Positions 1 through 64,000 of a DNA stretch of 64,000 nt are shown in pieces. The DNA comes from a virus. The stretch's first letter is position 1; every line of letters begins with the position of its first letter. A program made the translations under genes and the position numbers. Where the stretch lies: the IMG/VR virus record IMGVR_UViG_3300045988_126140, positions 64,001-128,000 of that record; one strand, 5' to 3'. The notes beneath the pieces are model-generated. The model worked only from the letters and a program-made list of their open reading frames with translations. It was not told the DNA's origin and ran no database searches.

Positions 1-3000
1 CTGTTTTGAAAACTGTTTAATACTTCGTCTATATTACTTACATTTCCTTCTACATCAAATGTGAAACCATATTTAGATAAACTTTCTTGATATGTAGGAA
101 TCTTATTTTTCATATTAGTCATTAAATCCATTTGTTTAGATAGTTGTTCATTCATGAGTTTTAATTTTTCTTCTGTTAATTTAATTGTATCTACTCCATT
201 TGAATTTTCTAGTTTAACATCTATTATATCAATTTTATTTCCTAGTATATCAAATTGATTTTTTAATTTAGTTATGGCGTTGCTAAATTTATACAATTTA
301 TCTTCTCTAGTTAGCTTTTCAATTTCGTCATTATTTTCTTTGATTGTATTTTTCATTTCTTGCCATTGTTCTTCACAACTAAATAAATCACTTTGTTGTA
401 TATCATAATATTTATTAGCTAAATTTGTAAGTTTATCCAATTCTTCTTTATATTTACTAGCTTTATCACTTGCTGTATTATTTGAAGAACTACTAGAAGA
501 GTTACTTTTAGAAGATTTATCAGCTATATCTTGAAGTCGTTTATATTCTTTTTGCATAGCTAATAATTTTTCTTCATAGTTAGTCATATTCCCATCTTCA
601 TTAAATTGGAATCCTTCTTTTTGAAGCTTTTGTTGAAGTGTTTCTCTTTCAGAAATTAAATCGTCATAATATTCCTTTTGAAGTTTTGCTTGTTCTTCTA
701 GTAATTTATTTTTTTGTTTAAGGTATTTAATTTTTTCAGTACCTACTGCTTTTTCCATTTGTTTATCTAATAATGAAGTCTTCTTAGTTACTGTTTCAAT
801 TCTGTATTGCAATTCTTTAAATAGTTCAACAGAGTATTCAATCATATCTAATACATCTTGATATTTAAGACTTATAGGAGTTAAAGCAGTTTCTACATCA
901 CCTATGCTATTAAAATCTCTCGTAGCATATGTACTTATTCCACCAGAACCATCTGAAGTAGGAGTTGCTGTGTTTGCATCATTTGCAGTTACTACAGGTT
1001 GTGGAGTTACCATCGGTGTAGCACTCAACTGCTCTACAGAATAAGGATTATCTTCTATATTAGAAAATTCACCTATAGAATCTCCCCACATTACTGATTT
1101 TCCCTTTCCACTATGAGGAACTTTTGATTTACCTTTTTCTGTATAGGTTAAAGTAGCCATTATTGATATACTTCGTGGTATTTCTTTTATTTGTTGTTTC
1201 AAACTATCTAGTTTGCTTGCTACATCGGCACTATTACTAATTATTTTAATATATTTCTCTGGAATTTTTAATCCTTGAAGTGCATAAAGTTGCTGTAATG
1301 CTTGAAAAGCCATTACGGTAACATCTACAACTTTATTTTTTAATTGTATAGCATCTACAGTTCCAAGTTCATCTAATGCGTTAGATAATGCTACTCCAAC
1401 TTCAATTTGTTTTTCTGCTGGTAATCGCCCTATTAAGTCCATTACGGTTGCTATGTCACCTTGAGCTAAAGCTTTATCTATTTTTACTTTTATGTCTTTT
1501 TCATCTTTTTTATTTAATAGACTATCTATTTCAGCTTTAGCAGTTTTTATTGTATCTTCACCTAAAACATTTATATGACAACTTGTTACTGCTTCTGGAT
1601 GGTTAAATACCCATTGAATCATGTCTTCATAAGATTCTAATTTAGATAAATCTTCAATGTTATTTTTAAAGAATGTTTCAATGTCTTTATCTTTACCTCT
1701 TAAATTATCCATTAATTTGGCATAATTTTCAACTTGGTCAGTATTTTCTATATTCGCTCTTAAAGTTTTTACTATTTCATCTTTTCCGTCAAATTGTTTA
1801 AAACTTGCAAAAGCGTCATCTATTTTCTTTTTATCGTCATCAGATACAGCATATTCTCCTGTAACAAATAATTTACCTACGTCTATTTTACCTTTTCCAA
1901 ATTGTTTATCTACAAGATTTTGAACGTCTTGAATTAAATTATTTCTAGTTTCTTCATCATCTTCTACATAAATTTGAGATAATTTAGCTGTTAATTCCAT
2001 ATCGTCTAAAGAAAATTCATTGTCATCCATCAATCGATTTACCAAGTCTTTTACTTTGTCTGGTAAATTACTATCTTCTAAAGTGGCTTTAACTTCTTTG
2101 ATGTTATAAACCATTTTTCCGTCTTTTTCTACTGTATCAAGACCACTTAAATCTTGAAGAAAATTATTGTAAGCGTCCCATGTTGCCATTAAATCTTTAG
2201 TTTCTTTATCTGTCATGTTTATGTTTTTACCAAAAGAACGTAAATAAGCATCCATAGCATTTTGAGCCATTTTAGCACTTTCTGGCAATTCCACCATACT
2301 TCTAGCTACATCTTCATTTACTCCCCATAATTTAGCTAAAGAAGGGATTAATTTTTCAATTCCTTGTTCGTAAGCAGTAATGTCGCTTGTGTCTGCATAT
2401 GCTTGTTGCAAATCATACAATTTTCTTATTGACTTATCTATTGTTCCAGAATCAAACATTTTCTTCATATTTGATTCAAATAAACTTTGTTGTCCACTTG
2501 TTAATTGAGAAAAATCTAATCCATTTACAACTTCTATCATTTCAGATTGAACGTCACTTTTTAATTTACTAAAACCATCACCTATAGACAAAGAGTTTAC
2601 TATACTTTTATTTATTTTTTGAGATTCGGCACTTATTTTTGCTTCGGCATCTACAACTGCCTCTTTAGCACTAGCGTAAGTATCACTTAATTTAGCAAGC
2701 CTTTCTGAATAATCTTCTAGCCATGCTGAATCACCTGTTTGAGTAAATGTATTGTTAAGTTCACTTTTCTTTTTTCTGATGTTTTCTATTTGTCTATTAT
2801 ATTCCTTAATTGCTTGTTTATTGAAAGCCCCATCTTTACCAGCAAATCCTTGTCCTTCATTCATTTTGTCTGTAGCGTTTCTTTGTTGGTCTTTATATTC
2901 TTGATTCAGAGCCTCTTGTTGTTTCTTGATTAATTTATCATATTTTGCAATTAATTTATCAATATCTCCACCCATCGATAAAATCGGGTTATTATCTTTA

Positions 3001-3014
3001 TCATACAATATCTT
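1..3014 (-). CDS. tail tape measure protein, last exon visible (ORF runs off the window at position 1)
   Basis: I translated the minus strand by hand. It is open from 3014 to position 1 (KILYDKDNNPILSMGGDIDKLIAKYDKLIKKQQEALNQEYK...). It is coiled-coil-like and rich in K/E/Q/L. It is absent from the ORF track, probably because no stop falls inside the window. It follows in frame from the upstream exons once the intron is removed. Confidence 0.7.
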
Positions 3015-3362
3015 CACATAAGGTCGTTAATCTTATGCAGTTCTCTTATGAACTTCTCTAGTTTTCACTAGACGTTGAGACTATATCTTTACCTATTACT
3101 AGGCACATACCGCTTCCACTCACTTAAGTGTACTCTCTTTCGAGATAGTCGTTGAAGTTTAATTATTTTATTAATTATTTAAATTAAATCTTTTAAACAA
3201 TTAATAAAATAATTCTTACCTGCTGATTGCCCAATCCTTAAACTTTTTAAAACCATCACGCTTATCATTGCTAATTACGTTGTGGTATTAAGGCTCTAAG
3301 GGGTTTCCAGCAATTCAATATGTTTTCTAATAATAATTTCTTATTATAGGGGCTATTTATTA
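3015..3362 (-). ncRNA. group I intron, family A, in the tape measure gene (boundaries +/- a few nt)
   Basis: The minus-strand RNA carries all four classical group I core elements. P-like AAUUGCUGGAAA, Q AAUCAGCAGG, R UUCAACGACUA and S AAGAUAUAGUC, with GACUA/UAGUC able to form P7. A GNRA hairpin UCUC-GAAA-GAGA follows R. The 5' exon ends GGGU and can pair with GCCC 10 nt downstream, giving the U-G wobble. The intron ends in G. A stop codon lies just inside the intron, and removal restores the reading frame. Confidence 0.75.
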
Positions 3363-4253
3363 ACCCAAGACAATATCTTCGCCACAAATATCAATTATTT
3401 GTTGTTGTAACTCTTTAAATCTTTCTTGCTGTTCAGAAGTTTTATCTACTGTATCGTATAATTTTTTATATTCGTCTCTAATATTTGAAAGATTTGTTTT
3501 TGCTTTTGTTGAGCTATTTACTTTATTGTTTAAATTGGTTATATTTTCTGCATTTTCTTCTAAAGCATCATTAAGTTTATTAGCCTCGTCTGTAAAATGT
3601 TGAATAACTTTACCTATTCCCCATGATACGAGCATACCTATACCCATATTTACAACGCCCATAGCTAAATTCATAGCTCCTAAAGCTATTTTTGTTCCTA
3701 ATGCTTTAGCCTCTACACCTGCTAAAGCACTTCTAACTGCTGTTAATCCAGAGGCAAATACCCCAGATGATTGACGAGCTTCTTTAAATGAAGTACCTAT
3801 TCCTTTTATTACATTCCAAGATTTTCCAAGATAACTAGCTTGAAATCCTTCTCTTATTGTTGCAAAGAATCCTGGATTAGTAGTTCCAATCATTGTAGCA
3901 CTAGATGCTTGTCGTGTTGCAGTGGCTTGTCCTTCTAATGCAGTAGTTGTACTTAAAGCTTCGGCTTTTAATCTTCTTTCTTGATTAATTAATGCTTCAA
4001 ATCCACCGCTTCGATTAAATTTTAATGATTGAAAAAGACCAGAAATTGCACCTGCTATTACGGGTAATCCTACACCCATGTCATCTATATACTTAACAAA
4101 TTTATCTAACATGTCTAAAGCGCTTATACCAATGTCTAAAAATCCTTTTGCCGTATTTCCACTTACAGCAGTATTGACTATACTTCTCCATTTTTCTTGA
4201 AGTAATGTAAGTTTCCCTTGTACGGAGTCTATATATCTTGCATTCGTTATCTT
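3363..4253 (-). CDS. tail tape measure protein, exon 4
   Basis: This is track ORF 3360..4256 trimmed to the inferred splice sites. Ala/Gly-rich hydrophobic segments are typical of tape measure proteins. Confidence 0.7.
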
Positions 4254-4645
4254 CACATAAATTCGCTACATCTATGCAGTTCTCTTATGAACTTCCTATA
4301 CTTTCATATAGAGTCGAGACTATTTCTTCACCTTCAGCATTATCTGTTAAGGGCAAAGTATTTCCACTATCAATAGCTTATAGTGTACGGTTTCACAACC
4401 TAGTCGTTGAAAGTTTAATCTAATTTATTAATTATTTTTAAATCTTTAAATGATTTTTAACTGTATTAGATTAATACTTGCATGAACACCCATTGTTTAA
4501 GATTACTTAGGATTTAACCATATAATCATCCTTACGTTTTTTCTACTTTCGTACCTTCACGCTTATTGTTGCCAATTACGTTGTGGTGTAAGGCTTTAGG
4601 GATTACCTGCTTTTAACTTTGTGTCCTACGCACATTTCTGTACGT
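4254..4645 (-). ncRNA. group I intron, family A, in the tape measure gene (5' end uncertain, 4641-4650)
   Basis: It shares R (UUCAACGACUA), S-like (GAAGAAAUAGUCUC) and the 3' tail with the 3015..3362 intron. Its 5' half matches the capsid-gene intron (UAGGACACAA..GCAGGUAAU..UAAAGC..UACACCA). The hairpin after R covaries: GGUU-GUGA-AACC. Confidence 0.65.
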
Positions 4646-4769
4646 ACGGAGAATGTTGTTTCTCTTTCATTGAAGAGCCGAAAGTGTCACCATTTTCGTA
4701 CTCTTTCATAAATTTTTCAGCTTGACTCCAGTTACTCATTATTGCTGTGAAAACATTTAACTGGTTTTT
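4646..4769 (-). CDS. tail tape measure protein, micro-exon 3 (about 40 codons, ends approximate)
   Basis: An open stretch, KNQLNVFTAIMSNWSQAEKFMKEYENGDTFGSSMKE..., lies between two intron-like elements. It continues the '...AEAIAG' motif of exon 2 in the manner of tape measure core regions. Confidence 0.5.
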
Positions 4770-5107
4770 CGGTTTATTATCGTAAAGGCTTTTTATCCTC
4801 TACTTCTTATAGTTTCCTATAAGCCTAGCATACATTTTCACCCTCGTTTAACGTTAGGTATTGATGGTTGCAAACCCATCTCAAACATTACTATATAATG
4901 CTGTGGAGGAGGCTCGTGGTAGGATTATTGCTAACAATATCGCTCACCTACTATGCGTTACGGATGTTCTCTGTTAAGACACCCTCGGTATTACCACTAT
5001 CCATACAGGACTTAGGCTCTCTTACCACCTTAATCTTTTGATTTAGTTGACCGATACACCCCTCTAATCTACATGATATTTCTACCATGAGTGGCAAAAA
5101 TAATTTT
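4770..5107 (-). ncRNA. group I-like intron, family B, in the tape measure gene
   Basis: It shares blocks with the introns at 5279..5609 and 25922..27337: GGGG..AUCGGUC, GGUAAGAGAGCCUAAGUC, UAAUACCGAG and the 3' tail GAUAAUAAACCG. The upstream frame meets a stop shortly after the inferred 5' splice site. The core is less clearly canonical than in family A. Confidence 0.55.
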
Positions 5108-5278
5108 ACCTGCTATCGCTTCAGCTACAGAAGATTTACTTTTCTTATCTAACTTGTCCCACATTCCTGCTATATCACCCATGATGTCATAGAAATCTCT
5201 AACTTGACCATTTGAGTCATGCATATCAATTCCAGTTATTTTTTCTATAGCCATTGCTGTTTTATTCATTGAAATACT
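5108..5278 (-). CDS. tail tape measure protein, exon 2 (conserved core)
   Basis: SISMNKTAMAIEKITGIDMHDSNGQVRDFYDIMGDIAGMWDKLDKKSKSSVAEAIAG resembles the conserved core of TP901-type tape measure proteins. The N-terminal 20 codons of track ORF 5069..5338 are intron sequence. Confidence 0.65.
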
Positions 5279-5609
5279 CGAATTGTTATTATCATGAAGT
5301 TTTTTATCTTCATCTCTGGAAGTTTCCTTCATTTTCATCGATTGGTCATTTCCAATCCAGTCTGGCGTACATATTCCATCTTATATAAGACAGTCGGAGA
5401 CTCTTGGAGGGATTATATTCTAATTTAGGTTCACCCTCTACGCTCTACATTATTAAATAAGTTTTAATTTATTCAATTAACTCGGTATTAACTTATCTTT
5501 ATTAATTATTTTTAAGACTTAGTCTTTCTTACCATATGTATTACTACATATACGACCGATTTTCCCCGAACCGGCAATATTATTTACCGTCTTTAGCACT
5601 TGTTTTCCA
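5279..5609 (-). ncRNA. group I-like intron, family B, in the tape measure gene
   Basis: The 5' exon end GCUGGU can pair with GCCGGU about 30 nt downstream, giving a U-G at the splice site. There is a GNRA hairpin AUAUGUA-GUAA-UACAUAU. The intron ends ...AAUAACAAUUCG. It is collinear with the terminase intron but lacks that intron's ORF. Confidence 0.6.
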
Positions 5610-7616
5610 ACCAGCCATATTTTGCATGATTGTTTTTAAACCATTACCTAATTTACTTGCATTTTGTAACGGTTCTTGACCTGCAATTATAATACCAACT
5701 AACTCTTGCATACTAACGCCTAATGTTTTTGCTACGGAAGCTGAACGCATCATTGCTTCAGATACGTCTTTACCTGTAACAGCATAGTTGTTGTTTGCAT
5801 AGTTGACCATATCCATCATTTGCATCATTTTGGTAGTTTCTTTGGTGTTACCTTTGACTTTCATTGTGACTTTATCTAATGAGTTTGCAACACCACCATA
5901 AGATGCTAATGTTGATTTCAAGTATTTATCTGCATCTGCTTGGCTTGTATCTATAACGTTGGCAAACATAGATGCGTTTTTAGCATATTGTAAAGCTTTG
6001 CTGACATTATGGAAACCAGATTGTAATGCCTCGGCAGTGGAATCAATTATATCAATACTACTTCTGGCAACCTCTTGACCTGCCTCACTTGCTTTTTGAG
6101 TTAACCAATCTAATTGTTTAGCTGTTCCTGTAAAGGTATCTGGTGCAACCTTTAATAATTTTTTAATTGCTGTATCAGTATCAACAATAGTCTTAGGGAT
6201 TGAAGATATAGCTTGAGTAATAACTCTAGCAAACATATTCGGTATTGAATACATTGACAACATAGAGGATAGAGAACTGAAAAATCCCGACGTTTTTCTA
6301 GTTGTATTTCCTAGTATATTCATTGCTTGAGTTGCACTTCTAGCACTATTAGTAACTCCGTTTATACCATTTCCGTTAATATTAGATAAACTACTAGAAA
6401 AAGTACTCACATCTTTAGTTAACGCTTTTAATTCTGCATCTCTATCTTTTAAATTACTCATATTAGCTATCGTTTGCAATCTTTGTCTAAATTCTTCTAT
6501 TTTAGATGACGAAGCTCCTAACTCTTGACATCTTCTTGTTAGGTTCGTTAAATCTTGAGATACTTTATTAAAATCTGCATCAAATTTTACATTAGCTCTT
6601 TTAGTAGAAATTTCACTCTCAAATTGTTTATATTTATTTTCACATTCCGATATTTTATTTTTTAAACCATCAAATTCAGCTTTAGCACCTTCTGTATTAG
6701 GGTCTATATTTCGCAGTTTTGATTGATATTGTTCTATTTGAGTTATTAGCTCTTGTATTCCAGATGTATTAGCAAATTTACTCGTTCCTAATTCAGCAAG
6801 TTTAGCTTTAAGAGATTCTAACTTAGCGACAGATGTATTTACCTTATCAGTGAATGTAATTGAGCCGTTTAATCCTTTTAATGATACTGAAACATTACTA
6901 ATCTCTGCATTTAAATTATGTATTTGTTCATATGCCTTGTCGGATTTTAATATTTGACTTAAATCAGCACCTTTAACATTATTGATTTTATTTTGAAGTT
7001 CTTGGAGTTGCCCCACCTGTGAACTTGTTAAGTTTTTATTTTTGAACATATTGTTAATTTGTTCAGAGGTGTTATTAGCCTTTTGTTGAATTTTATCAAA
7101 TGAACTTATTAAATCTCTACTTATATCTATATTAGATTTATTTTTTAAGTTATCCATTTTTTGTGCAGTAGATTGCATCTCGCTGTTAATTTTTGACAAC
7201 TTAGATTCTAACTCGTTATAAGCTTGAGTATTTATAGTTTTAGACATTTGTTTTTGAAGTGATTCTGATTGTTTTTGTAAAACTTTATATTTAGCTATAG
7301 TATTATCTAATTCTTTATTACCAGTAGAAGTCTTAGTAGAACCACTGCCAAATAAATTTTTCTGTACGTCTTTACTTAAAGAATTTATTTCTTTCAAAGT
7401 ATTCTGTATCTGCTTAAGATTGTTTAATTGGTCGTCTTTAAGTTTAAAAGCATTATTTAATACTTTTTGAAGTTCCTCCATTTGAGATTTCATTTTTGTC
7501 GTATCAAATTTCAGATTAACTTCTTTTTTTTCTAATTTCTCTTTCAATTTTGCAACTTCTTGTTCTGCTCCACTTCCGTCTACAGAAGTTTTTAATCTAA
7601 TAGTTAAATCTGCCAT
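5610..7616 (-). CDS. tail tape measure protein, exon 1
   Basis: This is track ORF 5580..7616 trimmed at the inferred 5' splice site. A long coiled-coil N-terminal part is followed by ...GNGLKTIMQNMAG, which continues into exon 2. Confidence 0.75.
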
Positions 7617-7637
7617 ATATTAATCTCACCTGCCTTT

Positions 7638-8081
7638 CTATATAACATCTAAACCTTGCTCTATTAAATATTGTTTCAATTCAGATGGTATTTGTTGAGC
7701 TATTTTAGCTTGTGAATCTGGTATAATAGTTGTTGGAGGATAATAAGCAACTGTAGAATCGCTTTTAAAACTCCAAACTTTACCTGCTTCCCAACCTATA
7801 ATAGGAAAGAAATGCTCTCCCGTTAATACACTTGTCCAGTCCCCATTATCTTGAAATTCTACTACAGCACAATTCATATCAATGCTTGATATTTGTGCTA
7901 TTTCTCCCATTTGTCCTGTACGTCCATATGCAGATGGTTCATGGTCAGCATATATTTGTTCATTTACTTCTCGTTGCATTATTTCTACCATTTTATTTGC
8001 CATAGGTGTCATAGCCGTAGAAACAACGGATTTAATATAATTGACTGCACTTTCAATATCATTTACAACCAAATTAATCAC
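7638..8081 (-). CDS. hypothetical virion/tail-assembly protein
   Basis: A 147-aa ORF lies immediately upstream of the tape measure gene and overlaps the preceding ORF by 8 nt. Function not recognised. Confidence 0.6.
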   Translation of the reverse strand: MINLVVNDIESAVNYIKSVVSTAMTPMANKMVEIMQREVNEQIYADHEPSAYGRTGQMGEIAQISSIDMNCAVVEFQDNGDWTSVLTGEHFFPIIGWEAGKVWSFKSDSTVAYYPPTTIIPDSQAKIAQQIPSELKQYLIEQGLDVI

Positions 8082-8538
8082 CTTTTTTCATTTCTTTTAT
8101 TTCCTCTTCCAATTTTTCACATTGTTTATTTAATATTTCTAATTTTTCAGCCTCTAATAATATTCTTTTGCTTAAAGTTAATGAAGTCATATTTGCTAAT
8201 AGATTTTGTTTTTCTAACATGGCTTCTATAACAATTTCACTTACTATTTCATCTACGTCTTGTGCAATAAACATTAATTCTTTTTTACCCTTATTTATTG
8301 ATTTTATTAAATCTTCGCCTAATTCTAAATCCGTAGCTAATTCAAATGCTTTTTTATATATAAGTTCCATTAATGCTTTTTCTTCTAATCCTTGCTCTAG
8401 TCCTTTAGATATTTTTTCTTTTAATTCATTTCTATTCTCGCCAAATATATTATAAACTAAAACAGTTTCTATTTCGTTATTTATTTCCACGTCATATGAA
8501 CTTCTAATCATATCTAATGTTAAATCACTTAATTTCAT
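8074..8538 (-). CDS. acidic helical protein, possible tail assembly chaperone
   Basis: A 154-aa ORF, acidic and helical, sits two genes upstream of the tape measure gene. The 15-mer AAAATAATTAATAAA plus GGGAG RBS lie directly upstream. Confidence 0.5.
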   Translation of the reverse strand: MKLSDLTLDMIRSSYDVEINNEIETVLVYNIFGENRNELKEKISKGLEQGLEEKALMELIYKKAFELATDLELGEDLIKSINKGKKELMFIAQDVDEIVSEIVIEAMLEKQNLLANMTSLTLSKRILLEAEKLEILNKQCEKLEEEIKEMKKGD

Positions 8539-8723
8539 TTCTTAATCTCCCTTCTTTATTAATTATTTTAATATCTTTCCACTTTTATTTATTTTTATAA
8601 AACAAAATAGGAGAAGGAATTAATCCTCTCCTATTTCACACATTATACAAATAGTAATTAGAGTTATAACACACAGCTGGTTTTGTATACGTTTATATTA
8701 TGTGTTTATTTTAAATTTTTATA

Positions 8724-8749
8724 CGCAATATTTTTAAATTGCGAACTTA
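8724..8749. repeat. 26-bp palindromic element CGCAATATTTTTAAATTGCGAACTTA, copy 3
   Basis: It is identical over 26 bp to 11499..11524 and abuts the stop codon of the small ORF 8747..8881. Confidence 0.8.
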
Positions 8750-8881
8750 CACTAATGAATCTCCATATCCGTCATAACCATCTTGTTTTAATATATCAAG
8801 TGTTGATTCTTTAAACATTTTTGGTACTTGTTCTATTGTTCTAAGTTTCTTTATAATTAAATTAGCATATATTCTTGCCAT
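8747..8881 (-). CDS. small conserved tail-module protein (44 aa, below the track cutoff)
   Basis: MARIYANLIIKKLRTIEQVPKMFKESTLDILKQDGYDGYGDSLV. Its ATG overlaps the upstream stop (TAATG). Small proteins of this style commonly follow tail-fibre genes in Firmicute phages; this is from memory, not searched. Confidence 0.55.
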   Translation of the reverse strand: MARIYANLIIKKLRTIEQVPKMFKESTLDILKQDGYDGYGDSLV

Positions 8882-9246
8882 TATTTAGCACCTCCTTCTT
8901 GTAAAGCTAGAATCATTTCAGTTAATTCTGCTAATGCCTCTTCATGTTCAGTGTCCACATTTTTAAGTTGTGTTATTTTTTCATCTATAGTCAGTTCTTG
9001 TTCTATTAAATCCATTTGTTTTACCGCATACACGATTGTTATTGTTGTATCTTGTTCTGTATATCCTGTTATTACTAGATATTCAGTATCTGCATTATAA
9101 CTTGGTTGTTGGTCTATCACTTCTTTAAATCCATATCTAGTCATTAGTGCAACAGATTTGTTAAAACCTACTATTGTTCTACCATCATTTAATTTGTAAT
9201 TTTGTGGAGCATATTCTAATGCTTCATTATTTAATTTTGCATACAT
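8881..9246 (-). CDS. hypothetical protein, tail-fibre module accessory
   Basis: A 121-aa ORF with an RBS, in the fibre cassette. Confidence 0.6.
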   Translation of the reverse strand: MYAKLNNEALEYAPQNYKLNDGRTIVGFNKSVALMTRYGFKEVIDQQPSYNADTEYLVITGYTEQDTTITIVYAVKQMDLIEQELTIDEKITQLKNVDTEHEEALAELTEMILALQEGGAK

Positions 9247-9259
9247 ATTATTTTACCTC

Positions 9260-9826
9260 CTATTTTTTATAAGAAAATTTACCTGTACCTAAATTATAAA
9301 AATATTGTTGTGTTACTTCATCCCACAAACAAGCTACTCCTTTATTATCTAAGCAGGGTCTATAATCTCTAATAAGTTTATCGTTTTCTGATATTTTAAA
9401 ATAATTCAAAATCATTCGTGCATATGATTTATTAGAATTACTGCCAAATATGTATATTGGTTCTGTACTATCGAAATTAAAAACCATACCATCTTCAACA
9501 GTTTCTACTTCATCTATTGTAAAAGACTTATTTTTACTTTTAATTATATGTGGAACGTTATATTTACAATTAGAAAAATAATACACAACTGAATTTACTG
9601 TTAATGCATATCTATTATCATAATTTCTAAATCCTTTAATTTGTGAATTACCAAATTCAAAACTTCTATCGCCTAAGGGAGTATAATTAAACTCAAACAC
9701 ACTATTTATATTCGGAACATAATTAGTATTTATATATTGGTTTCCAGAACTCTCTATATAAGATACATAATCTACATTTATTTTATTTTTAACGTTATTA
9801 AATAATAATTTATGCGACATACTCAA
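9260..9826 (-). CDS. hypothetical protein, tail-fibre module
   Basis: A 188-aa ORF that overlaps the upstream fibre gene by 17 nt. Confidence 0.6.
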   Translation of the reverse strand: MSMSHKLLFNNVKNKINVDYVSYIESSGNQYINTNYVPNINSVFEFNYTPLGDRSFEFGNSQIKGFRNYDNRYALTVNSVVYYFSNCKYNVPHIIKSKNKSFTIDEVETVEDGMVFNFDSTEPIYIFGSNSNKSYARMILNYFKISENDKLIRDYRPCLDNKGVACLWDEVTQQYFYNLGTGKFSYKK

Positions 9827-11375
9827 TCACCCCACCTAACCATTCTGTAGTATAAGTAAAAATAAATTCATATGTTTTATTGGCAGATATTGTCGGAGTA
9901 TTTCCATTTTGCCATTTACACGAAGGTAATATAAGTGTTAAATCTTTAGTAGTATTAAAAAACAAGTGGAGTTCTAAAGGTCTACTGCCAGAAATTGAAG
10001 GCAATAAAATTTCTGTTCCGTCTACCATATTGTTAACAATTTGATTCTTTTTTTCAGTTAAAGTCAATGTTGTATTACTTATCGTTAACTCTTCCCATGT
10101 TTCAACAATTGCTCCACCAGTATCACCTTTTGGAATACCTAAATTTAATAACGGATTTTCAGTTGTTCCAGTAATACTTGCAGTTGCATTACTGCCACTC
10201 TCAAGTGTAGTTACTTTTCCTATTTGTAAATTTGGAGTTGCACCAGTATCTCCATTGTCTCCTTTCCAATTATACCAAGTGTAATTTTTTGGATTTGTTG
10301 GAGAATCTGCATTTGTATCTACACATAAGCCTATATATGCGTTTGGTGTATCTGATATTTGTCCTGCTAACTGTGGTGCTCCTGTACTTGAATATTTTAT
10401 ATGTAAATACTGACTTGTACCCCCACCACTTGATATAGGAAGTGTTATTCCGTTGCCTAATTTACTACCCTTTGAATTTACAAGTTGAAGTAAATTAGTA
10501 GCACTATCTAATGACAAATCAGTTGGTTGGTTGTTCGCAATATCTTTACATTGTGTATTAACTTCATTAATAGCTCCTATTAATGTTTTATTTGTGGTAT
10601 TTAATTCATCATGTGAAATATCATCTATACCATTAAATGAAACATCATCTTTATCAAGTTCAATTTGACTTTCTTGAACTTTCTTTATTTTATTATTTAC
10701 TTCATTTATCCCACCAGTAATTGTTTTTTCATCGGTATTTAAAAATTCATCATTTTTCTTTTGATAATCTTTTAATTCCACAGTTCCTCCACCGATTCCA
10801 GAATCAACATCTTCTCTTAACTGATTTATCGCACCTACTATAGTTTTGTTATCACCAACTAAATTTTCATCTCGTTTCATTTGAATTTCATCTTTATTTA
10901 TTCCGTCGGTTATTTCTTTAACATCTTTTATTAATTTTTCTAACACAGGAAGATTTTTATCATTTTTTATTTTTTTATTTAACTTAGCAGTTATATTTGG
11001 TTTAACTACATAATCAAATTCTTCAGATGTAAAACATTTTAATTCATTTTCTATTGTTCCCGAAACTCTTATTTCACATTCATAAGTTCCAATTATATCA
11101 AAATAATCTGTAGTTAAATCAACTTGATATAATAAATCTTCTTTAGATATTAATGTTGCATCTAAAGGTTTAAATTCATCTGTCTCTGGTTTTAATACTG
11201 CAAATTCAACAATTAAATCATCTGGTATGGTTTTATCTTCATCAGTACAAATTAATTTAATAAAAATATTACATATATTTAAATCTGTATTATAGAAAAA
11301 TATAGTTTTGTCGGATTTAACTTTTGTATTTTTTAAATCTACGGTAATTAAATAATCTTTATCTATATTAATCAT
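9810..11375 (-). CDS. tail fibre / receptor-binding-like protein
   Basis: A 521-aa ORF with repeated '..TI(V/T)G(A/G)IN(Q/E)(L/V)..' segments. '...NTQCKDIAN' matches the N-terminal motif of the neighbouring fibre gene. The C-terminal half is Gly/Thr/Asn-rich. Confidence 0.55.
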   Translation of the reverse strand: MINIDKDYLITVDLKNTKVKSDKTIFFYNTDLNICNIFIKLICTDEDKTIPDDLIVEFAVLKPETDEFKPLDATLISKEDLLYQVDLTTDYFDIIGTYECEIRVSGTIENELKCFTSEEFDYVVKPNITAKLNKKIKNDKNLPVLEKLIKDVKEITDGINKDEIQMKRDENLVGDNKTIVGAINQLREDVDSGIGGGTVELKDYQKKNDEFLNTDEKTITGGINEVNNKIKKVQESQIELDKDDVSFNGIDDISHDELNTTNKTLIGAINEVNTQCKDIANNQPTDLSLDSATNLLQLVNSKGSKLGNGITLPISSGGGTSQYLHIKYSSTGAPQLAGQISDTPNAYIGLCVDTNADSPTNPKNYTWYNWKGDNGDTGATPNLQIGKVTTLESGSNATASITGTTENPLLNLGIPKGDTGGAIVETWEELTISNTTLTLTEKKNQIVNNMVDGTEILLPSISGSRPLELHLFFNTTKDLTLILPSCKWQNGNTPTISANKTYEFIFTYTTEWLGGVIEYVA

Positions 11376-11400
11376 TTAATCATCCTCCTTTATTATTTTT

Positions 11401-11430
11401 AAAAGGGTTGTATTTTATAATACAACCCTA
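11401..11430 (-). terminator. intrinsic terminator after fibre gene 11525..13594
   Basis: On the minus strand: AGGGTTGTATTATAAAATACAACCCT followed by TTTT. Confidence 0.7.
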
Positions 11431-11496
11431 ATTTACATTCTTTCTAGCTTTTTTAAATTTTTCTTTCCTTTTTATATGAATGTAAGTGTGTAAGTG

Positions 11497-11524
11497 TTCG
11501 CAATATTTTTAAATTGCGAACTTA
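11497..11524. repeat. palindromic element TTCGCAAT-N8-ATTGCGAA, copy 2
   Basis: It abuts the stop codon at 11525. See the finding. Confidence 0.8.
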
Positions 11525-13594
11525 TTATAAACATAACAGATATTTTATTTCACTTGCTAAAGTATTTCCTACAGCAGTTATTCCATTATCACCTAAATGT
11601 AAACCATCTGATAAATAGCCTATATTAGCTATGGTTGTATTTGGAACAACACCACTATGTCTATATAAATCTAAAGTTCTAATACTATATTCATCTTCGA
11701 CTATTTTTTTAATTACTTCATTGACTAATAATTGAGTAGCATTTCCGTCAGCTCTTTGGGGTGGTAAACATACCAATATCTGAGCTGTTGGGTCATAGGC
11801 TTTTAATGTTTCCATACAATATCTAATTGCACCACACATTGTAGTTTTATCTGAACTTGTTTCACCTGTATCGGTATTACTACCTGCATTTGTTCCCATT
11901 ATAAAACAATATAAATCAAATTTTTCTTTATTAGCAACAATATAATCAACACGATTGACTGCACATTGAGTTTGTCCATCGCCTGTTTGCCACCATGCAC
12001 CTGCTAAACCTCTGTTAGTAGTTAATGCTCCCGTTTTATTATGTACAACTTTTAAAAAACCGTCTTGAGCATCATTACCTCCTCCCCAGTTAGTTAAACT
12101 ATCGCCAATACAAACCATAGTTTTTGGTATCACTTTTTCTTTTTCACCAGCTATATCTAATATCATTTTTCTTACATCGTCATTCCATTCAGAAAAATAT
12201 TCATCTTCTAATATATCATAATCCAAAATAGGATTATATGAATAAATAGCAGAATAATGCAATGCATCTTTTACATAAGGTATTACATATGATACATTTG
12301 CTGGAAAGGTAGTAGAATATATTTGCTTATCATAAATGGAGTCGTTATTTTTATCAGTACACCAAGGTTGGGGGGCTTGATTTACTATATTCAATCCAAG
12401 GCTACTTACTAAATTTGTAATAACTCCACTATTTGTTGCTCCACTTACATATAAAAAATTTTTATTTTCATCAAAACATCCAAACGTAGGTGGCTTTTTA
12501 TCTTTATAAACACACCAAGTTTTAAAGTAAAGTATTTTATTTGTACTGACATCTACATATCCATTATCTTTACCATACAATAAATTGCAATTTGAACCAT
12601 ATTTTGTAGCTAAATCGCCAGAATATCCTGTATTTATGTATTTATATATGTTTACAGGTGGACTTTGTTTCGTTTTAAAATTTATATTGCTAGAATCAAT
12701 ATTACTATACCAATATTTATTGTATTCATCTGAAAATGTTAATAGTTTCTCATATTTTTCTATTAGTGATAATTTGTTTGTTGTTAATGAAATTTTAATA
12801 TTATTAATATCTACATCACTCTCTGGTGTAAAACCGATTTTTATACCTGTTGCACCTAAAGATTTAAATTCGGATAAATCACATTCAAATTCATTTATAT
12901 TTTTACCTAACGAATTATGTGACAACTTATTCCAAAACCAATGTGTTGCATCGTTATTTACGTTTTTTGTAGTTTCTGTAGTATTTATGAAATAGCTAAA
13001 CCATATAACGGTGCAATTTTTACAATATATATATATATGTTCAGCATCAGTTATATCTATTAAATTCGTCATTTTTGCCCCTTTAGGTATATATCCATGC
13101 GAATTATCCGTTTCTAATGTTGGAGATATACAAACATTTCTATAACTTAAAAAATCTGTTTTTTGAGGAGTTATACTATTATCTGTTATAGTCATATTAG
13201 TTAAAGTACCATCATCTATTTTAGATTGAATTATATTTGTTAATTGTTCATCTGTAACTACTGCTGTAGGAATTTCAACAGTTGCTATTTGATTACCGTA
13301 ATTCATAAGTTTTAGAGTTTGACCACTCATACTCATAGATATTTTTGATAAGTCTACATCACTTCCACCTATTTCAATACCAGTTCCTAAAAGCGTCCCG
13401 TCTTGTTTTTTAATATAAACTTTTCCATCTGTATGTTTTGTAAGAGATAAGTTCGCAATATCTTTAAATTGCGCATCAATTTCATTAAACTTTGAAGTAT
13501 TACTTTTACCATTCTTATCCACAACTAAATCTGGTGAAGTGTAAGGGTAAGAATAACCATCATTACCGTCTCTTACTTTCATTTTATCGCTCAT
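11525..13594 (-). CDS. tail fibre-like protein with a C-terminal SGNH/GDSL hydrolase domain
   Basis: A 689-aa ORF. The C-terminal part has 'VCIGDSLTNWGG' (GDS block) and 'SDGLHLGDNG' (DxxH block). The N-terminus is fibre-like. Confidence 0.65.
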   Translation of the reverse strand: MSDKMKVRDGNDGYSYPYTSPDLVVDKNGKSNTSKFNEIDAQFKDIANLSLTKHTDGKVYIKKQDGTLLGTGIEIGGSDVDLSKISMSMSGQTLKLMNYGNQIATVEIPTAVVTDEQLTNIIQSKIDDGTLTNMTITDNSITPQKTDFLSYRNVCISPTLETDNSHGYIPKGAKMTNLIDITDAEHIYIYCKNCTVIWFSYFINTTETTKNVNNDATHWFWNKLSHNSLGKNINEFECDLSEFKSLGATGIKIGFTPESDVDINNIKISLTTNKLSLIEKYEKLLTFSDEYNKYWYSNIDSSNINFKTKQSPPVNIYKYINTGYSGDLATKYGSNCNLLYGKDNGYVDVSTNKILYFKTWCVYKDKKPPTFGCFDENKNFLYVSGATNSGVITNLVSSLGLNIVNQAPQPWCTDKNNDSIYDKQIYSTTFPANVSYVIPYVKDALHYSAIYSYNPILDYDILEDEYFSEWNDDVRKMILDIAGEKEKVIPKTMVCIGDSLTNWGGGNDAQDGFLKVVHNKTGALTTNRGLAGAWWQTGDGQTQCAVNRVDYIVANKEKFDLYCFIMGTNAGSNTDTGETSSDKTTMCGAIRYCMETLKAYDPTAQILVCLPPQRADGNATQLLVNEVIKKIVEDEYSIRTLDLYRHSGVVPNTTIANIGYLSDGLHLGDNGITAVGNTLASEIKYLLCL
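13451..13474. repeat. palindromic element, copy 1, inside the 5' coding region of the fibre gene
   Basis: GTTCGCAATATCTTTAAATTGCGC encodes ..AQFKDIAN.. on the minus strand. Confidence 0.7.
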
Positions 13595-13604
13595 TTAATC
13601 ATCC

Positions 13605-13800
13605 TCCATTTCTATATTTTGTAAGAGCAATAATTTGCCCCCATATAATTTGTATACTTTTTTGAACTACTCGCCAATAAATTGGCAAGATTCTTGGTCA
13701 ATATGCCTAACGGCACAAGTTTACCCAAGCTACCGAGGTAGTCCCGACCTCACTGAATACTAAAATTATAGTGCTAATTTTAGTAAGTTTTTACTTGCAT
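13605..13800 (-). ncRNA. putative omega RNA (reRNA) of TnpB
   Basis: The last codons of tnpB plus about 160 nt downstream are unusually GC-rich and full of stems (GGTCGGGACTACCTCGGTAGCTTGGG..., GCCAATTTATTGGC). In characterised TnpB systems the guide RNA is made from exactly this position. Confidence 0.45.
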
Positions 13801-14908
13801 TTATATCTCTATCGTGATGTGTATTACATTTAGGGCAAGTCCATTCTCTTAGTCCTAGATTTTTCACATCACTATTTTTATATCCACATTCAGAACATAA
13901 TTGAGAACTAGCATAGTTTGATGGTGCAATTACTATTTCTCTTCCATACCAATTAGCCTTATATTCTAACATTACTCTAAATTTATACCACGATACTTCT
14001 GATATAGCTCTTGCATTTTTATGATTTTTCACCATATTACCTATTCTTAAATCTTCTATTACTATTACTTGGTTTTCGTTTATTAGCTTTGTAGAGATTT
14101 TTTGTAGATAATCAGTTCTTTGATTTTTAATCTTTTCATGTAATTTCGCAACTTTAATTCTCGTTTTATTCCAATTACTAGAGCCATATTGCTTTCTCGA
14201 TAAATCTCTTTGTAATTTTTTCAATCTCTTAGTTTTATTTCTTAGCCACTTAGGATTTTTGAATTTAACTCCATCTGAACATATTGCAAAATCTTTTAGC
14301 CCAACATCTACTCCAACTTTCTTATTTATTTTAGGAAGCTCATTAATTTCTAGCTCACAAGTTAAAAATATGAAGTATTTCTCTGTGTTAGTTCTTCTTA
14401 TAGTTGCAGTTTTAATTTTACCTTCTACCTCTCTCGACTTAGCAAACCTCACTTTCCCTAGTTTTGGTAGTTGAATATACTTATTTAATACTTTAATATT
14501 TCCATTTACCATTTTTGTCTTGTAAGATTGTATTTCATTTTTCTTAGATTTAAATTTAGGTTTACCCCCTAAATGTTTATAATATCTACTGTATGCATTA
14601 TCTAAGTTTTCTACAGAAGATTGTAAAGCGATACTATCTACTTCTTTAAGAAAAGAATATTGTGATTTTAACTCTTTTACATCCTTAAAAGAGTTATTCT
14701 TGTTAAAAAACTCACCCTTCCAATTATTACAAGGAAGTTGCCCACATTGATACATTTCTTCTACTATATACCACATCTTATCTTTCTCTTGTTGTTTATC
14801 TAAAAAATAGTTAAATACAAATCTAGCACAACCAATAGTCTTATTAATGAGAATTGTCTGTTCTTTATTTGGATAAATTCTGAATTTATATGCTTTCATT
14901 TTTACCAT
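13766..14908 (-). CDS. tnpB: TnpB, RNA-guided RuvC-like nuclease (IS605 OrfB family)
   Basis: Starts [17 protein letters not shown]. RuvC motifs are present: [18 protein letters not shown] and [10 protein letters not shown]. Zinc-finger pairs CSECG...CPKC are present. The start was chosen at the ATG behind GGGGG; the track start at 15004 lies inside the IS end. Confidence 0.85.
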
Positions 14909-15006
14909 AATATCACCCCCTAAAGGAATATGTTTTATAATTAAACATATACTAAAAAAGCCGATTTGTCTCATGTTTAAAGACATGAGTGTTCTTGGTT
15001 GCATAT

Positions 15007-15036
15007 AAAAAAATATGGGGACATTTCTGCCCCCAT
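15007..15036 (-). terminator. intrinsic terminator after the tail tube gene
   Basis: On the minus strand: GGGGCAGAAATGTCCCC followed by ATATTTTTTT. Confidence 0.75.
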
Positions 15037-15059
15037 AAGTTAAAATTTATTAATTATTT

Positions 15060-15569
15060 TTATACACTTGCTTTATCTTCTTCAAATGTCATAAAATCTC
15101 CATTTGTATCAGTACCTATATCAAAAGTTACAGAATAAGTTTGTAAATCTAATGAACTTGTACCAAAGTCTTCAGTTATTTGTGGAGTACAATTAGCTAT
15201 TGTTGCATTTAATATTTTTCTTGTACCATCTGGGAATTTTAATTTCATTTTTCCTGTATAAGTATAAGTAGTAGATGGAGAATCACCTATATGTACTTTA
15301 CCTTCTGCATCTTTTGTAGCTCCTAAAGTAACTAAGAACATATCAAAATTCATAACTTCCATTTCTGCTGTGAAAGTCATGGCTTTATTTGCTTTTAATG
15401 TTATTTTATTTTTACCATCAGCTCTAGCATTTAAAGTGTCTTCTGATTGACCTAAATTAAATGCATTTACATAATCTAATGCTACGTCTTTATCTGTTCC
15501 AGTTTCACCGTTTGGATGAAGTTTCCCTTGCATAGCACCTTCTATTACGAATAAAGTTTCTTGTGCCAT
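15060..15569 (-). CDS. major tail (tube) protein, putative
   Basis: A 169-aa ORF rich in beta-type residues. It has a strong RBS and its own terminator, and it sits after the neck genes. Assigned by position and composition only. Confidence 0.5.
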   Translation of the reverse strand: MAQETLFVIEGAMQGKLHPNGETGTDKDVALDYVNAFNLGQSEDTLNARADGKNKITLKANKAMTFTAEMEVMNFDMFLVTLGATKDAEGKVHIGDSPSTTYTYTGKMKLKFPDGTRKILNATIANCTPQITEDFGTSSLDLQTYSVTFDIGTDTNGDFMTFEEDKASV

Positions 15570-15597
15570 TTCACATTACCTCCATTTTATTAATTAT

Positions 15598-16338
15598 TTA
15601 TTCATCCCTCATTAGTCTTGTACCCATATACCAAGGGGGAATTTCTTTACCTTTATATGCTCCTGCAATAGCAAGTTTCCAAGCCAATTCGCAATCTTCC
15701 ATTGCTTTCATTGATTTATAAGTGTCTTGTAATTGCCAAGCAGTCCAATTTTTTATTTCTTCATACGTAATTTTTCTCGTATGTATTACTTGTCTTACTA
15801 TTTCTTCAAAATATATAGCATTTTTTTTCATTTGTTTTTCTTTGTATTCTTTTTCATACTTTTCAAATAATGCTATATCTTCAGCCGAACCTTCAATCTT
15901 TTGCTTGATTTCTTTTTTAGGTTCATCATAATACATTATTTCTAAAACAATTTTAGACAATATATTAAAATTGCTATCGTCTATAAAAGATTCAATATTA
16001 TCTTGAGATTTAATAAATATACTATATCCTTTATCTCCACAATTTTTTAACTTTATATCTTTCGTATCATATAAAATCATAAGATATAATATTAAATCTA
16101 CTAATAAAGATTTATTCTTTTGAGATAAGGTATAATATATATTAAAAGGCATTTCCACTTCTTCAAAAGCACCATTATTATTCCAATATCGAACCATATA
16201 AAAAGGCTTTATAAATTCTATACTATCTACCACTTCTATAAAGGTTTGAACCTTGGGTTGTTTAATAATGCCCAAATTAAATTCTTTTAAATCAATATCT
16301 TTACCAGATAATAATTCTTTAGTGAATTTACATTTCAT
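15598..16338 (-). CDS. hypothetical virion-module protein
   Basis: A 246-aa ORF in the late operon. Confidence 0.6.
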   Translation of the reverse strand: MKCKFTKELLSGKDIDLKEFNLGIIKQPKVQTFIEVVDSIEFIKPFYMVRYWNNNGAFEEVEMPFNIYYTLSQKNKSLLVDLILYLMILYDTKDIKLKNCGDKGYSIFIKSQDNIESFIDDSNFNILSKIVLEIMYYDEPKKEIKQKIEGSAEDIALFEKYEKEYKEKQMKKNAIYFEEIVRQVIHTRKITYEEIKNWTAWQLQDTYKSMKAMEDCELAWKLAIAGAYKGKEIPPWYMGTRLMRDE

Positions 16339-16855
16339 TGAAATATCTCACTGTAACACTTGTTATATAAGTGTTGTAATCAATTGGTATTGAATAATTT
16401 TGTGATGTAGTTCCTATAATTGGTTTTCCAATAGCCTCTAATCTTTCATCTTCTCTAAGAATTTCATTTATTCTTTTGTAAATGATAACATCTCTTGAAC
16501 CATTTAATGTATTGGAACAACTATTGTGACAAACTACACCTATATCTAATCTAAAAGAACTTATAAATGAAGAGGTTTTACCATTATTTAAAGAAGCTGG
16601 TTCATCTTTATACATATTTAAAAATATATAACAATCAGATTCAAATATAGCGTCAAAGAGTTTATTAACTCTACGGTCTATAAATATTTTTTTATCATTA
16701 AGGTTCTTTATAGGCTCTTTTACTTTAGGTAGAGATAAAATATCATCTTCAGTGGTGTTCGTATAATACAACATTTTATTAATTGTATCATCAAGCATTA
16801 AAAGAGTTCCCACTTTATTTATATATCTATCTGGAAATGTTATTAACTTGCCCAT
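16328..16855 (-). CDS. hypothetical virion-module protein
   Basis: A 175-aa ORF that overlaps its neighbours. Confidence 0.6.
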   Translation of the reverse strand: MGKLITFPDRYINKVGTLLMLDDTINKMLYYTNTTEDDILSLPKVKEPIKNLNDKKIFIDRRVNKLFDAIFESDCYIFLNMYKDEPASLNNGKTSSFISSFRLDIGVVCHNSCSNTLNGSRDVIIYKRINEILREDERLEAIGKPIIGTTSQNYSIPIDYNTYITSVTVRYFNEM

Positions 16856-16856
16856 T

Positions 16857-17852
16857 TTAAGATGCCCCCAATCCTCTTATTGTTATATTTTTAATATCTA
16901 TAGTTTCACCATTCTTATTTTTTGCTATTAAAGTAATAACTTCTCCAATAATATCAAAATCTAAATCTACAGATATAGTACATTCTTTATTATTTGCATT
17001 AGTAATTTTACAAAAACCATAATCAAAATCTAATTCAAAATTTACTTCTTCGTCATATTGAATTTTATAAATTAAATCTTCACCTATATGTATTTTATCA
17101 TTTCCTTCTATTTCTCCAGATTTAACAGACGAGTCATAAAAAGGATTATAAGCAACTAAATTATCGTCATCGTCTTCAACTAATTGAGTAGTTTCAAGTA
17201 ACAACCATTTGATTAATCCATCACCAGGAGTTTCTCTTCTAGTATACTCAAAATCATTTTTATGAGTTATTTTATAAGCTTGTCTATCTTTTCCCATAAG
17301 TCTTGCACCGACTTTCAAACTAGAAGTTATCGGATTAGAACCTACTAAAACTGTTCTTTTTGCATCTAGGTTAGAAATATATTTATAATCGTGAATACCT
17401 TTAGAATACATTGTTAAGTTAGTAATATTAACTGGTGTTCTATAAATTTCACCTTTGTATCCAATATTGAACCATTCATTACATCGTTTTAATGTATACT
17501 TTTTATGAGTCATTGTACTTATTACTTCTTCAAATTCTAATATGTAATATGATTTATTCCAATATATATAACTACCCACATCCACAGGACATTCTAATCT
17601 ACAAACTAAATATTTTTCATCAAATGCTGTTTTATCATTATCAGCTACGTCTTTTATAATCATTCTTTCATGAAGATTAGTTTCTTTATTTATTAATTCA
17701 TCTGGTCTCGTATATTGGATTTCATAAGCACTTCGAGCCTCTTTAGTTAAGTAAAACTCAAAGTCGTTAATCATATCATTTCTTTCTTTTTCCTCTATTG
17801 TATTAAAATCTTTTAGATTTCTTTTTCTATATTTTTCAAAGTAATTACTCAT
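16857..17852 (-). CDS. hypothetical virion-module protein
   Basis: A 331-aa ORF in the late operon. Confidence 0.6.
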   Translation of the reverse strand: MSNYFEKYRKRNLKDFNTIEEKERNDMINDFEFYLTKEARSAYEIQYTRPDELINKETNLHERMIIKDVADNDKTAFDEKYLVCRLECPVDVGSYIYWNKSYYILEFEEVISTMTHKKYTLKRCNEWFNIGYKGEIYRTPVNITNLTMYSKGIHDYKYISNLDAKRTVLVGSNPITSSLKVGARLMGKDRQAYKITHKNDFEYTRRETPGDGLIKWLLLETTQLVEDDDDNLVAYNPFYDSSVKSGEIEGNDKIHIGEDLIYKIQYDEEVNFELDFDYGFCKITNANNKECTISVDLDFDIIGEVITLIAKNKNGETIDIKNITIRGLGAS

Positions 17853-18255
17853 TTATGTCAACTCCTCTTGTGGCATAACCTATTCTTAACTTTCTTAATT
17901 CTTTAACATACATTTCTCTAGTTTTCAAAAGGTTATTCAATAAGGTTGCAGGTGACTTAATAGAATATTCACTATCTGTTATATGAATAGTTAACGCATC
18001 TCTATTAAGTATTTTTGTATCTACAAAAGGAATTAACATACCTTTAGCTAATATTTGTTTTTCTTTCCAATTTAATTCAGATTTAAAATAGCCGTCCTCT
18101 ATAGTTAAATCTTGTTTGCATTGTTCAAAATTAGATATTGAAACATATAAATAGGATTCTAACAAATCTTCAAGGACGGATTCATCTATTTCTAATAAAT
18201 CATCTTTACCTAAATGTTTTAGAAATAAATCATAAATTTCTGTAACAGGTGTCAT
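17845..18255 (-). CDS. hypothetical protein, possible head-tail connector
   Basis: A 136-aa ORF downstream of the capsid gene. Assigned by position only. Confidence 0.45.
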   Translation of the reverse strand: MTPVTEIYDLFLKHLGKDDLLEIDESVLEDLLESYLYVSISNFEQCKQDLTIEDGYFKSELNWKEKQILAKGMLIPFVDTKILNRDALTIHITDSEYSIKSPATLLNNLLKTREMYVKELRKLRIGYATRGVDINE

Positions 18256-18265
18256 TTAATCACCT

Positions 18266-18886
18266 CTAATCAATATCTAGTAATTGTTCTCTACCTAGTA
18301 AATCACATAATATTTTTTCTTTTCTTCTTGATAACTCGAAATCACTTTCTTCTGATTTAGTCATCATTATTGCTTTGCAGGCTAGATTTCTTAGGAATGA
18401 TTCTTTTCTATTTTGAATTTTTCTTTCAAATCTATCATCTGGAAGATTTAATAATTCTTCAGCTTTAGCAGTTAATTGACTTTCTTCACTATTATAAATA
18501 GAAGCTATACCAACGTAATCTACAACATTATCTATTGTGTATTCATCTGATAATACGTCTGTTACAATTATCAGATAATCTTTAAAAAAAGATTTACATT
18601 TATTTGCAACTTCCCATAATTCTGCTAAAGATATTTCAGTATATTCGTTTGGAAGTAAATCAAAATATACTTCTTCATTCTTATTCATATAAATAACACT
18701 CATAAAAGACATATTACAAATCTGAACATATATTTCATCTTGATTCTTTTTTAGTTCCATGTTAATTTGTCTTTTAGTTTTTTTCTTTTCTATTTTTTCT
18801 TCTACCTTTTCCATAACATCTTCGGTTACTTCATTGGCAGTTTTCGCTTTAGTTGATTTAGTAGTAGCTTTTTTTATTTTTTCCAT
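18266..18886 (-). CDS. hypothetical protein
   Basis: A 206-aa ORF with a Lys-rich N-terminus. Confidence 0.6.
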   Translation of the reverse strand: MEKIKKATTKSTKAKTANEVTEDVMEKVEEKIEKKKTKRQINMELKKNQDEIYVQICNMSFMSVIYMNKNEEVYFDLLPNEYTEISLAELWEVANKCKSFFKDYLIIVTDVLSDEYTIDNVVDYVGIASIYNSEESQLTAKAEELLNLPDDRFERKIQNRKESFLRNLACKAIMMTKSEESDFELSRRKEKILCDLLGREQLLDID

Positions 18887-18963
18887 TTTGTTTATTCTCC
18901 CTTCTAAATTAAATAAAGCACTACCAATAAAGTAGTGCTATGTTAATTATTAATTATTTTTGA

Positions 18964-19104
18964 TTAGTTTTGTATTTTTATTATAGCGTAAGTAGAAGCT
19001 ACAGCTACACCTAAATGTACCATACGGTTCATTTCCATTTCGATTTGATAATCTTTTCTAGCTCCAGTAGTATCTTCGTTTAATTCTACATCGCCTAATC
19101 TTCG
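18964..19104 (-). CDS. major capsid protein, exon 2 (46 codons)
   Basis: I translated RRLGDVELNEDTTGARKDYQIEMEMNRMVHLGVAVASTYAIIKIQN* by hand. It is in frame with exon 1 after removal of the intron-like element. It is too short to appear in the track. Confidence 0.6.
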   Translation of the reverse strand, partial: RRLGDVELNEDTTGARKDYQIEMEMNRMVHLGVAVASTYAIIKIQN

Positions 19105-19501
19105 CATAAGGTCGTTACTCTTATACCGTTCTCTAAGGAACTGCTCATGCTTTCACATGAGAGGAGACTATTTCTTCACCCTATATTTATAGGGGCAACC
19201 CACTTCCGCCCACTTGGGTGTACGAACTTGCGTTCTAGTCGTTGGAGTTTTTCCTCGTTATATTATAAATTTATTTATAACAGGGGAACTTACCTGCATG
19301 AACAGGGATTGTAATGAATTTAATCATCTAGTGTTTAGGATTTAACCATGCACCATCTCTACGTTTTTTCTACTTTCGTGCCGTTACGTTTTAGTTTTCA
19401 CTATCCGCTTTGGTGTAGAGCTTTACCCATTACCTGCAATTCAAGTTGTGTCCTATACCGATTGCTCGATATACGAGGCGTTAAGCTACGTTTAGCTCGT
19501 T
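19105..19501 (-). ncRNA. group I intron, family A, in the major capsid gene (boundaries +/- about 8 nt)
   Basis: R is CCAACGACUAG. The covarying GNRA hairpin is GAAC-GCAA-GUUC. S-like is GAAGAAAUAGUCUCC. The 3' tail CGACCUUAUGCGAAGAU is nearly identical to that of the 3015..3362 intron. The 5' exon AGGU can pair with GCCU. Track ORF 19348..19638 (+) is an intron shadow. Confidence 0.7.
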
Positions 19502-20374
19502 ACCTTCATATCCTAATTTTACAATTGACTCACCGGCTGGTAGTAAAATCAAGTATTTATCTTCTATATCAAATTTACCTACTTCTTTATCATAATAGTT
19601 TGGTAATGGAACTAATGGAGTACCTTCAAATACTCTAGTGTAACCATAATTTCTTCTATCATCTTTTTCTGCGTCAGATAAGAAAGTAGCATCACTTTTT
19701 ACATGAGCTAATGCTGATTTAGTACCTAATATTTGTACTTCTGCACCTGTATGGTCAGAAACTTTAGCTATCATTTCTCTTAATGTTTCTGCTAAAGCAG
19801 TATCATTAGAGGCTTTGCATAAATTTGGATTTCCAGAAGCATCATAAGCTCCGTATAAAGTTTTAGTTACTAAAGTACATATTTTTTTATCAAAAGATTT
19901 AGAAACTCTTTCTACGAATAATGTCCAATCTATAGCACCTTTTAAGAAATCGAACATTTCTGCATAGATTTTGATACCTAGTCTAAAACCTTTAGTATCA
20001 ACTTTTCTATCAAAAATTCTTTGTCTATGAACAGTTTTGACACCAGTAGCCATTAAACTAACTTTAAATAATTCATCATTTTGTACTAAATATTCTTTTT
20101 TATCACCTAAATCAAATGTTTCAACATCAACTAAATCTCCATAAGATTCCATAGTTATTTCATTATGTGTTACTGTTATTAATTCTTCTAATAACTCAAA
20201 TACAATAGTACCATTTCTATCTAACCATCTTTTATATTTAGATTTCTTTTCTGGTAATGGTTCTACTTTTTCAAATATCATATTTCTGATTATATCAGAT
20301 GCTTCCTTTTTAGAATAATTACATACTCCATTATGTAAATCTACTATCATTTGTCTAACATCGTTATCTATCAT
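19502..20374 (-). CDS. major capsid protein, exon 1
   Basis: This is track ORF 19481..20374 trimmed. It follows the scaffold gene and is about 340 aa after splicing. Capsid assignment rests on position and size. Confidence 0.6.
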
Positions 20375-20415
20375 TATTTATAACCTCCTAATTTTATTAA
20401 TTGTTTTTCTTGATT

Positions 20416-20925
20416 TTAATAGAATAATATTTTAACCATATCTCTACCTTGTACTGTAAGTACCTCTACAACTTCACCAACTATTCTTTTAGCTCCTGTT
20501 TCACCAACATCTGGAGCAGTGTATTTTTTAAGATTATGTGAACTAGCTTTAACAGTTAATTGGTCTCCTACGGCAACAGTTTCGTCTATAAGTGTTTTTT
20601 CTATAGTGACAACCATTCCTTTATGTAAGAAATAACCTCTCACAGGGTTTCCTGCTTCTGTATCTGGATAATCTCCATGATTCCACATATCTCTTTTTTC
20701 ATATCTATGACCGTCAGATGCTACCATAGCTAATATTTTATTAGCGTCATCTTCTAAATCAGTTACTTTGTAACATTCACCTTCTGCTCCTATATCAGAT
20801 ACTTTAGCTAAAGTATTATCAGCAAGTCCTTTTACTAATACTACTTCTCCATTTTTTAATGCTTCATCTTCGCATATTATTGATTTGGCAAAATTATCTT
20901 CTACATAATTTAATATTTGTATCAT
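20416..20925 (-). CDS. hypothetical head-module protein
   Basis: A 169-aa ORF between the scaffold and capsid genes. Confidence 0.6.
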   Translation of the reverse strand: MIQILNYVEDNFAKSIICEDEALKNGEVVLVKGLADNTLAKVSDIGAEGECYKVTDLEDDANKILAMVASDGHRYEKRDMWNHGDYPDTEAGNPVRGYFLHKGMVVTIEKTLIDETVAVGDQLTVKASSHNLKKYTAPDVGETGAKRIVGEVVEVLTVQGRDMVKILFY

Positions 20926-20950
20926 TATTTATACCTCCTAATTTTGTTAA

Positions 20951-22225
20951 TTATTTTTTGTTTTTCCATTTTTCCAATCTACCACCGTAAGGTGCATTAG
21001 AATCCGTAAATTCTTCATTTGGATTTATTATACCTACTGAATTAGCTTTTCCATGTTTAGTTTTACTAAATGATTGAGCTTCTTTAACTTGTTTAGCCCA
21101 CATTATAGCTAATTTTCCTTCATATTCTTCTTTAGATATTTCATGTTTTAATACTGTGTCTTGAAGTACTTTAGCATCTTCTGTATCTAAAGAATATTTT
21201 TCAGTTATAGAATCAATTTCTAATTTAAATTGTTTAGCATCGCTATCAGCTTTAAATTGTTTTAATTCTTCATAATCACTCATGTTTTCTAATTGAGTTT
21301 TTAATTCTTCATATTCAACTTTTAATTGGTCAAAAGCAGTTTTTAATTGTGCATATTTTTCATCTTCTGTGTTATCTTCAACAGAATGATTTTCCTTATC
21401 TTTATCTTCTTCCTCTTCTGAACAATCTTCTTTCTTTTCTTCAGAATTATCTTGAGAACATTCTTCTTTTTGTTCTTCTTCATCTGGAGTGAAATCTTCT
21501 TGTTGAGTTTCCTCTTGATTTTCAAATTCTTCAGTTTCTTGAACTTCTTGATTTTCAAACTCTTTGTCCATTGTTTCACCTCCCTTTTCTAAAGAATAAA
21601 TTTTCTTCATTTTTTCTAATTCAGTTTTAACATCTCCACAAGTGAACAGAGATAAGTTAGCTCCTGCCATAGCAGGTTTAACACCTACACCAAGCATTGT
21701 TATACCTAAAAAAGTAAAATCAGTTATTTCAAAGAATCCATCTTCTCTAAAGCTGAAATCGTCAACATTTATTTCCATAGATACTTCTAATACACCATCG
21801 TTAGAATCTAATATATCAAGTAATTGTTGGGAATACTCCCTCCATATTAATGCTGTGCAAGATAAATATTTCTTACCGTCTTTTTCTACTTGTGTAATTA
21901 TAGTATCTTCTGGAACAAATCCATAAGCTTTTTCAAGGTATATTAATTGATAGTCATAACCATCTGGAGTATCAGTAGCCTCCATTTTAGTATCATGTCC
22001 ACCTAAAACCCATTTGTCATCTTCATTTTTATAAACATGAGCTAATAAGGGTATGCCTCTAATACTTTTTTCAGCACATTTCATTTGTGTTTCTGAATCA
22101 AACCAAGAACCATTTAAATTATCTTGGTCGTGGCATGCAAGTATTCTACAGGGAACGAATCTACTATCACTTGAAGATTTAAAAACTTCCATTTCACTAT
22201 ATAATTTTAAATGTTTATTTCCCAA
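20951..22225 (-). CDS. scaffolding-type head assembly protein
   Basis: A 424-aa ORF. It has a central, extremely acidic low-complexity stretch (EEFENQEETQQEDFTPDEEEQKEE...) and a coiled-coil C-terminal half. It lies upstream of the capsid gene. Confidence 0.5.
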   Translation of the reverse strand: MGNKHLKLYSEMEVFKSSSDSRFVPCRILACHDQDNLNGSWFDSETQMKCAEKSIRGIPLLAHVYKNEDDKWVLGGHDTKMEATDTPDGYDYQLIYLEKAYGFVPEDTIITQVEKDGKKYLSCTALIWREYSQQLLDILDSNDGVLEVSMEINVDDFSFREDGFFEITDFTFLGITMLGVGVKPAMAGANLSLFTCGDVKTELEKMKKIYSLEKGGETMDKEFENQEVQETEEFENQEETQQEDFTPDEEEQKEECSQDNSEEKKEDCSEEEEDKDKENHSVEDNTEDEKYAQLKTAFDQLKVEYEELKTQLENMSDYEELKQFKADSDAKQFKLEIDSITEKYSLDTEDAKVLQDTVLKHEISKEEYEGKLAIMWAKQVKEAQSFSKTKHGKANSVGIINPNEEFTDSNAPYGGRLEKWKNKK

Positions 22226-22249
22226 TTCTAATTCACACCCCCTTTCTTC

Positions 22250-22435
22250 TTAGAAAAATAATTTATTAGAAAACATGAATTTTCTTTTATCTTCATTACT
22301 GAATTTAACTTTAGTACTATTAAGAAAAATATAAACAGTTTTATTATCTATAATACCTTCAGATAAAAACACTAATCCTCGATTTAAAAGTTCATGTTTA
22401 TCTTCTTCATTAAATGCATATATGAATTTATTCAT
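22250..22435 (-). CDS. hypothetical protein
   Basis: A 61-aa ORF in the operon. Confidence 0.45.
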   Translation of the reverse strand: MNKFIYAFNEEDKHELLNRGLVFLSEGIIDNKTVYIFLNSTKVKFSNEDKRKFMFSNKLFF

Positions 22436-22445
22436 AATATATCAC

Positions 22446-23297
22446 CTACTCATTTATATATAAAAATCCCTCACCTTGAAGTTTTGAACTTATGCCCAAG
22501 TCTTTAGTATGCTTAATAAGTCTTGCATACAACTCTTCTTCTGAAGGAATTCTACCATATTTATTTATAAATTTTTCTCTTAATAATAATGATGCTCCTG
22601 TAACTATAGGTGCTGACATTGAAGTTCCACTGCTCTTACACCATTTATTATCGAAGTATACAGATACAATATCTGTTCCAACAGCTACTATATCCACCCA
22701 TTCGTTACTATTACTATATCTAGCAATAGATAAATCTTGATTTACTGCACCAACGTTTACACATTCTTGATAACTAGCAGGATATCCATATTCATCTGTA
22801 TTTGCATTTTCATCACCGTCATTACCTGCTGAAGTAACAACAAGAATACCACGTGTATTAGCTTCTTTTACTAATTCATGTAATTCTTCATCACTTTTGG
22901 TGCTTCCTAAACTCATAGATATTACATGAACATTTTGTTCTAAGGCATATTTAAAAGCATTTATAATACTTTTCATATCACCTTCACCTTTAGAGTTTAG
23001 TGCTTTAGCAACTACTACTTCACACTCTGGTGCTATTTGTATTACCTCACCTATACAGAAACTACCATGATTATTTTTATCAGTATAATCTTCTGAAGTT
23101 CCTTCATTTGTAAAATTTTTGCCTGCTACAATATTATTAACTATAAATGAATGAGAATGTGAACCTGTATCAATAATACAAACTCTTTGTCCTTTTCCGT
23201 TATATCCTTGTTCATGTAAAACTTGTATATTAGAAAGTTGTATTCCTTTACATATATAATTCTCATAAGGATTTGTTGATAAAATATTATAATCCAT
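22446..23297 (-). CDS. subtilisin-like serine protease (S8 family)
   Basis: The catalytic triad motifs appear in order: VCIIDTGSHSH (Asp), NNHGSFCIGEV (His) and SGTSMSAPIVTGA (Ser). Confidence 0.85.
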   Translation of the reverse strand: MDYNILSTNPYENYICKGIQLSNIQVLHEQGYNGKGQRVCIIDTGSHSHSFIVNNIVAGKNFTNEGTSEDYTDKNNHGSFCIGEVIQIAPECEVVVAKALNSKGEGDMKSIINAFKYALEQNVHVISMSLGSTKSDEELHELVKEANTRGILVVTSAGNDGDENANTDEYGYPASYQECVNVGAVNQDLSIARYSNSNEWVDIVAVGTDIVSVYFDNKWCKSSGTSMSAPIVTGASLLLREKFINKYGRIPSEEELYARLIKHTKDLGISSKLQGEGFLYINE

Positions 23298-23317
23298 TAT
23301 ATCACCTCCTTATTTTT

Positions 23318-24784
23318 TTAATAATCACCTGCGTTATCCGCTTCTGGCGCTCTATTCGGGTCACCAGACTCCTCTGATGTACTCGGTCTACCACCTGTAT
23401 TTTCAATATCTGCTCCCGACATTGTATGCGAATTAGCTAACGGACTCATAAGAGTTCCAAAATCTAATATACTTTCTATTTGAAGTATATTTAACGCTTC
23501 TAATGGTGAATATCCACATATTCCTAAATGTTCTAGCTTGCTTGTCCACGTTGTTAATCTATTGCAACTAGATTGAATTTTTTCCTCTTTATTAAATTTG
23601 GTTGTATCACAGAAATATAATTGAAAATTTTTTAATGATGAATTTTTACTAAAAACATAATTTAACCATATTTTGATTCTATCTAATAAATTCAATGGTA
23701 CTAAACTATCTACAATTGTCCCATAGATTACAGATTGAGTGCTACTTCTATTATCTCCATTAAATAAATTACTATCTATACCAGCTGTATCATATACATT
23801 TTTAGTTAAATTGTTTATTTCCTCATAATCAGAAACTTTATTAGTTTGTAATGAAACAGAATCTATTGGGTAAGGTGAACTTACAACTCCTATACCATCT
23901 CTGACATTTTTAACTAATGCTCTATGATAAAACGTTGCTGTTTCTGGCTCTATACTTAAATCACCGTCATCATCTGTAGGCAATAGTTGGTGAATTAATT
24001 TGAAGTTATTAGCTTCAATATTTTCCATACTAGCATCTGCTAAATCTTTTATCCTACTTAAATCTAAAAGCAATCCAGAATAATATGGAATACCTTTACT
24101 TTCTATTACTTCTGGAAGAAAAGCTATTGCATTTTCAAGTGGTAACATGTAATAGTTGTCTATGAAATTTTCATCATTTTTCAATTTACCTGCTTTATAA
24201 TCAGCGTATAAATTTTGAATATCTATTGGGTAATATCCTAATTGTTTAGTATTAATACCACTAAGTTTTATACTATAACCTAACATAAAAGATTCGGTAT
24301 AAGTAACTTTGCATAAATCTTCTGGTAAAGAAACAAATGTAATATTATCACTTGTTTCTTGTTTATATAAATATATTTCTCCTTTTCTAAATTCGCTTTC
24401 TAAAATCCAGGGACAAAGAGTTTTTAAATTATATTTTTCTAACTCTAAACAGGCTTTTCTGTAAGATTTAAAAAAGTTATCTTGTCCTTTAGTTATAAAT
24501 TTACTCGCATCTAATGGGACTAAATAATGGTCGTAAGTTAATAAATTCGATTTATAATTTATTATTTCTTTTAAATTACCATTAATAACCCTCATTAATT
24601 CAGATTGTTGTTGTAGTGTAGTAACATTAGAATAAGGATTTTCTAAGGCACTAGCTATTGTATCCGTATCAACTTTACTTCTCTTTCTACTACTAGCTAC
24701 CTTATCTATACTATTTATATCAATCATAGAAGATTTCTGTGCAAATTCTAAATTATTCTTTCTATTATCTTTCCCTTCGTTCAA
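23318..24784 (-). CDS. portal protein, putative
   Basis: A 488-aa ORF directly downstream of the large terminase, with an acidic C-terminal tail. Assigned by position and size. Confidence 0.55.
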   Translation of the reverse strand: MNEGKDNRKNNLEFAQKSSMIDINSIDKVASSRKRSKVDTDTIASALENPYSNVTTLQQQSELMRVINGNLKEIINYKSNLLTYDHYLVPLDASKFITKGQDNFFKSYRKACLELEKYNLKTLCPWILESEFRKGEIYLYKQETSDNITFVSLPEDLCKVTYTESFMLGYSIKLSGINTKQLGYYPIDIQNLYADYKAGKLKNDENFIDNYYMLPLENAIAFLPEVIESKGIPYYSGLLLDLSRIKDLADASMENIEANNFKLIHQLLPTDDDGDLSIEPETATFYHRALVKNVRDGIGVVSSPYPIDSVSLQTNKVSDYEEINNLTKNVYDTAGIDSNLFNGDNRSSTQSVIYGTIVDSLVPLNLLDRIKIWLNYVFSKNSSLKNFQLYFCDTTKFNKEEKIQSSCNRLTTWTSKLEHLGICGYSPLEALNILQIESILDFGTLMSPLANSHTMSGADIENTGGRPSTSEESGDPNRAPEADNAGDY

Positions 24785-24801
24785 ACATTTTCACCACCTT
24801 T

Positions 24802-25921
24802 TTAATTAGCCAAGAAAATATGTCTCTTTTTCTTATTCCTATTTTTCTTTCTTATATCTCTTTCTATCAATTCTGCTAAATAATTACCATAAGTAATAGA
24901 AGAATATCTATCCTTACGATTTCTTCCTTTTTCTTTAAGAACTATATCACCATTCCCCATAGTTTCATAATCTAAGTTTATTGATTCAAATATAAAATTA
25001 GATGTTTGAATAAATGGTGCTATTTTATTAGCATGATATTCTGCGTCTTGATGATATTTTAAGTCTTTACTAAAATCTCCTCTTTTTTCATTTTCTTCTA
25101 TTAATAATCTTATTTTTTTACTACTAAAAGCATTTTTAAGATATACTGCACAATCATTATTTATTTTTTGATTCCCTTTAATTACATATATACAATTTAT
25201 ACCATTTTTTAAAGGTTGAAAATCTTTTGATTGCGTACTCATATCATAAATACCAAAAGGTTCGTAATGTTCATCAATATTTTCGTCATAAGATGATTTT
25301 TCCATCTCTTGTATTACTGCTATACCTAAACCACCACCATCTATAATGATTTTATCAGCTTTAAATTCTGTATATAATCTCTTAATTCTAGTGGCTTGTT
25401 TTTCAAATTTCATACCATTATGTGATTCCATATAAACAACTTCTCTAATAATATTATTTCCACTAGGAAGTAATCTCCATAAAGTAAAAATAGAGTTATC
25501 ATTTTTATTTGATTTGTTAGCTTTTGCCGTTGCTACGTCAACTGAAATTATTCTTATTTCATCTTTCTTTTTAGGCATTCGTTTTAATTTTTCTTTCTTT
25601 TTATCTGGATTCCTATAATCGTCGTCCGTTAATGGATAATAACAATTCTTTAAAACTCTTGCATTCAACATATCTGCTGTATTAAAGAAACAATCTCCAC
25701 TTTGTCCATGCCATATAGCACCATATTCCATATTAAATACAAATTCACCCATATCCTCTTTATCTTCTTCAATCTTATCTTTTAAGACAAGTTTATGGTC
25801 TAAAGATGCCAAATAAGGAATTGCACAAGCAAATGCTTTTCCATTTTCAAACATTCTATTAAATATGGTTGTGAATTTTTCATAACTCCAGTGAACTTTT
25901 AACCACGCACTAGAAAGATAT
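24802..25921 (-). CDS. terL: terminase large subunit, exon 2 (nuclease half)
   Basis: This is track ORF 24802..25854 extended upstream to the inferred 3' splice site. The joined sequence reads ...PLESNMEI|YLSSAWLKVHWSYEKF.... Confidence 0.7.
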
Positions 25922-26175
25922 CAATTTGTTATTAACTATAGGTTTTTTATCCTATACTCTGGAGGTTTCCCTCATTTTCATCGGTTAGTCAATTCTAACC
26001 CAGTTTAGCATATATTTTCATTCTCTAAATTCTGTATAATGAATGTAGGATACTCTTGGGATACTAATTTTAGTATGTAAAATAATTACGGCATTATATT
26101 CTGTGGAGGGTAATTATCCCTCAAACAGTTTCAGCCCCTATGCGTTACAATACTTATAGTTTTTAAACATATAAG

Positions 26176-27156
26176 TTATCTCGGTATTAGCTTATTTATA
26201 AAATAATCATTTAAAGTTTTAATTGTATTTTCATAATAAGGTATTCTTAACATATTTATATTATTACTTTTACAATAATTATTTTTAATTCCATCTTTAA
26301 TTATTTGGATTTTAAATCCTTCTTCTCCTCCAAATAATTCTACTGGCATAAAATGTTGTCTACCATCGTATTCAACAACTAAATTATAATTAGGAATATA
26401 AAAATCAAATCTTAGTACATCATTATATTTACAATCATTGAATATGTATTCTCTTTCAAATCCAATATTTTTACTTAATAAATATTCCAGAATTTCTTGT
26501 TCCCCTTTGCTAATTGTAGCTTTTGACATTTTGTCATATCCTTTTCTAGCCATACATTTGGGGCAAATTATTTCAATATTGTTTTTAATTTTATCTTTAA
26601 TGTGATAAAAATTTTGCTCATATTCTTTTCCACATTTACATTTTAATTTTAATTTTTCGCCTGGAATATATTCAGTAGACAATAATTCACTTTCACCAGT
26701 ACTTTCACATATAAGTTTTACGTCATGGAAACTACAATAATGTCCATTATTGTTTTCTATATTTCTTTGTTTTCTTATTTTTTCAGCACATTTAGGACAA
26801 GTTTTTGTTTTACTTTTTTTAAATAATTCCCATGTTGTTTCATAAGTTTCACCACACGTTCCACATTTAACTAATAGTGAAGTATATACATTTTTATATT
26901 CAGTTGAAAGTAATTTATTACCATAAGATTCAATTTCACTTCTAACTTTATCTATACTCACTTTGTTATTAGAACAAGTTTGACAATAATATCTTTTTTT
27001 ATTTTTAAAATCTTGAAAACTTCTTTCAAATACATCTCCACATTTACAACGAATTTTCAATTTTTGTTTGTTATTAATATACTCTTTAGTTAATAAGGTA
27101 CAACCTTTTGATTCTATATATTCCTTAACTTTATCATAATCATATCTAACTCCCAT
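26176..27156 (-). CDS. intron-encoded nuclease: three zinc-ribbon repeats plus a PD-(D/E)xK (Vsr/DUF559-like) C-terminal domain
   Basis: Three repeats of Y..x..L.(I/V)(K/R)C.CG..(F/Y)E....F.....C..C are present. The C-terminus reads RFDFYIPNYNLVVEYDGRQHF. The ORF lies wholly inside the intron. Confidence 0.6.
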   Translation of the reverse strand: MGVRYDYDKVKEYIESKGCTLLTKEYINNKQKLKIRCKCGDVFERSFQDFKNKKRYYCQTCSNNKVSIDKVRSEIESYGNKLLSTEYKNVYTSLLVKCGTCGETYETTWELFKKSKTKTCPKCAEKIRKQRNIENNNGHYCSFHDVKLICESTGESELLSTEYIPGEKLKLKCKCGKEYEQNFYHIKDKIKNNIEIICPKCMARKGYDKMSKATISKGEQEILEYLLSKNIGFEREYIFNDCKYNDVLRFDFYIPNYNLVVEYDGRQHFMPVELFGGEEGFKIQIIKDGIKNNYCKSNNINMLRIPYYENTIKTLNDYFINKLIPR

Positions 27157-27180
27157 AAATTCACCCCCTTTTTTATATTA

Positions 27181-27220
27181 TTGTATTAACATAACTCAAT
27201 GATTAATTACTTATAAATTA
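27181..27220 (-). promoter_or_regulatory. class II bipartite promoter-like motif (TAAGTAAT-N15-GTTAATA) inside the terL intron
   Basis: On the minus strand: TAATTTATAAGTAATTAATCATTGAGTTATGTTAATACAA, about 25 nt upstream of the RBS of the intron ORF. Confidence 0.5.
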
Positions 27221-27337
27221 TTAATTATTTTATAAACTTAGCCTTTCTTACCATGTATATCACTATACATTTGACCGATTTTACCCTATTTTAAATATAA
27301 GCACTTATACTTTACTTATATTGAGACATATCTTTTT

Positions 27338-27978
27338 ATCTCCATATTTGATTCTAATGGATAATCTTTATATTCGGGTTTTTCTAAAAACGGAGGTTTT
27401 CTTGGATTTGTTAAGAATTGTTTTAAAACTGAATTTATTACATCTAATTTGATAAGCCTAAATTCATCTGCAACCAATACATTCCCTCTCAAGCCTCTCG
27501 CTCCATCATTAGAAGCTATAGCTGTTATTACAGAACCATTTTTAAATATACATTTAACATTATCTTTATTATTTTGAACTTTTTTAATTTCTTTTGCTAA
27601 CGCAGGGTAATCCCTTCGTAAATCTTCAATCTTTTCGGTTATAATTAATCCTGCCTGGTCTTTGTTACCAGATGCAACTATTATTTTAGAACCTGGATAT
27701 AATATTGCTCTACAACATACAAATATCGCAGTTAGAAATGACTTACCGAGACCACGTGACGCAATAAAGCAGAAACTTGTGCATATATTCATCATATAAA
27801 GTAATATTTGTTGAAACAAATATAAATTAATTCCTAACCAATCCATACAAAATCTATGTGGATTTTTTCTAAAATATTCTGTCCATATTTTTACACCATC
27901 TAATAAATTTTCATATGAATCTTTTTTTAAGTTTTTTCTTTGTTTGCATTTTAATCTATTCTCCATATCCTTTTTCAT
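27338..27978 (-). CDS. terL: terminase large subunit, exon 1 (ATPase half; start uncertain, 27978 or 27966)
   Basis: Walker A-like SRGLGKSF and Walker B VLVADEF are present. The layout LGINLYLFQQILL... is typical of TerL N-termini. Confidence 0.75.
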
Positions 27979-28801
27979 CCTCCTCTGTATAAGGAGTTGA
28001 ATCATTATTTATTAACTTTTTAATAGGATTTAAGAAGTAACGATTTAACCACCATTTAATTCTATCCACATCATCGTATTCTTGGTGGACATCTGGAATA
28101 GGTTCATTTTTTTCTACTTTAGCAATTAATGTACCATAACTTAAATTATCGTCTTCACCATATTTGCTCATTTTAGATGGTAAAACATTTAGTTCTTCCA
28201 TACGTTTAGAAATTTGATTAGTTAAGTTTTCAAATGCTTTTTGGTCATTCTTAACTATAGCTCTTTCTCTTAAAACTTCTAACATACATATTGTTTTAAT
28301 TAAATTAACTTCTTGAATGGCTTTAGACGGATAATTATCTGTGTATTGTTCATATTTTCTTTGGAGTAATTCATACTCATCATCTTGAAATCCCTTACCC
28401 CAAAAGTTAACAATCTCACTTGAAGTAACTGTCTCTCCAGTAATAATATTAGTTACACCATCATAAGTAAGCATATTATCTAAAGATGTTAACCCTTTAA
28501 ATGCTTTATCTCTATTCATTATTCTAGTATAATTACCTAAAAAATTATTGCCATATTTCTCAACACATTTTAGATATGTTTCTTCGTCATAATACATATC
28601 TAAAACCATACATAAATGTATAAATGCTAATCTACGGTCGTTGTTATAATTTTTTAATAACTTTTTAAAATATTTATCAACTACTTCTTTACTCATGGGT
28701 AATTTCTTATCATGCTCATAAAGCATTGATTGTGTAGAGTAGAAATCTCTAACGGTAGGTTTAAATTTACCTGTAGCTGAACATTGTTTTGTGTCTGCCA
28801 T
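27956..28801 (-). CDS. terminase small subunit, putative
   Basis: A 281-aa ORF immediately upstream of terL and overlapping it. Assigned by position only. Confidence 0.45.
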   Translation of the reverse strand: MADTKQCSATGKFKPTVRDFYSTQSMLYEHDKKLPMSKEVVDKYFKKLLKNYNNDRRLAFIHLCMVLDMYYDEETYLKCVEKYGNNFLGNYTRIMNRDKAFKGLTSLDNMLTYDGVTNIITGETVTSSEIVNFWGKGFQDDEYELLQRKYEQYTDNYPSKAIQEVNLIKTICMLEVLRERAIVKNDQKAFENLTNQISKRMEELNVLPSKMSKYGEDDNLSYGTLIAKVEKNEPIPDVHQEYDDVDRIKWWLNRYFLNPIKKLINNDSTPYTEEDEKGYGE

Positions 28802-28956
28802 TATATCACTCTCCTTTAAAATGAAAAAAAATGGTTACGACTAATGGAAGGAGTTTTTAGCCGTAACCTAAAGGGGAGAATTTATTATGAATTTTGAGCC
28901 TTATTTTAAAGACTCAAAAAATACTGATATAATTATCAATATCATTTCAATCCTTA

Positions 28957-28989
28957 AAATAAAAATACCACTCTTATTCGAGTGGTTTA
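28957..28989 (-). terminator. intrinsic terminator
   Basis: On the minus strand: ACCACTCGAATAAGAGTGGT followed by ATTTTTATTTT. Confidence 0.7.
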
Positions 28990-28994
28990 ATTAA

Positions 28995-30122
28995 TTATTC
29001 AACTTTCATTACATAACTTGCAACTACTCCATCTTCATCAAGTATTAATAATGTTTGAGAAGGTTTATTATATAATTTTTTCTTCATAGCATAATCGTCT
29101 GTTGAAATCAAACTACCATTTACATATATATCTGTGTTATATTGTGAAAACATCTTAGGTTGATGATAATGTCCTAATAAAATTAAATCTATGTTTTCAC
29201 CACCTATAACCATAGATAATTCTTCACTTACTTTATTTAAATTAACTTGGTCGCCATGACATGAAACAACTGTATTTCCTTTTACATTCATTACAGATAA
29301 TTCACCATTATTTATCGAATCTAAAAATACAACATTAGATAAATTTAATGTTCTCATTTTTATCATCTCATTTAATAACATAGAGTAATTATTACCATTA
29401 CTTCTATCGTCTTTCATCATTTCTACTGCTTCATGGTTACCATTATTTTGAGTTACAGTTAAATAAAAATAATTTGACAATTTCTCTATTACCTGTGATA
29501 TTATTTCACTAACACTTACTATTTGTTTTACTAAAGATTCTTGATTAGATAGCTTTATACTATTATGTAATTCACCAGATATTAAATCTCCGTTCAATAC
29601 TAAATGCAATTTATCTATGTTATTATCAATACAATGTTCTATTGTTTTATTAATTATTTTATCTAACCTTTCTATAGCTATATCTTTATTATATTTATTT
29701 ACTGAATTTTCTACAATCATAGAAATATGTAAATCGCTTAATATTAAAATTCCGTCTTTTCCACTTGAATCTTCTTTTAAAACATAACGATTTAATAATG
29801 GACTTCTTAAATTTAAATTATTAATTTCTTCTCTTATTAAATCCATTACATTTTCCATCCTAGACAATCCTCTTAATTGTCTATTCACTTCTGTTCTTAA
29901 ATCGGTTAGCTTTATTTTTTCCTTTTTTATTTCAGCTAATGTTTTACTGTCCATGTCATTTTCACTTATAGTTTCAGAATATAATTTAAATCCATATGCT
30001 AATTTTCTTAAATGGTCGTCTGAATAATCTGTTTCGTATTTTCTATTTATATCTTCCCATGACATATCATTTAATTTATTAAGTTTATTTAAACAATCCT
30101 GTATTAATCCCTTTTTATTCAT
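28995..30122 (-). CDS. calcineurin-like metallophosphoesterase
   Basis: The motifs LILSDLH, NGDLISG, GNHE and GHYH appear in canonical order. Confidence 0.75.
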   Translation of the reverse strand: MNKKGLIQDCLNKLNKLNDMSWEDINRKYETDYSDDHLRKLAYGFKLYSETISENDMDSKTLAEIKKEKIKLTDLRTEVNRQLRGLSRMENVMDLIREEINNLNLRSPLLNRYVLKEDSSGKDGILILSDLHISMIVENSVNKYNKDIAIERLDKIINKTIEHCIDNNIDKLHLVLNGDLISGELHNSIKLSNQESLVKQIVSVSEIISQVIEKLSNYFYLTVTQNNGNHEAVEMMKDDRSNGNNYSMLLNEMIKMRTLNLSNVVFLDSINNGELSVMNVKGNTVVSCHGDQVNLNKVSEELSMVIGGENIDLILLGHYHQPKMFSQYNTDIYVNGSLISTDDYAMKKKLYNKPSQTLLILDEDGVVASYVMKVE

Positions 30123-30182
30123 AACATACCCCCCAAAATAAACAAAAAAATAATTGGGAGGCTTTATACCTCCCTTATTTAA

Positions 30183-30374
30183 TTATCTTTCAATAGTATT
30201 TTCTACTTTCAATTTAACATTTTTGTCTCCAACAAAATCAGCGAACAAATCATTAATTGCAAATTTTTCTATATCATAACCGTCTTTATCAGTTTCAACA
30301 ATGAAATATTCACCATCTTCTTCGATAATACGACCTATTTTTATTTCTAATGTTTTTCCTTCTTTAAAAATCAT
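30183..30374 (-). CDS. hypothetical protein
   Basis: A 63-aa ORF with an RBS. Confidence 0.5.
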   Translation of the reverse strand: MIFKEGKTLEIKIGRIIEEDGEYFIVETDKDGYDIEKFAINDLFADFVGDKNVKLKVENTIER

Positions 30375-30396
30375 ATAATCATTCTCCCTTTATTAA

Positions 30397-30702
30397 TTAT
30401 TCACCTTGTATTCTTTTAGCAACAGACTTTTTAAGTCTAACCTTAACAACTTCTTTATCTTCGGTTTTAAAAGGTGTTTCTTTTCCTTCTTTAGTTTTCA
30501 TTACACCTTCTCTACCTTTTTTAACTTTCTTATCTACTAAGAACATTCCTAGAGAAACAGATTCATCAACATCTATTTGTTCATATACAGAAGCTACAAC
30601 ATCTTCTAATGCTTTTAATACTTCTCTAGCTTCTGCCTGTGATACTTTTAGACCTCTTTCTTCTAAAGCTCCTTGTAGTTCTTTTATTACGTTTATTTCC
30701 AT
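30397..30702 (-). CDS. HU/IHF-like DNA-binding protein
   Basis: A 101-aa ORF with HU-like layout: an N-terminal helix pair (..KVSQAEAREVLKALEDVV..) and a beta-arm region (..KKGREGVMKTKEGKETPFKTEDKEVVKVRLKKS..). Confidence 0.6.
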   Translation of the reverse strand: MEINVIKELQGALEERGLKVSQAEAREVLKALEDVVASVYEQIDVDESVSLGMFLVDKKVKKGREGVMKTKEGKETPFKTEDKEVVKVRLKKSVAKRIQGE

Positions 30703-30840
30703 AAAACATACCCCCCTTATAAATTATAAAATATTAATAAAAATAACAAATATTATAGGCTTTTTTAGCCTTACATAAATAATAGTTAATATACTAGGAA
30801 AAAATTAGGATATTTTGCACACTTTTAAAATATATTATTT

Positions 30841-32016
30841 TTATCGACATTTTTTACATATAGATAATAATCCTTTACTTCCGTTTTTATTAAATTTACT
30901 CACCAATTTAACTTTGCCACACTTATTACAACGTTTATATTCTCCTTTACATATATTCAAATAATACCAATCTTCTAATTCTTCTTCATAAGCTTGTACT
31001 ATGTTTTTTACTATTGTGTCTAACATTCCTGTAATTGAAGGAAGTTTTCGATTTAATTCCTTGGCTATATTTTTAATCGTCATACCTCCCATCCATAAAT
31101 CTAAAACTTCCTTCTGTTTATCTGTAAATTTAACTTTCTTTAATACTCGTCCTAAATCGTATAAAATACAATCTATATCCGACGTGAAATCATATGCTTC
31201 AGACTCTCTATATAATTGTAATAAAGGCTTAACATGAGTGACATCTAATGTATCTAAACAATCCCATGTTACCGCCCCATTATCTTTTAATAGTTTTTTA
31301 GGTATGTATAATGGATTATATGAATTTTGAACGTATTCCATATCACTTCTCAAACTACTTTTCATGTAATCACATTTATATTTAAACCATCCTTCATTTT
31401 TATTTTGATTTAATTTTTTATTAATATTATTTTGTAACTCTTTATTTTTCTGTATTTCATTTAAGTGATTTATTAAATCTTGATAACATTGTAATTCTTC
31501 ATGTTCATTTATATATTCTTTATTAATTGTTCTTTTTGGTACTAATTTAATGTTTTGAACCGATTTTAATACAATCATTGGGTCGTCTTCATTTATTTGT
31601 TCACCATATTTATGAATGTAAGATTTTTCTTTTTTCAATGCTCTTTGAAACTCTTCTTCATTATTATATATTTTTAATTTATTCTTTTTCCTATATTCTT
31701 CATCTGGCTGGAGAATATATGTACCTAAGCTTTCTAATAATTTACATACATTACTATCTGTTGCTAAATCTTCGTTTGCATTCGGTGATAAATTTATATG
31801 ACTTCTCTTCTCATTTTTTTGTTCAAATATTTCGTCCCAAAACAGTTCACCGTTTAGTTCTACCTCGTCTATGTATTTTAAATTCAACAATTCTTTTATG
31901 TATTCAATTCTTTCTTCCACAGTTTCTAATTTATATTTATCTTTATCTATCTGATAATCAAATATTGATTTACCATTTATTTTTCCGTAAAAATTATTAA
32001 AGTATATTCGTCCCAT
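30841..32016 (-). CDS. putative late transcription regulator with a sigma-70 region-4/LuxR-type HTH and a C-terminal zinc ribbon
   Basis: FTDKQKEVLDLWMGGMTIKNIAKELNRKLPSITGMLDTIVKNI looks like sigma region 4.2. It is followed by CKGEY..CNKCG...CKKC. It is the first large gene of the minus-strand late block. Confidence 0.5.
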   Translation of the reverse strand: MGRIYFNNFYGKINGKSIFDYQIDKDKYKLETVEERIEYIKELLNLKYIDEVELNGELFWDEIFEQKNEKRSHINLSPNANEDLATDSNVCKLLESLGTYILQPDEEYRKKNKLKIYNNEEEFQRALKKEKSYIHKYGEQINEDDPMIVLKSVQNIKLVPKRTINKEYINEHEELQCYQDLINHLNEIQKNKELQNNINKKLNQNKNEGWFKYKCDYMKSSLRSDMEYVQNSYNPLYIPKKLLKDNGAVTWDCLDTLDVTHVKPLLQLYRESEAYDFTSDIDCILYDLGRVLKKVKFTDKQKEVLDLWMGGMTIKNIAKELNRKLPSITGMLDTIVKNIVQAYEEELEDWYYLNICKGEYKRCNKCGKVKLVSKFNKNGSKGLLSICKKCR

Positions 32017-32051
32017 CTTATATCATCTCCTATTAATTTTATTAATTATTT

Positions 32052-32210
32052 TTACTTCGCATAATTATTTATTTCATCAATTTTATATTCTATCCTTTCT
32101 AAACTCCAACACAATCTTCGTATACATTCCTTACTCCTGCCCTCTTGAATTGCCTGTTTAATTTTTTCCTCCATTTTTATAGCTCTGTCTGTATTAGCTA
32201 CTCTACTCAT
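32052..32210 (-). CDS. hypothetical small protein (52 aa, below the track cutoff)
   Basis: MSRVANTDRAIKMEEKIKQAIQEGRSKECIRRLCWSLERIEYKIDEINNYAK. Found by hand translation; it abuts the upstream stop. Confidence 0.4.
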   Translation of the reverse strand: MSRVANTDRAIKMEEKIKQAIQEGRSKECIRRLCWSLERIEYKIDEINNYAK

Positions 32211-32211
32211 T

Positions 32212-32475
32212 TCATATCACCTCCCATTCATTTATTTTAAACACAAGCGATTCGTACATACTGTCTAAAATATATTTATCGTCTTCTATCGTTGTTATTG
32301 CCCAATCTTCATATTCAAATTGTTCTTCTAGTTGTTTCTTTACATATCCTTTTATTTTATCTCTAGCCGTATTTTTATCTTTACAAACACATTTAATATC
32401 TTTCTGAATTCCTTCTTCACTATAATATATTTCTATGACAATATACACTTTCATGTTTACACCTCCTAAATTCAA
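32212..32475 (-). CDS. hypothetical protein
   Basis: An 87-aa ORF. The likely start is the internal MKVYIV behind GGAGG. Confidence 0.55.
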   Translation of the reverse strand: MNLGGVNMKVYIVIEIYYSEEGIQKDIKCVCKDKNTARDKIKGYVKKQLEEQFEYEDWAITTIEDDKYILDSMYESLVFKINEWEVI

Positions 32476-32590
32476 TTTTAAGCAATCCTATTTCTTTATT
32501 GAATAACTAATCCTATTTTCAATTAAAAACTCTTAGAAAAGCTCTTATTAGATATTTTAACTATATCTTGTTTAACCACCTCCTATATTA

Positions 32591-32630
32591 GTGTATTAAC
32601 ATTGATGGTAGATAAATTACCTATGAATTA
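32591..32630 (-). promoter_or_regulatory. class II bipartite promoter-like motif
   Basis: On the minus strand: TAATTCATAGGTAATTTATCTACCATCAATGTTAATACAC. Confidence 0.5.
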
Positions 32631-32633
32631 AAA

Positions 32634-33182
32634 TTATTCATTCTTATATACATAATAATAGAAGATATTATCTATAACGATTCCTATTAACATAAAAATA
32701 AAACCTATATTTTGAGGTAATGTGATAATAAAACTAAAACCATAGCCAAGTATGCTAGTTATATTACAATAATAAACGGTTTTGTTATCAAATGTCTCCC
32801 TTTTTTCACCTATATATCTTCTAGATTTTAGTCTAGTTCCTCCGCATATTATATTTCTTGTTATTAAAGCACCAAGTATTCCATCCGCTATAAAATAAGT
32901 CACAGAATCAGCCAAGCCTGTCAAAAATAGAATAGTTAAAATTGTATATGCTACAGCTTCTAAGAATAATAATATTCCAAAATATTTATATAATTTTTCA
33001 CTCTTAGATAACCATATTTTCGTTATTATAACTACAAAAATACAATTTAATAATGATGTAAAACTTAAAATATTTGAATTAATACTTTGTACTGTTATCG
33101 TGTGAACTACGGGATAAGCAATACTATAAAATAAATTACTTATAGCTCCTGCAAAAAGTAATAAATCAACCTTTTTATTCAT
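32634..33182 (-). CDS. integral membrane protein
   Basis: A 182-aa ORF with about 5 hydrophobic segments. Confidence 0.6.
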   Translation of the reverse strand: MNKKVDLLLFAGAISNLFYSIAYPVVHTITVQSINSNILSFTSLLNCIFVVIITKIWLSKSEKLYKYFGILLFLEAVAYTILTILFLTGLADSVTYFIADGILGALITRNIICGGTRLKSRRYIGEKRETFDNKTVYYCNITSILGYGFSFIITLPQNIGFIFMLIGIVIDNIFYYYVYKNE

Positions 33183-33518
33183 ATTTAACCCCCCTTCATA
33201 TAATTAAAATTATTTATAGTGTCACTCTAAGTTTACGAATGTAATGAGTAAATGAAAGAGTGTGAGGAAAGAGTTAATGTTCTTTGTTAACTCTTGACGA
33301 ATAAATACAATTCTATCCCCTAGGTAATTCATAATAATTTAAAAACTAAATTATTATTCATTCCTTCCCCTTATCAAAGGGGAATTATCTCTTTATTAAT
33401 TATTTTTACTCTTCTCTTATTTTCTAAGAAAATGAATTTTTTGTCTTTAAAATGTTGCGATTTTTTCATATTATTTTAAATGGCGTTTTTTAGTTTTGTA
33501 ACCTTAATGGTAACAAAT

Positions 33519-34718
33519 TTATTTATCCAACCATTTTTTTAAAAGATTCCTCATCCTCTTAGAAGGTATATATAAATTAATTTCTTTTTCTTCTCGTATA
33601 CCACTTCTAAATAACCATTGAATTAATTCTGATAATGACCAAATATCTTCATCTATTTTTACACCTTTATCTGTGAAGAAATTGTTAATTGTAGGTTTAT
33701 AGTATCTATTTATTAAATAGGCACAATTAGTTTTATCTTTATATTCATTTGTCGCTCTACTGTTACAAGGTACAAATCCATTCGTGTATCCTTTACCTTT
33801 ACACTGATTTTTATAATCTTCAAAGCAAGTCCACATATTAAATTGACCCTTTCCTTTAATTATGTGTGTAAAGTAATTGACTGTGTTATTTTTTAATTTC
33901 TTCATCAATTCCTTCTTACTAGATTTATCATACCAACTTTTAGATAGTGCAGTAGTTTTGTCTCCTATATCATTTAATTTTCCTTCGTATATATGTATCA
34001 AACTTTTATATTTAGCACCATTAATTTCTTGATATTCACATAAGTTATAGCTGTCATTAATTTTACTTATTGATTTATATTCATATTCAACATTATTTAA
34101 ATCATAGTAATATCTTTGTACTTGACCTTTAAACATATACGTTAATATGTAAACTTCTTTGAATGCTGTAAATATATTAATTGGAAAAGTCCACAGCATT
34201 AATGAATTATTAAAGAAATATACATCTCCATTTTTAATTGGATTTTTCATACTACTAAATTTACCTTCATATGTATCATCTATCCAATGGGCTTTATTTT
34301 CTTCATCTATTTTGATTATTTTTTCATTTATTAATATTTGAATATCTCGTTTACTTATAGGTATTTGTTCGACAACATCACACACTTCATCTAATATAAG
34401 TATATACTCACCTTCTCGTATGTCATTTATCACTTCTTGACTTAACCCTCTAAATAAAGAATGTGTTGAAATTACGTTATAACCTTCTTTTACAAGTTCA
34501 TAGAAGTGATTTGTCTTACTTCCTTTCCCTAGTTTCTCATTCGGCTTTCTGAACTCTCTATTATCACAAGTTTTAATTACTCTATCTATTTCAGATAAAA
34601 ACGGTGTTATATACATAAATCTTTCAAATAGTTCATTATTCATATATTGTATTGCAAACGAAGTCTTACCGTACCCACATGGCGCATCAACTACTGTTAT
34701 TTTACATTGATTTTTCAT
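33519..34718 (-). CDS. P-loop NTPase, SF2 helicase-like
   Basis: Walker A is DAPCGYGKTS and Walker B/DExx is ILILDEVCD. Confidence 0.55.
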   Translation of the reverse strand: MKNQCKITVVDAPCGYGKTSFAIQYMNNELFERFMYITPFLSEIDRVIKTCDNREFRKPNEKLGKGSKTNHFYELVKEGYNVISTHSLFRGLSQEVINDIREGEYILILDEVCDVVEQIPISKRDIQILINEKIIKIDEENKAHWIDDTYEGKFSSMKNPIKNGDVYFFNNSLMLWTFPINIFTAFKEVYILTYMFKGQVQRYYYDLNNVEYEYKSISKINDSYNLCEYQEINGAKYKSLIHIYEGKLNDIGDKTTALSKSWYDKSSKKELMKKLKNNTVNYFTHIIKGKGQFNMWTCFEDYKNQCKGKGYTNGFVPCNSRATNEYKDKTNCAYLINRYYKPTINNFFTDKGVKIDEDIWSLSELIQWLFRSGIREEKEINLYIPSKRMRNLLKKWLDK

Positions 34719-34720
34719 AA

Positions 34721-34990
34721 TTATTTATCTCCTTTATTAATTTTTCTTCTAGCTATGTAATATTTGATTTTATCTATTATAACTTTTCCTAAATACCAAG
34801 ATATTAACAAACAAAATGCACAAACTGTAGTCAATATTATAAATTCTATAATTTTTATGTTCATTAATAAATAAAACAAAATAAGACATGTATAAGCCGA
34901 TACATAAATACTTGTAAATATTCCTATCCAACCTAAAACACCTAATAACACATATCCTATATTAAATAATATATTTTTAAATTTAATCAC
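34721..34990 (-). CDS. small membrane protein
   Basis: An 89-aa ORF with three hydrophobic segments. Confidence 0.55.
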   Translation of the reverse strand: MIKFKNILFNIGYVLLGVLGWIGIFTSIYVSAYTCLILFYLLMNIKIIEFIILTTVCAFCLLISWYLGKVIIDKIKYYIARRKINKGDK

Positions 34991-35123
34991 AATACCACTC
35001 CTTTTTATTAATTATTTTTGATAATGCTTATATTTTTTATACAATCCATATAACACTAATGTATTTTAAATGCTTTATCTTTTCTCATACATTCATGGTC
35101 TACCACCTCCTTTCTTATATTAC

Positions 35124-35163
35124 TATATTAACGAAATTATATTAAAAATTACCTATGATTTTA
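35124..35163 (-). promoter_or_regulatory. class II bipartite promoter-like motif
   Basis: On the minus strand: TAAAATCATAGGTAATTTTTAATATAATTTCGTTAATATA. Confidence 0.5.
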
Positions 35164-35379
35164 TTTCTTTTTATTTTTAATTATAGCGTCGTGAATTACT
35201 ACTATCATTATTAGTATAATCATAGGAAGAAACATAATTCCTGTTAATGTTATTATAAAAGCTACCTCTCCAAATGCTTCACCAACTATAACTGAATATT
35301 TTAAAGCTTTAAATAATATAAATGCAGTTATCACAGCTCCTGATAATGTTGCACTATTTTTACCAGCATATCTCCACAT
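35161..35379 (-). CDS. small membrane protein
   Basis: A 72-aa ORF with two hydrophobic segments. Confidence 0.55.
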   Translation of the reverse strand: MWRYAGKNSATLSGAVITAFILFKALKYSVIVGEAFGEVAFIITLTGIMFLPMIILIMIVVIHDAIIKNKKK

Positions 35380-35410
35380 AATATCAACTCCTTTTTATTT
35401 ATTTCTTATT

Positions 35411-35451
35411 TATGTATTAACATAACTGTATCAAAAATTACCTATGAATTA
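35411..35451 (-). promoter_or_regulatory. class II bipartite promoter-like motif
   Basis: On the minus strand: TAATTCATAGGTAATTTTTGATACAGTTATGTTAATACATA. Confidence 0.5.
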
Positions 35452-35533
35452 CAAAAAATATGTATGTCCTCCAAGATTTTTATTAAGCTTCTTTAATACC
35501 ATTACAAAAACACTCCGAATATATGTGTTATTT

Positions 35534-35575
35534 TATATAATTAACAACTAATAATGAAAAATTACCTATGAATTA
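35534..35575 (-). promoter_or_regulatory. class II bipartite promoter-like motif
   Basis: On the minus strand: TAATTCATAGGTAATTTTTCATTATTAGTTGTTAATTATATA. Confidence 0.45.
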
Positions 35576-35667
35576 CATTATTTTTAATATATATAGTATT
35601 TAATTTAGTATTTAATAGTATTTAGAGTGCCTATATATGTTGATATCGCTTGTATTCAGACTATTAT

Positions 35668-35861
35668 ATATGAGTTTTAAAGGTTTTAATATGTGTTTTT
35701 AAGGAACAAATATGTTAAATTAAGTATTATTTCATTTATAAATATGTGTTTTTAAGGTTATTTTATTTCCTTAATTACTCATAATAATTTTAAATATGTT
35801 AAAATAAGGGACTATTAATATGAGATATTAAGGGTTATAATATAACTATGAGAAATTAAGG
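35668..35861 (+). repeat. iteron array upstream of rep (6-7 copies of about ATATGWGNTTTTAAGG)
   Basis: ATATGAGTTTTAAAGG, ATATGTGTTTTTAAGG (twice), ATATGTTAAATTAAG, ATATGTTAAAATAAGGG, ATATGAGATATTAAGGG and CTATGAGAAATTAAGG. They are preceded at 35593..35627 by three tandem AGTATTTAA units. Confidence 0.75.
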
Positions 35862-35870
35862 AGGTTTAAT

Positions 35871-36827
35871 ATGAGCAAAAATCAAATACTTATGAAAAAT
35901 AATACAATAGTTAGTGCTAGATATAACATATCTCTTATGCATAATAATATATTTATTTTCATATTGTATAAACTTCAGAAAGCTAAGTCTGGTAATGCAT
36001 ATTGTTATATAAGCAAACAAGAATTTCAAAATCTTATTTCAAATAAAACACAGAAAACAGTTCCAGGTATTAAAAAAGTATTAGATAATATGCTAGATGA
36101 AAAAATATATTTTAGAGAAGATGGTGAGTGGAGCTGTAAATATAGTATTATAGCTGGGTATGAATATAATAAAAAAGAAGATTTATTTAAAATAGTTGTC
36201 ATTGATAAAGTTTATCATCTTCTTATGAATTACAAAGCTTATACACCTATTAATATGAAAATATTTTTAACTTTAAAATCAATATATAGCCAAAGATTAT
36301 ATGACCTTCTTAGATTATGGAGTAATACAAAAGAAAATATAACATATGAACTAGATGAATTAAAAGATTTGTTAATGCTAAATAACAAATATAATTTGTA
36401 TGCTGATTTTAAAAGAAATGTTCTTCAACGAGCTAAAAAAGAATTAAATAATACTGGAATGTTTGAATTATCATATACCGAAAATAAAAAAGGACGAAGT
36501 GTAAAGTCTATAACATTTCATGTGAAAGATTTAGATAAAAGAGTATATTTTAAAAAGAAACAAACTGAACAAATTTCGCCATTGTCATACATTTCTAATA
36601 AGGATTTAATATCAAATGATTGTATATCATCTTTTCAAAAAGATTTTGAACTAATAGATTTCACATACGAAGATATGAATCAAGCTTTTATTGAATCAAT
36701 TAATATAACATTATCTAAATTTAATGTAGATAAAATAGATTATAATGTATATCCTTACTTTAAAGCTGTGTTAAATAATAAAATTAAGTATTATACTGAC
36801 TTATTTATAAAGACAAGTATTTTTTAA
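35871..36827 (+). CDS. rep: plasmid-type replication initiator, Rep_3 family
   Basis: The N-terminus NNTIVSARYNISLMHNNIFIFILYKL and the later LKSIYSQRLYDLLRLWSN...ITYELDELKDLLML..KYNLYADFKRNVLQRAKKELN follow the Rep_3 pattern as I remember it. Iterons lie upstream. Confidence 0.75.
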   Translation: MSKNQILMKNNTIVSARYNISLMHNNIFIFILYKLQKAKSGNAYCYISKQEFQNLISNKTQKTVPGIKKVLDNMLDEKIYFREDGEWSCKYSIIAGYEYNKKEDLFKIVVIDKVYHLLMNYKAYTPINMKIFLTLKSIYSQRLYDLLRLWSNTKENITYELDELKDLLMLNNKYNLYADFKRNVLQRAKKELNNTGMFELSYTENKKGRSVKSITFHVKDLDKRVYFKKKQTEQISPLSYISNKDLISNDCISSFQKDFELIDFTYEDMNQAFIESINITLSKFNVDKIDYNVYPYFKAVLNNKIKYYTDLFIKTSIF

Positions 36828-36966
36828 TCAATTTATCGACAAAATATATTTTCCATGTTATCATAATATAGTACACTCTCATAAGAATTGCAAATATCAC
36901 GTATAACATAGAATTTTCTTACAATTTTAATTAAATTATTACCTTTTGGAGATAAAATGTAATAAT

Positions 36967-36992
36967 CAGCCCTTTTTAGGGCTTTTTCTTTT
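36967..36992 (+). terminator. hairpin terminator (T runs on both sides)
   Basis: CAGCCCTTTTTAGGGCTTTTTCTTTT lies between the convergent rep gene and the minus-strand genes. Confidence 0.6.
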
Positions 36993-37010
36993 GTTTTTTA
37001 TAAAAATAAG

Positions 37011-37080
37011 CAATTTTTCTTAATTTTTAATGTTTTTTATGCATTTTTACTCATTTTTTACTAAAATTTTAGCATTTTAT
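37011..37080. other. phased T-tracts (predicted intrinsically curved DNA)
   Basis: T4-6 runs start at about 37014, 37024, 37033, 37044, 37054, 37067 and 37075, close to a 10-bp period. Confidence 0.7.
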
Positions 37081-37271
37081 TCGTATTTTTTCTTAACAAT
37101 CTCACCAAATTCAGGAGCTTTCATTAAAATTTTCTCACGTATTGACCTATCTTTATAAATTTCCATCAATGATTCTAATTCTTTCAATGAGTTTTCTCTG
37201 ATTACTCCACCAATTATTTCTCTTCCATCTCTTGATTTCATTTCCCATTCTACTTCCCAAATTTCTCTCAT
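37077..37271 (-). CDS. hypothetical protein
   Basis: A 64-aa ORF with an RBS. Confidence 0.5.
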   Translation of the reverse strand: MREIWEVEWEMKSRDGREIIGGVIRENSLKELESLMEIYKDRSIREKILMKAPEFGEIVKKKYE

Positions 37272-37283
37272 ACCATCGACCTC

Positions 37284-37466
37284 CTAAAATAATTTTTTAA
37301 CTATATTATATTCACATCCATATTGTGGATTTTTATTGCATTTTTCTTTTAACTCTTCAATTTCTTCCTTGACTTGTTCTTTATTTTTAAGTTTTGTTTC
37401 CTTTTTATAAACTGTTTCACAACAATCATCTATATCATATATATATCCGTACAATTCATATCTCAT
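37284..37466 (-). CDS. hypothetical protein
   Basis: A 60-aa ORF with an RBS. Confidence 0.5.
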   Translation of the reverse strand: MRYELYGYIYDIDDCCETVYKKETKLKNKEQVKEEIEELKEKCNKNPQYGCEYNIVKKLF

Positions 37467-37478
37467 AATTGCCCCTCC

Positions 37479-38597
37479 TTATTTCTTTTTACCATACTTT
37501 TCACATATTTTAAGTACAGTCTCTCTATCAATATAGAAAGTTTGTATTTCTGTACCATATTCCTCATAGTCAAACACTCTCATATTCCCTGCTCCTCTTA
37601 ATAAATGTAAATATCCATAGTTAATTATCATATTAGACCTAATTTCATCTTTACATTTACCACCTATAACGATATTTATATTTTGTTTAGTTATATTAGG
37701 TAATATATCTTTAGAAGGTAATTGGGTAGTTAGTATTAAAAATACCCCTGCCCCTGCACCTCTACTAGCTATTAAAGCTAACATATTGTGAAAATCTTTA
37801 TTCTTCATATAAGAAGATAACTCTTCTATCACTATAAATCTAATAGGCATTTTTTTAAACTTTCTATATTGCCATATATCAGTACAATTTCTATAAGTAA
37901 ACTGTTCATATCTTTTATCTATATCTTGTATAGCATCAAATAATATATCTTCAGCTTCATCTCTGTTTTCTGTATAATGAATTACGTTCTTACAGTTTCT
38001 AAATTCAAATAAATCTACTCTCTTTTCATTGATTAAATCTAATACAACATCACATTTTCTTTTCATTACTAATTGAGATATAATAACTCTTAAACAATTA
38101 GATTTACCACATCTAGTAGCACCTGCTAAATACATATGTGCATTAGAAGGTTCGCTAAAATCAATATATCTAATGCTACAATCTTCTAAATTAATCCCAA
38201 TAGGTATTTTATATCCTTTAGCCTTATGTTTTTCTAAATCAAAGTCAGCACATACTATCTCTTCCTTTTTAATTCTTAATTGAATATAATATCCATTCTT
38301 TTTAAAACTAACATCTTCTTTTTCTTTATTTAATAAATGACAAAACTTATTCTTATTATTACTAAAATCATCTATAGTCATTCCTACAGGTATTATAAAT
38401 TCATATATCTTATAATTTTCATCCTCCCATTTCTTTCTTAACTTAGGTATATCTCCAGAAACATTCTTCATATTGATATTATTAAAGAAATCAGTAAAAT
38501 CAATATGTTTAATATTAAATACATCTAAAACTGATTTACATAATAATGTTATTGTATCCCAAATAGTATTTGTTAAAGGTTCTATTACATTACTCAT
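37479..38597 (-). CDS. FtsK/SpoIIIE-family DNA translocase-like ATPase
   Basis: Walker A is LAGATRCGKSN and Walker B is RFIVIEELS. The size and layout resemble the small FtsK-like proteins of Gram-positive plasmids and ICEs. Confidence 0.7.
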   Translation of the reverse strand: MSNVIEPLTNTIWDTITLLCKSVLDVFNIKHIDFTDFFNNINMKNVSGDIPKLRKKWEDENYKIYEFIIPVGMTIDDFSNNKNKFCHLLNKEKEDVSFKKNGYYIQLRIKKEEIVCADFDLEKHKAKGYKIPIGINLEDCSIRYIDFSEPSNAHMYLAGATRCGKSNCLRVIISQLVMKRKCDVVLDLINEKRVDLFEFRNCKNVIHYTENRDEAEDILFDAIQDIDKRYEQFTYRNCTDIWQYRKFKKMPIRFIVIEELSSYMKNKDFHNMLALIASRGAGAGVFLILTTQLPSKDILPNITKQNINIVIGGKCKDEIRSNMIINYGYLHLLRGAGNMRVFDYEEYGTEIQTFYIDRETVLKICEKYGKKK

Positions 38598-38716
38598 ATT
38601 ATCATCTCCTTTTACTTAACTATATGCAAGTGTGTAGTAAATGTTTCCTAAATATTAAAAAAAATATTTTAGTAACATTATTTAAATATATACATATACT
38701 ATATTGAGGTGATAAT

Positions 38717-39310
38717 ATGACGGAAAGAGATTTAAATGTATTAAACTTTATTAATTTAGTTGCTATGTGTAGAACAGAACATATAAGAAACTTATTTTTT
38801 ACAGGATTAACTAATACCACTTGGGATAGAAGAGCTAATAAATTAGTAGAATATAAGCAATTAAAACGATTTAGAAGTGGAATATATAATAGAGAATATA
38901 TTTATTATATTGAAAATAAACCTAATGAAAGATTACTTAGGCATGATATGTATATAACTGAATTAATATATAATTTATTATTACTAGGTGTAGAAATAAT
39001 ATACGTAGATAGAAACGTTCAATTAGGTAATGTTATAGCAGATGGTTATATTATAATTAGATATAAAAAAGACAATACTATAATTAAGAAAGGCTTATTA
39101 ATAGAAGTTCAATTGCATGGTAGATTATCAGATTGTATAGATAAATACACAGATATTAATCCCATTAAAGAATATGTTATAGAACAAGGTATGCAGACTC
39201 TTCCTTCTCTACTTATTATAAGCGACTTACAGGGTAAGATTAGAAATAAAATTCTTAAAACTATGTGTGTAAACTGTAACTTAGAGTGTTTAGACAAGTG
39301 TATATTATAA
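38717..39310 (+). CDS. replication-relaxation family protein
   Basis: The N-terminus MTERDLNVLNFINLVAMCRTEHIRNLFF...RRANKLVEYKQLKRF matches the Replic_Relax pattern as I remember it. It is divergent from the FtsK-like gene. Confidence 0.55.
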   Translation: MTERDLNVLNFINLVAMCRTEHIRNLFFTGLTNTTWDRRANKLVEYKQLKRFRSGIYNREYIYYIENKPNERLLRHDMYITELIYNLLLLGVEIIYVDRNVQLGNVIADGYIIIRYKKDNTIIKKGLLIEVQLHGRLSDCIDKYTDINPIKEYVIEQGMQTLPSLLIISDLQGKIRNKILKTMCVNCNLECLDKCIL

Positions 39311-39319
39311 TGTAAAATT

Positions 39320-39364
39320 GAGTGTGTGATACAACTATTGCTTGTACTACACACTCTTTTATTT
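39320..39364 (+). terminator. intrinsic terminator
   Basis: GAGTGTGTGATACAACTATTGCTTGTACTACACACTC followed by TTTTATTT. Confidence 0.7.
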
Positions 39365-39920
39365 GGTATTTCAATGGTTTGATACGGTAAACTAAGGAGT
39401 TTATATAGATAAATTAATACGTAGTGGGGAGTATATTATGTCCAATTAACACCGTATTTTCCCATTTATTTCCAATATATTAAATATACTATTAAATTCC
39501 CATTAAATCAAGTACTAATTTATAAACGTAAAATAACATATTTATGATACCATTTCCCGAGAATAAGCACAACATAGAAACATTTAATTTTAATACTTTT
39601 AAATTAGGCAAAATGAAGTATAACAAAAACGTATTAATTTCCTAGTATTCTTGATTTGCAAATATGGCTATGTTGCAAATATAGGAGCTTGTAGGAATTG
39701 CTAAAAATCTAATTCGGTATTTTTTACGACATGTAGTTGGTAAACTACTACACAGAATAAAATTTTTGTCAAGCCCCTCCGAATATGATACCACCCCCTA
39801 GATGTTGAAATATCAACATTTCTTACCCTTTGAAAAAAAATTCCTTCTCCAAAAAGTGTGATTAAGTATTAATTAATCGTACATTCTTAATTTTTTAAAG
39901 TGGTTGACTTGTCCAGAATT

Positions 39921-39984
39921 CTAGTTGTCTACAAGCATTTTGCTAGTTATCCACAAGTATTTTGCTAGTTATCCACAAGCTGTT
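39921..39984 (+). repeat. three tandem 22-bp repeats, each carrying a DnaA box
   Basis: The repeat is CTAGTT(G/A)TC(T/C)ACAAG(C/T)ATTTTG. Perfect TTATCCACA boxes lie at 39947..39955 and 39969..39977. A variant, TTGTCTACA, lies at 39925..39933. A fourth perfect box lies at 40134..40142. Confidence 0.8.
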
Positions 39985-40081
39985 AATATGTATAAATATA
40001 TATACGAAGGCAAGTATTACCAATACTTACAATTACATTTACAACTACATCTCAAGCTAACAACCTATAAGTCTATATAAT

Positions 40082-41315
40082 CTAGTAATATCAACGCTTT
40101 CATACACTTATACACTTTTTTTCTTAATCTAAGTTATCCACAAGTAAAATTTTTCTAATTTTTTCATTTTACATTTTTTACCATTTATTCAATTTCCCCT
40201 AATAATCTAAAGTAATTTGTCTATTTTCCTTTATTTTCCTAAAGCGTCTACACTAAAATGTTCTACGGTTTACCTTTATTACCCAATACTATACAACCGT
40301 TGCAATAACTGTATCCTATACCTATAGTGGGTATATTGTAAAGCGTGAAACGGTTGAAACTGCTACATTCTTCTGTTTTCTTCTATTTGTGTATACCTAT
40401 GTATGGTATTCAATCCTAGTTATATCAACACTTCTATTGTTTTCCTTTGCATTTTCCTAAAGCTTACAACCGTTGATAATGCTAGATAGTTAATAAATAT
40501 ACCTATGATAATTAAGATAATAAATCATAATGTTAATTTACATTAATTAATTAAACTATTCTCTTCTGTTCTCTTTACTATATAAACCATGCATATATTT
40601 TGTCGAATACTCTAAAGCTAGTAATATCAACAACTACAGTATTTTATAATAACTTTACAATATAAAACAATCTTTATATTTTCCCTAATTAAATAAAGCT
40701 AATCCTTGATTTACCTTAATATTTTAAAGGAGATATTATCATTCTGCTTTATTTAATTAAGTTAAACTTATTAATTAATACCAACTTTATTTATTAAACT
40801 TTAAAATCAATTTTAAAATGGAGTATTCCATAAAAATAATTTTGTACTATATACTTTTTTATAGCTTTACTAAAATAAGTATATAGTACTATTCACTTTA
40901 ATAAAATTCGTGACCCTATTTTCTACTATCAATAAGTAAAGTATTCGACATAATGCACTTTACTTATATAAAGTATTCGACACTTGCTTTCACTATATCA
41001 ATTATTTTTTATGTAAGAATTATCTAATATGATACAAATATATTTTAATATATAAATTATTTTTTATGTAAAGAATTAATTATTTAGAGGGCGTAAACTT
41101 TAATAAATAAAGTGACCATATTTTTTACTATCACTTTTTAAAGTAAAACTTGTCGAACACTTTAATAATTGACTGTGGAGTCTATCAATTGCCTTGTTTT
41201 TTAAAGTGTTAATTGTCGGACTATCATATAAATTTATTTTTATGTAAAAATTTAATTTTATAATAAGAAAATCCAACACAACTAAAATATAGCTTAAACT
41301 GTTGATATTACTAAC
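40082..41315. repeat. nested repeat region (candidate origin/partition locus)
   Basis: CTAGTAATATCAAC-type sites lie at 40082, 40416, 40618 and, inverted, at 41301. GTATTCGACA lies at 40941 and 40973 and, inverted, at 40601. TATTTTTATGTAA occurs three times between 41012 and 41258. TTTTCCTAAAGC..ACAACCGTTG occurs twice. Two degenerate units of about 200 bp lie at 40899-41095 and 41098-41260. Confidence 0.7.
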
Positions 41316-41385
41316 TTGTAGCGTTTTTACTTATCATTTTTCTATCTATATATTTTTTAAGAAAAAAATAAATTTCAAAAAATTG

Positions 41386-41415
41386 TTGACAAATTAAACT
41401 AGAACGTGATATTAT
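41386..41415 (+). promoter_or_regulatory. sigma-A-type promoter, first of two in front of the plus-strand early array
   Basis: TTGACA, an 18-nt spacer, then TATTAT with an upstream TG. Confidence 0.6.
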
Positions 41416-41467
41416 ATAAACATAAACAACAACAAAAAAATAATTAATAAAAAATTAAAAAAAGTTG

Positions 41468-41496
41468 TTGACAAAATAGACGACAAGTGATAACAT
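41468..41496 (+). promoter_or_regulatory. sigma-A-type promoter
   Basis: TTGACA, a 17-nt spacer, then TAACAT. The 15-mer lies just upstream at 41437..41451. Confidence 0.55.
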
Positions 41497-41580
41497 TAAA
41501 GTATAAGTATTAGACAAGGGAGAACGCCCAACCGTTCATAAAGTAACAATAAAAATAATTAATAAATAGGAGTGGTAAAT

Positions 41581-41940
41581 ATGAAAACAAGAAATCCAAA
41601 GAACTTAGTTAAAAGATATGGAAATCTTTGCGAATTAGAAAACACTGTATCAGATTGTTATTTAGGAAATTCAAGTTTCTATATGTTATCTGACGGTAGA
41701 TACTTGAATGCCGAATCTGATGGTAGTTACAGAGCAGTCGACCATAGAATAATTTTTGGAGCTACAAAAATAAGTGCATACGATAATGACGCTTTTGGAA
41801 AATTACAAAGAAATTACCAACTTATTAGAATAGTTCCAGAGTGTGAAACTATAATGTTAGATAAAAAGCAGAAGATAACATTAGAACAACAAAGAGAACT
41901 TGACAACCTTGGTTTTGACATAGAATATTATTGGGAATAA
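41581..41940 (+). CDS. hypothetical early protein
   Basis: The ATG sits behind AGGAG; the track start at 41572 is a GTG inside the RBS. The 15-mer lies directly upstream. Confidence 0.65.
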   Translation: MKTRNPKNLVKRYGNLCELENTVSDCYLGNSSFYMLSDGRYLNAESDGSYRAVDHRIIFGATKISAYDNDAFGKLQRNYQLIRIVPECETIMLDKKQKITLEQQRELDNLGFDIEYYWE

Positions 41941-42000
41941 TAATCTATTCCCTAAAGCTCAAGTTTTAAAAATAATTAATAAATAAAGGGGATGTTTTAA

Positions 42001-42444
42001 ATGCTAAAAGGTGAAATAAGAAAAGGAACAATAAGAAATACAGAAGGACAAGAAAAGAAATATATTAAACAGTTCAAAGGTAACGACCTAGAAAAGTGTA
42101 TCATAGCAATAAATAATATGATGCATCAACGTATATACACATCAAGTCACTTAAGAAAAAAATCAACAGTATCATATAATATGAGAACAATTTGCGAAAT
42201 GTTGAAATATGGAGAATTTGACGTCATAGAATACAATTACACTAGAGGACAAGGAAGAATATTAGTGGAAAGTTGGAGTACATTTCCAGTAGAAATTGAT
42301 GATAAAATGACACAATGTACAATGAAGGTTGTCGTTGAACCAAAAACACAAAAAATTATAACAGTATGGTATAATAGCGTTGACGACACTCATGTAAGTT
42401 TAAATATGAAAAGATATAACAAGGACTTAGAAATTGTGTTCTAG
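42001..42444 (+). CDS. hypothetical early protein (weak resemblance to small DUF4258/BrnT-like toxin folds)
   Basis: A 147-aa ORF. The pattern H.RK...S....I.EML.YGE.DVIEY.....G..LVE......KVVVEP...KIITVWYN is only a remembered similarity. Confidence 0.6.
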   Translation: MLKGEIRKGTIRNTEGQEKKYIKQFKGNDLEKCIIAINNMMHQRIYTSSHLRKKSTVSYNMRTICEMLKYGEFDVIEYNYTRGQGRILVESWSTFPVEIDDKMTQCTMKVVVEPKTQKIITVWYNSVDDTHVSLNMKRYNKDLEIVF

Positions 42445-42497
42445 TCCTTCCAGCTCAATACTATCATTTATGATAATGAAAACAATTAATAAAATTG

Positions 42498-42526
42498 TTG
42501 ACAAATATTAAATGATAGTATATAAT
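42498..42526 (+). promoter_or_regulatory. consensus sigma-A-type early promoter
   Basis: TTGACA, a 17-nt spacer containing AATGATAGTA, then TATAAT. Confidence 0.7.
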
Positions 42527-42561
42527 ATCGATATAAAATAAATTGATAGGAGTGATGAGTT

Positions 42562-42708
42562 ATGAAGAAAGTATATTATAGCTTATATTTAGTAACAGAA
42601 GAAAGCGAAGAATTTTTAGCAAAAGTAAAGTCAAAAGGTCTTGCAATAAGAACTAAAATGTTATATAACAAAATATATGAAGGCAAAGGAAAAATAATTA
42701 TTAAATAG
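42562..42708 (+). CDS. hypothetical small protein (48 aa, below the track cutoff)
   Basis: MKKVYYSLYLVTEESEEFLAKVKSKGLAIRTKMLYNKIYEGKGKIIIK. It has an RBS (AGGAG) and its own promoter. Confidence 0.5.
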   Translation: MKKVYYSLYLVTEESEEFLAKVKSKGLAIRTKMLYNKIYEGKGKIIIK

Positions 42709-42780
42709 AGGATTTTAAGCCCTCTAGCTCAAGCTATCGAATGATAGCAAATTATATTAATAAAAAGGAGATATAAGATT

Positions 42781-42945
42781 ATGAAAAATAAAATGTTATT
42801 TGTATTAGTGTTAGTATTAGGAATTGTTATATTTAAAAATCAAATATCCATAGCATTGATGTATGCAGTTGACTGTATAGGTTATGCATTCAACATTAAT
42901 GTGGTTGATATTATTGATTTGCTTAATACAATATACTATTTATAG
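42781..42945 (+). CDS. small hydrophobic protein (54 aa, below the track cutoff)
   Basis: MKNKMLFVLVLVLGIVIFKNQ... with an RBS (AAGGAG). Confidence 0.5.
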   Translation: MKNKMLFVLVLVLGIVIFKNQISIALMYAVDCIGYAFNINVVDIIDLLNTIYYL

Positions 42946-42994
42946 TATTAAGCAATGATGGCAAAAATAATTAATAAATTTTTTAAAATAATTA

Positions 42995-43023
42995 TTGACA
43001 ACATCTAAATGATAGTATATAAT
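42995..43023 (+). promoter_or_regulatory. consensus sigma-A-type early promoter
   Basis: TTGACA, 17 nt (..AAATGATAGTA), then TATAAT. The 15-mer lies at 42964..42978. Confidence 0.7.
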
Positions 43024-43056
43024 ATTAAGTATAAGTAAATAAAGGAGTTGGTTTAA

Positions 43057-43404
43057 ATGACTAAAAAAGAAAAAAATATATTATTAGAAGAATATGGATA
43101 TCAATATCAAATGGAACAACTAATGGATAAGGATATTAGATTTTATAAAAATCTATTAGACAAATTAGGACTTCATAATGACAGAATAAATATAGAAAAC
43201 GATGTTTATTATATGGAAAATGAATTGAGTACTGTAAAATCCCATGCCTATGAAAGCCTTAATGATATAATTGAAAAATACAATGATGGTAAAAGAGTTA
43301 ACGTTGAAGTCATGGAAATTTATTTAGAAGAAATAAAATATCAAGCTACTAATGATGATAAAAAATATATAGAAAGCAGTAAAAAAATTATATTAGGAGA
43401 ATAA
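43057..43404 (+). CDS. hypothetical early protein
   Basis: A 115-aa ORF with an RBS and its own promoter cassette. Confidence 0.65.
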   Translation: MTKKEKNILLEEYGYQYQMEQLMDKDIRFYKNLLDKLGLHNDRINIENDVYYMENELSTVKSHAYESLNDIIEKYNDGKRVNVEVMEIYLEEIKYQATNDDKKYIESSKKIILGE

Positions 43405-43458
43405 TTTTCTCCTAAGCTCAAGCTATCTAAATTATAGTGAATAATATTAATAAAATTG

Positions 43459-43487
43459 TTGACTTGTTGTAAATGATAGTATATAAT
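43459..43487 (+). promoter_or_regulatory. sigma-A-type early promoter
   Basis: TTGACT, 17 nt, then TATAAT. Confidence 0.7.
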
Positions 43488-43522
43488 ATTAAATATAGAA
43501 TAAATAAAGGGGAGTCGATAAT

Positions 43523-44020
43523 ATGAAATATTTTGAAAGTTGTAAGAGTAAAGAAGACGCAAAAAAATTATATAAAAAATTAGCTTTCCAATATCATCCC
43601 GATAAAGGCGGGGATGTTGAAATAATGAAAGCCATCAATAATGAATTTGATGACTTTATGAAGAACTTTAGAGAAGAAAAAAAAGATAGTAAAAAAGAAT
43701 ATGAATTTACGGCAACTACATATAGAAACCTTATAGAACAATTAATAAAATTTGACGATATAACCATTGATGTAGTAGGCTGTTTTATATGGATAACTGG
43801 CAACACTTATCCAATAAAAGAAGAATTAAAACAATTAGGATTTAGATTTAGTAAAAATAAAAAATCATGGTATATTGCGCCAGAAGAATATATGAAAAAT
43901 AGAGTCAATTATAAGAAAAAATACAGTATGAATGAAATAAAAAATAAATATGGATGTACTTCTATAAAATCAAAAGGAGGATACAAGAAGGAAAAAGATA
44001 ATATAATAATGATAGGATAA
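43523..44020 (+). CDS. J-domain (DnaJ-like) protein, copy 1
   Basis: KEDAKKLYKKLAFQYHPDKGGDVEIMKAINNEFD carries the HPD motif. The C-terminal motif LKQLGFRFSKNKKSWYIAPEEY is shared with 48313..49167. Confidence 0.75.
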   Translation: MKYFESCKSKEDAKKLYKKLAFQYHPDKGGDVEIMKAINNEFDDFMKNFREEKKDSKKEYEFTATTYRNLIEQLIKFDDITIDVVGCFIWITGNTYPIKEELKQLGFRFSKNKKSWYIAPEEYMKNRVNYKKKYSMNEIKNKYGCTSIKSKGGYKKEKDNIIMIG

Positions 44021-44166
44021 ATAATTAATAATACTGCTTATAAGAACATAAGCAGTATAGCTCAAAATGATTATATAAATTATTAATAAAAACTATTGAC
44101 AAAAGATAGTAAAATATGATATTATATAATCATGATAAAAATAATTAATAAATAGGAGTGGTAAAT

Positions 44167-44676
44167 ATGAATAAAAAAACATTATGGACTATATTAGGTA
44201 TAACAAGTAATGCTATATTTCTAATAGGATTATTATTAATAATAGTATCATTTAAATATGATACTCATAAAGAATATGCATATACAGAAATGACTAGCAT
44301 AAACATACAAAAAGATGACAAAATAATAGCTAATGAACGTCCTCTTGATGATAGTCAAGAGCATGACAATAGAGTTAATAAAGATAATAAAGATTATGCT
44401 ACTAATAACACTAGTGATTATGTTATAAAAACAACTACAAAAAAATCTACATACAATAATAATAGCAAAAACAATAGTAATGATAATAAAAACTATAGTA
44501 ACACTAATACTAATAATACTAATAATACTAATAATACTAATAATACTAATAACAATAATAACTATACAGTTGAATATACAAACACCAGTTATTGTGGATT
44601 TTGTGGTAAACAATTAAATAACAACGATGGTATTTGTGAAACTTGCAAAGATATAAGAAGTAAATTAGGAGAATAA
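44167..44676 (+). CDS. membrane-anchored protein with an Asn/Thr repeat and a C-terminal zinc ribbon
   Basis: It has an N-terminal transmembrane segment. The NTNNTNNTNNTNN stretch comes from a 9-bp tandem repeat at about 44503-44560. The C-terminus reads CGFCG...CETC. Confidence 0.65.
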   Translation: MNKKTLWTILGITSNAIFLIGLLLIIVSFKYDTHKEYAYTEMTSINIQKDDKIIANERPLDDSQEHDNRVNKDNKDYATNNTSDYVIKTTTKKSTYNNNSKNNSNDNKNYSNTNTNNTNNTNNTNNTNNNNNYTVEYTNTSYCGFCGKQLNNNDGICETCKDIRSKLGE

Positions 44677-44732
44677 TTTTCTCCTAAGCTCAATACTATC
44701 ATTTTGATATTGAAAAATAATTAATAAAACTA

Positions 44733-44761
44733 TTGACAACTTATGAATGATAGTATATAAT
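44733..44761 (+). promoter_or_regulatory. consensus sigma-A-type early promoter
   Basis: TTGACA, 17 nt (..GAATGATAGTA), then TATAAT. The 15-mer lies at 44714..44728. Confidence 0.7.
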
Positions 44762-44800
44762 ATTAAATATAAGTAAATTAATAAAAAGGAGAATGATATT

Positions 44801-45115
44801 ATGAATAAAAAAGAATTAAGAACAATAGTAAAAGGTTTAGAAGGATATAAAATAGTTTTAACAAAAGAAGAATATAGAAAAGAAGGAAGAAAAAACTTCC
44901 CTAAAAATCCTTTAGAAATAACTGTTGAAGAAATAACAAGAGAAGAATATGAAAAAATATTCTCTAGTGTAAACTTCTTTATTGAAACATTTGGAGGGAC
45001 TGAAAGAATTTATAAAAGTTATACTTTAGCAGGTTATATACCTACTAAATTAGTAAGTACAAGTCCTAATAAAGAAATTAAAATTGTAAGAAGAATATCT
45101 ATTGAAAGATATTAA
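44801..45115 (+). CDS. hypothetical early protein
   Basis: A 104-aa ORF with an RBS. Confidence 0.65.
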   Translation: MNKKELRTIVKGLEGYKIVLTKEEYRKEGRKNFPKNPLEITVEEITREEYEKIFSSVNFFIETFGGTERIYKSYTLAGYIPTKLVSTSPNKEIKIVRRISIERY

Positions 45116-45279
45116 AAATAATTAATAAAGTTATTTATAATGATGACAAAATCATATATTATATAAATATAAAAAGGTTTACTGGTTCATCCTTTAAAAA
45201 CCAGTCGTAAAAATAATTAATAAATTTTTTAAAAAGCTTTTGACAATGATAATAAAATATATTAATTGGAGGTTTTAAA

Positions 45280-45516
45280 ATGAACAACAATTTAATAAGA
45301 TTAAGAAGTTTAATAGGGAGCGAATTAGATTATGATGATATAATTTGTGCAATGATAGATAAAGACGAAGAAGTAATAATCGATAACGTAAATCGTAGTA
45401 GCAACTTTGAAGAATATGGACTTTGCAATTTGTATCTAGTATATTACAACGACCCAATAAGTAGGACATATGGCATATGGGTTGATGTTGATAATATAAT
45501 ACGTGTAATATCATAA
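45280..45516 (+). CDS. hypothetical early protein
   Basis: A 78-aa ORF behind GGAGG. The antisense ORF 45275..45514 is rejected. Confidence 0.6.
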   Translation: MNNNLIRLRSLIGSELDYDDIICAMIDKDEEVIIDNVNRSSNFEEYGLCNLYLVYYNDPISRTYGIWVDVDNIIRVIS

Positions 45517-45587
45517 GGGCGTTAAGCCCTGGTTCTTAGTCATCAAAATGATGACAGAATATATTAATATTTTGGAGGTAATAATAT

Positions 45588-45818
45588 ATGCGTATAGAAG
45601 GTTATATATTGGACTGTGATAATAATAACTTAGCTAATAGCGTATTAGAATATTTAAAAAGAAAAACAAATAATTTAACTTATAAATATGAAGAGGATAT
45701 TTACAGTTTATTTGTAAAAGGTGATATAGTATCAAATGATACAGAAATATATATTAACAATTTTATAGATTTTTTAGAAAATAATAATATGTGTTTTATG
45801 GGTATGTTTGGGGAGTAA
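45588..45818 (+). CDS. hypothetical early protein
   Basis: A 76-aa ORF behind GGAGG. Confidence 0.6.
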   Translation: MRIEGYILDCDNNNLANSVLEYLKRKTNNLTYKYEEDIYSLFVKGDIVSNDTEIYINNFIDFLENNNMCFMGMFGE

Positions 45819-45941
45819 TTCCTCAAGTTCTAGATTGTCTAAAATGATACTAAAAATAATTAATAATACTGCCTATATTTATAGGTGATATTGCTCAAAA
45901 CTATCAAATGATAGTAAATAATATTAAAGGGGATGGAATAT

Positions 45942-46766
45942 ATGAACGAATTACAAATAAATAATAAATTAGTTGCTACTATACCAAGTTACGAAATTGC
46001 TAAAATGATGGATAGAAGACATAGCGATGTATTAAGAATGTTGGAAGGGAGTGAAAAACCTAAAGTTATCGGAATAATACCAGTTATAGAGGAGAACGTA
46101 GAACTACACTTATCCGATTATTTTATTAAATCTACATTCATAACAAGTCAAAATAAAAAAGTAACTTGTTATGAATGTACGCGAATGGGTTGTGATATAT
46201 TAGCGAATAAAATGACAGGTGAAAAGGGAATATTATTTACTGCGAAATATGTTAAACGTTTTAGAGAGATGACAGAATATATTGATAATCAAATACAACA
46301 ATTGTCACCAGAAGACCAAGCTGTATTAAATATAATAAATGCAAATGATAAACTTGATAAAGCATTAGCCATAAAGGATTACAAAGATATCATAGAAAAG
46401 CCTTTATTGCAAGAAATAGATAAAATTAAACCATTAGCTCAAAAATTTGAAGCATTTTTAAAAGATGATGGATTAATTGATATAAATACATTTGCTAAAA
46501 CATTAGGGATAAAAAATCTTGGAAGAAATAATATGTATAAATATCTTAGAGATAATCACTACATAGATAAAAATAATTATGCTATGCAGAGATATATTAA
46601 TCAAAAATTATTTATTCTTAAACCAAGGGGGTATAAAGAAAATTATTATGGTGAGCGTATGCTAATATTTAAAACTTTTATAACTAAAAAGGGATTGGCT
46701 TATCTATTAGGAAAATTAGTCGAAGACGGATATATAACTTTTACAGATGATAATAAAAATAATTAA
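45942..46766 (+). CDS. antirepressor (Rha-type N-terminal domain plus KilA-C/ANT-type C-terminal domain)
   Basis: IPSYEIAKMMDRRHSDVLRMLEG is Rha-like. DINTFAKTLGIKNLGRNNMYKYLRDNHYIDKNN.AMQRYINQKLFILKP is KilAC-like. Confidence 0.7.
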   Translation: MNELQINNKLVATIPSYEIAKMMDRRHSDVLRMLEGSEKPKVIGIIPVIEENVELHLSDYFIKSTFITSQNKKVTCYECTRMGCDILANKMTGEKGILFTAKYVKRFREMTEYIDNQIQQLSPEDQAVLNIINANDKLDKALAIKDYKDIIEKPLLQEIDKIKPLAQKFEAFLKDDGLIDINTFAKTLGIKNLGRNNMYKYLRDNHYIDKNNYAMQRYINQKLFILKPRGYKENYYGERMLIFKTFITKKGLAYLLGKLVEDGYITFTDDNKNN

Positions 46767-46777
46767 TAAATATTATT

Positions 46778-46805
46778 GACTGGAGTTTTATCCAGTCTTT
46801 TTTAT
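46778..46805 (+). terminator. intrinsic terminator
   Basis: GACTGGAGTTTTATCCAGTC followed by TTTTTTA. Confidence 0.75.
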
Positions 46806-47277
46806 TGTCTATAAAATGATAATGATTTTCATTAACATTAAATATTAACTCCAGAAGTTATTTTTATAAAAGCTCAATAAAATCAACCTCTTAAACGCCC
46901 TTCTAAGGCGTTTTAAAATGATTAAGGTATAAATACCTTGTAGGCTATCGAATTCCTTTATAATGGATTATATAGGATATTTTATATTTTTATCTATAAT
47001 TGATAATACTTTTCATTTATATATTTATTCTCATTTAAAAATGATACTAAAATATATTAATTTATGAATTGATAATAAATATCAAATAAAATTATTTGTT
47101 ATTGAGAATAATAATCATAACTATAAAAATTAATTTATATATAAAATAATATATTTTTAAAAAAATTTATATTTATTATTGATTTATAAAATTGAATATG
47201 ATATTATATAATCATAGTAGTAAATAAAAAGTTTTAAAAGATTATAAAAATAATTAATAAAATTAATAAAAAAGCTC

Positions 47278-47306
47278 TTGACAACGATAGTTAAATCATA
47301 TATAAT
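47278..47306 (+). promoter_or_regulatory. sigma-A-type early promoter
   Basis: TTGACA, 17 nt, then TATAAT. The 15-mer lies at 47247..47261. Confidence 0.7.
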
Positions 47307-47338
47307 AATATTAGATAATTAAATAAGGAGTTGATATT

Positions 47339-47851
47339 ATGTTAAGTTTACAAAAAGCAAATAAAATATTGGAATTAGTTAAATCAGAAGGTATAAAGCT
47401 AGATAATATAAAATTAATAAAAGATGATAAATTTTCATATAGTACAAATGGTGTGATAACAATTCAAAATTGTAATTTTAACATAAATTCTAAATGGTAT
47501 GAATTTATGATTAAATACTTAGAAAAAGAATATAATTTAGACTCTAATGTTTATATGTTTTATGACTTTTTAGAAACATTTTCATTTTTACATGAGGTAG
47601 GGCACGCAACACAAGGATTAAAGAATAATGAAAAATATGATGATGAATACTTTTTATATAAAAATACAATATATAAAAGTTATGAAGAAGCTTACAAAAC
47701 TTATAGAAATTTGACACTAGAAAAACAAGCTGATAAATTTGCGGTATCATTCATTAAAAATCATAAACTTGAAATCTGGGCAATAATGAATGATATAAGT
47801 GTAAAAGAGGCTGAAGAAGAGTCTCAATTTTGGGAAACAAATTTATATTAA
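47339..47851 (+). CDS. putative zinc metallopeptidase (HExxH)
   Basis: FLHEVGHATQG is the only motif recognised. Confidence 0.45.
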   Translation: MLSLQKANKILELVKSEGIKLDNIKLIKDDKFSYSTNGVITIQNCNFNINSKWYEFMIKYLEKEYNLDSNVYMFYDFLETFSFLHEVGHATQGLKNNEKYDDEYFLYKNTIYKSYEEAYKTYRNLTLEKQADKFAVSFIKNHKLEIWAIMNDISVKEAEEESQFWETNLY

Positions 47852-47973
47852 TCCTAATAGCTCGAGCTATTAGGATAATTATAAAAACAATTAATAAATT
47901 TAAAAAAGCTCTTGACAAAATAAAATGAAGTGTGATATAATTAAAATATAAAATAAATAAAGGAGTTGATAAT

Positions 47974-48249
47974 ATGAAAACAAATAGAGATAGAATATTA
48001 GAAAAATTAAAGAAGGAAGGGTTTATAATAGGTTGTTATGACAGTAATATAGATAAATTAAATTATAACAACATTAAAAAAGTACTAGACGATATTCCTT
48101 TTGGAAGTACTGATATACAAGTATCCCTAAATAGAAAAAAATACATTGTCGAAGTTTCTGATGTAGACAATGAGTATGATTTTAAAATGACAGAAAAAAA
48201 CACTTATTTAGACAGATATGGAGATGATGAATATTATGAAAAATGGTAA
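47974..48249 (+). CDS. hypothetical early protein
   Basis: A 91-aa ORF with an RBS and promoter cassette. Confidence 0.6.
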   Translation: MKTNRDRILEKLKKEGFIIGCYDSNIDKLNYNNIKKVLDDIPFGSTDIQVSLNRKKYIVEVSDVDNEYDFKMTEKNTYLDRYGDDEYYEKW

Positions 48250-48312
48250 GGGAATTAATCCCTTCCAGCTCTTAAAAATAATTAATAAGATAATTGAAAG
48301 GGGACAAATGAT

Positions 48313-49167
48313 ATGAAATATTTTAAAAATGTAAACTCTTTAGAAGACTTAAAAAAACAATTTAAAAAATTAGCTTTTAAACATCATCCAGATAGAGGTG
48401 GAGACGCTGAAATAATGAAAGCTGTCAATAATGAATATGATATGTTATTTCCTATTTGGAAAAATAGAGATAATATAAAAACAGAGGAAACAGCAGAAAG
48501 CACAAGAAATGAATTTTATACTGCAAATGGTTGGAAGGGTGACAAATATAATAGAGATTTAGATATTAAAACAATAGCAAAATTAGTTAGAAAACAATTA
48601 AAAGAAGAATTTCCAGATTGTAAATTTAGTGTTACAAAAAATGAATTTTCTGGAGGTTGTAGTTTAACTGTAATTGTAAAAGAAACTCCTAAAAGTGTTT
48701 ATGCAAATGATGATAAAAATATAATCAATTATGATATATCACCGTATATCGAATATCCAGAATTATCAATATATGGTAAAGAATTAGTTATAAGAGTTTG
48801 GGAAATAATAAATCAATATAGATATTCTGATTGTGACTATCAAATAGATTATTTTGACGTTAATTTTTATCCATCTTTAAACCTTGGTAATTATGATGAA
48901 ACAGTCAAAGTGGTTGAAAAAGTTAAAAAATCTAAAAGACAAGAAAAAAATAATAAAAATAATAATAAATTTGATATAATAGAAAACCTTGAAAAAAATG
49001 GAATAGAATTATATTTTGAAGGTAAACCATCAGAAGATTTTAGAAATATGTTGAAACAATTTGGATTTAGATGGAATAGAAATAAAAAATGTTGGTATGC
49101 TAAAAGAGATTCAGATATTTTAATAGTATTTGAAAATTTACAAAATCAATATAAATTAATAGGATAA
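48313..49167 (+). CDS. J-domain (DnaJ-like) protein, copy 2
   Basis: LEDLKKQFKKLAFKHHPDRGGDAEIMKAVNNEYD carries the HPD motif. The C-terminus reads LKQFGFRWNRNKKCWYAKRDSD. Confidence 0.75.
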   Translation: MKYFKNVNSLEDLKKQFKKLAFKHHPDRGGDAEIMKAVNNEYDMLFPIWKNRDNIKTEETAESTRNEFYTANGWKGDKYNRDLDIKTIAKLVRKQLKEEFPDCKFSVTKNEFSGGCSLTVIVKETPKSVYANDDKNIINYDISPYIEYPELSIYGKELVIRVWEIINQYRYSDCDYQIDYFDVNFYPSLNLGNYDETVKVVEKVKKSKRQEKNNKNNNKFDIIENLEKNGIELYFEGKPSEDFRNMLKQFGFRWNRNKKCWYAKRDSDILIVFENLQNQYKLIG

Positions 49168-49330
49168 TATTATAGGTTTATTGGTTTATCCTTTAAAAAC
49201 CAGCATAAAAATAATTAATAAATTTTTTAAAAATTCTTGACAATGATAGTAAAAATAATTAATAAGATAGCACTTGACTTTTATATGGGTTGAGTGCTAT
49301 AATATAATATAAGATAACTGAAAGGGGAAA

Positions 49331-49825
49331 ATGATGATGAATAATATTAAAAGATTCTTAAAATTATTAAATGACGAAACAATAGAAGGCAAAATAATAG
49401 ACTGCTATTGCACTCTTCATAAACAAGCATGGTATGATGGAAAAATAAAAACTAAAATAGTACTAGATTTAAATGGAGTAATAACAGCTACAAATGAAGT
49501 AAAAGATAATCAATTACTAATAATAGAACTCAATGAATATGTAGAAGTACCAGAGACAGAATTTGGTAACATTGAATTACAAGATGATTATCAAGAATTT
49601 GTAAATTATCTAATGGAAGAATGTGAAGAAATATTTGAAAGTGATATAGATAAACAGCAGTATATTTGGGATAATGCAACATGGAATGAATATAAAGATT
49701 TCAATGGATTAGGTTATGAGGATGAAGAACAATATGTTTGGAATTATATTTGTGATATGGAAGATGCAGATTTTATATATAATGTTATATCAAAATTAAT
49801 AAGCCAACTAGAAATGATGGTATAA
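49331..49825 (+). CDS. acidic protein, paralog of 51243..51791
   Basis: The shared N-terminus is (R/K)FL..LND..I.G.I......H...W.DG.IK..I.L..G. The C-terminal half is very rich in D/E/Y/W. Confidence 0.65.
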   Translation: MMMNNIKRFLKLLNDETIEGKIIDCYCTLHKQAWYDGKIKTKIVLDLNGVITATNEVKDNQLLIIELNEYVEVPETEFGNIELQDDYQEFVNYLMEECEEIFESDIDKQQYIWDNATWNEYKDFNGLGYEDEEQYVWNYICDMEDADFIYNVISKLISQLEMMV

Positions 49826-49963
49826 ACTATTATATGGTAGTATGGAAATATCTATACTACCATATAGAAAAAAGATAATAAAAATAATTAATAAATAGCT
49901 CTTGACAAATATATCTACAATGATATATAATATAACTATAATAATAAATAAGGAGTTGATAAT

Positions 49964-50215
49964 ATGAAACAATGCACAGGAGATTATTTATATAAAGGTT
50001 TCTTAATTAATTTTAGCGAATACGACCAAGCTTGGAGATTAGAACCTACATTACAATTAACAGGAGATGATTCCGACACAGCAATAGATTTTGCTATAGA
50101 GTATAACAATGATAGTAAAAAATTTAGAACTATCAATCAAGCTAAAAGATATATAAAAGATAATTACAATGAATTAGTATTAGAAATTAAAAAATTATAT
50201 GAGGATTTTAAATAG
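49964..50215 (+). CDS. hypothetical early protein
   Basis: An 83-aa ORF with an RBS and promoter cassette. Confidence 0.6.
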   Translation: MKQCTGDYLYKGFLINFSEYDQAWRLEPTLQLTGDDSDTAIDFAIEYNNDSKKFRTINQAKRYIKDNYNELVLEIKKLYEDFK

Positions 50216-50321
50216 TCCTCAAGCTCAAAAGTCAATGATGATAAAAATAATTAATAAAATCATTGACAAATAATAACATAACATGATATACTTAATATAT
50301 AAAATTGATTGGAGGAATTAA

Positions 50322-51173
50322 ATGATGGAAAAATACATTAAAAGTCCGATGAATTACACAGGGGGCAAAGGTAAATTATTAAGTCAAATATTACCACTAT
50401 TTCCAAAAAATATAAATACTTTTGTAGATTTATTTACAGGTGGTTGTAATGTAGCAGTAAATGTATCAGCTAATAAAATAATAGCTAATGATTTATGCAC
50501 TCAAGTAATAAATACATATAAAGGAATACAAAATAATACTACAGAAAAAGCTATCGAAATGATAGAAAAAATAATTAACGAATATGATTTAAGTAAAGAA
50601 AACAAAGAAGGTTATTTAGAATTAAGAAAAGCTTACAATGATGGTAATAAAGAATGGCATATATTCTATACTTTATTAGCTTATTCATTCAATAATCAAA
50701 TTAGATTCAATAAAAAAGGCGAATTTAATATGCCTTTTGGAAAGGGTAGAAGTAGTTTTAACTCAACTTTAAAAAAGAAATTTGAAGACTTTTCAGACGC
50801 AATTCATAATAAAAATATAAAATTTACAAATAACGATTTTAAAAAATTAAATATAGATAAATTAAAGAATGATGATTTTGTATATTTAGACCCACCATAC
50901 TTAGTAACAGAAGCTACTTACAATACAGGTTGGAATGAAGAAACTGAAAAAGAATTATTATCATTATGTGACAGATTAAATGAAAAAGGTATAAAATTTG
51001 CAATATCTAATGTATTAGAACATAATGGAAGTAAAAATGAAATATTAATAAACTGGAGCAAAAATTATAATATAAACTACTTAGATTATAATTATTCAAA
51101 TTGTAATTATCATAAAAAAGATAATGGACATAAAAGTATAGAAGTTTTAATTACTAACTACAAAAATAATTAA
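50322..51173 (+). CDS. DNA N6-adenine methyltransferase, Dam/D12-class (no restriction partner in the window)
   Basis: MNYTGGKGKLLSQILPLFP, FVDLFTGGCNV (FxGxG) and VYLDPPYLV (DPPY) appear in the order typical of Dam-like enzymes. Confidence 0.8.
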   Translation: MMEKYIKSPMNYTGGKGKLLSQILPLFPKNINTFVDLFTGGCNVAVNVSANKIIANDLCTQVINTYKGIQNNTTEKAIEMIEKIINEYDLSKENKEGYLELRKAYNDGNKEWHIFYTLLAYSFNNQIRFNKKGEFNMPFGKGRSSFNSTLKKKFEDFSDAIHNKNIKFTNNDFKKLNIDKLKNDDFVYLDPPYLVTEATYNTGWNEETEKELLSLCDRLNEKGIKFAISNVLEHNGSKNEILINWSKNYNINYLDYNYSNCNYHKKDNGHKSIEVLITNYKNN

Positions 51174-51242
51174 TAAAACCCTTGACAATGATAGTTAAAC
51201 ATGATATACTTAATATATAAAAATAAAAAGGTGGTTGATATT

Positions 51243-51791
51243 ATGAATAAAACTGAAAAATTTTTAGGATTTTTAAATGATGACAAAATATTTGGTGAAA
51301 TACAAGAATTATATCACGAACTACATCTAAATTTATGGACTGACGGTCATATAAAACATGATATAATATTAACTATAGACGGAGATGTTGAATATACAAG
51401 TTATATAGGTAATCAGTCTAGAATGGATGTATATGAAGGTGATGCAATACTTATATGTACTATGGACGAATATCCAGAAGTATTTGACGAAGATTTAGGG
51501 GAATTATCAGAAGTTGATAATTATAATGAATACCTTGAATGGTTAGAAAAAGATGCTAGAATCAATTATGAATATGAAACAACAGAAGAAGTTAAAGAGC
51601 ATATTGAAGAGTATGCTGACGACTGGGAAAAATATTCAGAATTTGATTTAATAACATACGAAGAACAGCAACTTTTAGTTTGGCAATTTAATTGTGAACA
51701 ATACGACTGGGATTATATAAACGATAAAATTTATCAAAGAATAGACGAGTTAGAAGAAATAGGGGAAAATTACTTTAAAAGAGGGTTTTAA
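51243..51791 (+). CDS. acidic protein, paralog of 49331..49825
   Basis: The start was chosen behind AAAGGTGG. See 49331..49825. Confidence 0.65.
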   Translation: MNKTEKFLGFLNDDKIFGEIQELYHELHLNLWTDGHIKHDIILTIDGDVEYTSYIGNQSRMDVYEGDAILICTMDEYPEVFDEDLGELSEVDNYNEYLEWLEKDARINYEYETTEEVKEHIEEYADDWEKYSEFDLITYEEQQLLVWQFNCEQYDWDYINDKIYQRIDELEEIGENYFKRGF

Positions 51792-51846
51792 ATAACCCTC
51801 TAGCTCAATCAATGATGATAAAAATAATTAATAAAATTATTGACTT

Positions 51847-51908
51847 ATATAATATAGTATGTTATATTTAATATATAATATAGTATGTTATATTTAATAT
51901 ATAATATA
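51847..51908 (+). repeat. 26-bp tandem repeat (about 2.4 copies) duplicating a promoter -10 region
   Basis: ATATAATATAGTATGTTATATTTAAT occurs twice, plus a partial third copy, directly after TTGACT. Confidence 0.8.
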
Positions 51909-51928
51909 AATAAAGGGGTGTTGATAAT

Positions 51929-52231
51929 ATGGATGAAAATGTATGTGCGAATTGTGATTATAATAAGATGTGGGGAGGTAATTGTGAATATGAACAAGAA
52001 GAAAAATGCATATATGCAACTGCTAGATATTTAACTCATGATGAACGTAATAAGATAGAAAAGAAATTAATTATGATTGATTATTTATTAAATGATATAG
52101 TCGAAATCGACAAAGAGAATACTATCGAGGATTTAACAGATAAGATTTCAGATGTATTGTGTGAAATGGAATATGAAGTCAAATATAGAATTAGAGACTT
52201 TGAATATATGAAAAAGGAGGGTTTTAAATAA
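51929..52231 (+). CDS. hypothetical Cys-rich early protein
   Basis: A 100-aa ORF with N-terminal CANCDYNKMWGGNCEYEQEEKC. Confidence 0.6.
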   Translation: MDENVCANCDYNKMWGGNCEYEQEEKCIYATARYLTHDERNKIEKKLIMIDYLLNDIVEIDKENTIEDLTDKISDVLCEMEYEVKYRIRDFEYMKKEGFK

Positions 52232-52353
52232 CCTTCCAGCTCTTGAAATGATAGTAAAAATAATTAATAAATTTTTTAAAAAGCTCTTGACATCTTAGTT
52301 AAAATCATATATGATAATATTAAGATTAAGATAATTGAAAGGGGTTTTATAAT

Positions 52354-52791
52354 ATGAGCAAATATATAACATTACCTAGTACAATAACAATGACTACTTT
52401 AGCATTAGCAAAAAGTTTATCAAGTAAACCAGTATCAACATCACCAGTAATAACATACCTTACTCCAGCAACTGTAAAACCACACATAAGCAAAGTAATT
52501 TGCACTCTAAAAGCATCTAGTACTCCAGCAACAATGTTGCCTTATCTTGTAGGTTATAAAATAGCATTGCGTGGTACTCACCACAAATACGTATGTGTGC
52601 ATAGTGTCAAAATTCCTACATCTTTGTTGATAGTATCAACAACATCAACTGGTATTATTACTTATACAGGTATGAGTTACAGTGGTGGTTATGCACATTA
52701 TACAGTACATGTATTTCCATACACTAGCACAACAACATTAACTGGTTTAATAAAGATGCTAAAAAGTGGTATGTATACATTACTACCATAA
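52354..52791 (+). CDS. compositionally aberrant Thr/Ser-rich basic protein (no D, E, N, Q or W)
   Basis: A 145-codon ORF with an RBS (AAAGGGG) and a canonical promoter cassette. See the finding. Confidence 0.5.
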   Translation: MSKYITLPSTITMTTLALAKSLSSKPVSTSPVITYLTPATVKPHISKVICTLKASSTPATMLPYLVGYKIALRGTHHKYVCVHSVKIPTSLLIVSTTSTGIITYTGMSYSGGYAHYTVHVFPYTSTTTLTGLIKMLKSGMYTLLP

Positions 52792-52839
52792 TATAAAAGG
52801 TTTGCAGGTAATCCTTTAAAACCTGCTAAAAAGATTATC

Positions 52840-52911
52840 AAAATAATTAATAAAAATAATTAATAAATTTTTTAAAAGCTCTTGGCAATGATAGTAAAAA
52901 TAATTAATAAA
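52840..52911 (+). repeat. cluster of three copies of the 15-mer AAAATAATTAATAAA
   Basis: Copies lie at 52840..52854, 52853..52867 and 52897..52911. This is an example of a motif found about 45 times in the window. Confidence 0.9.
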
Positions 52912-52930
52912 TAATATCAAGGGGGTAAAA

Positions 52931-53713
52931 ATGATGGGGAAAAATATTAATAGAATAGGAGAGAGAAATATAAATACATTTGGAAGTGAAATGGTTATAG
53001 TAGAATATAGAATGAATAGAGATATCGACGTTTATTTTCCAGAATATGACTGGACTTTTAAAAATGCGAGATATGAAACTTTTAAAAAAGGAAACATTAA
53101 ATGTCCTTATGATAGAAGTATATATGGTGTTGGTTACATTGGTGAGGGTAATTATAAGGTAAGTGAAAATCGCAAACTAACTAAAGTTTATAGCACTTGG
53201 CAAAGCATGCTACAAAGATGTTATAGTAATAAATTTCATAAGAAACAACCTACTTATATTGGTTGTGATGTTTCTGAAGAATGGCATAATTTTCAAAACT
53301 TTGCCAAATGGTATTATGAAAATTATTATGAGGTAGAAGGAGAAAAAATGCATTTGGATAAAGATATTTTATATAAACATAATAAGATATACTCTCCTAG
53401 GACTTGCATATTTGTACCTCAAACTATTAATGGTTTATTTATTAAAAGGGATAATAATAGAGGTAAATCAGTTATAGGGACAACGCCTCGTAAAAATGGT
53501 AAATATCAAGTAAAATGTTGTTTAATAAATCCAGAAACAGGTAAGTCTAAATATGAATATTTAGGGATTTATGACACACAAGAAAAAGGGTTTAAAATAT
53601 ATAAGTATTATAAAGAGAAAAATATTAAACAAGTTGCTGACTATTACAAAGATTTAATACCATACAAATTATATCAAGCTTTATATGAGTATGTTGTTGA
53701 AATAGATGATTGA
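52931..53713 (+). CDS. homing-endonuclease-like protein, paralog 1 of 5 (HNH-like core plus AP2-like C-terminal domain)
   Basis: The family signature is G(E/K)...N.FGSEM.I..Y, then Y.TW..ML.RCY...(F/S)..K.PTY..C.V..EWHNFQNF..WY, then LDKDIL.KHNKIYSP.TC.FVPQ.IN, then GKYQV.C.L.NP.TGKS...YLG.YD....AF..YK.YKE. Confidence 0.55.
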   Translation: MMGKNINRIGERNINTFGSEMVIVEYRMNRDIDVYFPEYDWTFKNARYETFKKGNIKCPYDRSIYGVGYIGEGNYKVSENRKLTKVYSTWQSMLQRCYSNKFHKKQPTYIGCDVSEEWHNFQNFAKWYYENYYEVEGEKMHLDKDILYKHNKIYSPRTCIFVPQTINGLFIKRDNNRGKSVIGTTPRKNGKYQVKCCLINPETGKSKYEYLGIYDTQEKGFKIYKYYKEKNIKQVADYYKDLIPYKLYQALYEYVVEIDD

Positions 53714-53767
53714 AAATTTAAAATGATACCAAAAACTATTAATAAATAATATTAAGGGGTGGTAAAA

Positions 53768-54367
53768 ATGATGAAAGAAACTTGGACTGAAAAAGAAATA
53801 AGAAGTTATATGAAGAACTTTGTTAATGACATGGACGAAGAAGACAAAATGGTAATAGGGGATATAATTGATGCAATTCCAATATCAGTAGACGGACGAC
53901 TTAAAAATAGTCTAGGTTACTTCTCTGGTATATATAAAAGAAGTGGAGAATTTGTAGAACCTGTAAAATTTAAATTTTCCAAACGTATTAACTGTTATGA
54001 CGATAACACTATAAAACATATTATAAATCACGAACTTTTACACTTATTATCAGACAAGAAGTATGGTAAAAGTACAAGCCATAACAAAGAATGGAAAGAA
54101 CTTTGCTGTAAATATAGGATAAATGATGATGAATTCTTTACTCCTAATTTAGAATTAGAAAAAGATTATCACCGTTATCATATATATTGTAATGAATGTT
54201 ATAAATTAGTAGGTGTAAGAGACAGATTATCAAAAGAGAAAATAATTCAATTGTTATTATATGGAAGACATCAAGATGATTATGGTAAATTAAGAATATA
54301 TGATAATAAAGAAAAAGGATATATTAAATTAAACAATATAATGGTAAATGATGGTGAAAATAATTAA
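53768..54367 (+). CDS. SprT-like zinc metalloprotease-domain protein
   Basis: It carries IINHELLHLL (HExxH). The start was chosen behind AAGGGG. Confidence 0.55.
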   Translation: MMKETWTEKEIRSYMKNFVNDMDEEDKMVIGDIIDAIPISVDGRLKNSLGYFSGIYKRSGEFVEPVKFKFSKRINCYDDNTIKHIINHELLHLLSDKKYGKSTSHNKEWKELCCKYRINDDEFFTPNLELEKDYHRYHIYCNECYKLVGVRDRLSKEKIIQLLLYGRHQDDYGKLRIYDNKEKGYIKLNNIMVNDGENN

Positions 54368-54437
54368 TAAAACTGTTGACAAATGATAGTGAAATATGAT
54401 ATAATTAATGATATAAAACATAAGGAGGTTGGTAATT

Positions 54438-54920
54438 ATGAATAAAAAATTATCAGTACTAATATTAACAGGGATGTTATCAATATCTATGATAGGATGC
54501 AAAGATGTTGAACTTGATTCTGTGCCAGAAAATACAACTCAACAAATGGATGAGGAAGCAAAAGATAAACAAAAACAACAACTGGTAGAAATAGCATATT
54601 ATTTAACCGAAAATAAGGTGGATGAAATATTCTATGGAAAAGATTACGTTTATAAAATGGAAAAAGATGGTTTAGTATTAACTAACTATTTCCAATATGA
54701 TGAGGTATCTAATGCTATATATACTGGTAAATGGGATAATCTGTTAGATACATTAAAAGAAACATCTAGTACCTTAAAAGAATACTTAAACGACAAAGGT
54801 TACACTAATGTTAGCTTTACAATTCAAATTTGTGACGCAAAGGATAGGGAGGGAACTTGTTATTTGATAATAAAAGATGGTGAAATTGTATTTAACATAG
54901 CAGATAACATGAATCAATAA
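54438..54920 (+). CDS. lipoprotein
   Basis: The signal peptide carries the lipobox LSISMIGC. Confidence 0.65.
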   Translation: MNKKLSVLILTGMLSISMIGCKDVELDSVPENTTQQMDEEAKDKQKQQLVEIAYYLTENKVDEIFYGKDYVYKMEKDGLVLTNYFQYDEVSNAIYTGKWDNLLDTLKETSSTLKEYLNDKGYTNVSFTIQICDAKDREGTCYLIIKDGEIVFNIADNMNQ

Positions 54921-55085
54921 AAGAACTAAAATGATGACAAATAATATTAATTGATAGGCTAGATTTTATTCTAGTCTATTCTTTTATAGTTCAAAAAGAT
55001 TGTAAAAATTATTAATAAATCTATTGACAAAATATACCATATGATATATACTTATACATATATAAGATATTAAAGGGAGGAAAAG

Positions 55086-55988
55086 ATGATGGAAAAAGTT
55101 AATAATATGGAAAGATTAATAAATAATTATATAGCATACTTGAAGGATATAAAAAACTTATCACCTAAAAGTATTAAATCATATATTCCAGTAGTAAAGG
55201 AAATGATTGAGTATTGTGGATTTAAAAGAATAGATGATATACAAAATTCTACTATAATCCAATTACAAAATTGGTTAAACAAAAAAAGAAATGAAGGATT
55301 ATCTAATCAAAGTCTTAACAGAAGGATAGCTAGTTGTAAATCATTTTATGGTTATCTATGTGCATTTAGGATTATTGATTTTAATGCTAGTAAGGAACTT
55401 AAACAATTAAGAATTGAATCTAAAGGTAAAATAGGAAACACAGGACAAGTTGACAAAATAAGAACTTATTTAGAATCTGAATATAATAGAAAACCTAATT
55501 ATATGAATATGAGAAATAGATTGATTGTTGAAGTCATGCTTAATTGTGCTTTAAGAAATTCAGAGCTTAGACAATTAAATATAGATAGTATCAATCCCAA
55601 TACTGGAGAATTTACAGTTATCCAAAAAGGCGGGACTAGGAAATCTTGCGTGTTATCTAGTAAAACATTACAACTATATAATGAATACATGATAGAACGC
55701 AACAGAATCCCTTCTAAGGATAATTCTCTATTTCTTAGTAGTTATAAGAGTAGAATAAGTATTGGTGGCTTAGAAAAGCTTATACACAAGATAACAGAGG
55801 TTACAGGACAACAGTTAAATCCCCACGATTTACGTCATATTTCAGCTACAAAATACGTGGAAGCTGGATTTAGTTGTGATGAGGTCGCAAAGTTACTAGG
55901 GCACTCAAGTAGTAATACAACCTTCAGATTTTATTATCACCAAGATAATGACAATAAAAAGAAAATGGTTGAAAATACATGGGATTAA
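55086..55988 (+). CDS. tyrosine recombinase (XerC/D / phage integrase family)
   Basis: NCALRNSELRQL (Arg box) and HDLRHISATKYVEAGFSCDEVAKLLGHSSSNTTFRFYYH (H-x-x-R, H, Y) are present. Confidence 0.8.
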   Translation: MMEKVNNMERLINNYIAYLKDIKNLSPKSIKSYIPVVKEMIEYCGFKRIDDIQNSTIIQLQNWLNKKRNEGLSNQSLNRRIASCKSFYGYLCAFRIIDFNASKELKQLRIESKGKIGNTGQVDKIRTYLESEYNRKPNYMNMRNRLIVEVMLNCALRNSELRQLNIDSINPNTGEFTVIQKGGTRKSCVLSSKTLQLYNEYMIERNRIPSKDNSLFLSSYKSRISIGGLEKLIHKITEVTGQQLNPHDLRHISATKYVEAGFSCDEVAKLLGHSSSNTTFRFYYHQDNDNKKKMVENTWD

Positions 55989-55991
55989 TTT

Positions 55992-56031
55992 TAATTCATA
56001 GGTAATTTTACTTAAAGTTATGTTAATATAA
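55992..56031 (+). promoter_or_regulatory. class II bipartite promoter-like motif
   Basis: TAATTCATAGGTAATTTTACTTAAAGTTATGTTAATATAA lies upstream of paralog 2. Confidence 0.5.
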
Positions 56032-56131
56032 TGATAACAATTAATAAAGTGGATAAAGTTTTGTTGTGTCACAATTAAAAATAACGTTACTTATCCTCTT
56101 TATTAAATTATAATATAAAGGAGGAGATATT

Positions 56132-56944
56132 ATGGGAAGAAAATCAATAAATAGAACAGGGGAGAAAGGAATTAATAATTTTGGAAGTGAGATGATAATT
56201 GTTAATTCTTATATGAAATTCAATGATAAATATAAAAGAAATTATACTTATGTAGACGTTTATTTCCCAGAGTATAATTGGACTTTTAAAGGTGTAAGAT
56301 ATGAGAGTTTCAAAAATGGTAATGTCAAATGCCCATATGAGAGAACTGTGTTTGGAATAGGTTATGTTGGCGAAGGAAAGTATAAGGTAAGTGAAAATGG
56401 CAAAGACACTAAGAGTTATAATACTTGGCGTAATATGTTGCAAAGATGTTATAATGAAAAATGTCAAGAGAAAAATCCAACTTATAAAGGTTGTACTGTA
56501 TGTGATGAGTGGCATAATTTTCAGAACTTTGCGAAATGGTATGAAGACAATTATTATGAGATAGAAGGTGAGAGAATACATTTGGACAAAGATATTTTAT
56601 GTAAAGGCAATAAAATATATACTCCAGAAACTTGTGTTTTTGTACCACAGACAATTAATATGTTATTTACTAAAAGGCAAAATGATAGAGGGGAATCAGT
56701 TATTGGAACAAGCTATCATAAAAGAGATAAAAAATATCAAGCATATTGTAGTTTAATTAATCCTAAAACTGGTAAATCTAAAGATAAATACTTGGGATAT
56801 TATGATACAGAAATAGAAGCATTTGAGATATACAAATATTATAAAGAACGTAATATTAAACAAGTAGCTGATTATTATAGAGATTTAATACCAGAAAGAT
56901 TATACATGGCATTGTATAATTATGAAGTTGAAATTACAGACTAA
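56132..56944 (+). CDS. homing-endonuclease-like protein, paralog 2 of 5
   Basis: It carries the same signature as 52931..53713. Confidence 0.55.
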   Translation: MGRKSINRTGEKGINNFGSEMIIVNSYMKFNDKYKRNYTYVDVYFPEYNWTFKGVRYESFKNGNVKCPYERTVFGIGYVGEGKYKVSENGKDTKSYNTWRNMLQRCYNEKCQEKNPTYKGCTVCDEWHNFQNFAKWYEDNYYEIEGERIHLDKDILCKGNKIYTPETCVFVPQTINMLFTKRQNDRGESVIGTSYHKRDKKYQAYCSLINPKTGKSKDKYLGYYDTEIEAFEIYKYYKERNIKQVADYYRDLIPERLYMALYNYEVEITD

Positions 56945-56982
56945 AATTGACTATAAAAATAATTAATAAAGGAGATGATAAT

Positions 56983-57792
56983 ATGAGTAACAAAGTACAA
57001 AAATTATTTGATAAATTAGTAGAAAAATATAATATGAGAGCAATAAAAATAGGTGATGAAACATGGTATGCGATGAACGATTTACCATTAGATAGAAAAG
57101 CAATAAACAGAAAAATGAGTGACCTTAGAAAAAACTTATCTGGTAACGGTGATTTTAAATATACTCCAAACTTTGTAGAGCAAAACACAAGATTAATAAC
57201 AAATTCAACGGTGATTTTAAATCACCTTAGAAATTTTGATAAAGTTCATAATACAGGAGAAATGTTTGGTAACTTTACAATGATAAATTACATAGTTATG
57301 ACAAGTAGACTTGGACACGAATATAAAATAGAAATGATAAAAATTTTAGACGAAATAAGAAAAAATGATTTCTATGTAGATGACAATATATCAAAAGAAC
57401 AATTAAACTCGCTTCAGAACAAAGTTAATAAACTAAAAGATAGATTACATTATGAAAGACGTAGAAAGGCTTACGGGGCTACTCAAATAGTTAAAAAAAT
57501 AAATATAGATAATTTGTTGCCAAGTACATTATTTAGATACCTAGATGAATATTTGAATTTAGGAGATTATATAATAGTAAATAAAAATAGAAGATTTAGA
57601 CCTAATGATAATTTTGTTAACAAATGTGCTGATTTAGGTGTAGTCAGAATTGGAGTAAACAATAATATAATATTCTTTAGTGAATTTGCAGAACAAGTAA
57701 ATAGAAACAAAGACATCCTTAATATATTGAAAATAATTAATAAAGAAGAATTACAAATAAGAGAAAAGGGAATTGAAAACAGAATTAAATAA
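56983..57792 (+). CDS. antirepressor-like protein (Bro-N/KilA-C-like)
   Basis: The start MSNKVQ sits behind AGGAG. NMRAIKIGDETWYAMNDL and a C-terminal KilAC-like stretch give weak motif support. Confidence 0.45.
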   Translation: MSNKVQKLFDKLVEKYNMRAIKIGDETWYAMNDLPLDRKAINRKMSDLRKNLSGNGDFKYTPNFVEQNTRLITNSTVILNHLRNFDKVHNTGEMFGNFTMINYIVMTSRLGHEYKIEMIKILDEIRKNDFYVDDNISKEQLNSLQNKVNKLKDRLHYERRRKAYGATQIVKKINIDNLLPSTLFRYLDEYLNLGDYIIVNKNRRFRPNDNFVNKCADLGVVRIGVNNNIIFFSEFAEQVNRNKDILNILKIINKEELQIREKGIENRIK

Positions 57793-57803
57793 TCATTGCT
57801 TTC

Positions 57804-57831
57804 AAGAGGTTTTATACCTCTTATTTTTTTT
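57804..57831 (+). terminator. intrinsic terminator
   Basis: AAGAGGTTTTATACCTCTT followed by ATTTTTTTT. Confidence 0.75.
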
Positions 57832-57973
57832 GCTTTATTTTCAAAATAATTAATAAATTATGAATATTTAAACTCCATTTTGTATATAATATAGTAAAGA
57901 AAATTAATAAAAAGTAGTTGTCATTAAGGATATCATATGTTATACTAAGCAAGACAACTAAGAAGGAGTTAAA

Positions 57974-58846
57974 ATGAAAAAAATGTGTGATAAAAAAATT
58001 AAAATGGACAGAATGGAAAATAGAGTAAACGATTTAATTAATGAAATAGGTGAAAAAAATATAAATGAAGAAGTGATAAAAGATTTTGCTATAAAAAATT
58101 TAAAGACAATTAATAGAAGTAGTTTCTACGATGGATTTAGAATTTTAAAAGAAGTATTAGATACAAAGGGAATTAAATACGATTTAAAAGAAGATGAATT
58201 AATGGAAAAATGTTTATATTTTGACGAATCTAAATACTTCACAAAAACTCAAATATTAGATATAATCAATTCACTTATAAATGCACAAGACAAATTATTA
58301 ATATACATGATATTTAATAAAGTATTAGGTAAGAAATTCAAAGACCTATTAGAAATTAAGGTTTCTGACGTAGCCGAAGACTATAGTTATATAAATGTAA
58401 ATGGAAATAAAATACTATGCGACGATATAATGAAAGAGTTAGTTAAAGACACAATAGAACAAGAAGTATATGTTAATACAACAAGAAGTAGAAACGTACT
58501 TTATTATGATTTAAATATGAATAGTGAATATTTATTCAAGACATTATGTAATAGATATACCAATAATGGTTTAGAACCAATGAAACGTAGTAATTTAAGT
58601 GGAAAATTAACTGTTTTAACAAAAGAATTACAACATGGAGGATTAAATGTTACCTTAACAGCTACAGGAATATATCAGTCTGGAATCATGTATGACATGT
58701 TTGTATTGCAAGTATTAGATAATATTATATGGACTATACAAAATACAAAGAGCTATCTTGATATAAATGGATATAATATGAATGCCAATGAATTAACCTA
58801 TAAATATCACCATTTATATTATGGAACGAACTCTTCAAGAAATTAG
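57974..58846 (+). CDS. hypothetical protein, possibly a degenerate integrase-fold protein
   Basis: A 290-aa ORF. Its layout recalls tyrosine recombinases (..LLIYMIFNKVLGKKFKDLLEIKVSDV..), but the catalytic R/H/Y residues are not evident. Confidence 0.5.
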   Translation: MKKMCDKKIKMDRMENRVNDLINEIGEKNINEEVIKDFAIKNLKTINRSSFYDGFRILKEVLDTKGIKYDLKEDELMEKCLYFDESKYFTKTQILDIINSLINAQDKLLIYMIFNKVLGKKFKDLLEIKVSDVAEDYSYINVNGNKILCDDIMKELVKDTIEQEVYVNTTRSRNVLYYDLNMNSEYLFKTLCNRYTNNGLEPMKRSNLSGKLTVLTKELQHGGLNVTLTATGIYQSGIMYDMFVLQVLDNIIWTIQNTKSYLDINGYNMNANELTYKYHHLYYGTNSSRN

Positions 58847-58873
58847 AGGTTTTTCTCTAGTTTCTTTTTTTTT
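58844..58873 (+). terminator. intrinsic terminator
   Basis: TAGAGGTTTTTCTCTA followed by GTTTCTTTTTTTTT. Confidence 0.7.
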
Positions 58874-58912
58874 GTTTATAGGTAATTTTTCAATACTAAT
58901 TGTTAATATATT
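58874..58912 (+). promoter_or_regulatory. class II bipartite promoter-like motif
   Basis: GTTTATAGGTAATTTTTCAATACTAATTGTTAATATATT. Confidence 0.45.
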
Positions 58913-59061
58913 AGTATAAGAAAGGAGTTGATGCAAATTGAGTGTAGAATAAAAATAATTAATAAAATCAGTTGACAAATTGTAGTGAATATCATATACT
59001 TAATATTATAAATAATCAATAAAATATTAATAAAAATAATAAATAAAGGGGATGGAATATT

Positions 59062-59838
59062 ATGGGAAATAAAATAGATAGAACAGGAGAAATAAATTGT
59101 AATACGTTTGGAAGTGAAATGATAATTACGGAATATAGAAGTGCAAAAGACATTGATGTTTATTTTTCAGAATATAACTGGACTTTTAAAAATGTTCGAT
59201 ATAGTATTTTTAAAAATGGTAATATGAAATGTCCGTATGAAAGAAGACATTATAAAATTGGTTATTTAGGTGAAGGTGAGTATAAAATGAGTGAAAATCG
59301 TAAACATACCAAAGTTTATAATACTTGGCATCATATGTTAGAAAGATGTTATGATAAAAAATTTCAAGAGAAACACCCCACTTACAAAGATTGTAAAATA
59401 TCTGAAGAATGGCATAACTTTCAGAATTTTGGCAATTGGTATAATGAAAATTATTATGAGGTAGAAGGCGAGATTATGTGTTTAGATAAAGACATTCTTG
59501 TTAAGCATAACAAGATATATTCACCAGATACTTGTATATTTGTACCTCAAATAATTAATACTTTATTTGTTAAAAGAGATAATGATAGAGGTGAATCATG
59601 TATAGGTACAAGTCTTAAAGATGGAAAATATCAAGTAAGTTGTAATTTAATTAATCCTAAAACTGGAAAATCAAAAAGCGAATATTTAGGAATTTATGAT
59701 ACAGAACTAGAAGCATTTGAGGTTTATAAGTATTATAAAGAAAAGAATATAAAACAAGTAGCTGATTATTATAAAGAACAAATACCATATAAACTTTATA
59801 ACGCTTTATACAAGTATAAAGTTGAAATAAATGATTAA
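59062..59838 (+). CDS. homing-endonuclease-like protein, paralog 3 of 5
   Basis: It carries the same signature as 52931..53713. Confidence 0.55.
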   Translation: MGNKIDRTGEINCNTFGSEMIITEYRSAKDIDVYFSEYNWTFKNVRYSIFKNGNMKCPYERRHYKIGYLGEGEYKMSENRKHTKVYNTWHHMLERCYDKKFQEKHPTYKDCKISEEWHNFQNFGNWYNENYYEVEGEIMCLDKDILVKHNKIYSPDTCIFVPQIINTLFVKRDNDRGESCIGTSLKDGKYQVSCNLINPKTGKSKSEYLGIYDTELEAFEVYKYYKEKNIKQVADYYKEQIPYKLYNALYKYKVEIND

Positions 59839-59855
59839 AACAATTAGTAATATTA

Positions 59856-59883
59856 AGACTAGATAATTCTAGTCTATTTTTTG
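59856..59883 (+). terminator. intrinsic terminator
   Basis: AGACTAGATAATTCTAGTCT followed by ATTTTTT. Confidence 0.75.
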
Positions 59884-59945
59884 TTCATTTTTTAGTTGAT
59901 AAATATATCAAGATGTGCTACTTTTATATTAAAGGGGTGATAGAT

Positions 59946-60014
59946 ATGAAATATGTATTAACATTTATGTTTATAAATTTAGTTGGTATAACAATGGGCT
60001 TTATATTATTTTAA
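59946..60014 (+). CDS. 22-aa hydrophobic peptide
   Basis: MKYVLTFMFINLVGITMGFILF behind the RBS AAAGGGG. Confidence 0.35.
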   Translation: MKYVLTFMFINLVGITMGFILF

Positions 60015-60099
60015 TTGATTTTAAAAATAATTAATAAAACAGTTGATAAATTATAATAAACATCATATAATATATATAAAATAAAAACAAGGGGGATAA

Positions 60100-60411
60100 A
60101 TGATAAATATGATAATAGAACCTATGAACTGTGCAGGGGGAAATGTAATCGAAAAAAATAAAGAAAGAATTAGAAATATAAAACTAGAAATACAAAGAGG
60201 TGGTATTTCGATAAATAATCTATATAGTAAATATAACTACGAAGGATTTAAAACTTTTTTATGTAACAATGTATTATTTGAAGATATACCAGATTCAGAA
60301 GTTATTAGGATATATAATTGTATAAACAAGGAGCAGTTTAAAGAATGGTATATGAGTAGAGGGACTAGAGGTGCGTATGATTTAATAGCATATTATAAAA
60401 TTTATAAATAA
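60100..60411 (+). CDS. hypothetical protein
   Basis: A 103-aa ORF with an RBS. Confidence 0.6.
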   Translation: MINMIIEPMNCAGGNVIEKNKERIRNIKLEIQRGGISINNLYSKYNYEGFKTFLCNNVLFEDIPDSEVIRIYNCINKEQFKEWYMSRGTRGAYDLIAYYKIYK

Positions 60412-60490
60412 TTAATAAAGATGTTGACAAAATAGTAAAGGATATGTTATACTTAGTACATAAATAAAATAATAAAGGAGCTGATATAAT

Positions 60491-60832
60491 ATGAATACAG
60501 ATTTATATAACTTAAATAAAAATTATATATACAAAGGAGAACTTGTAACACTTGTGGATGAGTTTACAGGCGTAATAGAAGAAAATGGTAAAGAGAAAAT
60601 AATTTTACCATCACAAACTGAATGTTTAGGTTACAAAGTAGAAGAGTTTGAAGTAGGAAAACAATATGTATTTGATAAGAGATTAATATCAAAACATCTA
60701 GGAGAATTGAGTGGATGGCAAATAGAAATAGATGGTAAACCAGTCAAAGTTGAAAATAAAAAAAATGGTTATTGTTTCAATGATAAAGGTGAATTGTATA
60801 TGGTATTTGCGAGTTGGTGTAAAGAAGTATAA
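60491..60832 (+). CDS. hypothetical protein, related to the C-terminal half of 62050..62661
   Basis: The shared pattern is F.V.K.Y.FD..L......W......V.V....(N/K)G......E...V...WCK. Confidence 0.6.
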   Translation: MNTDLYNLNKNYIYKGELVTLVDEFTGVIEENGKEKIILPSQTECLGYKVEEFEVGKQYVFDKRLISKHLGELSGWQIEIDGKPVKVENKKNGYCFNDKGELYMVFASWCKEV

Positions 60833-60870
60833 TATAATATACAAAAGATAAAATAAGGGGGAAATTGAAT

Positions 60871-61068
60871 ATGAAATTAATAGAAGCATTTCAAATAGTT
60901 ACTGATTCTATAGAAGACGATATAAAATTTTGTAAGGAAATTAACAATGACTTTGACGATGAGTTTCTACATGAAGTTATTGATTTCTTAGAAACAAGAT
61001 GCGATGTATTGAATCGTGCTGAACAAAGGGAGAGAAAATGGAATCAACGTAGAAATTTAGAAAAATAA
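60871..61068 (+). CDS. hypothetical protein
   Basis: The ATG sits behind GGGGG; the track start is a TTG. Confidence 0.55.
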   Translation: MKLIEAFQIVTDSIEDDIKFCKEINNDFDDEFLHEVIDFLETRCDVLNRAEQRERKWNQRRNLEK

Positions 61069-61090
61069 TTAATAAAAAAGGGGGATTAAA

Positions 61091-61867
61091 ATGGGGAAAG
61101 TAATAGATAGAACAGGAGAAAAGAATTATAATACATTTGGAAGTAAAATGATAATAGCGAATTATAATGGATGTATGGATATTGATATATATTTCCCAAA
61201 GTATGATTGGACTTTTAAAAATGCAAAATATCAACATTTTAAAAATGGAGATATAAAATGTCCTTATGATAGAAGTATATATGGTGTTGGTTACATTGGT
61301 GAGGGTAATTATAAGGTAAGTGAAAATCGCAAACTAACTAAAGTTTATAGCACTTGGCAAAGCATGTTACAAAGATGTTATTCTGAAAAATTTCAAGAGA
61401 AACATCCTACATATATTACTTGTGAAGCATCTGAAGAATGGCATAATTTTCAAAACTTTGCTAAATGGTACAATGAGAATTACTATGAAATTGAAGGCGA
61501 AAGAATGGATTTAGATAAAGATATTTTAGTAAAGCACAATAAAATATATTCTCCAGAGACTTGTATATTTGTACCACAAACTATTAACAAATTATTTGTT
61601 AGATGCGATAGAAGTAGAGGTGAATCAGTTATAGGTACAACTCCTGTAAATGGTAAATATCAAGTAAAATGTTATTTACTTAATCCTAAAACAGGAAAAT
61701 CTAAAAATGAATATTTAGGCTATTATGATAGTCAAGAAAAAGCATTTGAGGTATACAAATACTATAAAGAAAAGAATATAAAAGAAGTCGCTGATTATTT
61801 TAAAGATGAAATTCCAGTTAAACTTTATAACGCTTTATATTCATATGAAGTTGAAATTACAGATTAA
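61091..61867 (+). CDS. homing-endonuclease-like protein, paralog 4 of 5
   Basis: It carries the same signature. It shares a 126-bp tract with paralog 1 that differs at one position. Confidence 0.55.
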   Translation: MGKVIDRTGEKNYNTFGSKMIIANYNGCMDIDIYFPKYDWTFKNAKYQHFKNGDIKCPYDRSIYGVGYIGEGNYKVSENRKLTKVYSTWQSMLQRCYSEKFQEKHPTYITCEASEEWHNFQNFAKWYNENYYEIEGERMDLDKDILVKHNKIYSPETCIFVPQTINKLFVRCDRSRGESVIGTTPVNGKYQVKCYLLNPKTGKSKNEYLGYYDSQEKAFEVYKYYKEKNIKEVADYFKDEIPVKLYNALYSYEVEITD

Positions 61868-61895
61868 TAATAATGTATAAAGGAGGTTATATAAT

Positions 61896-62033
61896 ATGAA
61901 ACATTTATTTAAATTTATATTATTATTGTTAATTTATGGAGTTTTATTTGAAACATTCGGAGTAAAAAGTTTTGATGGTAAGTGGTTAATTATGACTATT
62001 TGTGTTACATTGACATATATGTTAGGTAATTAA
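61896..62033 (+). CDS. 45-aa hydrophobic protein (below the track cutoff)
   Basis: MKHLFKFILLLLIYGVLFETFGVKSFDGKWLIMTICVTLTYMLGN behind AAGGAGG. Confidence 0.45.
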   Translation: MKHLFKFILLLLIYGVLFETFGVKSFDGKWLIMTICVTLTYMLGN

Positions 62034-62049
62034 TAAAGGAGGAGAAAAT

Positions 62050-62661
62050 ATGTTAGATAAATTTAATTTAGAATCATTATATATATTTAATAAAAACAAA
62101 TACAAAGTCTACAATGGTACAATTCCTAATTGGGTTGAAATATGTCACGGATTAATAGTTGAAGTGGAAAACGAATATATAGGTAATATTAAAGTAGAAG
62201 GCGAAGAGTACGTTGTATTTCCTTATAGTTGTAATAAAATAGAAGTAGATGTTAAATCCGCAGAAACAGAAAATGTATATGGAAATGATATTATAAATGA
62301 CGTTATAGGAACAATACAAACAAAATCAAGTTTTCAAGGTGGTAAACCTAAAGAATTTGAAGGAAAAATATTTTTTGGTATAGATAAAAATGATATTTGG
62401 ACAGACGCAGGATTTTCATTATTAGATAATTTAGAAGATAAATCTATAAATAATCACTCAAAAGAACTTACATTTAATGTAAATAAGAAATATTATTTTG
62501 ATGTGAATTTAGTTGATAAAAAAGACATAAAAGATTGGATGTATAAATGTAGTGGAGTTAATGTCGATGTAGCTGATGTAAATAAAGGATTTGTTTTAGA
62601 TTCGTGGGAAGATGAATATCATGTTGTAGTTAGAAAATGGTGTAAGTTGAAAAATAATTAA
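62050..62661 (+). CDS. hypothetical protein
   Basis: A 203-aa ORF with an RBS. Confidence 0.6.
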   Translation: MLDKFNLESLYIFNKNKYKVYNGTIPNWVEICHGLIVEVENEYIGNIKVEGEEYVVFPYSCNKIEVDVKSAETENVYGNDIINDVIGTIQTKSSFQGGKPKEFEGKIFFGIDKNDIWTDAGFSLLDNLEDKSINNHSKELTFNVNKKYYFDVNLVDKKDIKDWMYKCSGVNVDVADVNKGFVLDSWEDEYHVVVRKWCKLKNN

Positions 62662-62719
62662 TAAACTTATTGACGAATAATATTGAAAACTAAATAATTA
62701 ATAAAAAGGAGGAGAAAAT

Positions 62720-63502
62720 ATGAGTGAAAAAACAATAGGTAGAACAGGTGAAACAGCTTATAATAAATTTGGAAGCGAGATGATAATTATTGATTATAAA
62801 GGATGTATGGACGTAGATGTTTATTTTCCAGAATATAATTGGACCTTTAAAAATGCACATTATAGTAGTTTTAAAAAAGGAAATATTAAATGCCCTTATG
62901 AGAGGAGATATTATGAAGTTGGATATTTAGGAGAAGGAAAATATAAAGTAAGTGAAAATGGTAAACATACCAAAGTTTACCAAACATGGCACGATATGTT
63001 GAGAAGATGCTATGACGAAAAAAGTCTTAAAAGAAATCCTACTTATATAGGCTGTAAGGTAGATAAAGAGTTTCATAATTTTCAAGAATATGGAGAATGG
63101 AGCGAAGATAACTATTATGAAATAAAAGAAGAAAAGATGTGTCTTGACAAAGACATATTAGTTAAACATAATAAAATCTACTCACCAGAAACCTGTATAT
63201 TTGTACCGCAAAGAATAAATACTTTATTTACAAAAAGAGATAGTAAAAGAGGAAATAATCCAATAGGTGTTTCAGATTATATAAATGGTAAGTATGTAGC
63301 ACAATGTCATATAATTAATCCCGAAACAGGAAAATCAAAATATGAATGTTTAGGTGTTTATGAAACTCAACTTAAAGCTTTTGAGGTGTATAAAGAATTT
63401 AAAGAGAAAAATATCAGACAAGTAGCTGACTATTACTTTGGTTTAATCCCTAACAAACTATACAATACTTTATATAATTATGAAGTTGAGATAACAGATT
63501 AA
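62720..63502 (+). CDS. homing-endonuclease-like protein, paralog 5 of 5
   Basis: It carries the same signature and is the most diverged copy. Confidence 0.55.
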   Translation: MSEKTIGRTGETAYNKFGSEMIIIDYKGCMDVDVYFPEYNWTFKNAHYSSFKKGNIKCPYERRYYEVGYLGEGKYKVSENGKHTKVYQTWHDMLRRCYDEKSLKRNPTYIGCKVDKEFHNFQEYGEWSEDNYYEIKEEKMCLDKDILVKHNKIYSPETCIFVPQRINTLFTKRDSKRGNNPIGVSDYINGKYVAQCHIINPETGKSKYECLGVYETQLKAFEVYKEFKEKNIRQVADYYFGLIPNKLYNTLYNYEVEITD

Positions 63503-63593
63503 AAATAATTAATAAAATTTATTAGAAGGTATTGACTTTCTAGTAAATACTTTATATAATATGTAGTATAAGATAAACAAAGGGGGAGAAAAT

Positions 63594-64000
63594 ATGAAAG
63601 AAAAAATTTCAAATGAACAAGGAAGATTGATGATAAAAATAACAAAGGGGATATGGAATAAACGATTTAAAACATTCTCTCTATTTAAAGACGATATGCA
63701 ATCATATGCTTATATGCAAATGTGTAGTGCTATAAAAAGATATGATGAAAGCAAAAATGTTTCATTAAATACTTATCTCAATGCTATTGCATGGAAGAGC
63801 ATGACAAAATATGTGAGAGACTTTGTATATAAAAATAAAGGTAAAGTTATTTCTGCTGAAGGAATATATACAATGAATGATACATCACTGGATTGTAGAA
63901 AGGAATATAATAAAATAATTAGTCATTTTCTTAAGGAAGATATCAACTATGAAAATATTGAAAAACAAGAGTTTATAGATAAATTTAATAATATAGTTGA
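63594..64000 (+). CDS. sigma-70-family RNA polymerase sigma factor, N-terminal part (ORF runs off the window)
   Basis: I translated it by hand; it is open to position 64000. DDMQSYAYMQMCSAIKRYDESKNVSLNTYLNAIAWKSMTKYVRDF follows the region 2 pattern (D..Q.....L..A...(F/Y)D......F.TY....I.....D..R). It has an RBS (GGGGGAG) and an upstream TTGACT..TATAAT promoter. Confidence 0.6.
   Translation, partial: MKEKISNEQGRLMIKITKGIWNKRFKTFSLFKDDMQSYAYMQMCSAIKRYDESKNVSLNTYLNAIAWKSMTKYVRDFVYKNKGKVISAEGIYTMNDTSLDCRKEYNKIISHFLKEDINYENIEKQEFIDKFNNIV

Follow-up and report, generated by a model that had tools for sequence, protein, structure and literature searches.

An amplified AT-only word in an SPbeta-like phage-plasmid as a candidate operator of an encoded MrpR/YopR/SroF-like repressor

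What is the role of a single AT-only word that is repeated before one gene after another in a phage genome? The window, by which we mean the whole 64,000-nt stretch analysed, covers half of an SPbeta-like phage-plasmid of 133.6 kb that comes from the human gut, and it shares with SPbeta the YonV, YonG, YonD and YonB domains (YonV match E=6e-101) as well as the gene order. The over-representation reported in the original prediction is real: the exact core ATAATTAATAA is found 47 times, against about 2 expected (mean 2.14, maximum 7 in dinucleotide shuffles). The first tally of about 33 plus-strand and 12 minus-strand copies was close to the 34 and 13 counted here, located entirely within 41440-63515 and 3168-35015, respectively. 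The 15-mer AAAATAATTAATAAA occurs 52 times with at most one mismatch (36 exact) against 1.12 expected, and under Markov models of order 1-6 one expects 1.5-4.6 core copies and <0.3 of the 15-mer. Other AT-only 11-mers do not reach comparable counts; their median in the window is 2, and at k = 11, 13 and 15 alike the most frequent k-mers are this motif and the words obtained by shifting it.

Conservation stops sharply at the edges of a 17-nt island, (T)AAAAATAATTAATAAA; information is confined to approximately 17 nt between flat flanks, and the conserved unit is not a longer repeat. Possibly the island reaches about 23 nt if a weaker 5' TGATAG is counted. As originally stated, the motif follows the local gene strand, which is true of every copy, and the skew flips at about 41 kb. 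This strict co-orientation would also fit a signal acting at the RNA level. The copies are almost always intergenic, as had been noted, since 45 of the 47 cores fall outside coding sequence, in a window that is at least 72% coding. The single coding-region copy described before (57730) is joined by a second at 29646-29660, and in both the motif is read in its one open frame, K-I-I-N-K. A copy lies within 160 nt upstream of 30 of the 35 plus-block genes. The Rep3/iteron maintenance zone (35.0-41.4 kb) contains no copy, an absence that is weakly significant, the minus-strand motif frequency per gene being lower.

Two contexts had been recognized, and both are real: the -35 box begins 4-7 or 13-16 nt past the motif in 20 copies, and the Shine-Dalgarno (SD) sequence begins -2 to +8 nt past it in 16. 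They are not the full list, and a third context is added in which the motif precedes a hairpin or terminator (15046, 18946, 33392, 44018, 45853, and 46756). The SD copies had been described as promoterless, which does not hold for 41552, 41969, 44138, and 62691, situated in leaders just past a sigma-A promoter. Among the 19 best sigma-A promoters, 16 carry the motif 4-16 nt 5' of the -35 box, and in one more it lies in the leader. Such a position is that of an UP element, and the UP-element-like geometry is confirmed; however, an UP element leaves the exact 17-nt conservation and the promoterless copies unexplained. Moreover, seven motif-linked sigma-A promoters match the consensus 12/12 and therefore would need repression, not activation.

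Table 1. Motif copies and associated genes in the window. Class A, motif before a -35 box; class B, motif before an SD; offsets give the start of the -35 box or SD relative to the motif end.
Positions	Strand	Class	Feature
3167..3181	-		1 mismatch; 3' arm of extended P6 hairpin, group I intron 3056-3372
4424..4438	-		exact; 5' edge of partial group I intron match 4295-4431 (Rfam), before AAACTTTCAACGACTA
5498..5512	-		exact; intron-like surroundings, homologous to those of 27217
8555..8569	-	B	SD +1
15046..15060	-		exact; at stop of gene 15060-15569, then intrinsic terminator (dG -15.6 kcal/mol, T-run)
15586..15600	-	B	1 mismatch; SD +2
18946..18960	-		then hairpin TAGCACTAC..GTAGTGCT, then SD of gene 18266-18886
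20393..20407	-	B	1 mismatch; SD +3
20943..20957	-	B	1 mismatch; SD +3
27217..27231	-		between terminase exon 1 and 326-aa inserted ORF; SD +46
29646..29660	-		intragenic, 375-aa gene 28995-30122; K-I-I-N-K
30389..30403	-	B	exact core; over end of HU-like gene; SD -2
32038..32052	-	B	SD +6; immediately 5' of sigma-like gene 30841-32016
33392..33406	-		exact; then hairpin TTCCCCTT..AAGGGGAA
34733..34747	-	B	2 mismatches; 5' of YonV-like gene
35004..35018	-	B	SD 0; 5' of 89-aa gene and YonV-like gene
41437..41451	+	A distal	TTGACA -35 at +16
41552..41566	+	B	SD +1, ATG +14; leader of promoter 41468-41496
41969..41983	+	B	SD +2; ~25 nt past promoter 41915-41944
42479..42493	+	A proximal	1 mismatch; -35 at +4; promoter 12/12
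42691..42705	+		1 mismatch; gene 42781 starts 75 nt further down
42964..42978	+	A distal	-35 at +16; promoter 12/12
44018..44032	+		exact core; over stop of gene 43523-44020; hairpin and AGCTCAA directly after
44076..44090	+	A	2 mismatches; TTGACA -35 at +5
44138..44152	+	B	SD +1; begins ~13 nt past -10 of promoter 44096-44125; leader
44714..44728	+	A proximal	-35 at +4; promoter 12/12
45115..45129	+		exact; directly past stop of gene 44801-45115
45210..45224	+		exact; then TTTTTTAAAAAGCTT-TTGACA; 5' of gene 45280
45853..45867	+		1 mismatch; then hairpin and GCTCAAAA; 5' of Rha/ANT gene 45942
46756..46770	+		exact; holds stop of gene 45942-46766; then intrinsic terminator 46778-46797
47247..47261	+	A distal	-35 at +16; promoter 12/12
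47884..47898	+	A distal	1 mismatch; -35 at +13; promoter 12/12
48275..48289	+	B	SD +8; hairpin and AGCTCTT before motif
49208..49222	+		exact; then TTTTTTAAAAATTC-TTGACA; spacer reaches into copy 49252
49252..49266	+	A	TTGACT -35 at +7; 12 nt past an upstream TTGACA
49881..49895	+	A	-35 at +6; promoter 12/12
50244..50258	+	A proximal	-35 at +4; 5' of Dam methylase gene
51163..51177	+	A proximal	holds stop of gene 50322-51173
51821..51835	+	A proximal	TTGACT -35 at +4
52257..52271	+	A distal	-35 at +15
52840..52854	+		exact; tandem with copy 52853, 2-nt overlap
52853..52867	+		exact; then TTTTTTAAAAGCTC-TTGGCA
52897..52911	+	B	SD +7; 12 nt past TTGGCA; 5' of HNH-like paralogue 52931
53732..53746	+	B	2 mismatches (AAAACTATTAATAAA); SD +7
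54357..54371	+	A proximal	holds stop of gene 53768-54367; promoter 12/12
55005..55019	+	A proximal	1 mismatch; 5' of Xer-like gene
55086..55988	+		Xer-type tyrosine recombinase, YopP-like, beside repressor gene (Pfam Phage_integrase)
56956..56970	+	B	SD -2, overlapping motif end
57730..57744	+		intragenic, gene 56983-57792; K-I-I-N-K
57843..57857	+		exact; between terminator 57804-57822 and repressor gene promoter
57897..57911	+		2 mismatches, AAGAAAATTAATAAA; 6 nt 5' of repressor gene promoter TTGTCA-17-TATACT (57918-57946)
57974..58846	+		gene, 290-aa MrpR/YopR/SroF-like protein (proposed motif reader)
58952..58966	+	A proximal	-35 at +5
59033..59047	+	B	1 mismatch; leader of promoter 58972-59000; 5' of HNH-like paralogue 59062
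60024..60038	+	A proximal	TTGATA -35 at +4
60405..60419	+	A proximal	1 mismatch; holds stop of gene 60100-60411
61062..61076	+	B	holds stop of gene 60871-61068; SD +1
62651..62665	+	A proximal	TTGACG -35 at +4; -10 (AATAAT) comes from copy 62691
62691..62705	+	B	1 mismatch; SD 0; leader, just past a sigma-A promoter
63502..63516	+	A distal	TTGACT -35 at +15

The Bacillus phage SPbeta itself possesses a repeated element, SPBRE, bound by the master repressor known as MrpR, YopR or SroF, an inactive tyrosine-recombinase fold of which a monomer clamps a long asymmetric operator. ChAP-seq, EMSA and lacZ fusions placed MrpR on SPBRE at 10 promoter regions, and MrpR lowers PaimR and PyosX about 5-fold (PMC10516654), while SroF binds, as a monomer, an asymmetric box of 24-26 bp that recurs at many sites across the genome (bioRxiv 10.1101/2025.11.27.690993). 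Scanning the SPbeta genome, we re-derived SPBRE as approximately 13 copies, all intergenic and co-oriented with genes, located 4 nt 5' of a -35 box (aimR, yonX#1), abutting an SD (yopM, yopV, yonX#2), or spanning the promoter core. The -35 context with its 4-nt spacing and the SD context are therefore common to both phages, and the earlier view that both contexts could not be explained by any single known function must be given up, since a mapped MrpR/SroF operator occupies both in SPbeta. In addition, SPBRE is found at the yopM-R operon, and the window likewise has copies at the promoter of its repressor gene. The two systems differ in that the island is 17 nt here, shorter than the 24-26 bp read by SroF, and in a copy density 5- to 10-fold above that of SPbeta; comparison of the motif with SPBRE and with the phi3T box gave no convincing sequence similarity.

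The gene at 57974-58846 encodes a homologue of this SPbeta repressor. Its product matches phrog_5830 (E=1.2e-11), the family to which MrpR itself belongs (E=4e-117), its homologues bear the precomputed label MrpR_C_cat, and hhalign aligns it with MrpR over 184 colinear columns (E=1.9e-4). In a Foldseek search of the PDB with its AF2 model (pLDDT 89.8), the best 7 matches are SroF/YopR/MrpR (E=3.5e-8 to 1.9e-6), with real recombinases at E=2e-4 or worse. The relationship to MrpR is remote, at ~15% identity; phmmer did not find it, and Pfam hmmscan run directly on the protein gave no match. The promoter of the gene is weaker, with a degenerate copy and an exact copy further upstream. The gene order yopP-like to yopR-like is also kept, the former being the neighboring Xer-type recombinase (phmmer against SPbeta YopP, E=1.8e-6), in which R..HxxR..H..Y is intact and the catalytic residues are kept in an alignment with XerC/XerD; it is a synteny marker and not the motif binder. 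The HU-like and sigma-like proteins put forward originally are not the best candidates for binding. The sigma-like gene (30841-32016) occupies the yonP/yonO position of SPbeta.

The statistics and geometry of the motif, the protein's homology and fold, and the parallel with SPbeta in architecture are shown here and incline us to the view that (T)AAAAATAATTAATAAA is the equivalent of SPBRE, an asymmetric operator of the 57974-58846 repressor taking one monomer per copy. By this analogy, the protein would bind the motif and binding would repress, in agreement with the protein-binding site suspected at the outset. Most likely the motif is where this repressor docks, amplified before nearly every gene to let one protein silence the whole genome; the unusual feature is that operators are about as numerous as genes. 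During lysogeny (the plasmid state), every copy would be clamped by the repressor. On the ~20 promoter-linked copies it would cover -54 to -40, or a stretch lying one turn of the helix more to the 5' side, and obstruct the alpha-CTD and -35 contacts of RNA polymerase at near-consensus, intrinsically strong promoters, and on leader and SD-abutting copies it may block promoter escape or act as a roadblock against read-through within operons. The element would have a strand because a monomer reads a non-palindromic site, that strand would always be the gene strand because the geometry to promoters and genes is fixed, and the motif would owe its high frequency to the separate strong sigma-A promoter that nearly every early gene possesses. 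Neither a LexA box nor an antirepressor arm was found within the window. The motif had also been considered as a late promoter, a translational enhancer, or a recombination linker, each of which fits fewer facts than a repressor operator.

Comparison with relatives points to evolutionary constraint on the motif. In L014, the genes of which show ~70% DNA identity and the repressor 59% identity, 26 exact cores are retained in 21 kb, and in lineages further removed, with repressors 36-49% identical, the word that is amplified becomes AATAATTAATA, GAATTAATAAAATAAA or AAATATAAAATTAATAAAA, with the three contexts retained. The relatives L002 and L004 (with HNH insertion) have an exact copy at the site matching 34733..34747. 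In phiCD211 the repressor homologue is present and the amplified word is absent; therefore amplification is not necessary in this protein family.

A repressive role is not obvious for the copies before terminators, in intron hairpins, and before late-gene SDs. Four copies had been assigned to introns, and Rfam supports this assignment fully for 3167-3181 only, in the one full group I intron of the window (3056-3372, 76 bits); copy 4424 touches the one partial match, and no Rfam match was obtained around 27217 or 5498. The sequence surrounding 27217..27231 resembles an intron P6 region. In the P6 hairpin of the full intron, an imperfect reverse copy (3194-3208) forms the partner arm of 3167..3181.

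The AT-only word AAAATAATTAATAAA, with its core ATAATTAATAA, is as strongly over-represented in the window as the original prediction claimed. The core occurs 47 times, 34 times on the plus strand (all within 41440–63515) and 13 times on the minus strand (all within 3168–35015), against 2.14 ± 1.6 and a maximum of 7 in dinucleotide-preserving shuffles of the window. Markov models of order 1–6 predict 1.5–4.6 cores and fewer than 0.3 15-mers. When up to one mismatch is allowed the 15-mer is found 52 times versus 1.12 expected, and 36 of the 52 are exact. The top 11-, 13-, and 15-mers of the window are all shifted forms of this word. Comparable counts for many other AT-only 11-mers had been named as the result that would speak against the prediction, and the k-mer count gives a median of 2 for such words. 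Both the GC and the AT skew change sign at about 41 kb, and the motif lies on the strand of the local genes in every copy. Non-coding positions hold 45 of the 47 cores, in a window of which at least 72% is coding. The intragenic copy expected near 57733 is present (57730) but is accompanied by a second one at 29646, and both are read as K-I-I-N-K, the sole frame that the motif leaves open. The other two frames are closed by TAA codons, and upstream ORFs often end inside the motif; a three-frame stop signal is nevertheless ruled out by the open KIINK frame.

In the position-wise information profile, conservation is concentrated in a sharp island of about 17 nt, (T)AAAAATAATTAATAAA, between flanks that are essentially flat (~0 bits). 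Because of these flat flanks the copies are not by-products of longer duplications, despite the presence of five HNH-like paralogues in the region, and segmental duplication is ruled out as their origin. A weak TGAT signal 8–11 nt 5' of the island would extend the element to about 23 nt, as compared with the 24–26 bp operator read by SroF, the phi3T master repressor. The window thus carries one non-palindromic element repeated at many distant intergenic and promoter sites.

For the analysis of placement we tabulated 54 good copies, namely the 47 exact cores and seven one-mismatch 15-mers. Both contexts of the original prediction, upstream of a -35 box and abutting the Shine-Dalgarno (SD) sequence, are present. 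In 20 copies (class A) the -35 box, mostly TTGACA, begins 4–7 nt (mode 4) or 13–16 nt past the motif, which places the motif near -54 to -40 or a further helical turn upstream; the proximal and distal spacings differ by approximately one such turn, and at the distal spacing a separate and more canonical T-tract/A-tract, the TTTTTTAAAAAGCTC filler, lies between motif and -35 box. In another 16 copies (class B) the SD begins -2 to +8 nt past the motif and the start codon 12–23 nt past it. The other 18 comprise four intron-associated copies, about six that precede a hairpin or canonical terminator (a terminator with a T-run follows directly after those at 15046 and 46756), the two intragenic ones, and extras upstream of another copy. 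Altogether 34 of the 54 copies have no downstream promoter, being SD-abutting, intronic, pre-terminator, or intragenic. The SD-type copies had been described as promoter-less; their SD placement holds, while those at 41552, 41969, 44138, 59033, and 62691 turn out to be leader copies, with a sigma-A promoter upstream. Among the 19 best sigma-A-type promoters between 41.4 and 61 kb (at least 11 of 12 consensus matches, all on the plus strand), 16 have the motif 4–16 nt before the -35 box, and in a seventeenth case it lies about 25 nt downstream. A copy is found within 160 nt upstream of 30 of the 35 genes in the plus block, the early genes from about 41 to 64 kb.

An element with these properties is known from SPbeta. 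Its operator SPBRE was identified by ChAP-seq, EMSA, and lacZ fusions as the binding site of MrpR (YopR, SroF), a protein with a catalytically dead tyrosine-recombinase fold that binds ten promoter regions and represses PaimR and PyosX about five-fold (PMC10516654). SroF binds as a monomer to an asymmetric box of 24–26 bp (2025 preprint, bioRxiv 10.1101/2025.11.27.690993). We re-derived SPBRE from the SPbeta genome and found about 13 copies (up to three mismatches), all intergenic and all co-oriented with the local genes. With -35 and -10 boxes assigned by our reading of the SPbeta sequence, these copies lie across the promoter core (yorE, yorM, yorZ, yosX, yonP), end 4 nt 5' of the -35 box (aimR, the first yonX copy), or abut the SD (yopM, yopV, the second yonX copy). 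The original view that no single known function fits both contexts therefore has to be given up, since a mapped repressor site has both, with the same 4-nt spacing.

We consider it reasonably likely, by analogy with SPbeta, that the motif is the SPBRE-equivalent operator network of a master repressor of the MrpR/SroF family. The motif shares with SPBRE and with Phi3TRE, the phi3T operator, its asymmetry, AT-richness, strand orientation, and many distant intergenic sites co-oriented with genes. The window and SPbeta have in common elements 4 nt 5' of the -35 box and abutting the SD, a recombinase-fold protein of the same family adjoining a Xer-like gene, and yon-gene synteny within the same lineage. 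On the other hand, the motif AAAATAATTAATAAA is unrelated in sequence to SPBRE CAAATACAAAAAATATGTATATA and to the phi3T box; only a short A/T run is shared with the SPBRE/Phi3TRE consensus, at chance level by inspection, and a 9-nt A/T run common to the phi3T box and the motif was likewise judged to be at chance level. Further differences are the conserved core of 17 nt as opposed to the 24–26 bp SroF operator, the density of about 54 good copies per 64 kb compared with about 13 per 134 kb in SPbeta, and the rarity in the window of SPbeta's commonest context, the element across the promoter spacer and -10 box. The window also has extra copies in introns and before terminators. The phage has a low-GC gut anaerobe as host and is apparently a Rep3 plasmid-prophage, whereas SPbeta is an integrated Bacillus prophage. 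No arbitrium system, LexA, or LexA-controlled small antirepressor (Sar) arm was seen within the window, which is half of the genome; the SOS/LexA box GAACN4GTTC is absent from the plus block, and its single match in the window (19224) is at chance level. A second precedent is phage P1, whose C1 repressor has asymmetric 17-bp operators dispersed over a phage-plasmid genome, approximately 14–20 in number and mostly overlapping promoter cores. The proposed likeness lies in a phage-plasmid with a repressor that controls many operons together through a non-palindromic operator at dispersed promoters, and the difference in the unrelated fold of C1.

The candidate reader is the 290-aa product of 57974–58846 (+). 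It matches phrog_5830 (E = 1.2e-11), a family that also contains MrpR (E = 4e-117), and all 43 full-length homologues of the protein carry a precomputed MrpR_C_cat domain (PF22823). Comparison of its profile with the MrpR sequence is colinear over 184 columns (E = 1.9e-4), and the sequence homology to MrpR is remote. In a Foldseek search of the PDB with its AlphaFold2 model (23 homologues, pLDDT 89.8), the top seven matches are phi3T SroF (including the DNA-bound 9rd5), YopR, and MrpR, with E-values from 3.5e-8 to 1.9e-6 and TM 0.52–0.62, and true recombinases (Xer, Cre, IntI) appear in the same list from E = 2e-4 onward. Sequence profiles and model together indicate that the phage encodes a protein of the MrpR/YopR/SroF family, with a predicted tyrosine-recombinase fold of CB and CAT domains. 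No HxxR box is visible in its C-terminal half and the Arg-I position is Lys (G-K-K; G-L-A in MrpR), as far as a remote alignment allows such positions to be read. Searches with phmmer of MrpR, YonO, YonN, YopQ, AimR, and others against all ORFs of the window recovered only YonV and a weak YopP, so that the homologue was missed until the PHROG and fold searches; Pfam hmmscan of the protein itself gave no match. The 300-aa integrase-family protein of 55086–55988 was ruled out as the MrpR analog, because it keeps all catalytic motifs (R..HDLRH..GHS..Y) and matches XerC/XerD. Judged by its sequence it looks like a working Xer recombinase, equivalent to YopP, and the window, like every relative examined, retains the SPbeta arrangement in which the Xer-like yopP precedes yopR. 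The promoter of the candidate repressor gene, TTGTCA-17-TATACT, is weaker; a two-mismatch copy lies 6 nt 5' of it and an exact copy beyond that, an arrangement that fits autoregulation.

As an operator, each motif copy would bind one repressor monomer. At class A promoters the bound repressor would occupy the UP-element position (-54 to -40) and repress; SPbeta PaimR, which has the same geometry, is repressed by MrpR. With promoters that are intrinsically near-consensus, the regulatory need would be one of repression. In leaders and next to the SD, a clamp-like monomer could keep RNA polymerase from escaping the promoter or stand in the way of read-through. Repression by such roadblocks is an established mechanism of CcpA and CodY in Firmicutes. 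The Rep3/iteron maintenance zone (35.0–41.4 kb) is free of motif copies, which fits the operator model with weak significance, and the copies in introns and before terminators are left unaccounted for by it. A near-consensus sigma-A promoter at 43459–43487 (+), TTGACT-17-TATAAT, is the only intergenic top-scoring promoter without a nearby copy. It drives a J-domain-like gene (43523–44020), and this gene may therefore escape repression.

An exact-protein look-up puts the window at about positions 63,991–127,990 of a 133.6-kb contig from a human-gut metagenome. At the nucleotide level the window gave no match against 50,697 phage records, and a GTDB genome scan with the 391-aa sigma-like protein of the window found no relative. 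Its proteins are those of a tailed phage, including tape measure, portal, split terminase, Rep3-type initiator, FtsK-like, Xer-type recombinase, and the sigma-like protein, and neighboring genes with YonV_C, YonG_N, YonD_N, and YonB domains follow the SPbeta gene order (YonV match at E = 6e-101). The closest cultured relatives are the large phage-plasmids phiCD211 and LIBA6276 of C. difficile, at about 30–35% amino-acid identity. The motif is the top 11-mer in all relatives recovered via the sigma-like protein (93, 93, 90, and 78% identity). In L014, a relative whose repressor is 59% identical and whose gene DNA is about 67–71% identical to the window, 26 exact cores are found within 20.9 kb, each on the strand of the genes, while a neutral 15-mer would remain intact in only about 0.5% of cases at such identity. 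More distant relatives have other amplified words: AATAATTAATA in L017 and L022 (repressor 49–51% identical), GAATTAATAAAATAAA in L023 (40%), and AAATATAAAATTAATAAAA in L016 (38%), where the original core is absent. The contexts before the -35 box, before the SD, and before hairpins are retained in all five. Such a shift of the word across lineages is the pattern expected of an operator that co-diverges with its reader, though shared descent alone could also yield it. Amplification is not universal: LIBA6276 has about eight co-oriented intergenic copies of a candidate word, (T)AAACTAAATAAAAT, of which some lie at the promoters of xerC and of the MrpR-like gene, and phiCD211 has no amplified word although it encodes an MrpR-like protein. 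These MrpR-like homologues of phiCD211 (PHICD211_20140) and LIBA6276 (LIBA6276_00136) are unannotated, about 31% identical, and adjoin xerC.

If the operator reading is correct, the MrpR/SroF type of repressor, a recently described class in which a recombinase fold reads a long asymmetric operator as a monomer, would extend beyond Bacillus SPbeta-like phages to large phage-plasmids of low-GC anaerobes in the human gut. With about one copy per gene, the network would be among the densest operator networks known in phage. The analysis supplies a predicted operator for each lineage and a candidate regulon over nearly every early gene, and the natural series of diverged protein/operator pairs is material for the study of specificity in the recombinase fold.

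A broader version, which we regard as possible but rather doubtful, is a genome-wide silencing grid with about one copy per gene. Occupied copies would block promoters and roadblock read-through even within operons and introns; when vacated on induction, the same copies would serve as an UP-like element and an A/U-rich leader that boost transcription and translation, and short identical copies would favor the shuffling of cassettes. Such a grid, if real, would be a dual-use signal at gene boundaries.

It is improbable that the motif is an intrinsic UP element by which the alpha-CTD of the host RNA polymerase boosts early sigma-A promoters with no dedicated phage protein, or that it takes this as an extra role when the operator is vacant. 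UP elements, such as that of rrnB P1, are degenerate A/T tracts upstream of strong promoters. The motif resembles them in being A/T-only, in its position, which in the 20 class A copies is near -54 to -40 of consensus sigma-A/sigma-70 promoters and keeps the helical phasing, and in its presence at 16 of the 19 best promoters. However, it is an exact word, identical in 36 copies of the 15-mer and unchanged at about 70% DNA identity, and it is also found where there is no promoter, as in the 34 copies mentioned. Moreover, a separate and more canonical tract precedes the -35 box in the distal class, and in SPbeta this architecture belongs to a mapped repressor site.

We give little credence to the motif as a promoter or -10-like element of a phage sigma factor (the 391-aa protein of 30841–32016 or the small Sigma70_r2 proteins of relatives) for middle or late transcription, even though such proteins are encoded, orientation and intergenic placement are strict, many late genes and the sigma-like gene itself have a copy immediately 5', and the motif holds AATAAT, which at 62651/62691 forms a -10 box 17 nt past TTGACG. 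T4 late promoters, which are recognized by gp55 through a -10 element only, have the sequence TATAAATA; the specificity for late genes that marks this type is not seen in the motif copies. The early block, where genes already have consensus sigma-A promoters, holds two thirds of the copies (34 of 47 cores). An SD at -2 to +8 would put the start site at or past the SD and leave no leader, terminators follow directly after the copies at 15046 and 46756, and the information profile has no conserved upstream partner element. Late transcription of SPbeta starts from one site that is not an SPBRE. Nothing obvious as a separate late-promoter word was found in minus-strand intergenic regions of the window.

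A signal at the RNA level, in leaders and intercistronic regions, also appears very unlikely, whether as an A/U-rich translational enhancer, a ribosome standby site, the site of an RNA-binding regulator (cf. T4 RegA), or an endoribonuclease site. The motif is always on the transcribed strand, several copies lie within 5' leaders, 16 end next to the SD, and upstream ORFs often terminate within it, two of its three frames being closed. But class A copies are upstream of the start site and several copies stand behind terminators (57843 after 57804–57822), so that transcripts would seldom include them; the distance to the -35 box, fixed at 4 nt or one turn, is a constraint at the DNA level, and the homologous SPbeta element is bound as DNA.

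Hardly any weight is left for a recombination linker or cassette boundary comparable to T4 PeSLs and lambdoid boundary sequences, or for a target of free-standing HNH genes: L014 and L017 depart greatly from the window in gene order, certain homology junctions coincide exactly with copies (L014 12033–12055 joins window 61080 to 56952), motif copies flank an HNH-gene insertion in L002 and L004, and each of the five HNH-like paralogues has a copy upstream, yet homology ends within 10 nt of a motif in 13 of 36 cases versus 26% of random intergenic positions, and the fixed spacing to -35 box and SD is left unexplained. Without a clear excess of homology ends at the motif, a linker role may be a side effect at most. 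T4-type PeSLs are mobile regulatory cassettes with homology over the whole promoter and stem-loop. The mosaic early region of the window resembles them in its repeated modules of terminator hairpin, promoter, and small early gene, but homology stops at about 17 nt with ~0 bits outside, and junctions show no clear enrichment above the intergenic background.

The HNH-like paralogues are 61–77% identical to each other and lie dispersed over the early block, where each follows a motif copy that either abuts the SD or is degenerate. Their number and positions vary between relatives, which suggests that they are free-standing mobile genes.

Positions of the HNH-like paralogues in the window
Feature	Coordinates	Strand
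HNH-endonuclease-like paralogue (phrog_953)	52931–53713	+
HNH-endonuclease-like paralogue (phrog_953)	56132–56944	+
HNH-endonuclease-like paralogue (phrog_953)	59062–59838	+
HNH-endonuclease-like paralogue (phrog_953)	61091–61867	+
HNH-endonuclease-like paralogue (phrog_953)	62720–63502	+

Other inserted elements are found among the minus-strand genes. Rfam at gathering thresholds gave nothing on the window; laxer filters gave a group I intron (RF00028) at 3056–3372 (-) with 76 bits and a partial one at 4295–4431 (-) with 31 bits, both downstream of a tape-measure gene fragment. In the former the motif is the 3' arm of an extended P6 hairpin and pairs with an imperfect reverse copy at 3194–3208. 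The terminase large subunit gene is split (24785–27966, -) into an N-terminal ATPase (27316–27966), an inserted ORF of 326 aa (26176–27156), and the C-terminal part; no intron was matched by Rfam at this split at E ≤ 1, and L002, L003, and L005 have different GIY-YIG insertions at the same site. A transposase gene of 380 aa (13766–14908, -; phrog_506) lies among the late genes, with the motif copy 15046–15060 and a strong terminator just upstream.

The sigma-like protein (30841–32016, -; 391 aa, phrog_5767) has a weak GerE/LuxR HTH and is encoded at the position of SPbeta YonO, the single-subunit RNA polymerase; this lineage may therefore rely on a phage sigma factor instead of YonO for late transcription. 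The next gene, at the yonN position, encodes an HU-like protein (30397–30702, -). This protein had been a candidate reader of the motif and was set aside, as its Bac_DNA_binding match is sub-threshold and nothing links it to the motif. L014 encodes two small Sigma70_r2 proteins (16093–16650 and 18124–18675) at 6–8 kb downstream of its MrpR-like gene, a position that corresponds to just past the window end in the source genome.

A second short word, AGCTCWW, occurs 17 times on the plus strand within 11 kb (41956–52883) and is absent from 53–64 kb. It is usually located just past a hairpin at a gene end (hairpin-AGCTCAA) or immediately 5' of the -35 box (AGCTC-TTGACA), its window-wide enrichment is marginal (34 versus 25 expected), and it could represent the remnant of a promoter or a signal for processing or termination. 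Finally, three tandem 22-nt repeats (CTAGTTRTCYACAAG...) at 39921–39986 and a fourth copy at 40132–40146 lie in a 2-kb ORF-poor and motif-free stretch that adjoins the Rep3-type initiator gene (35871–36827); they probably represent plasmid-origin iterons and in this way support a phage-plasmid lifestyle.
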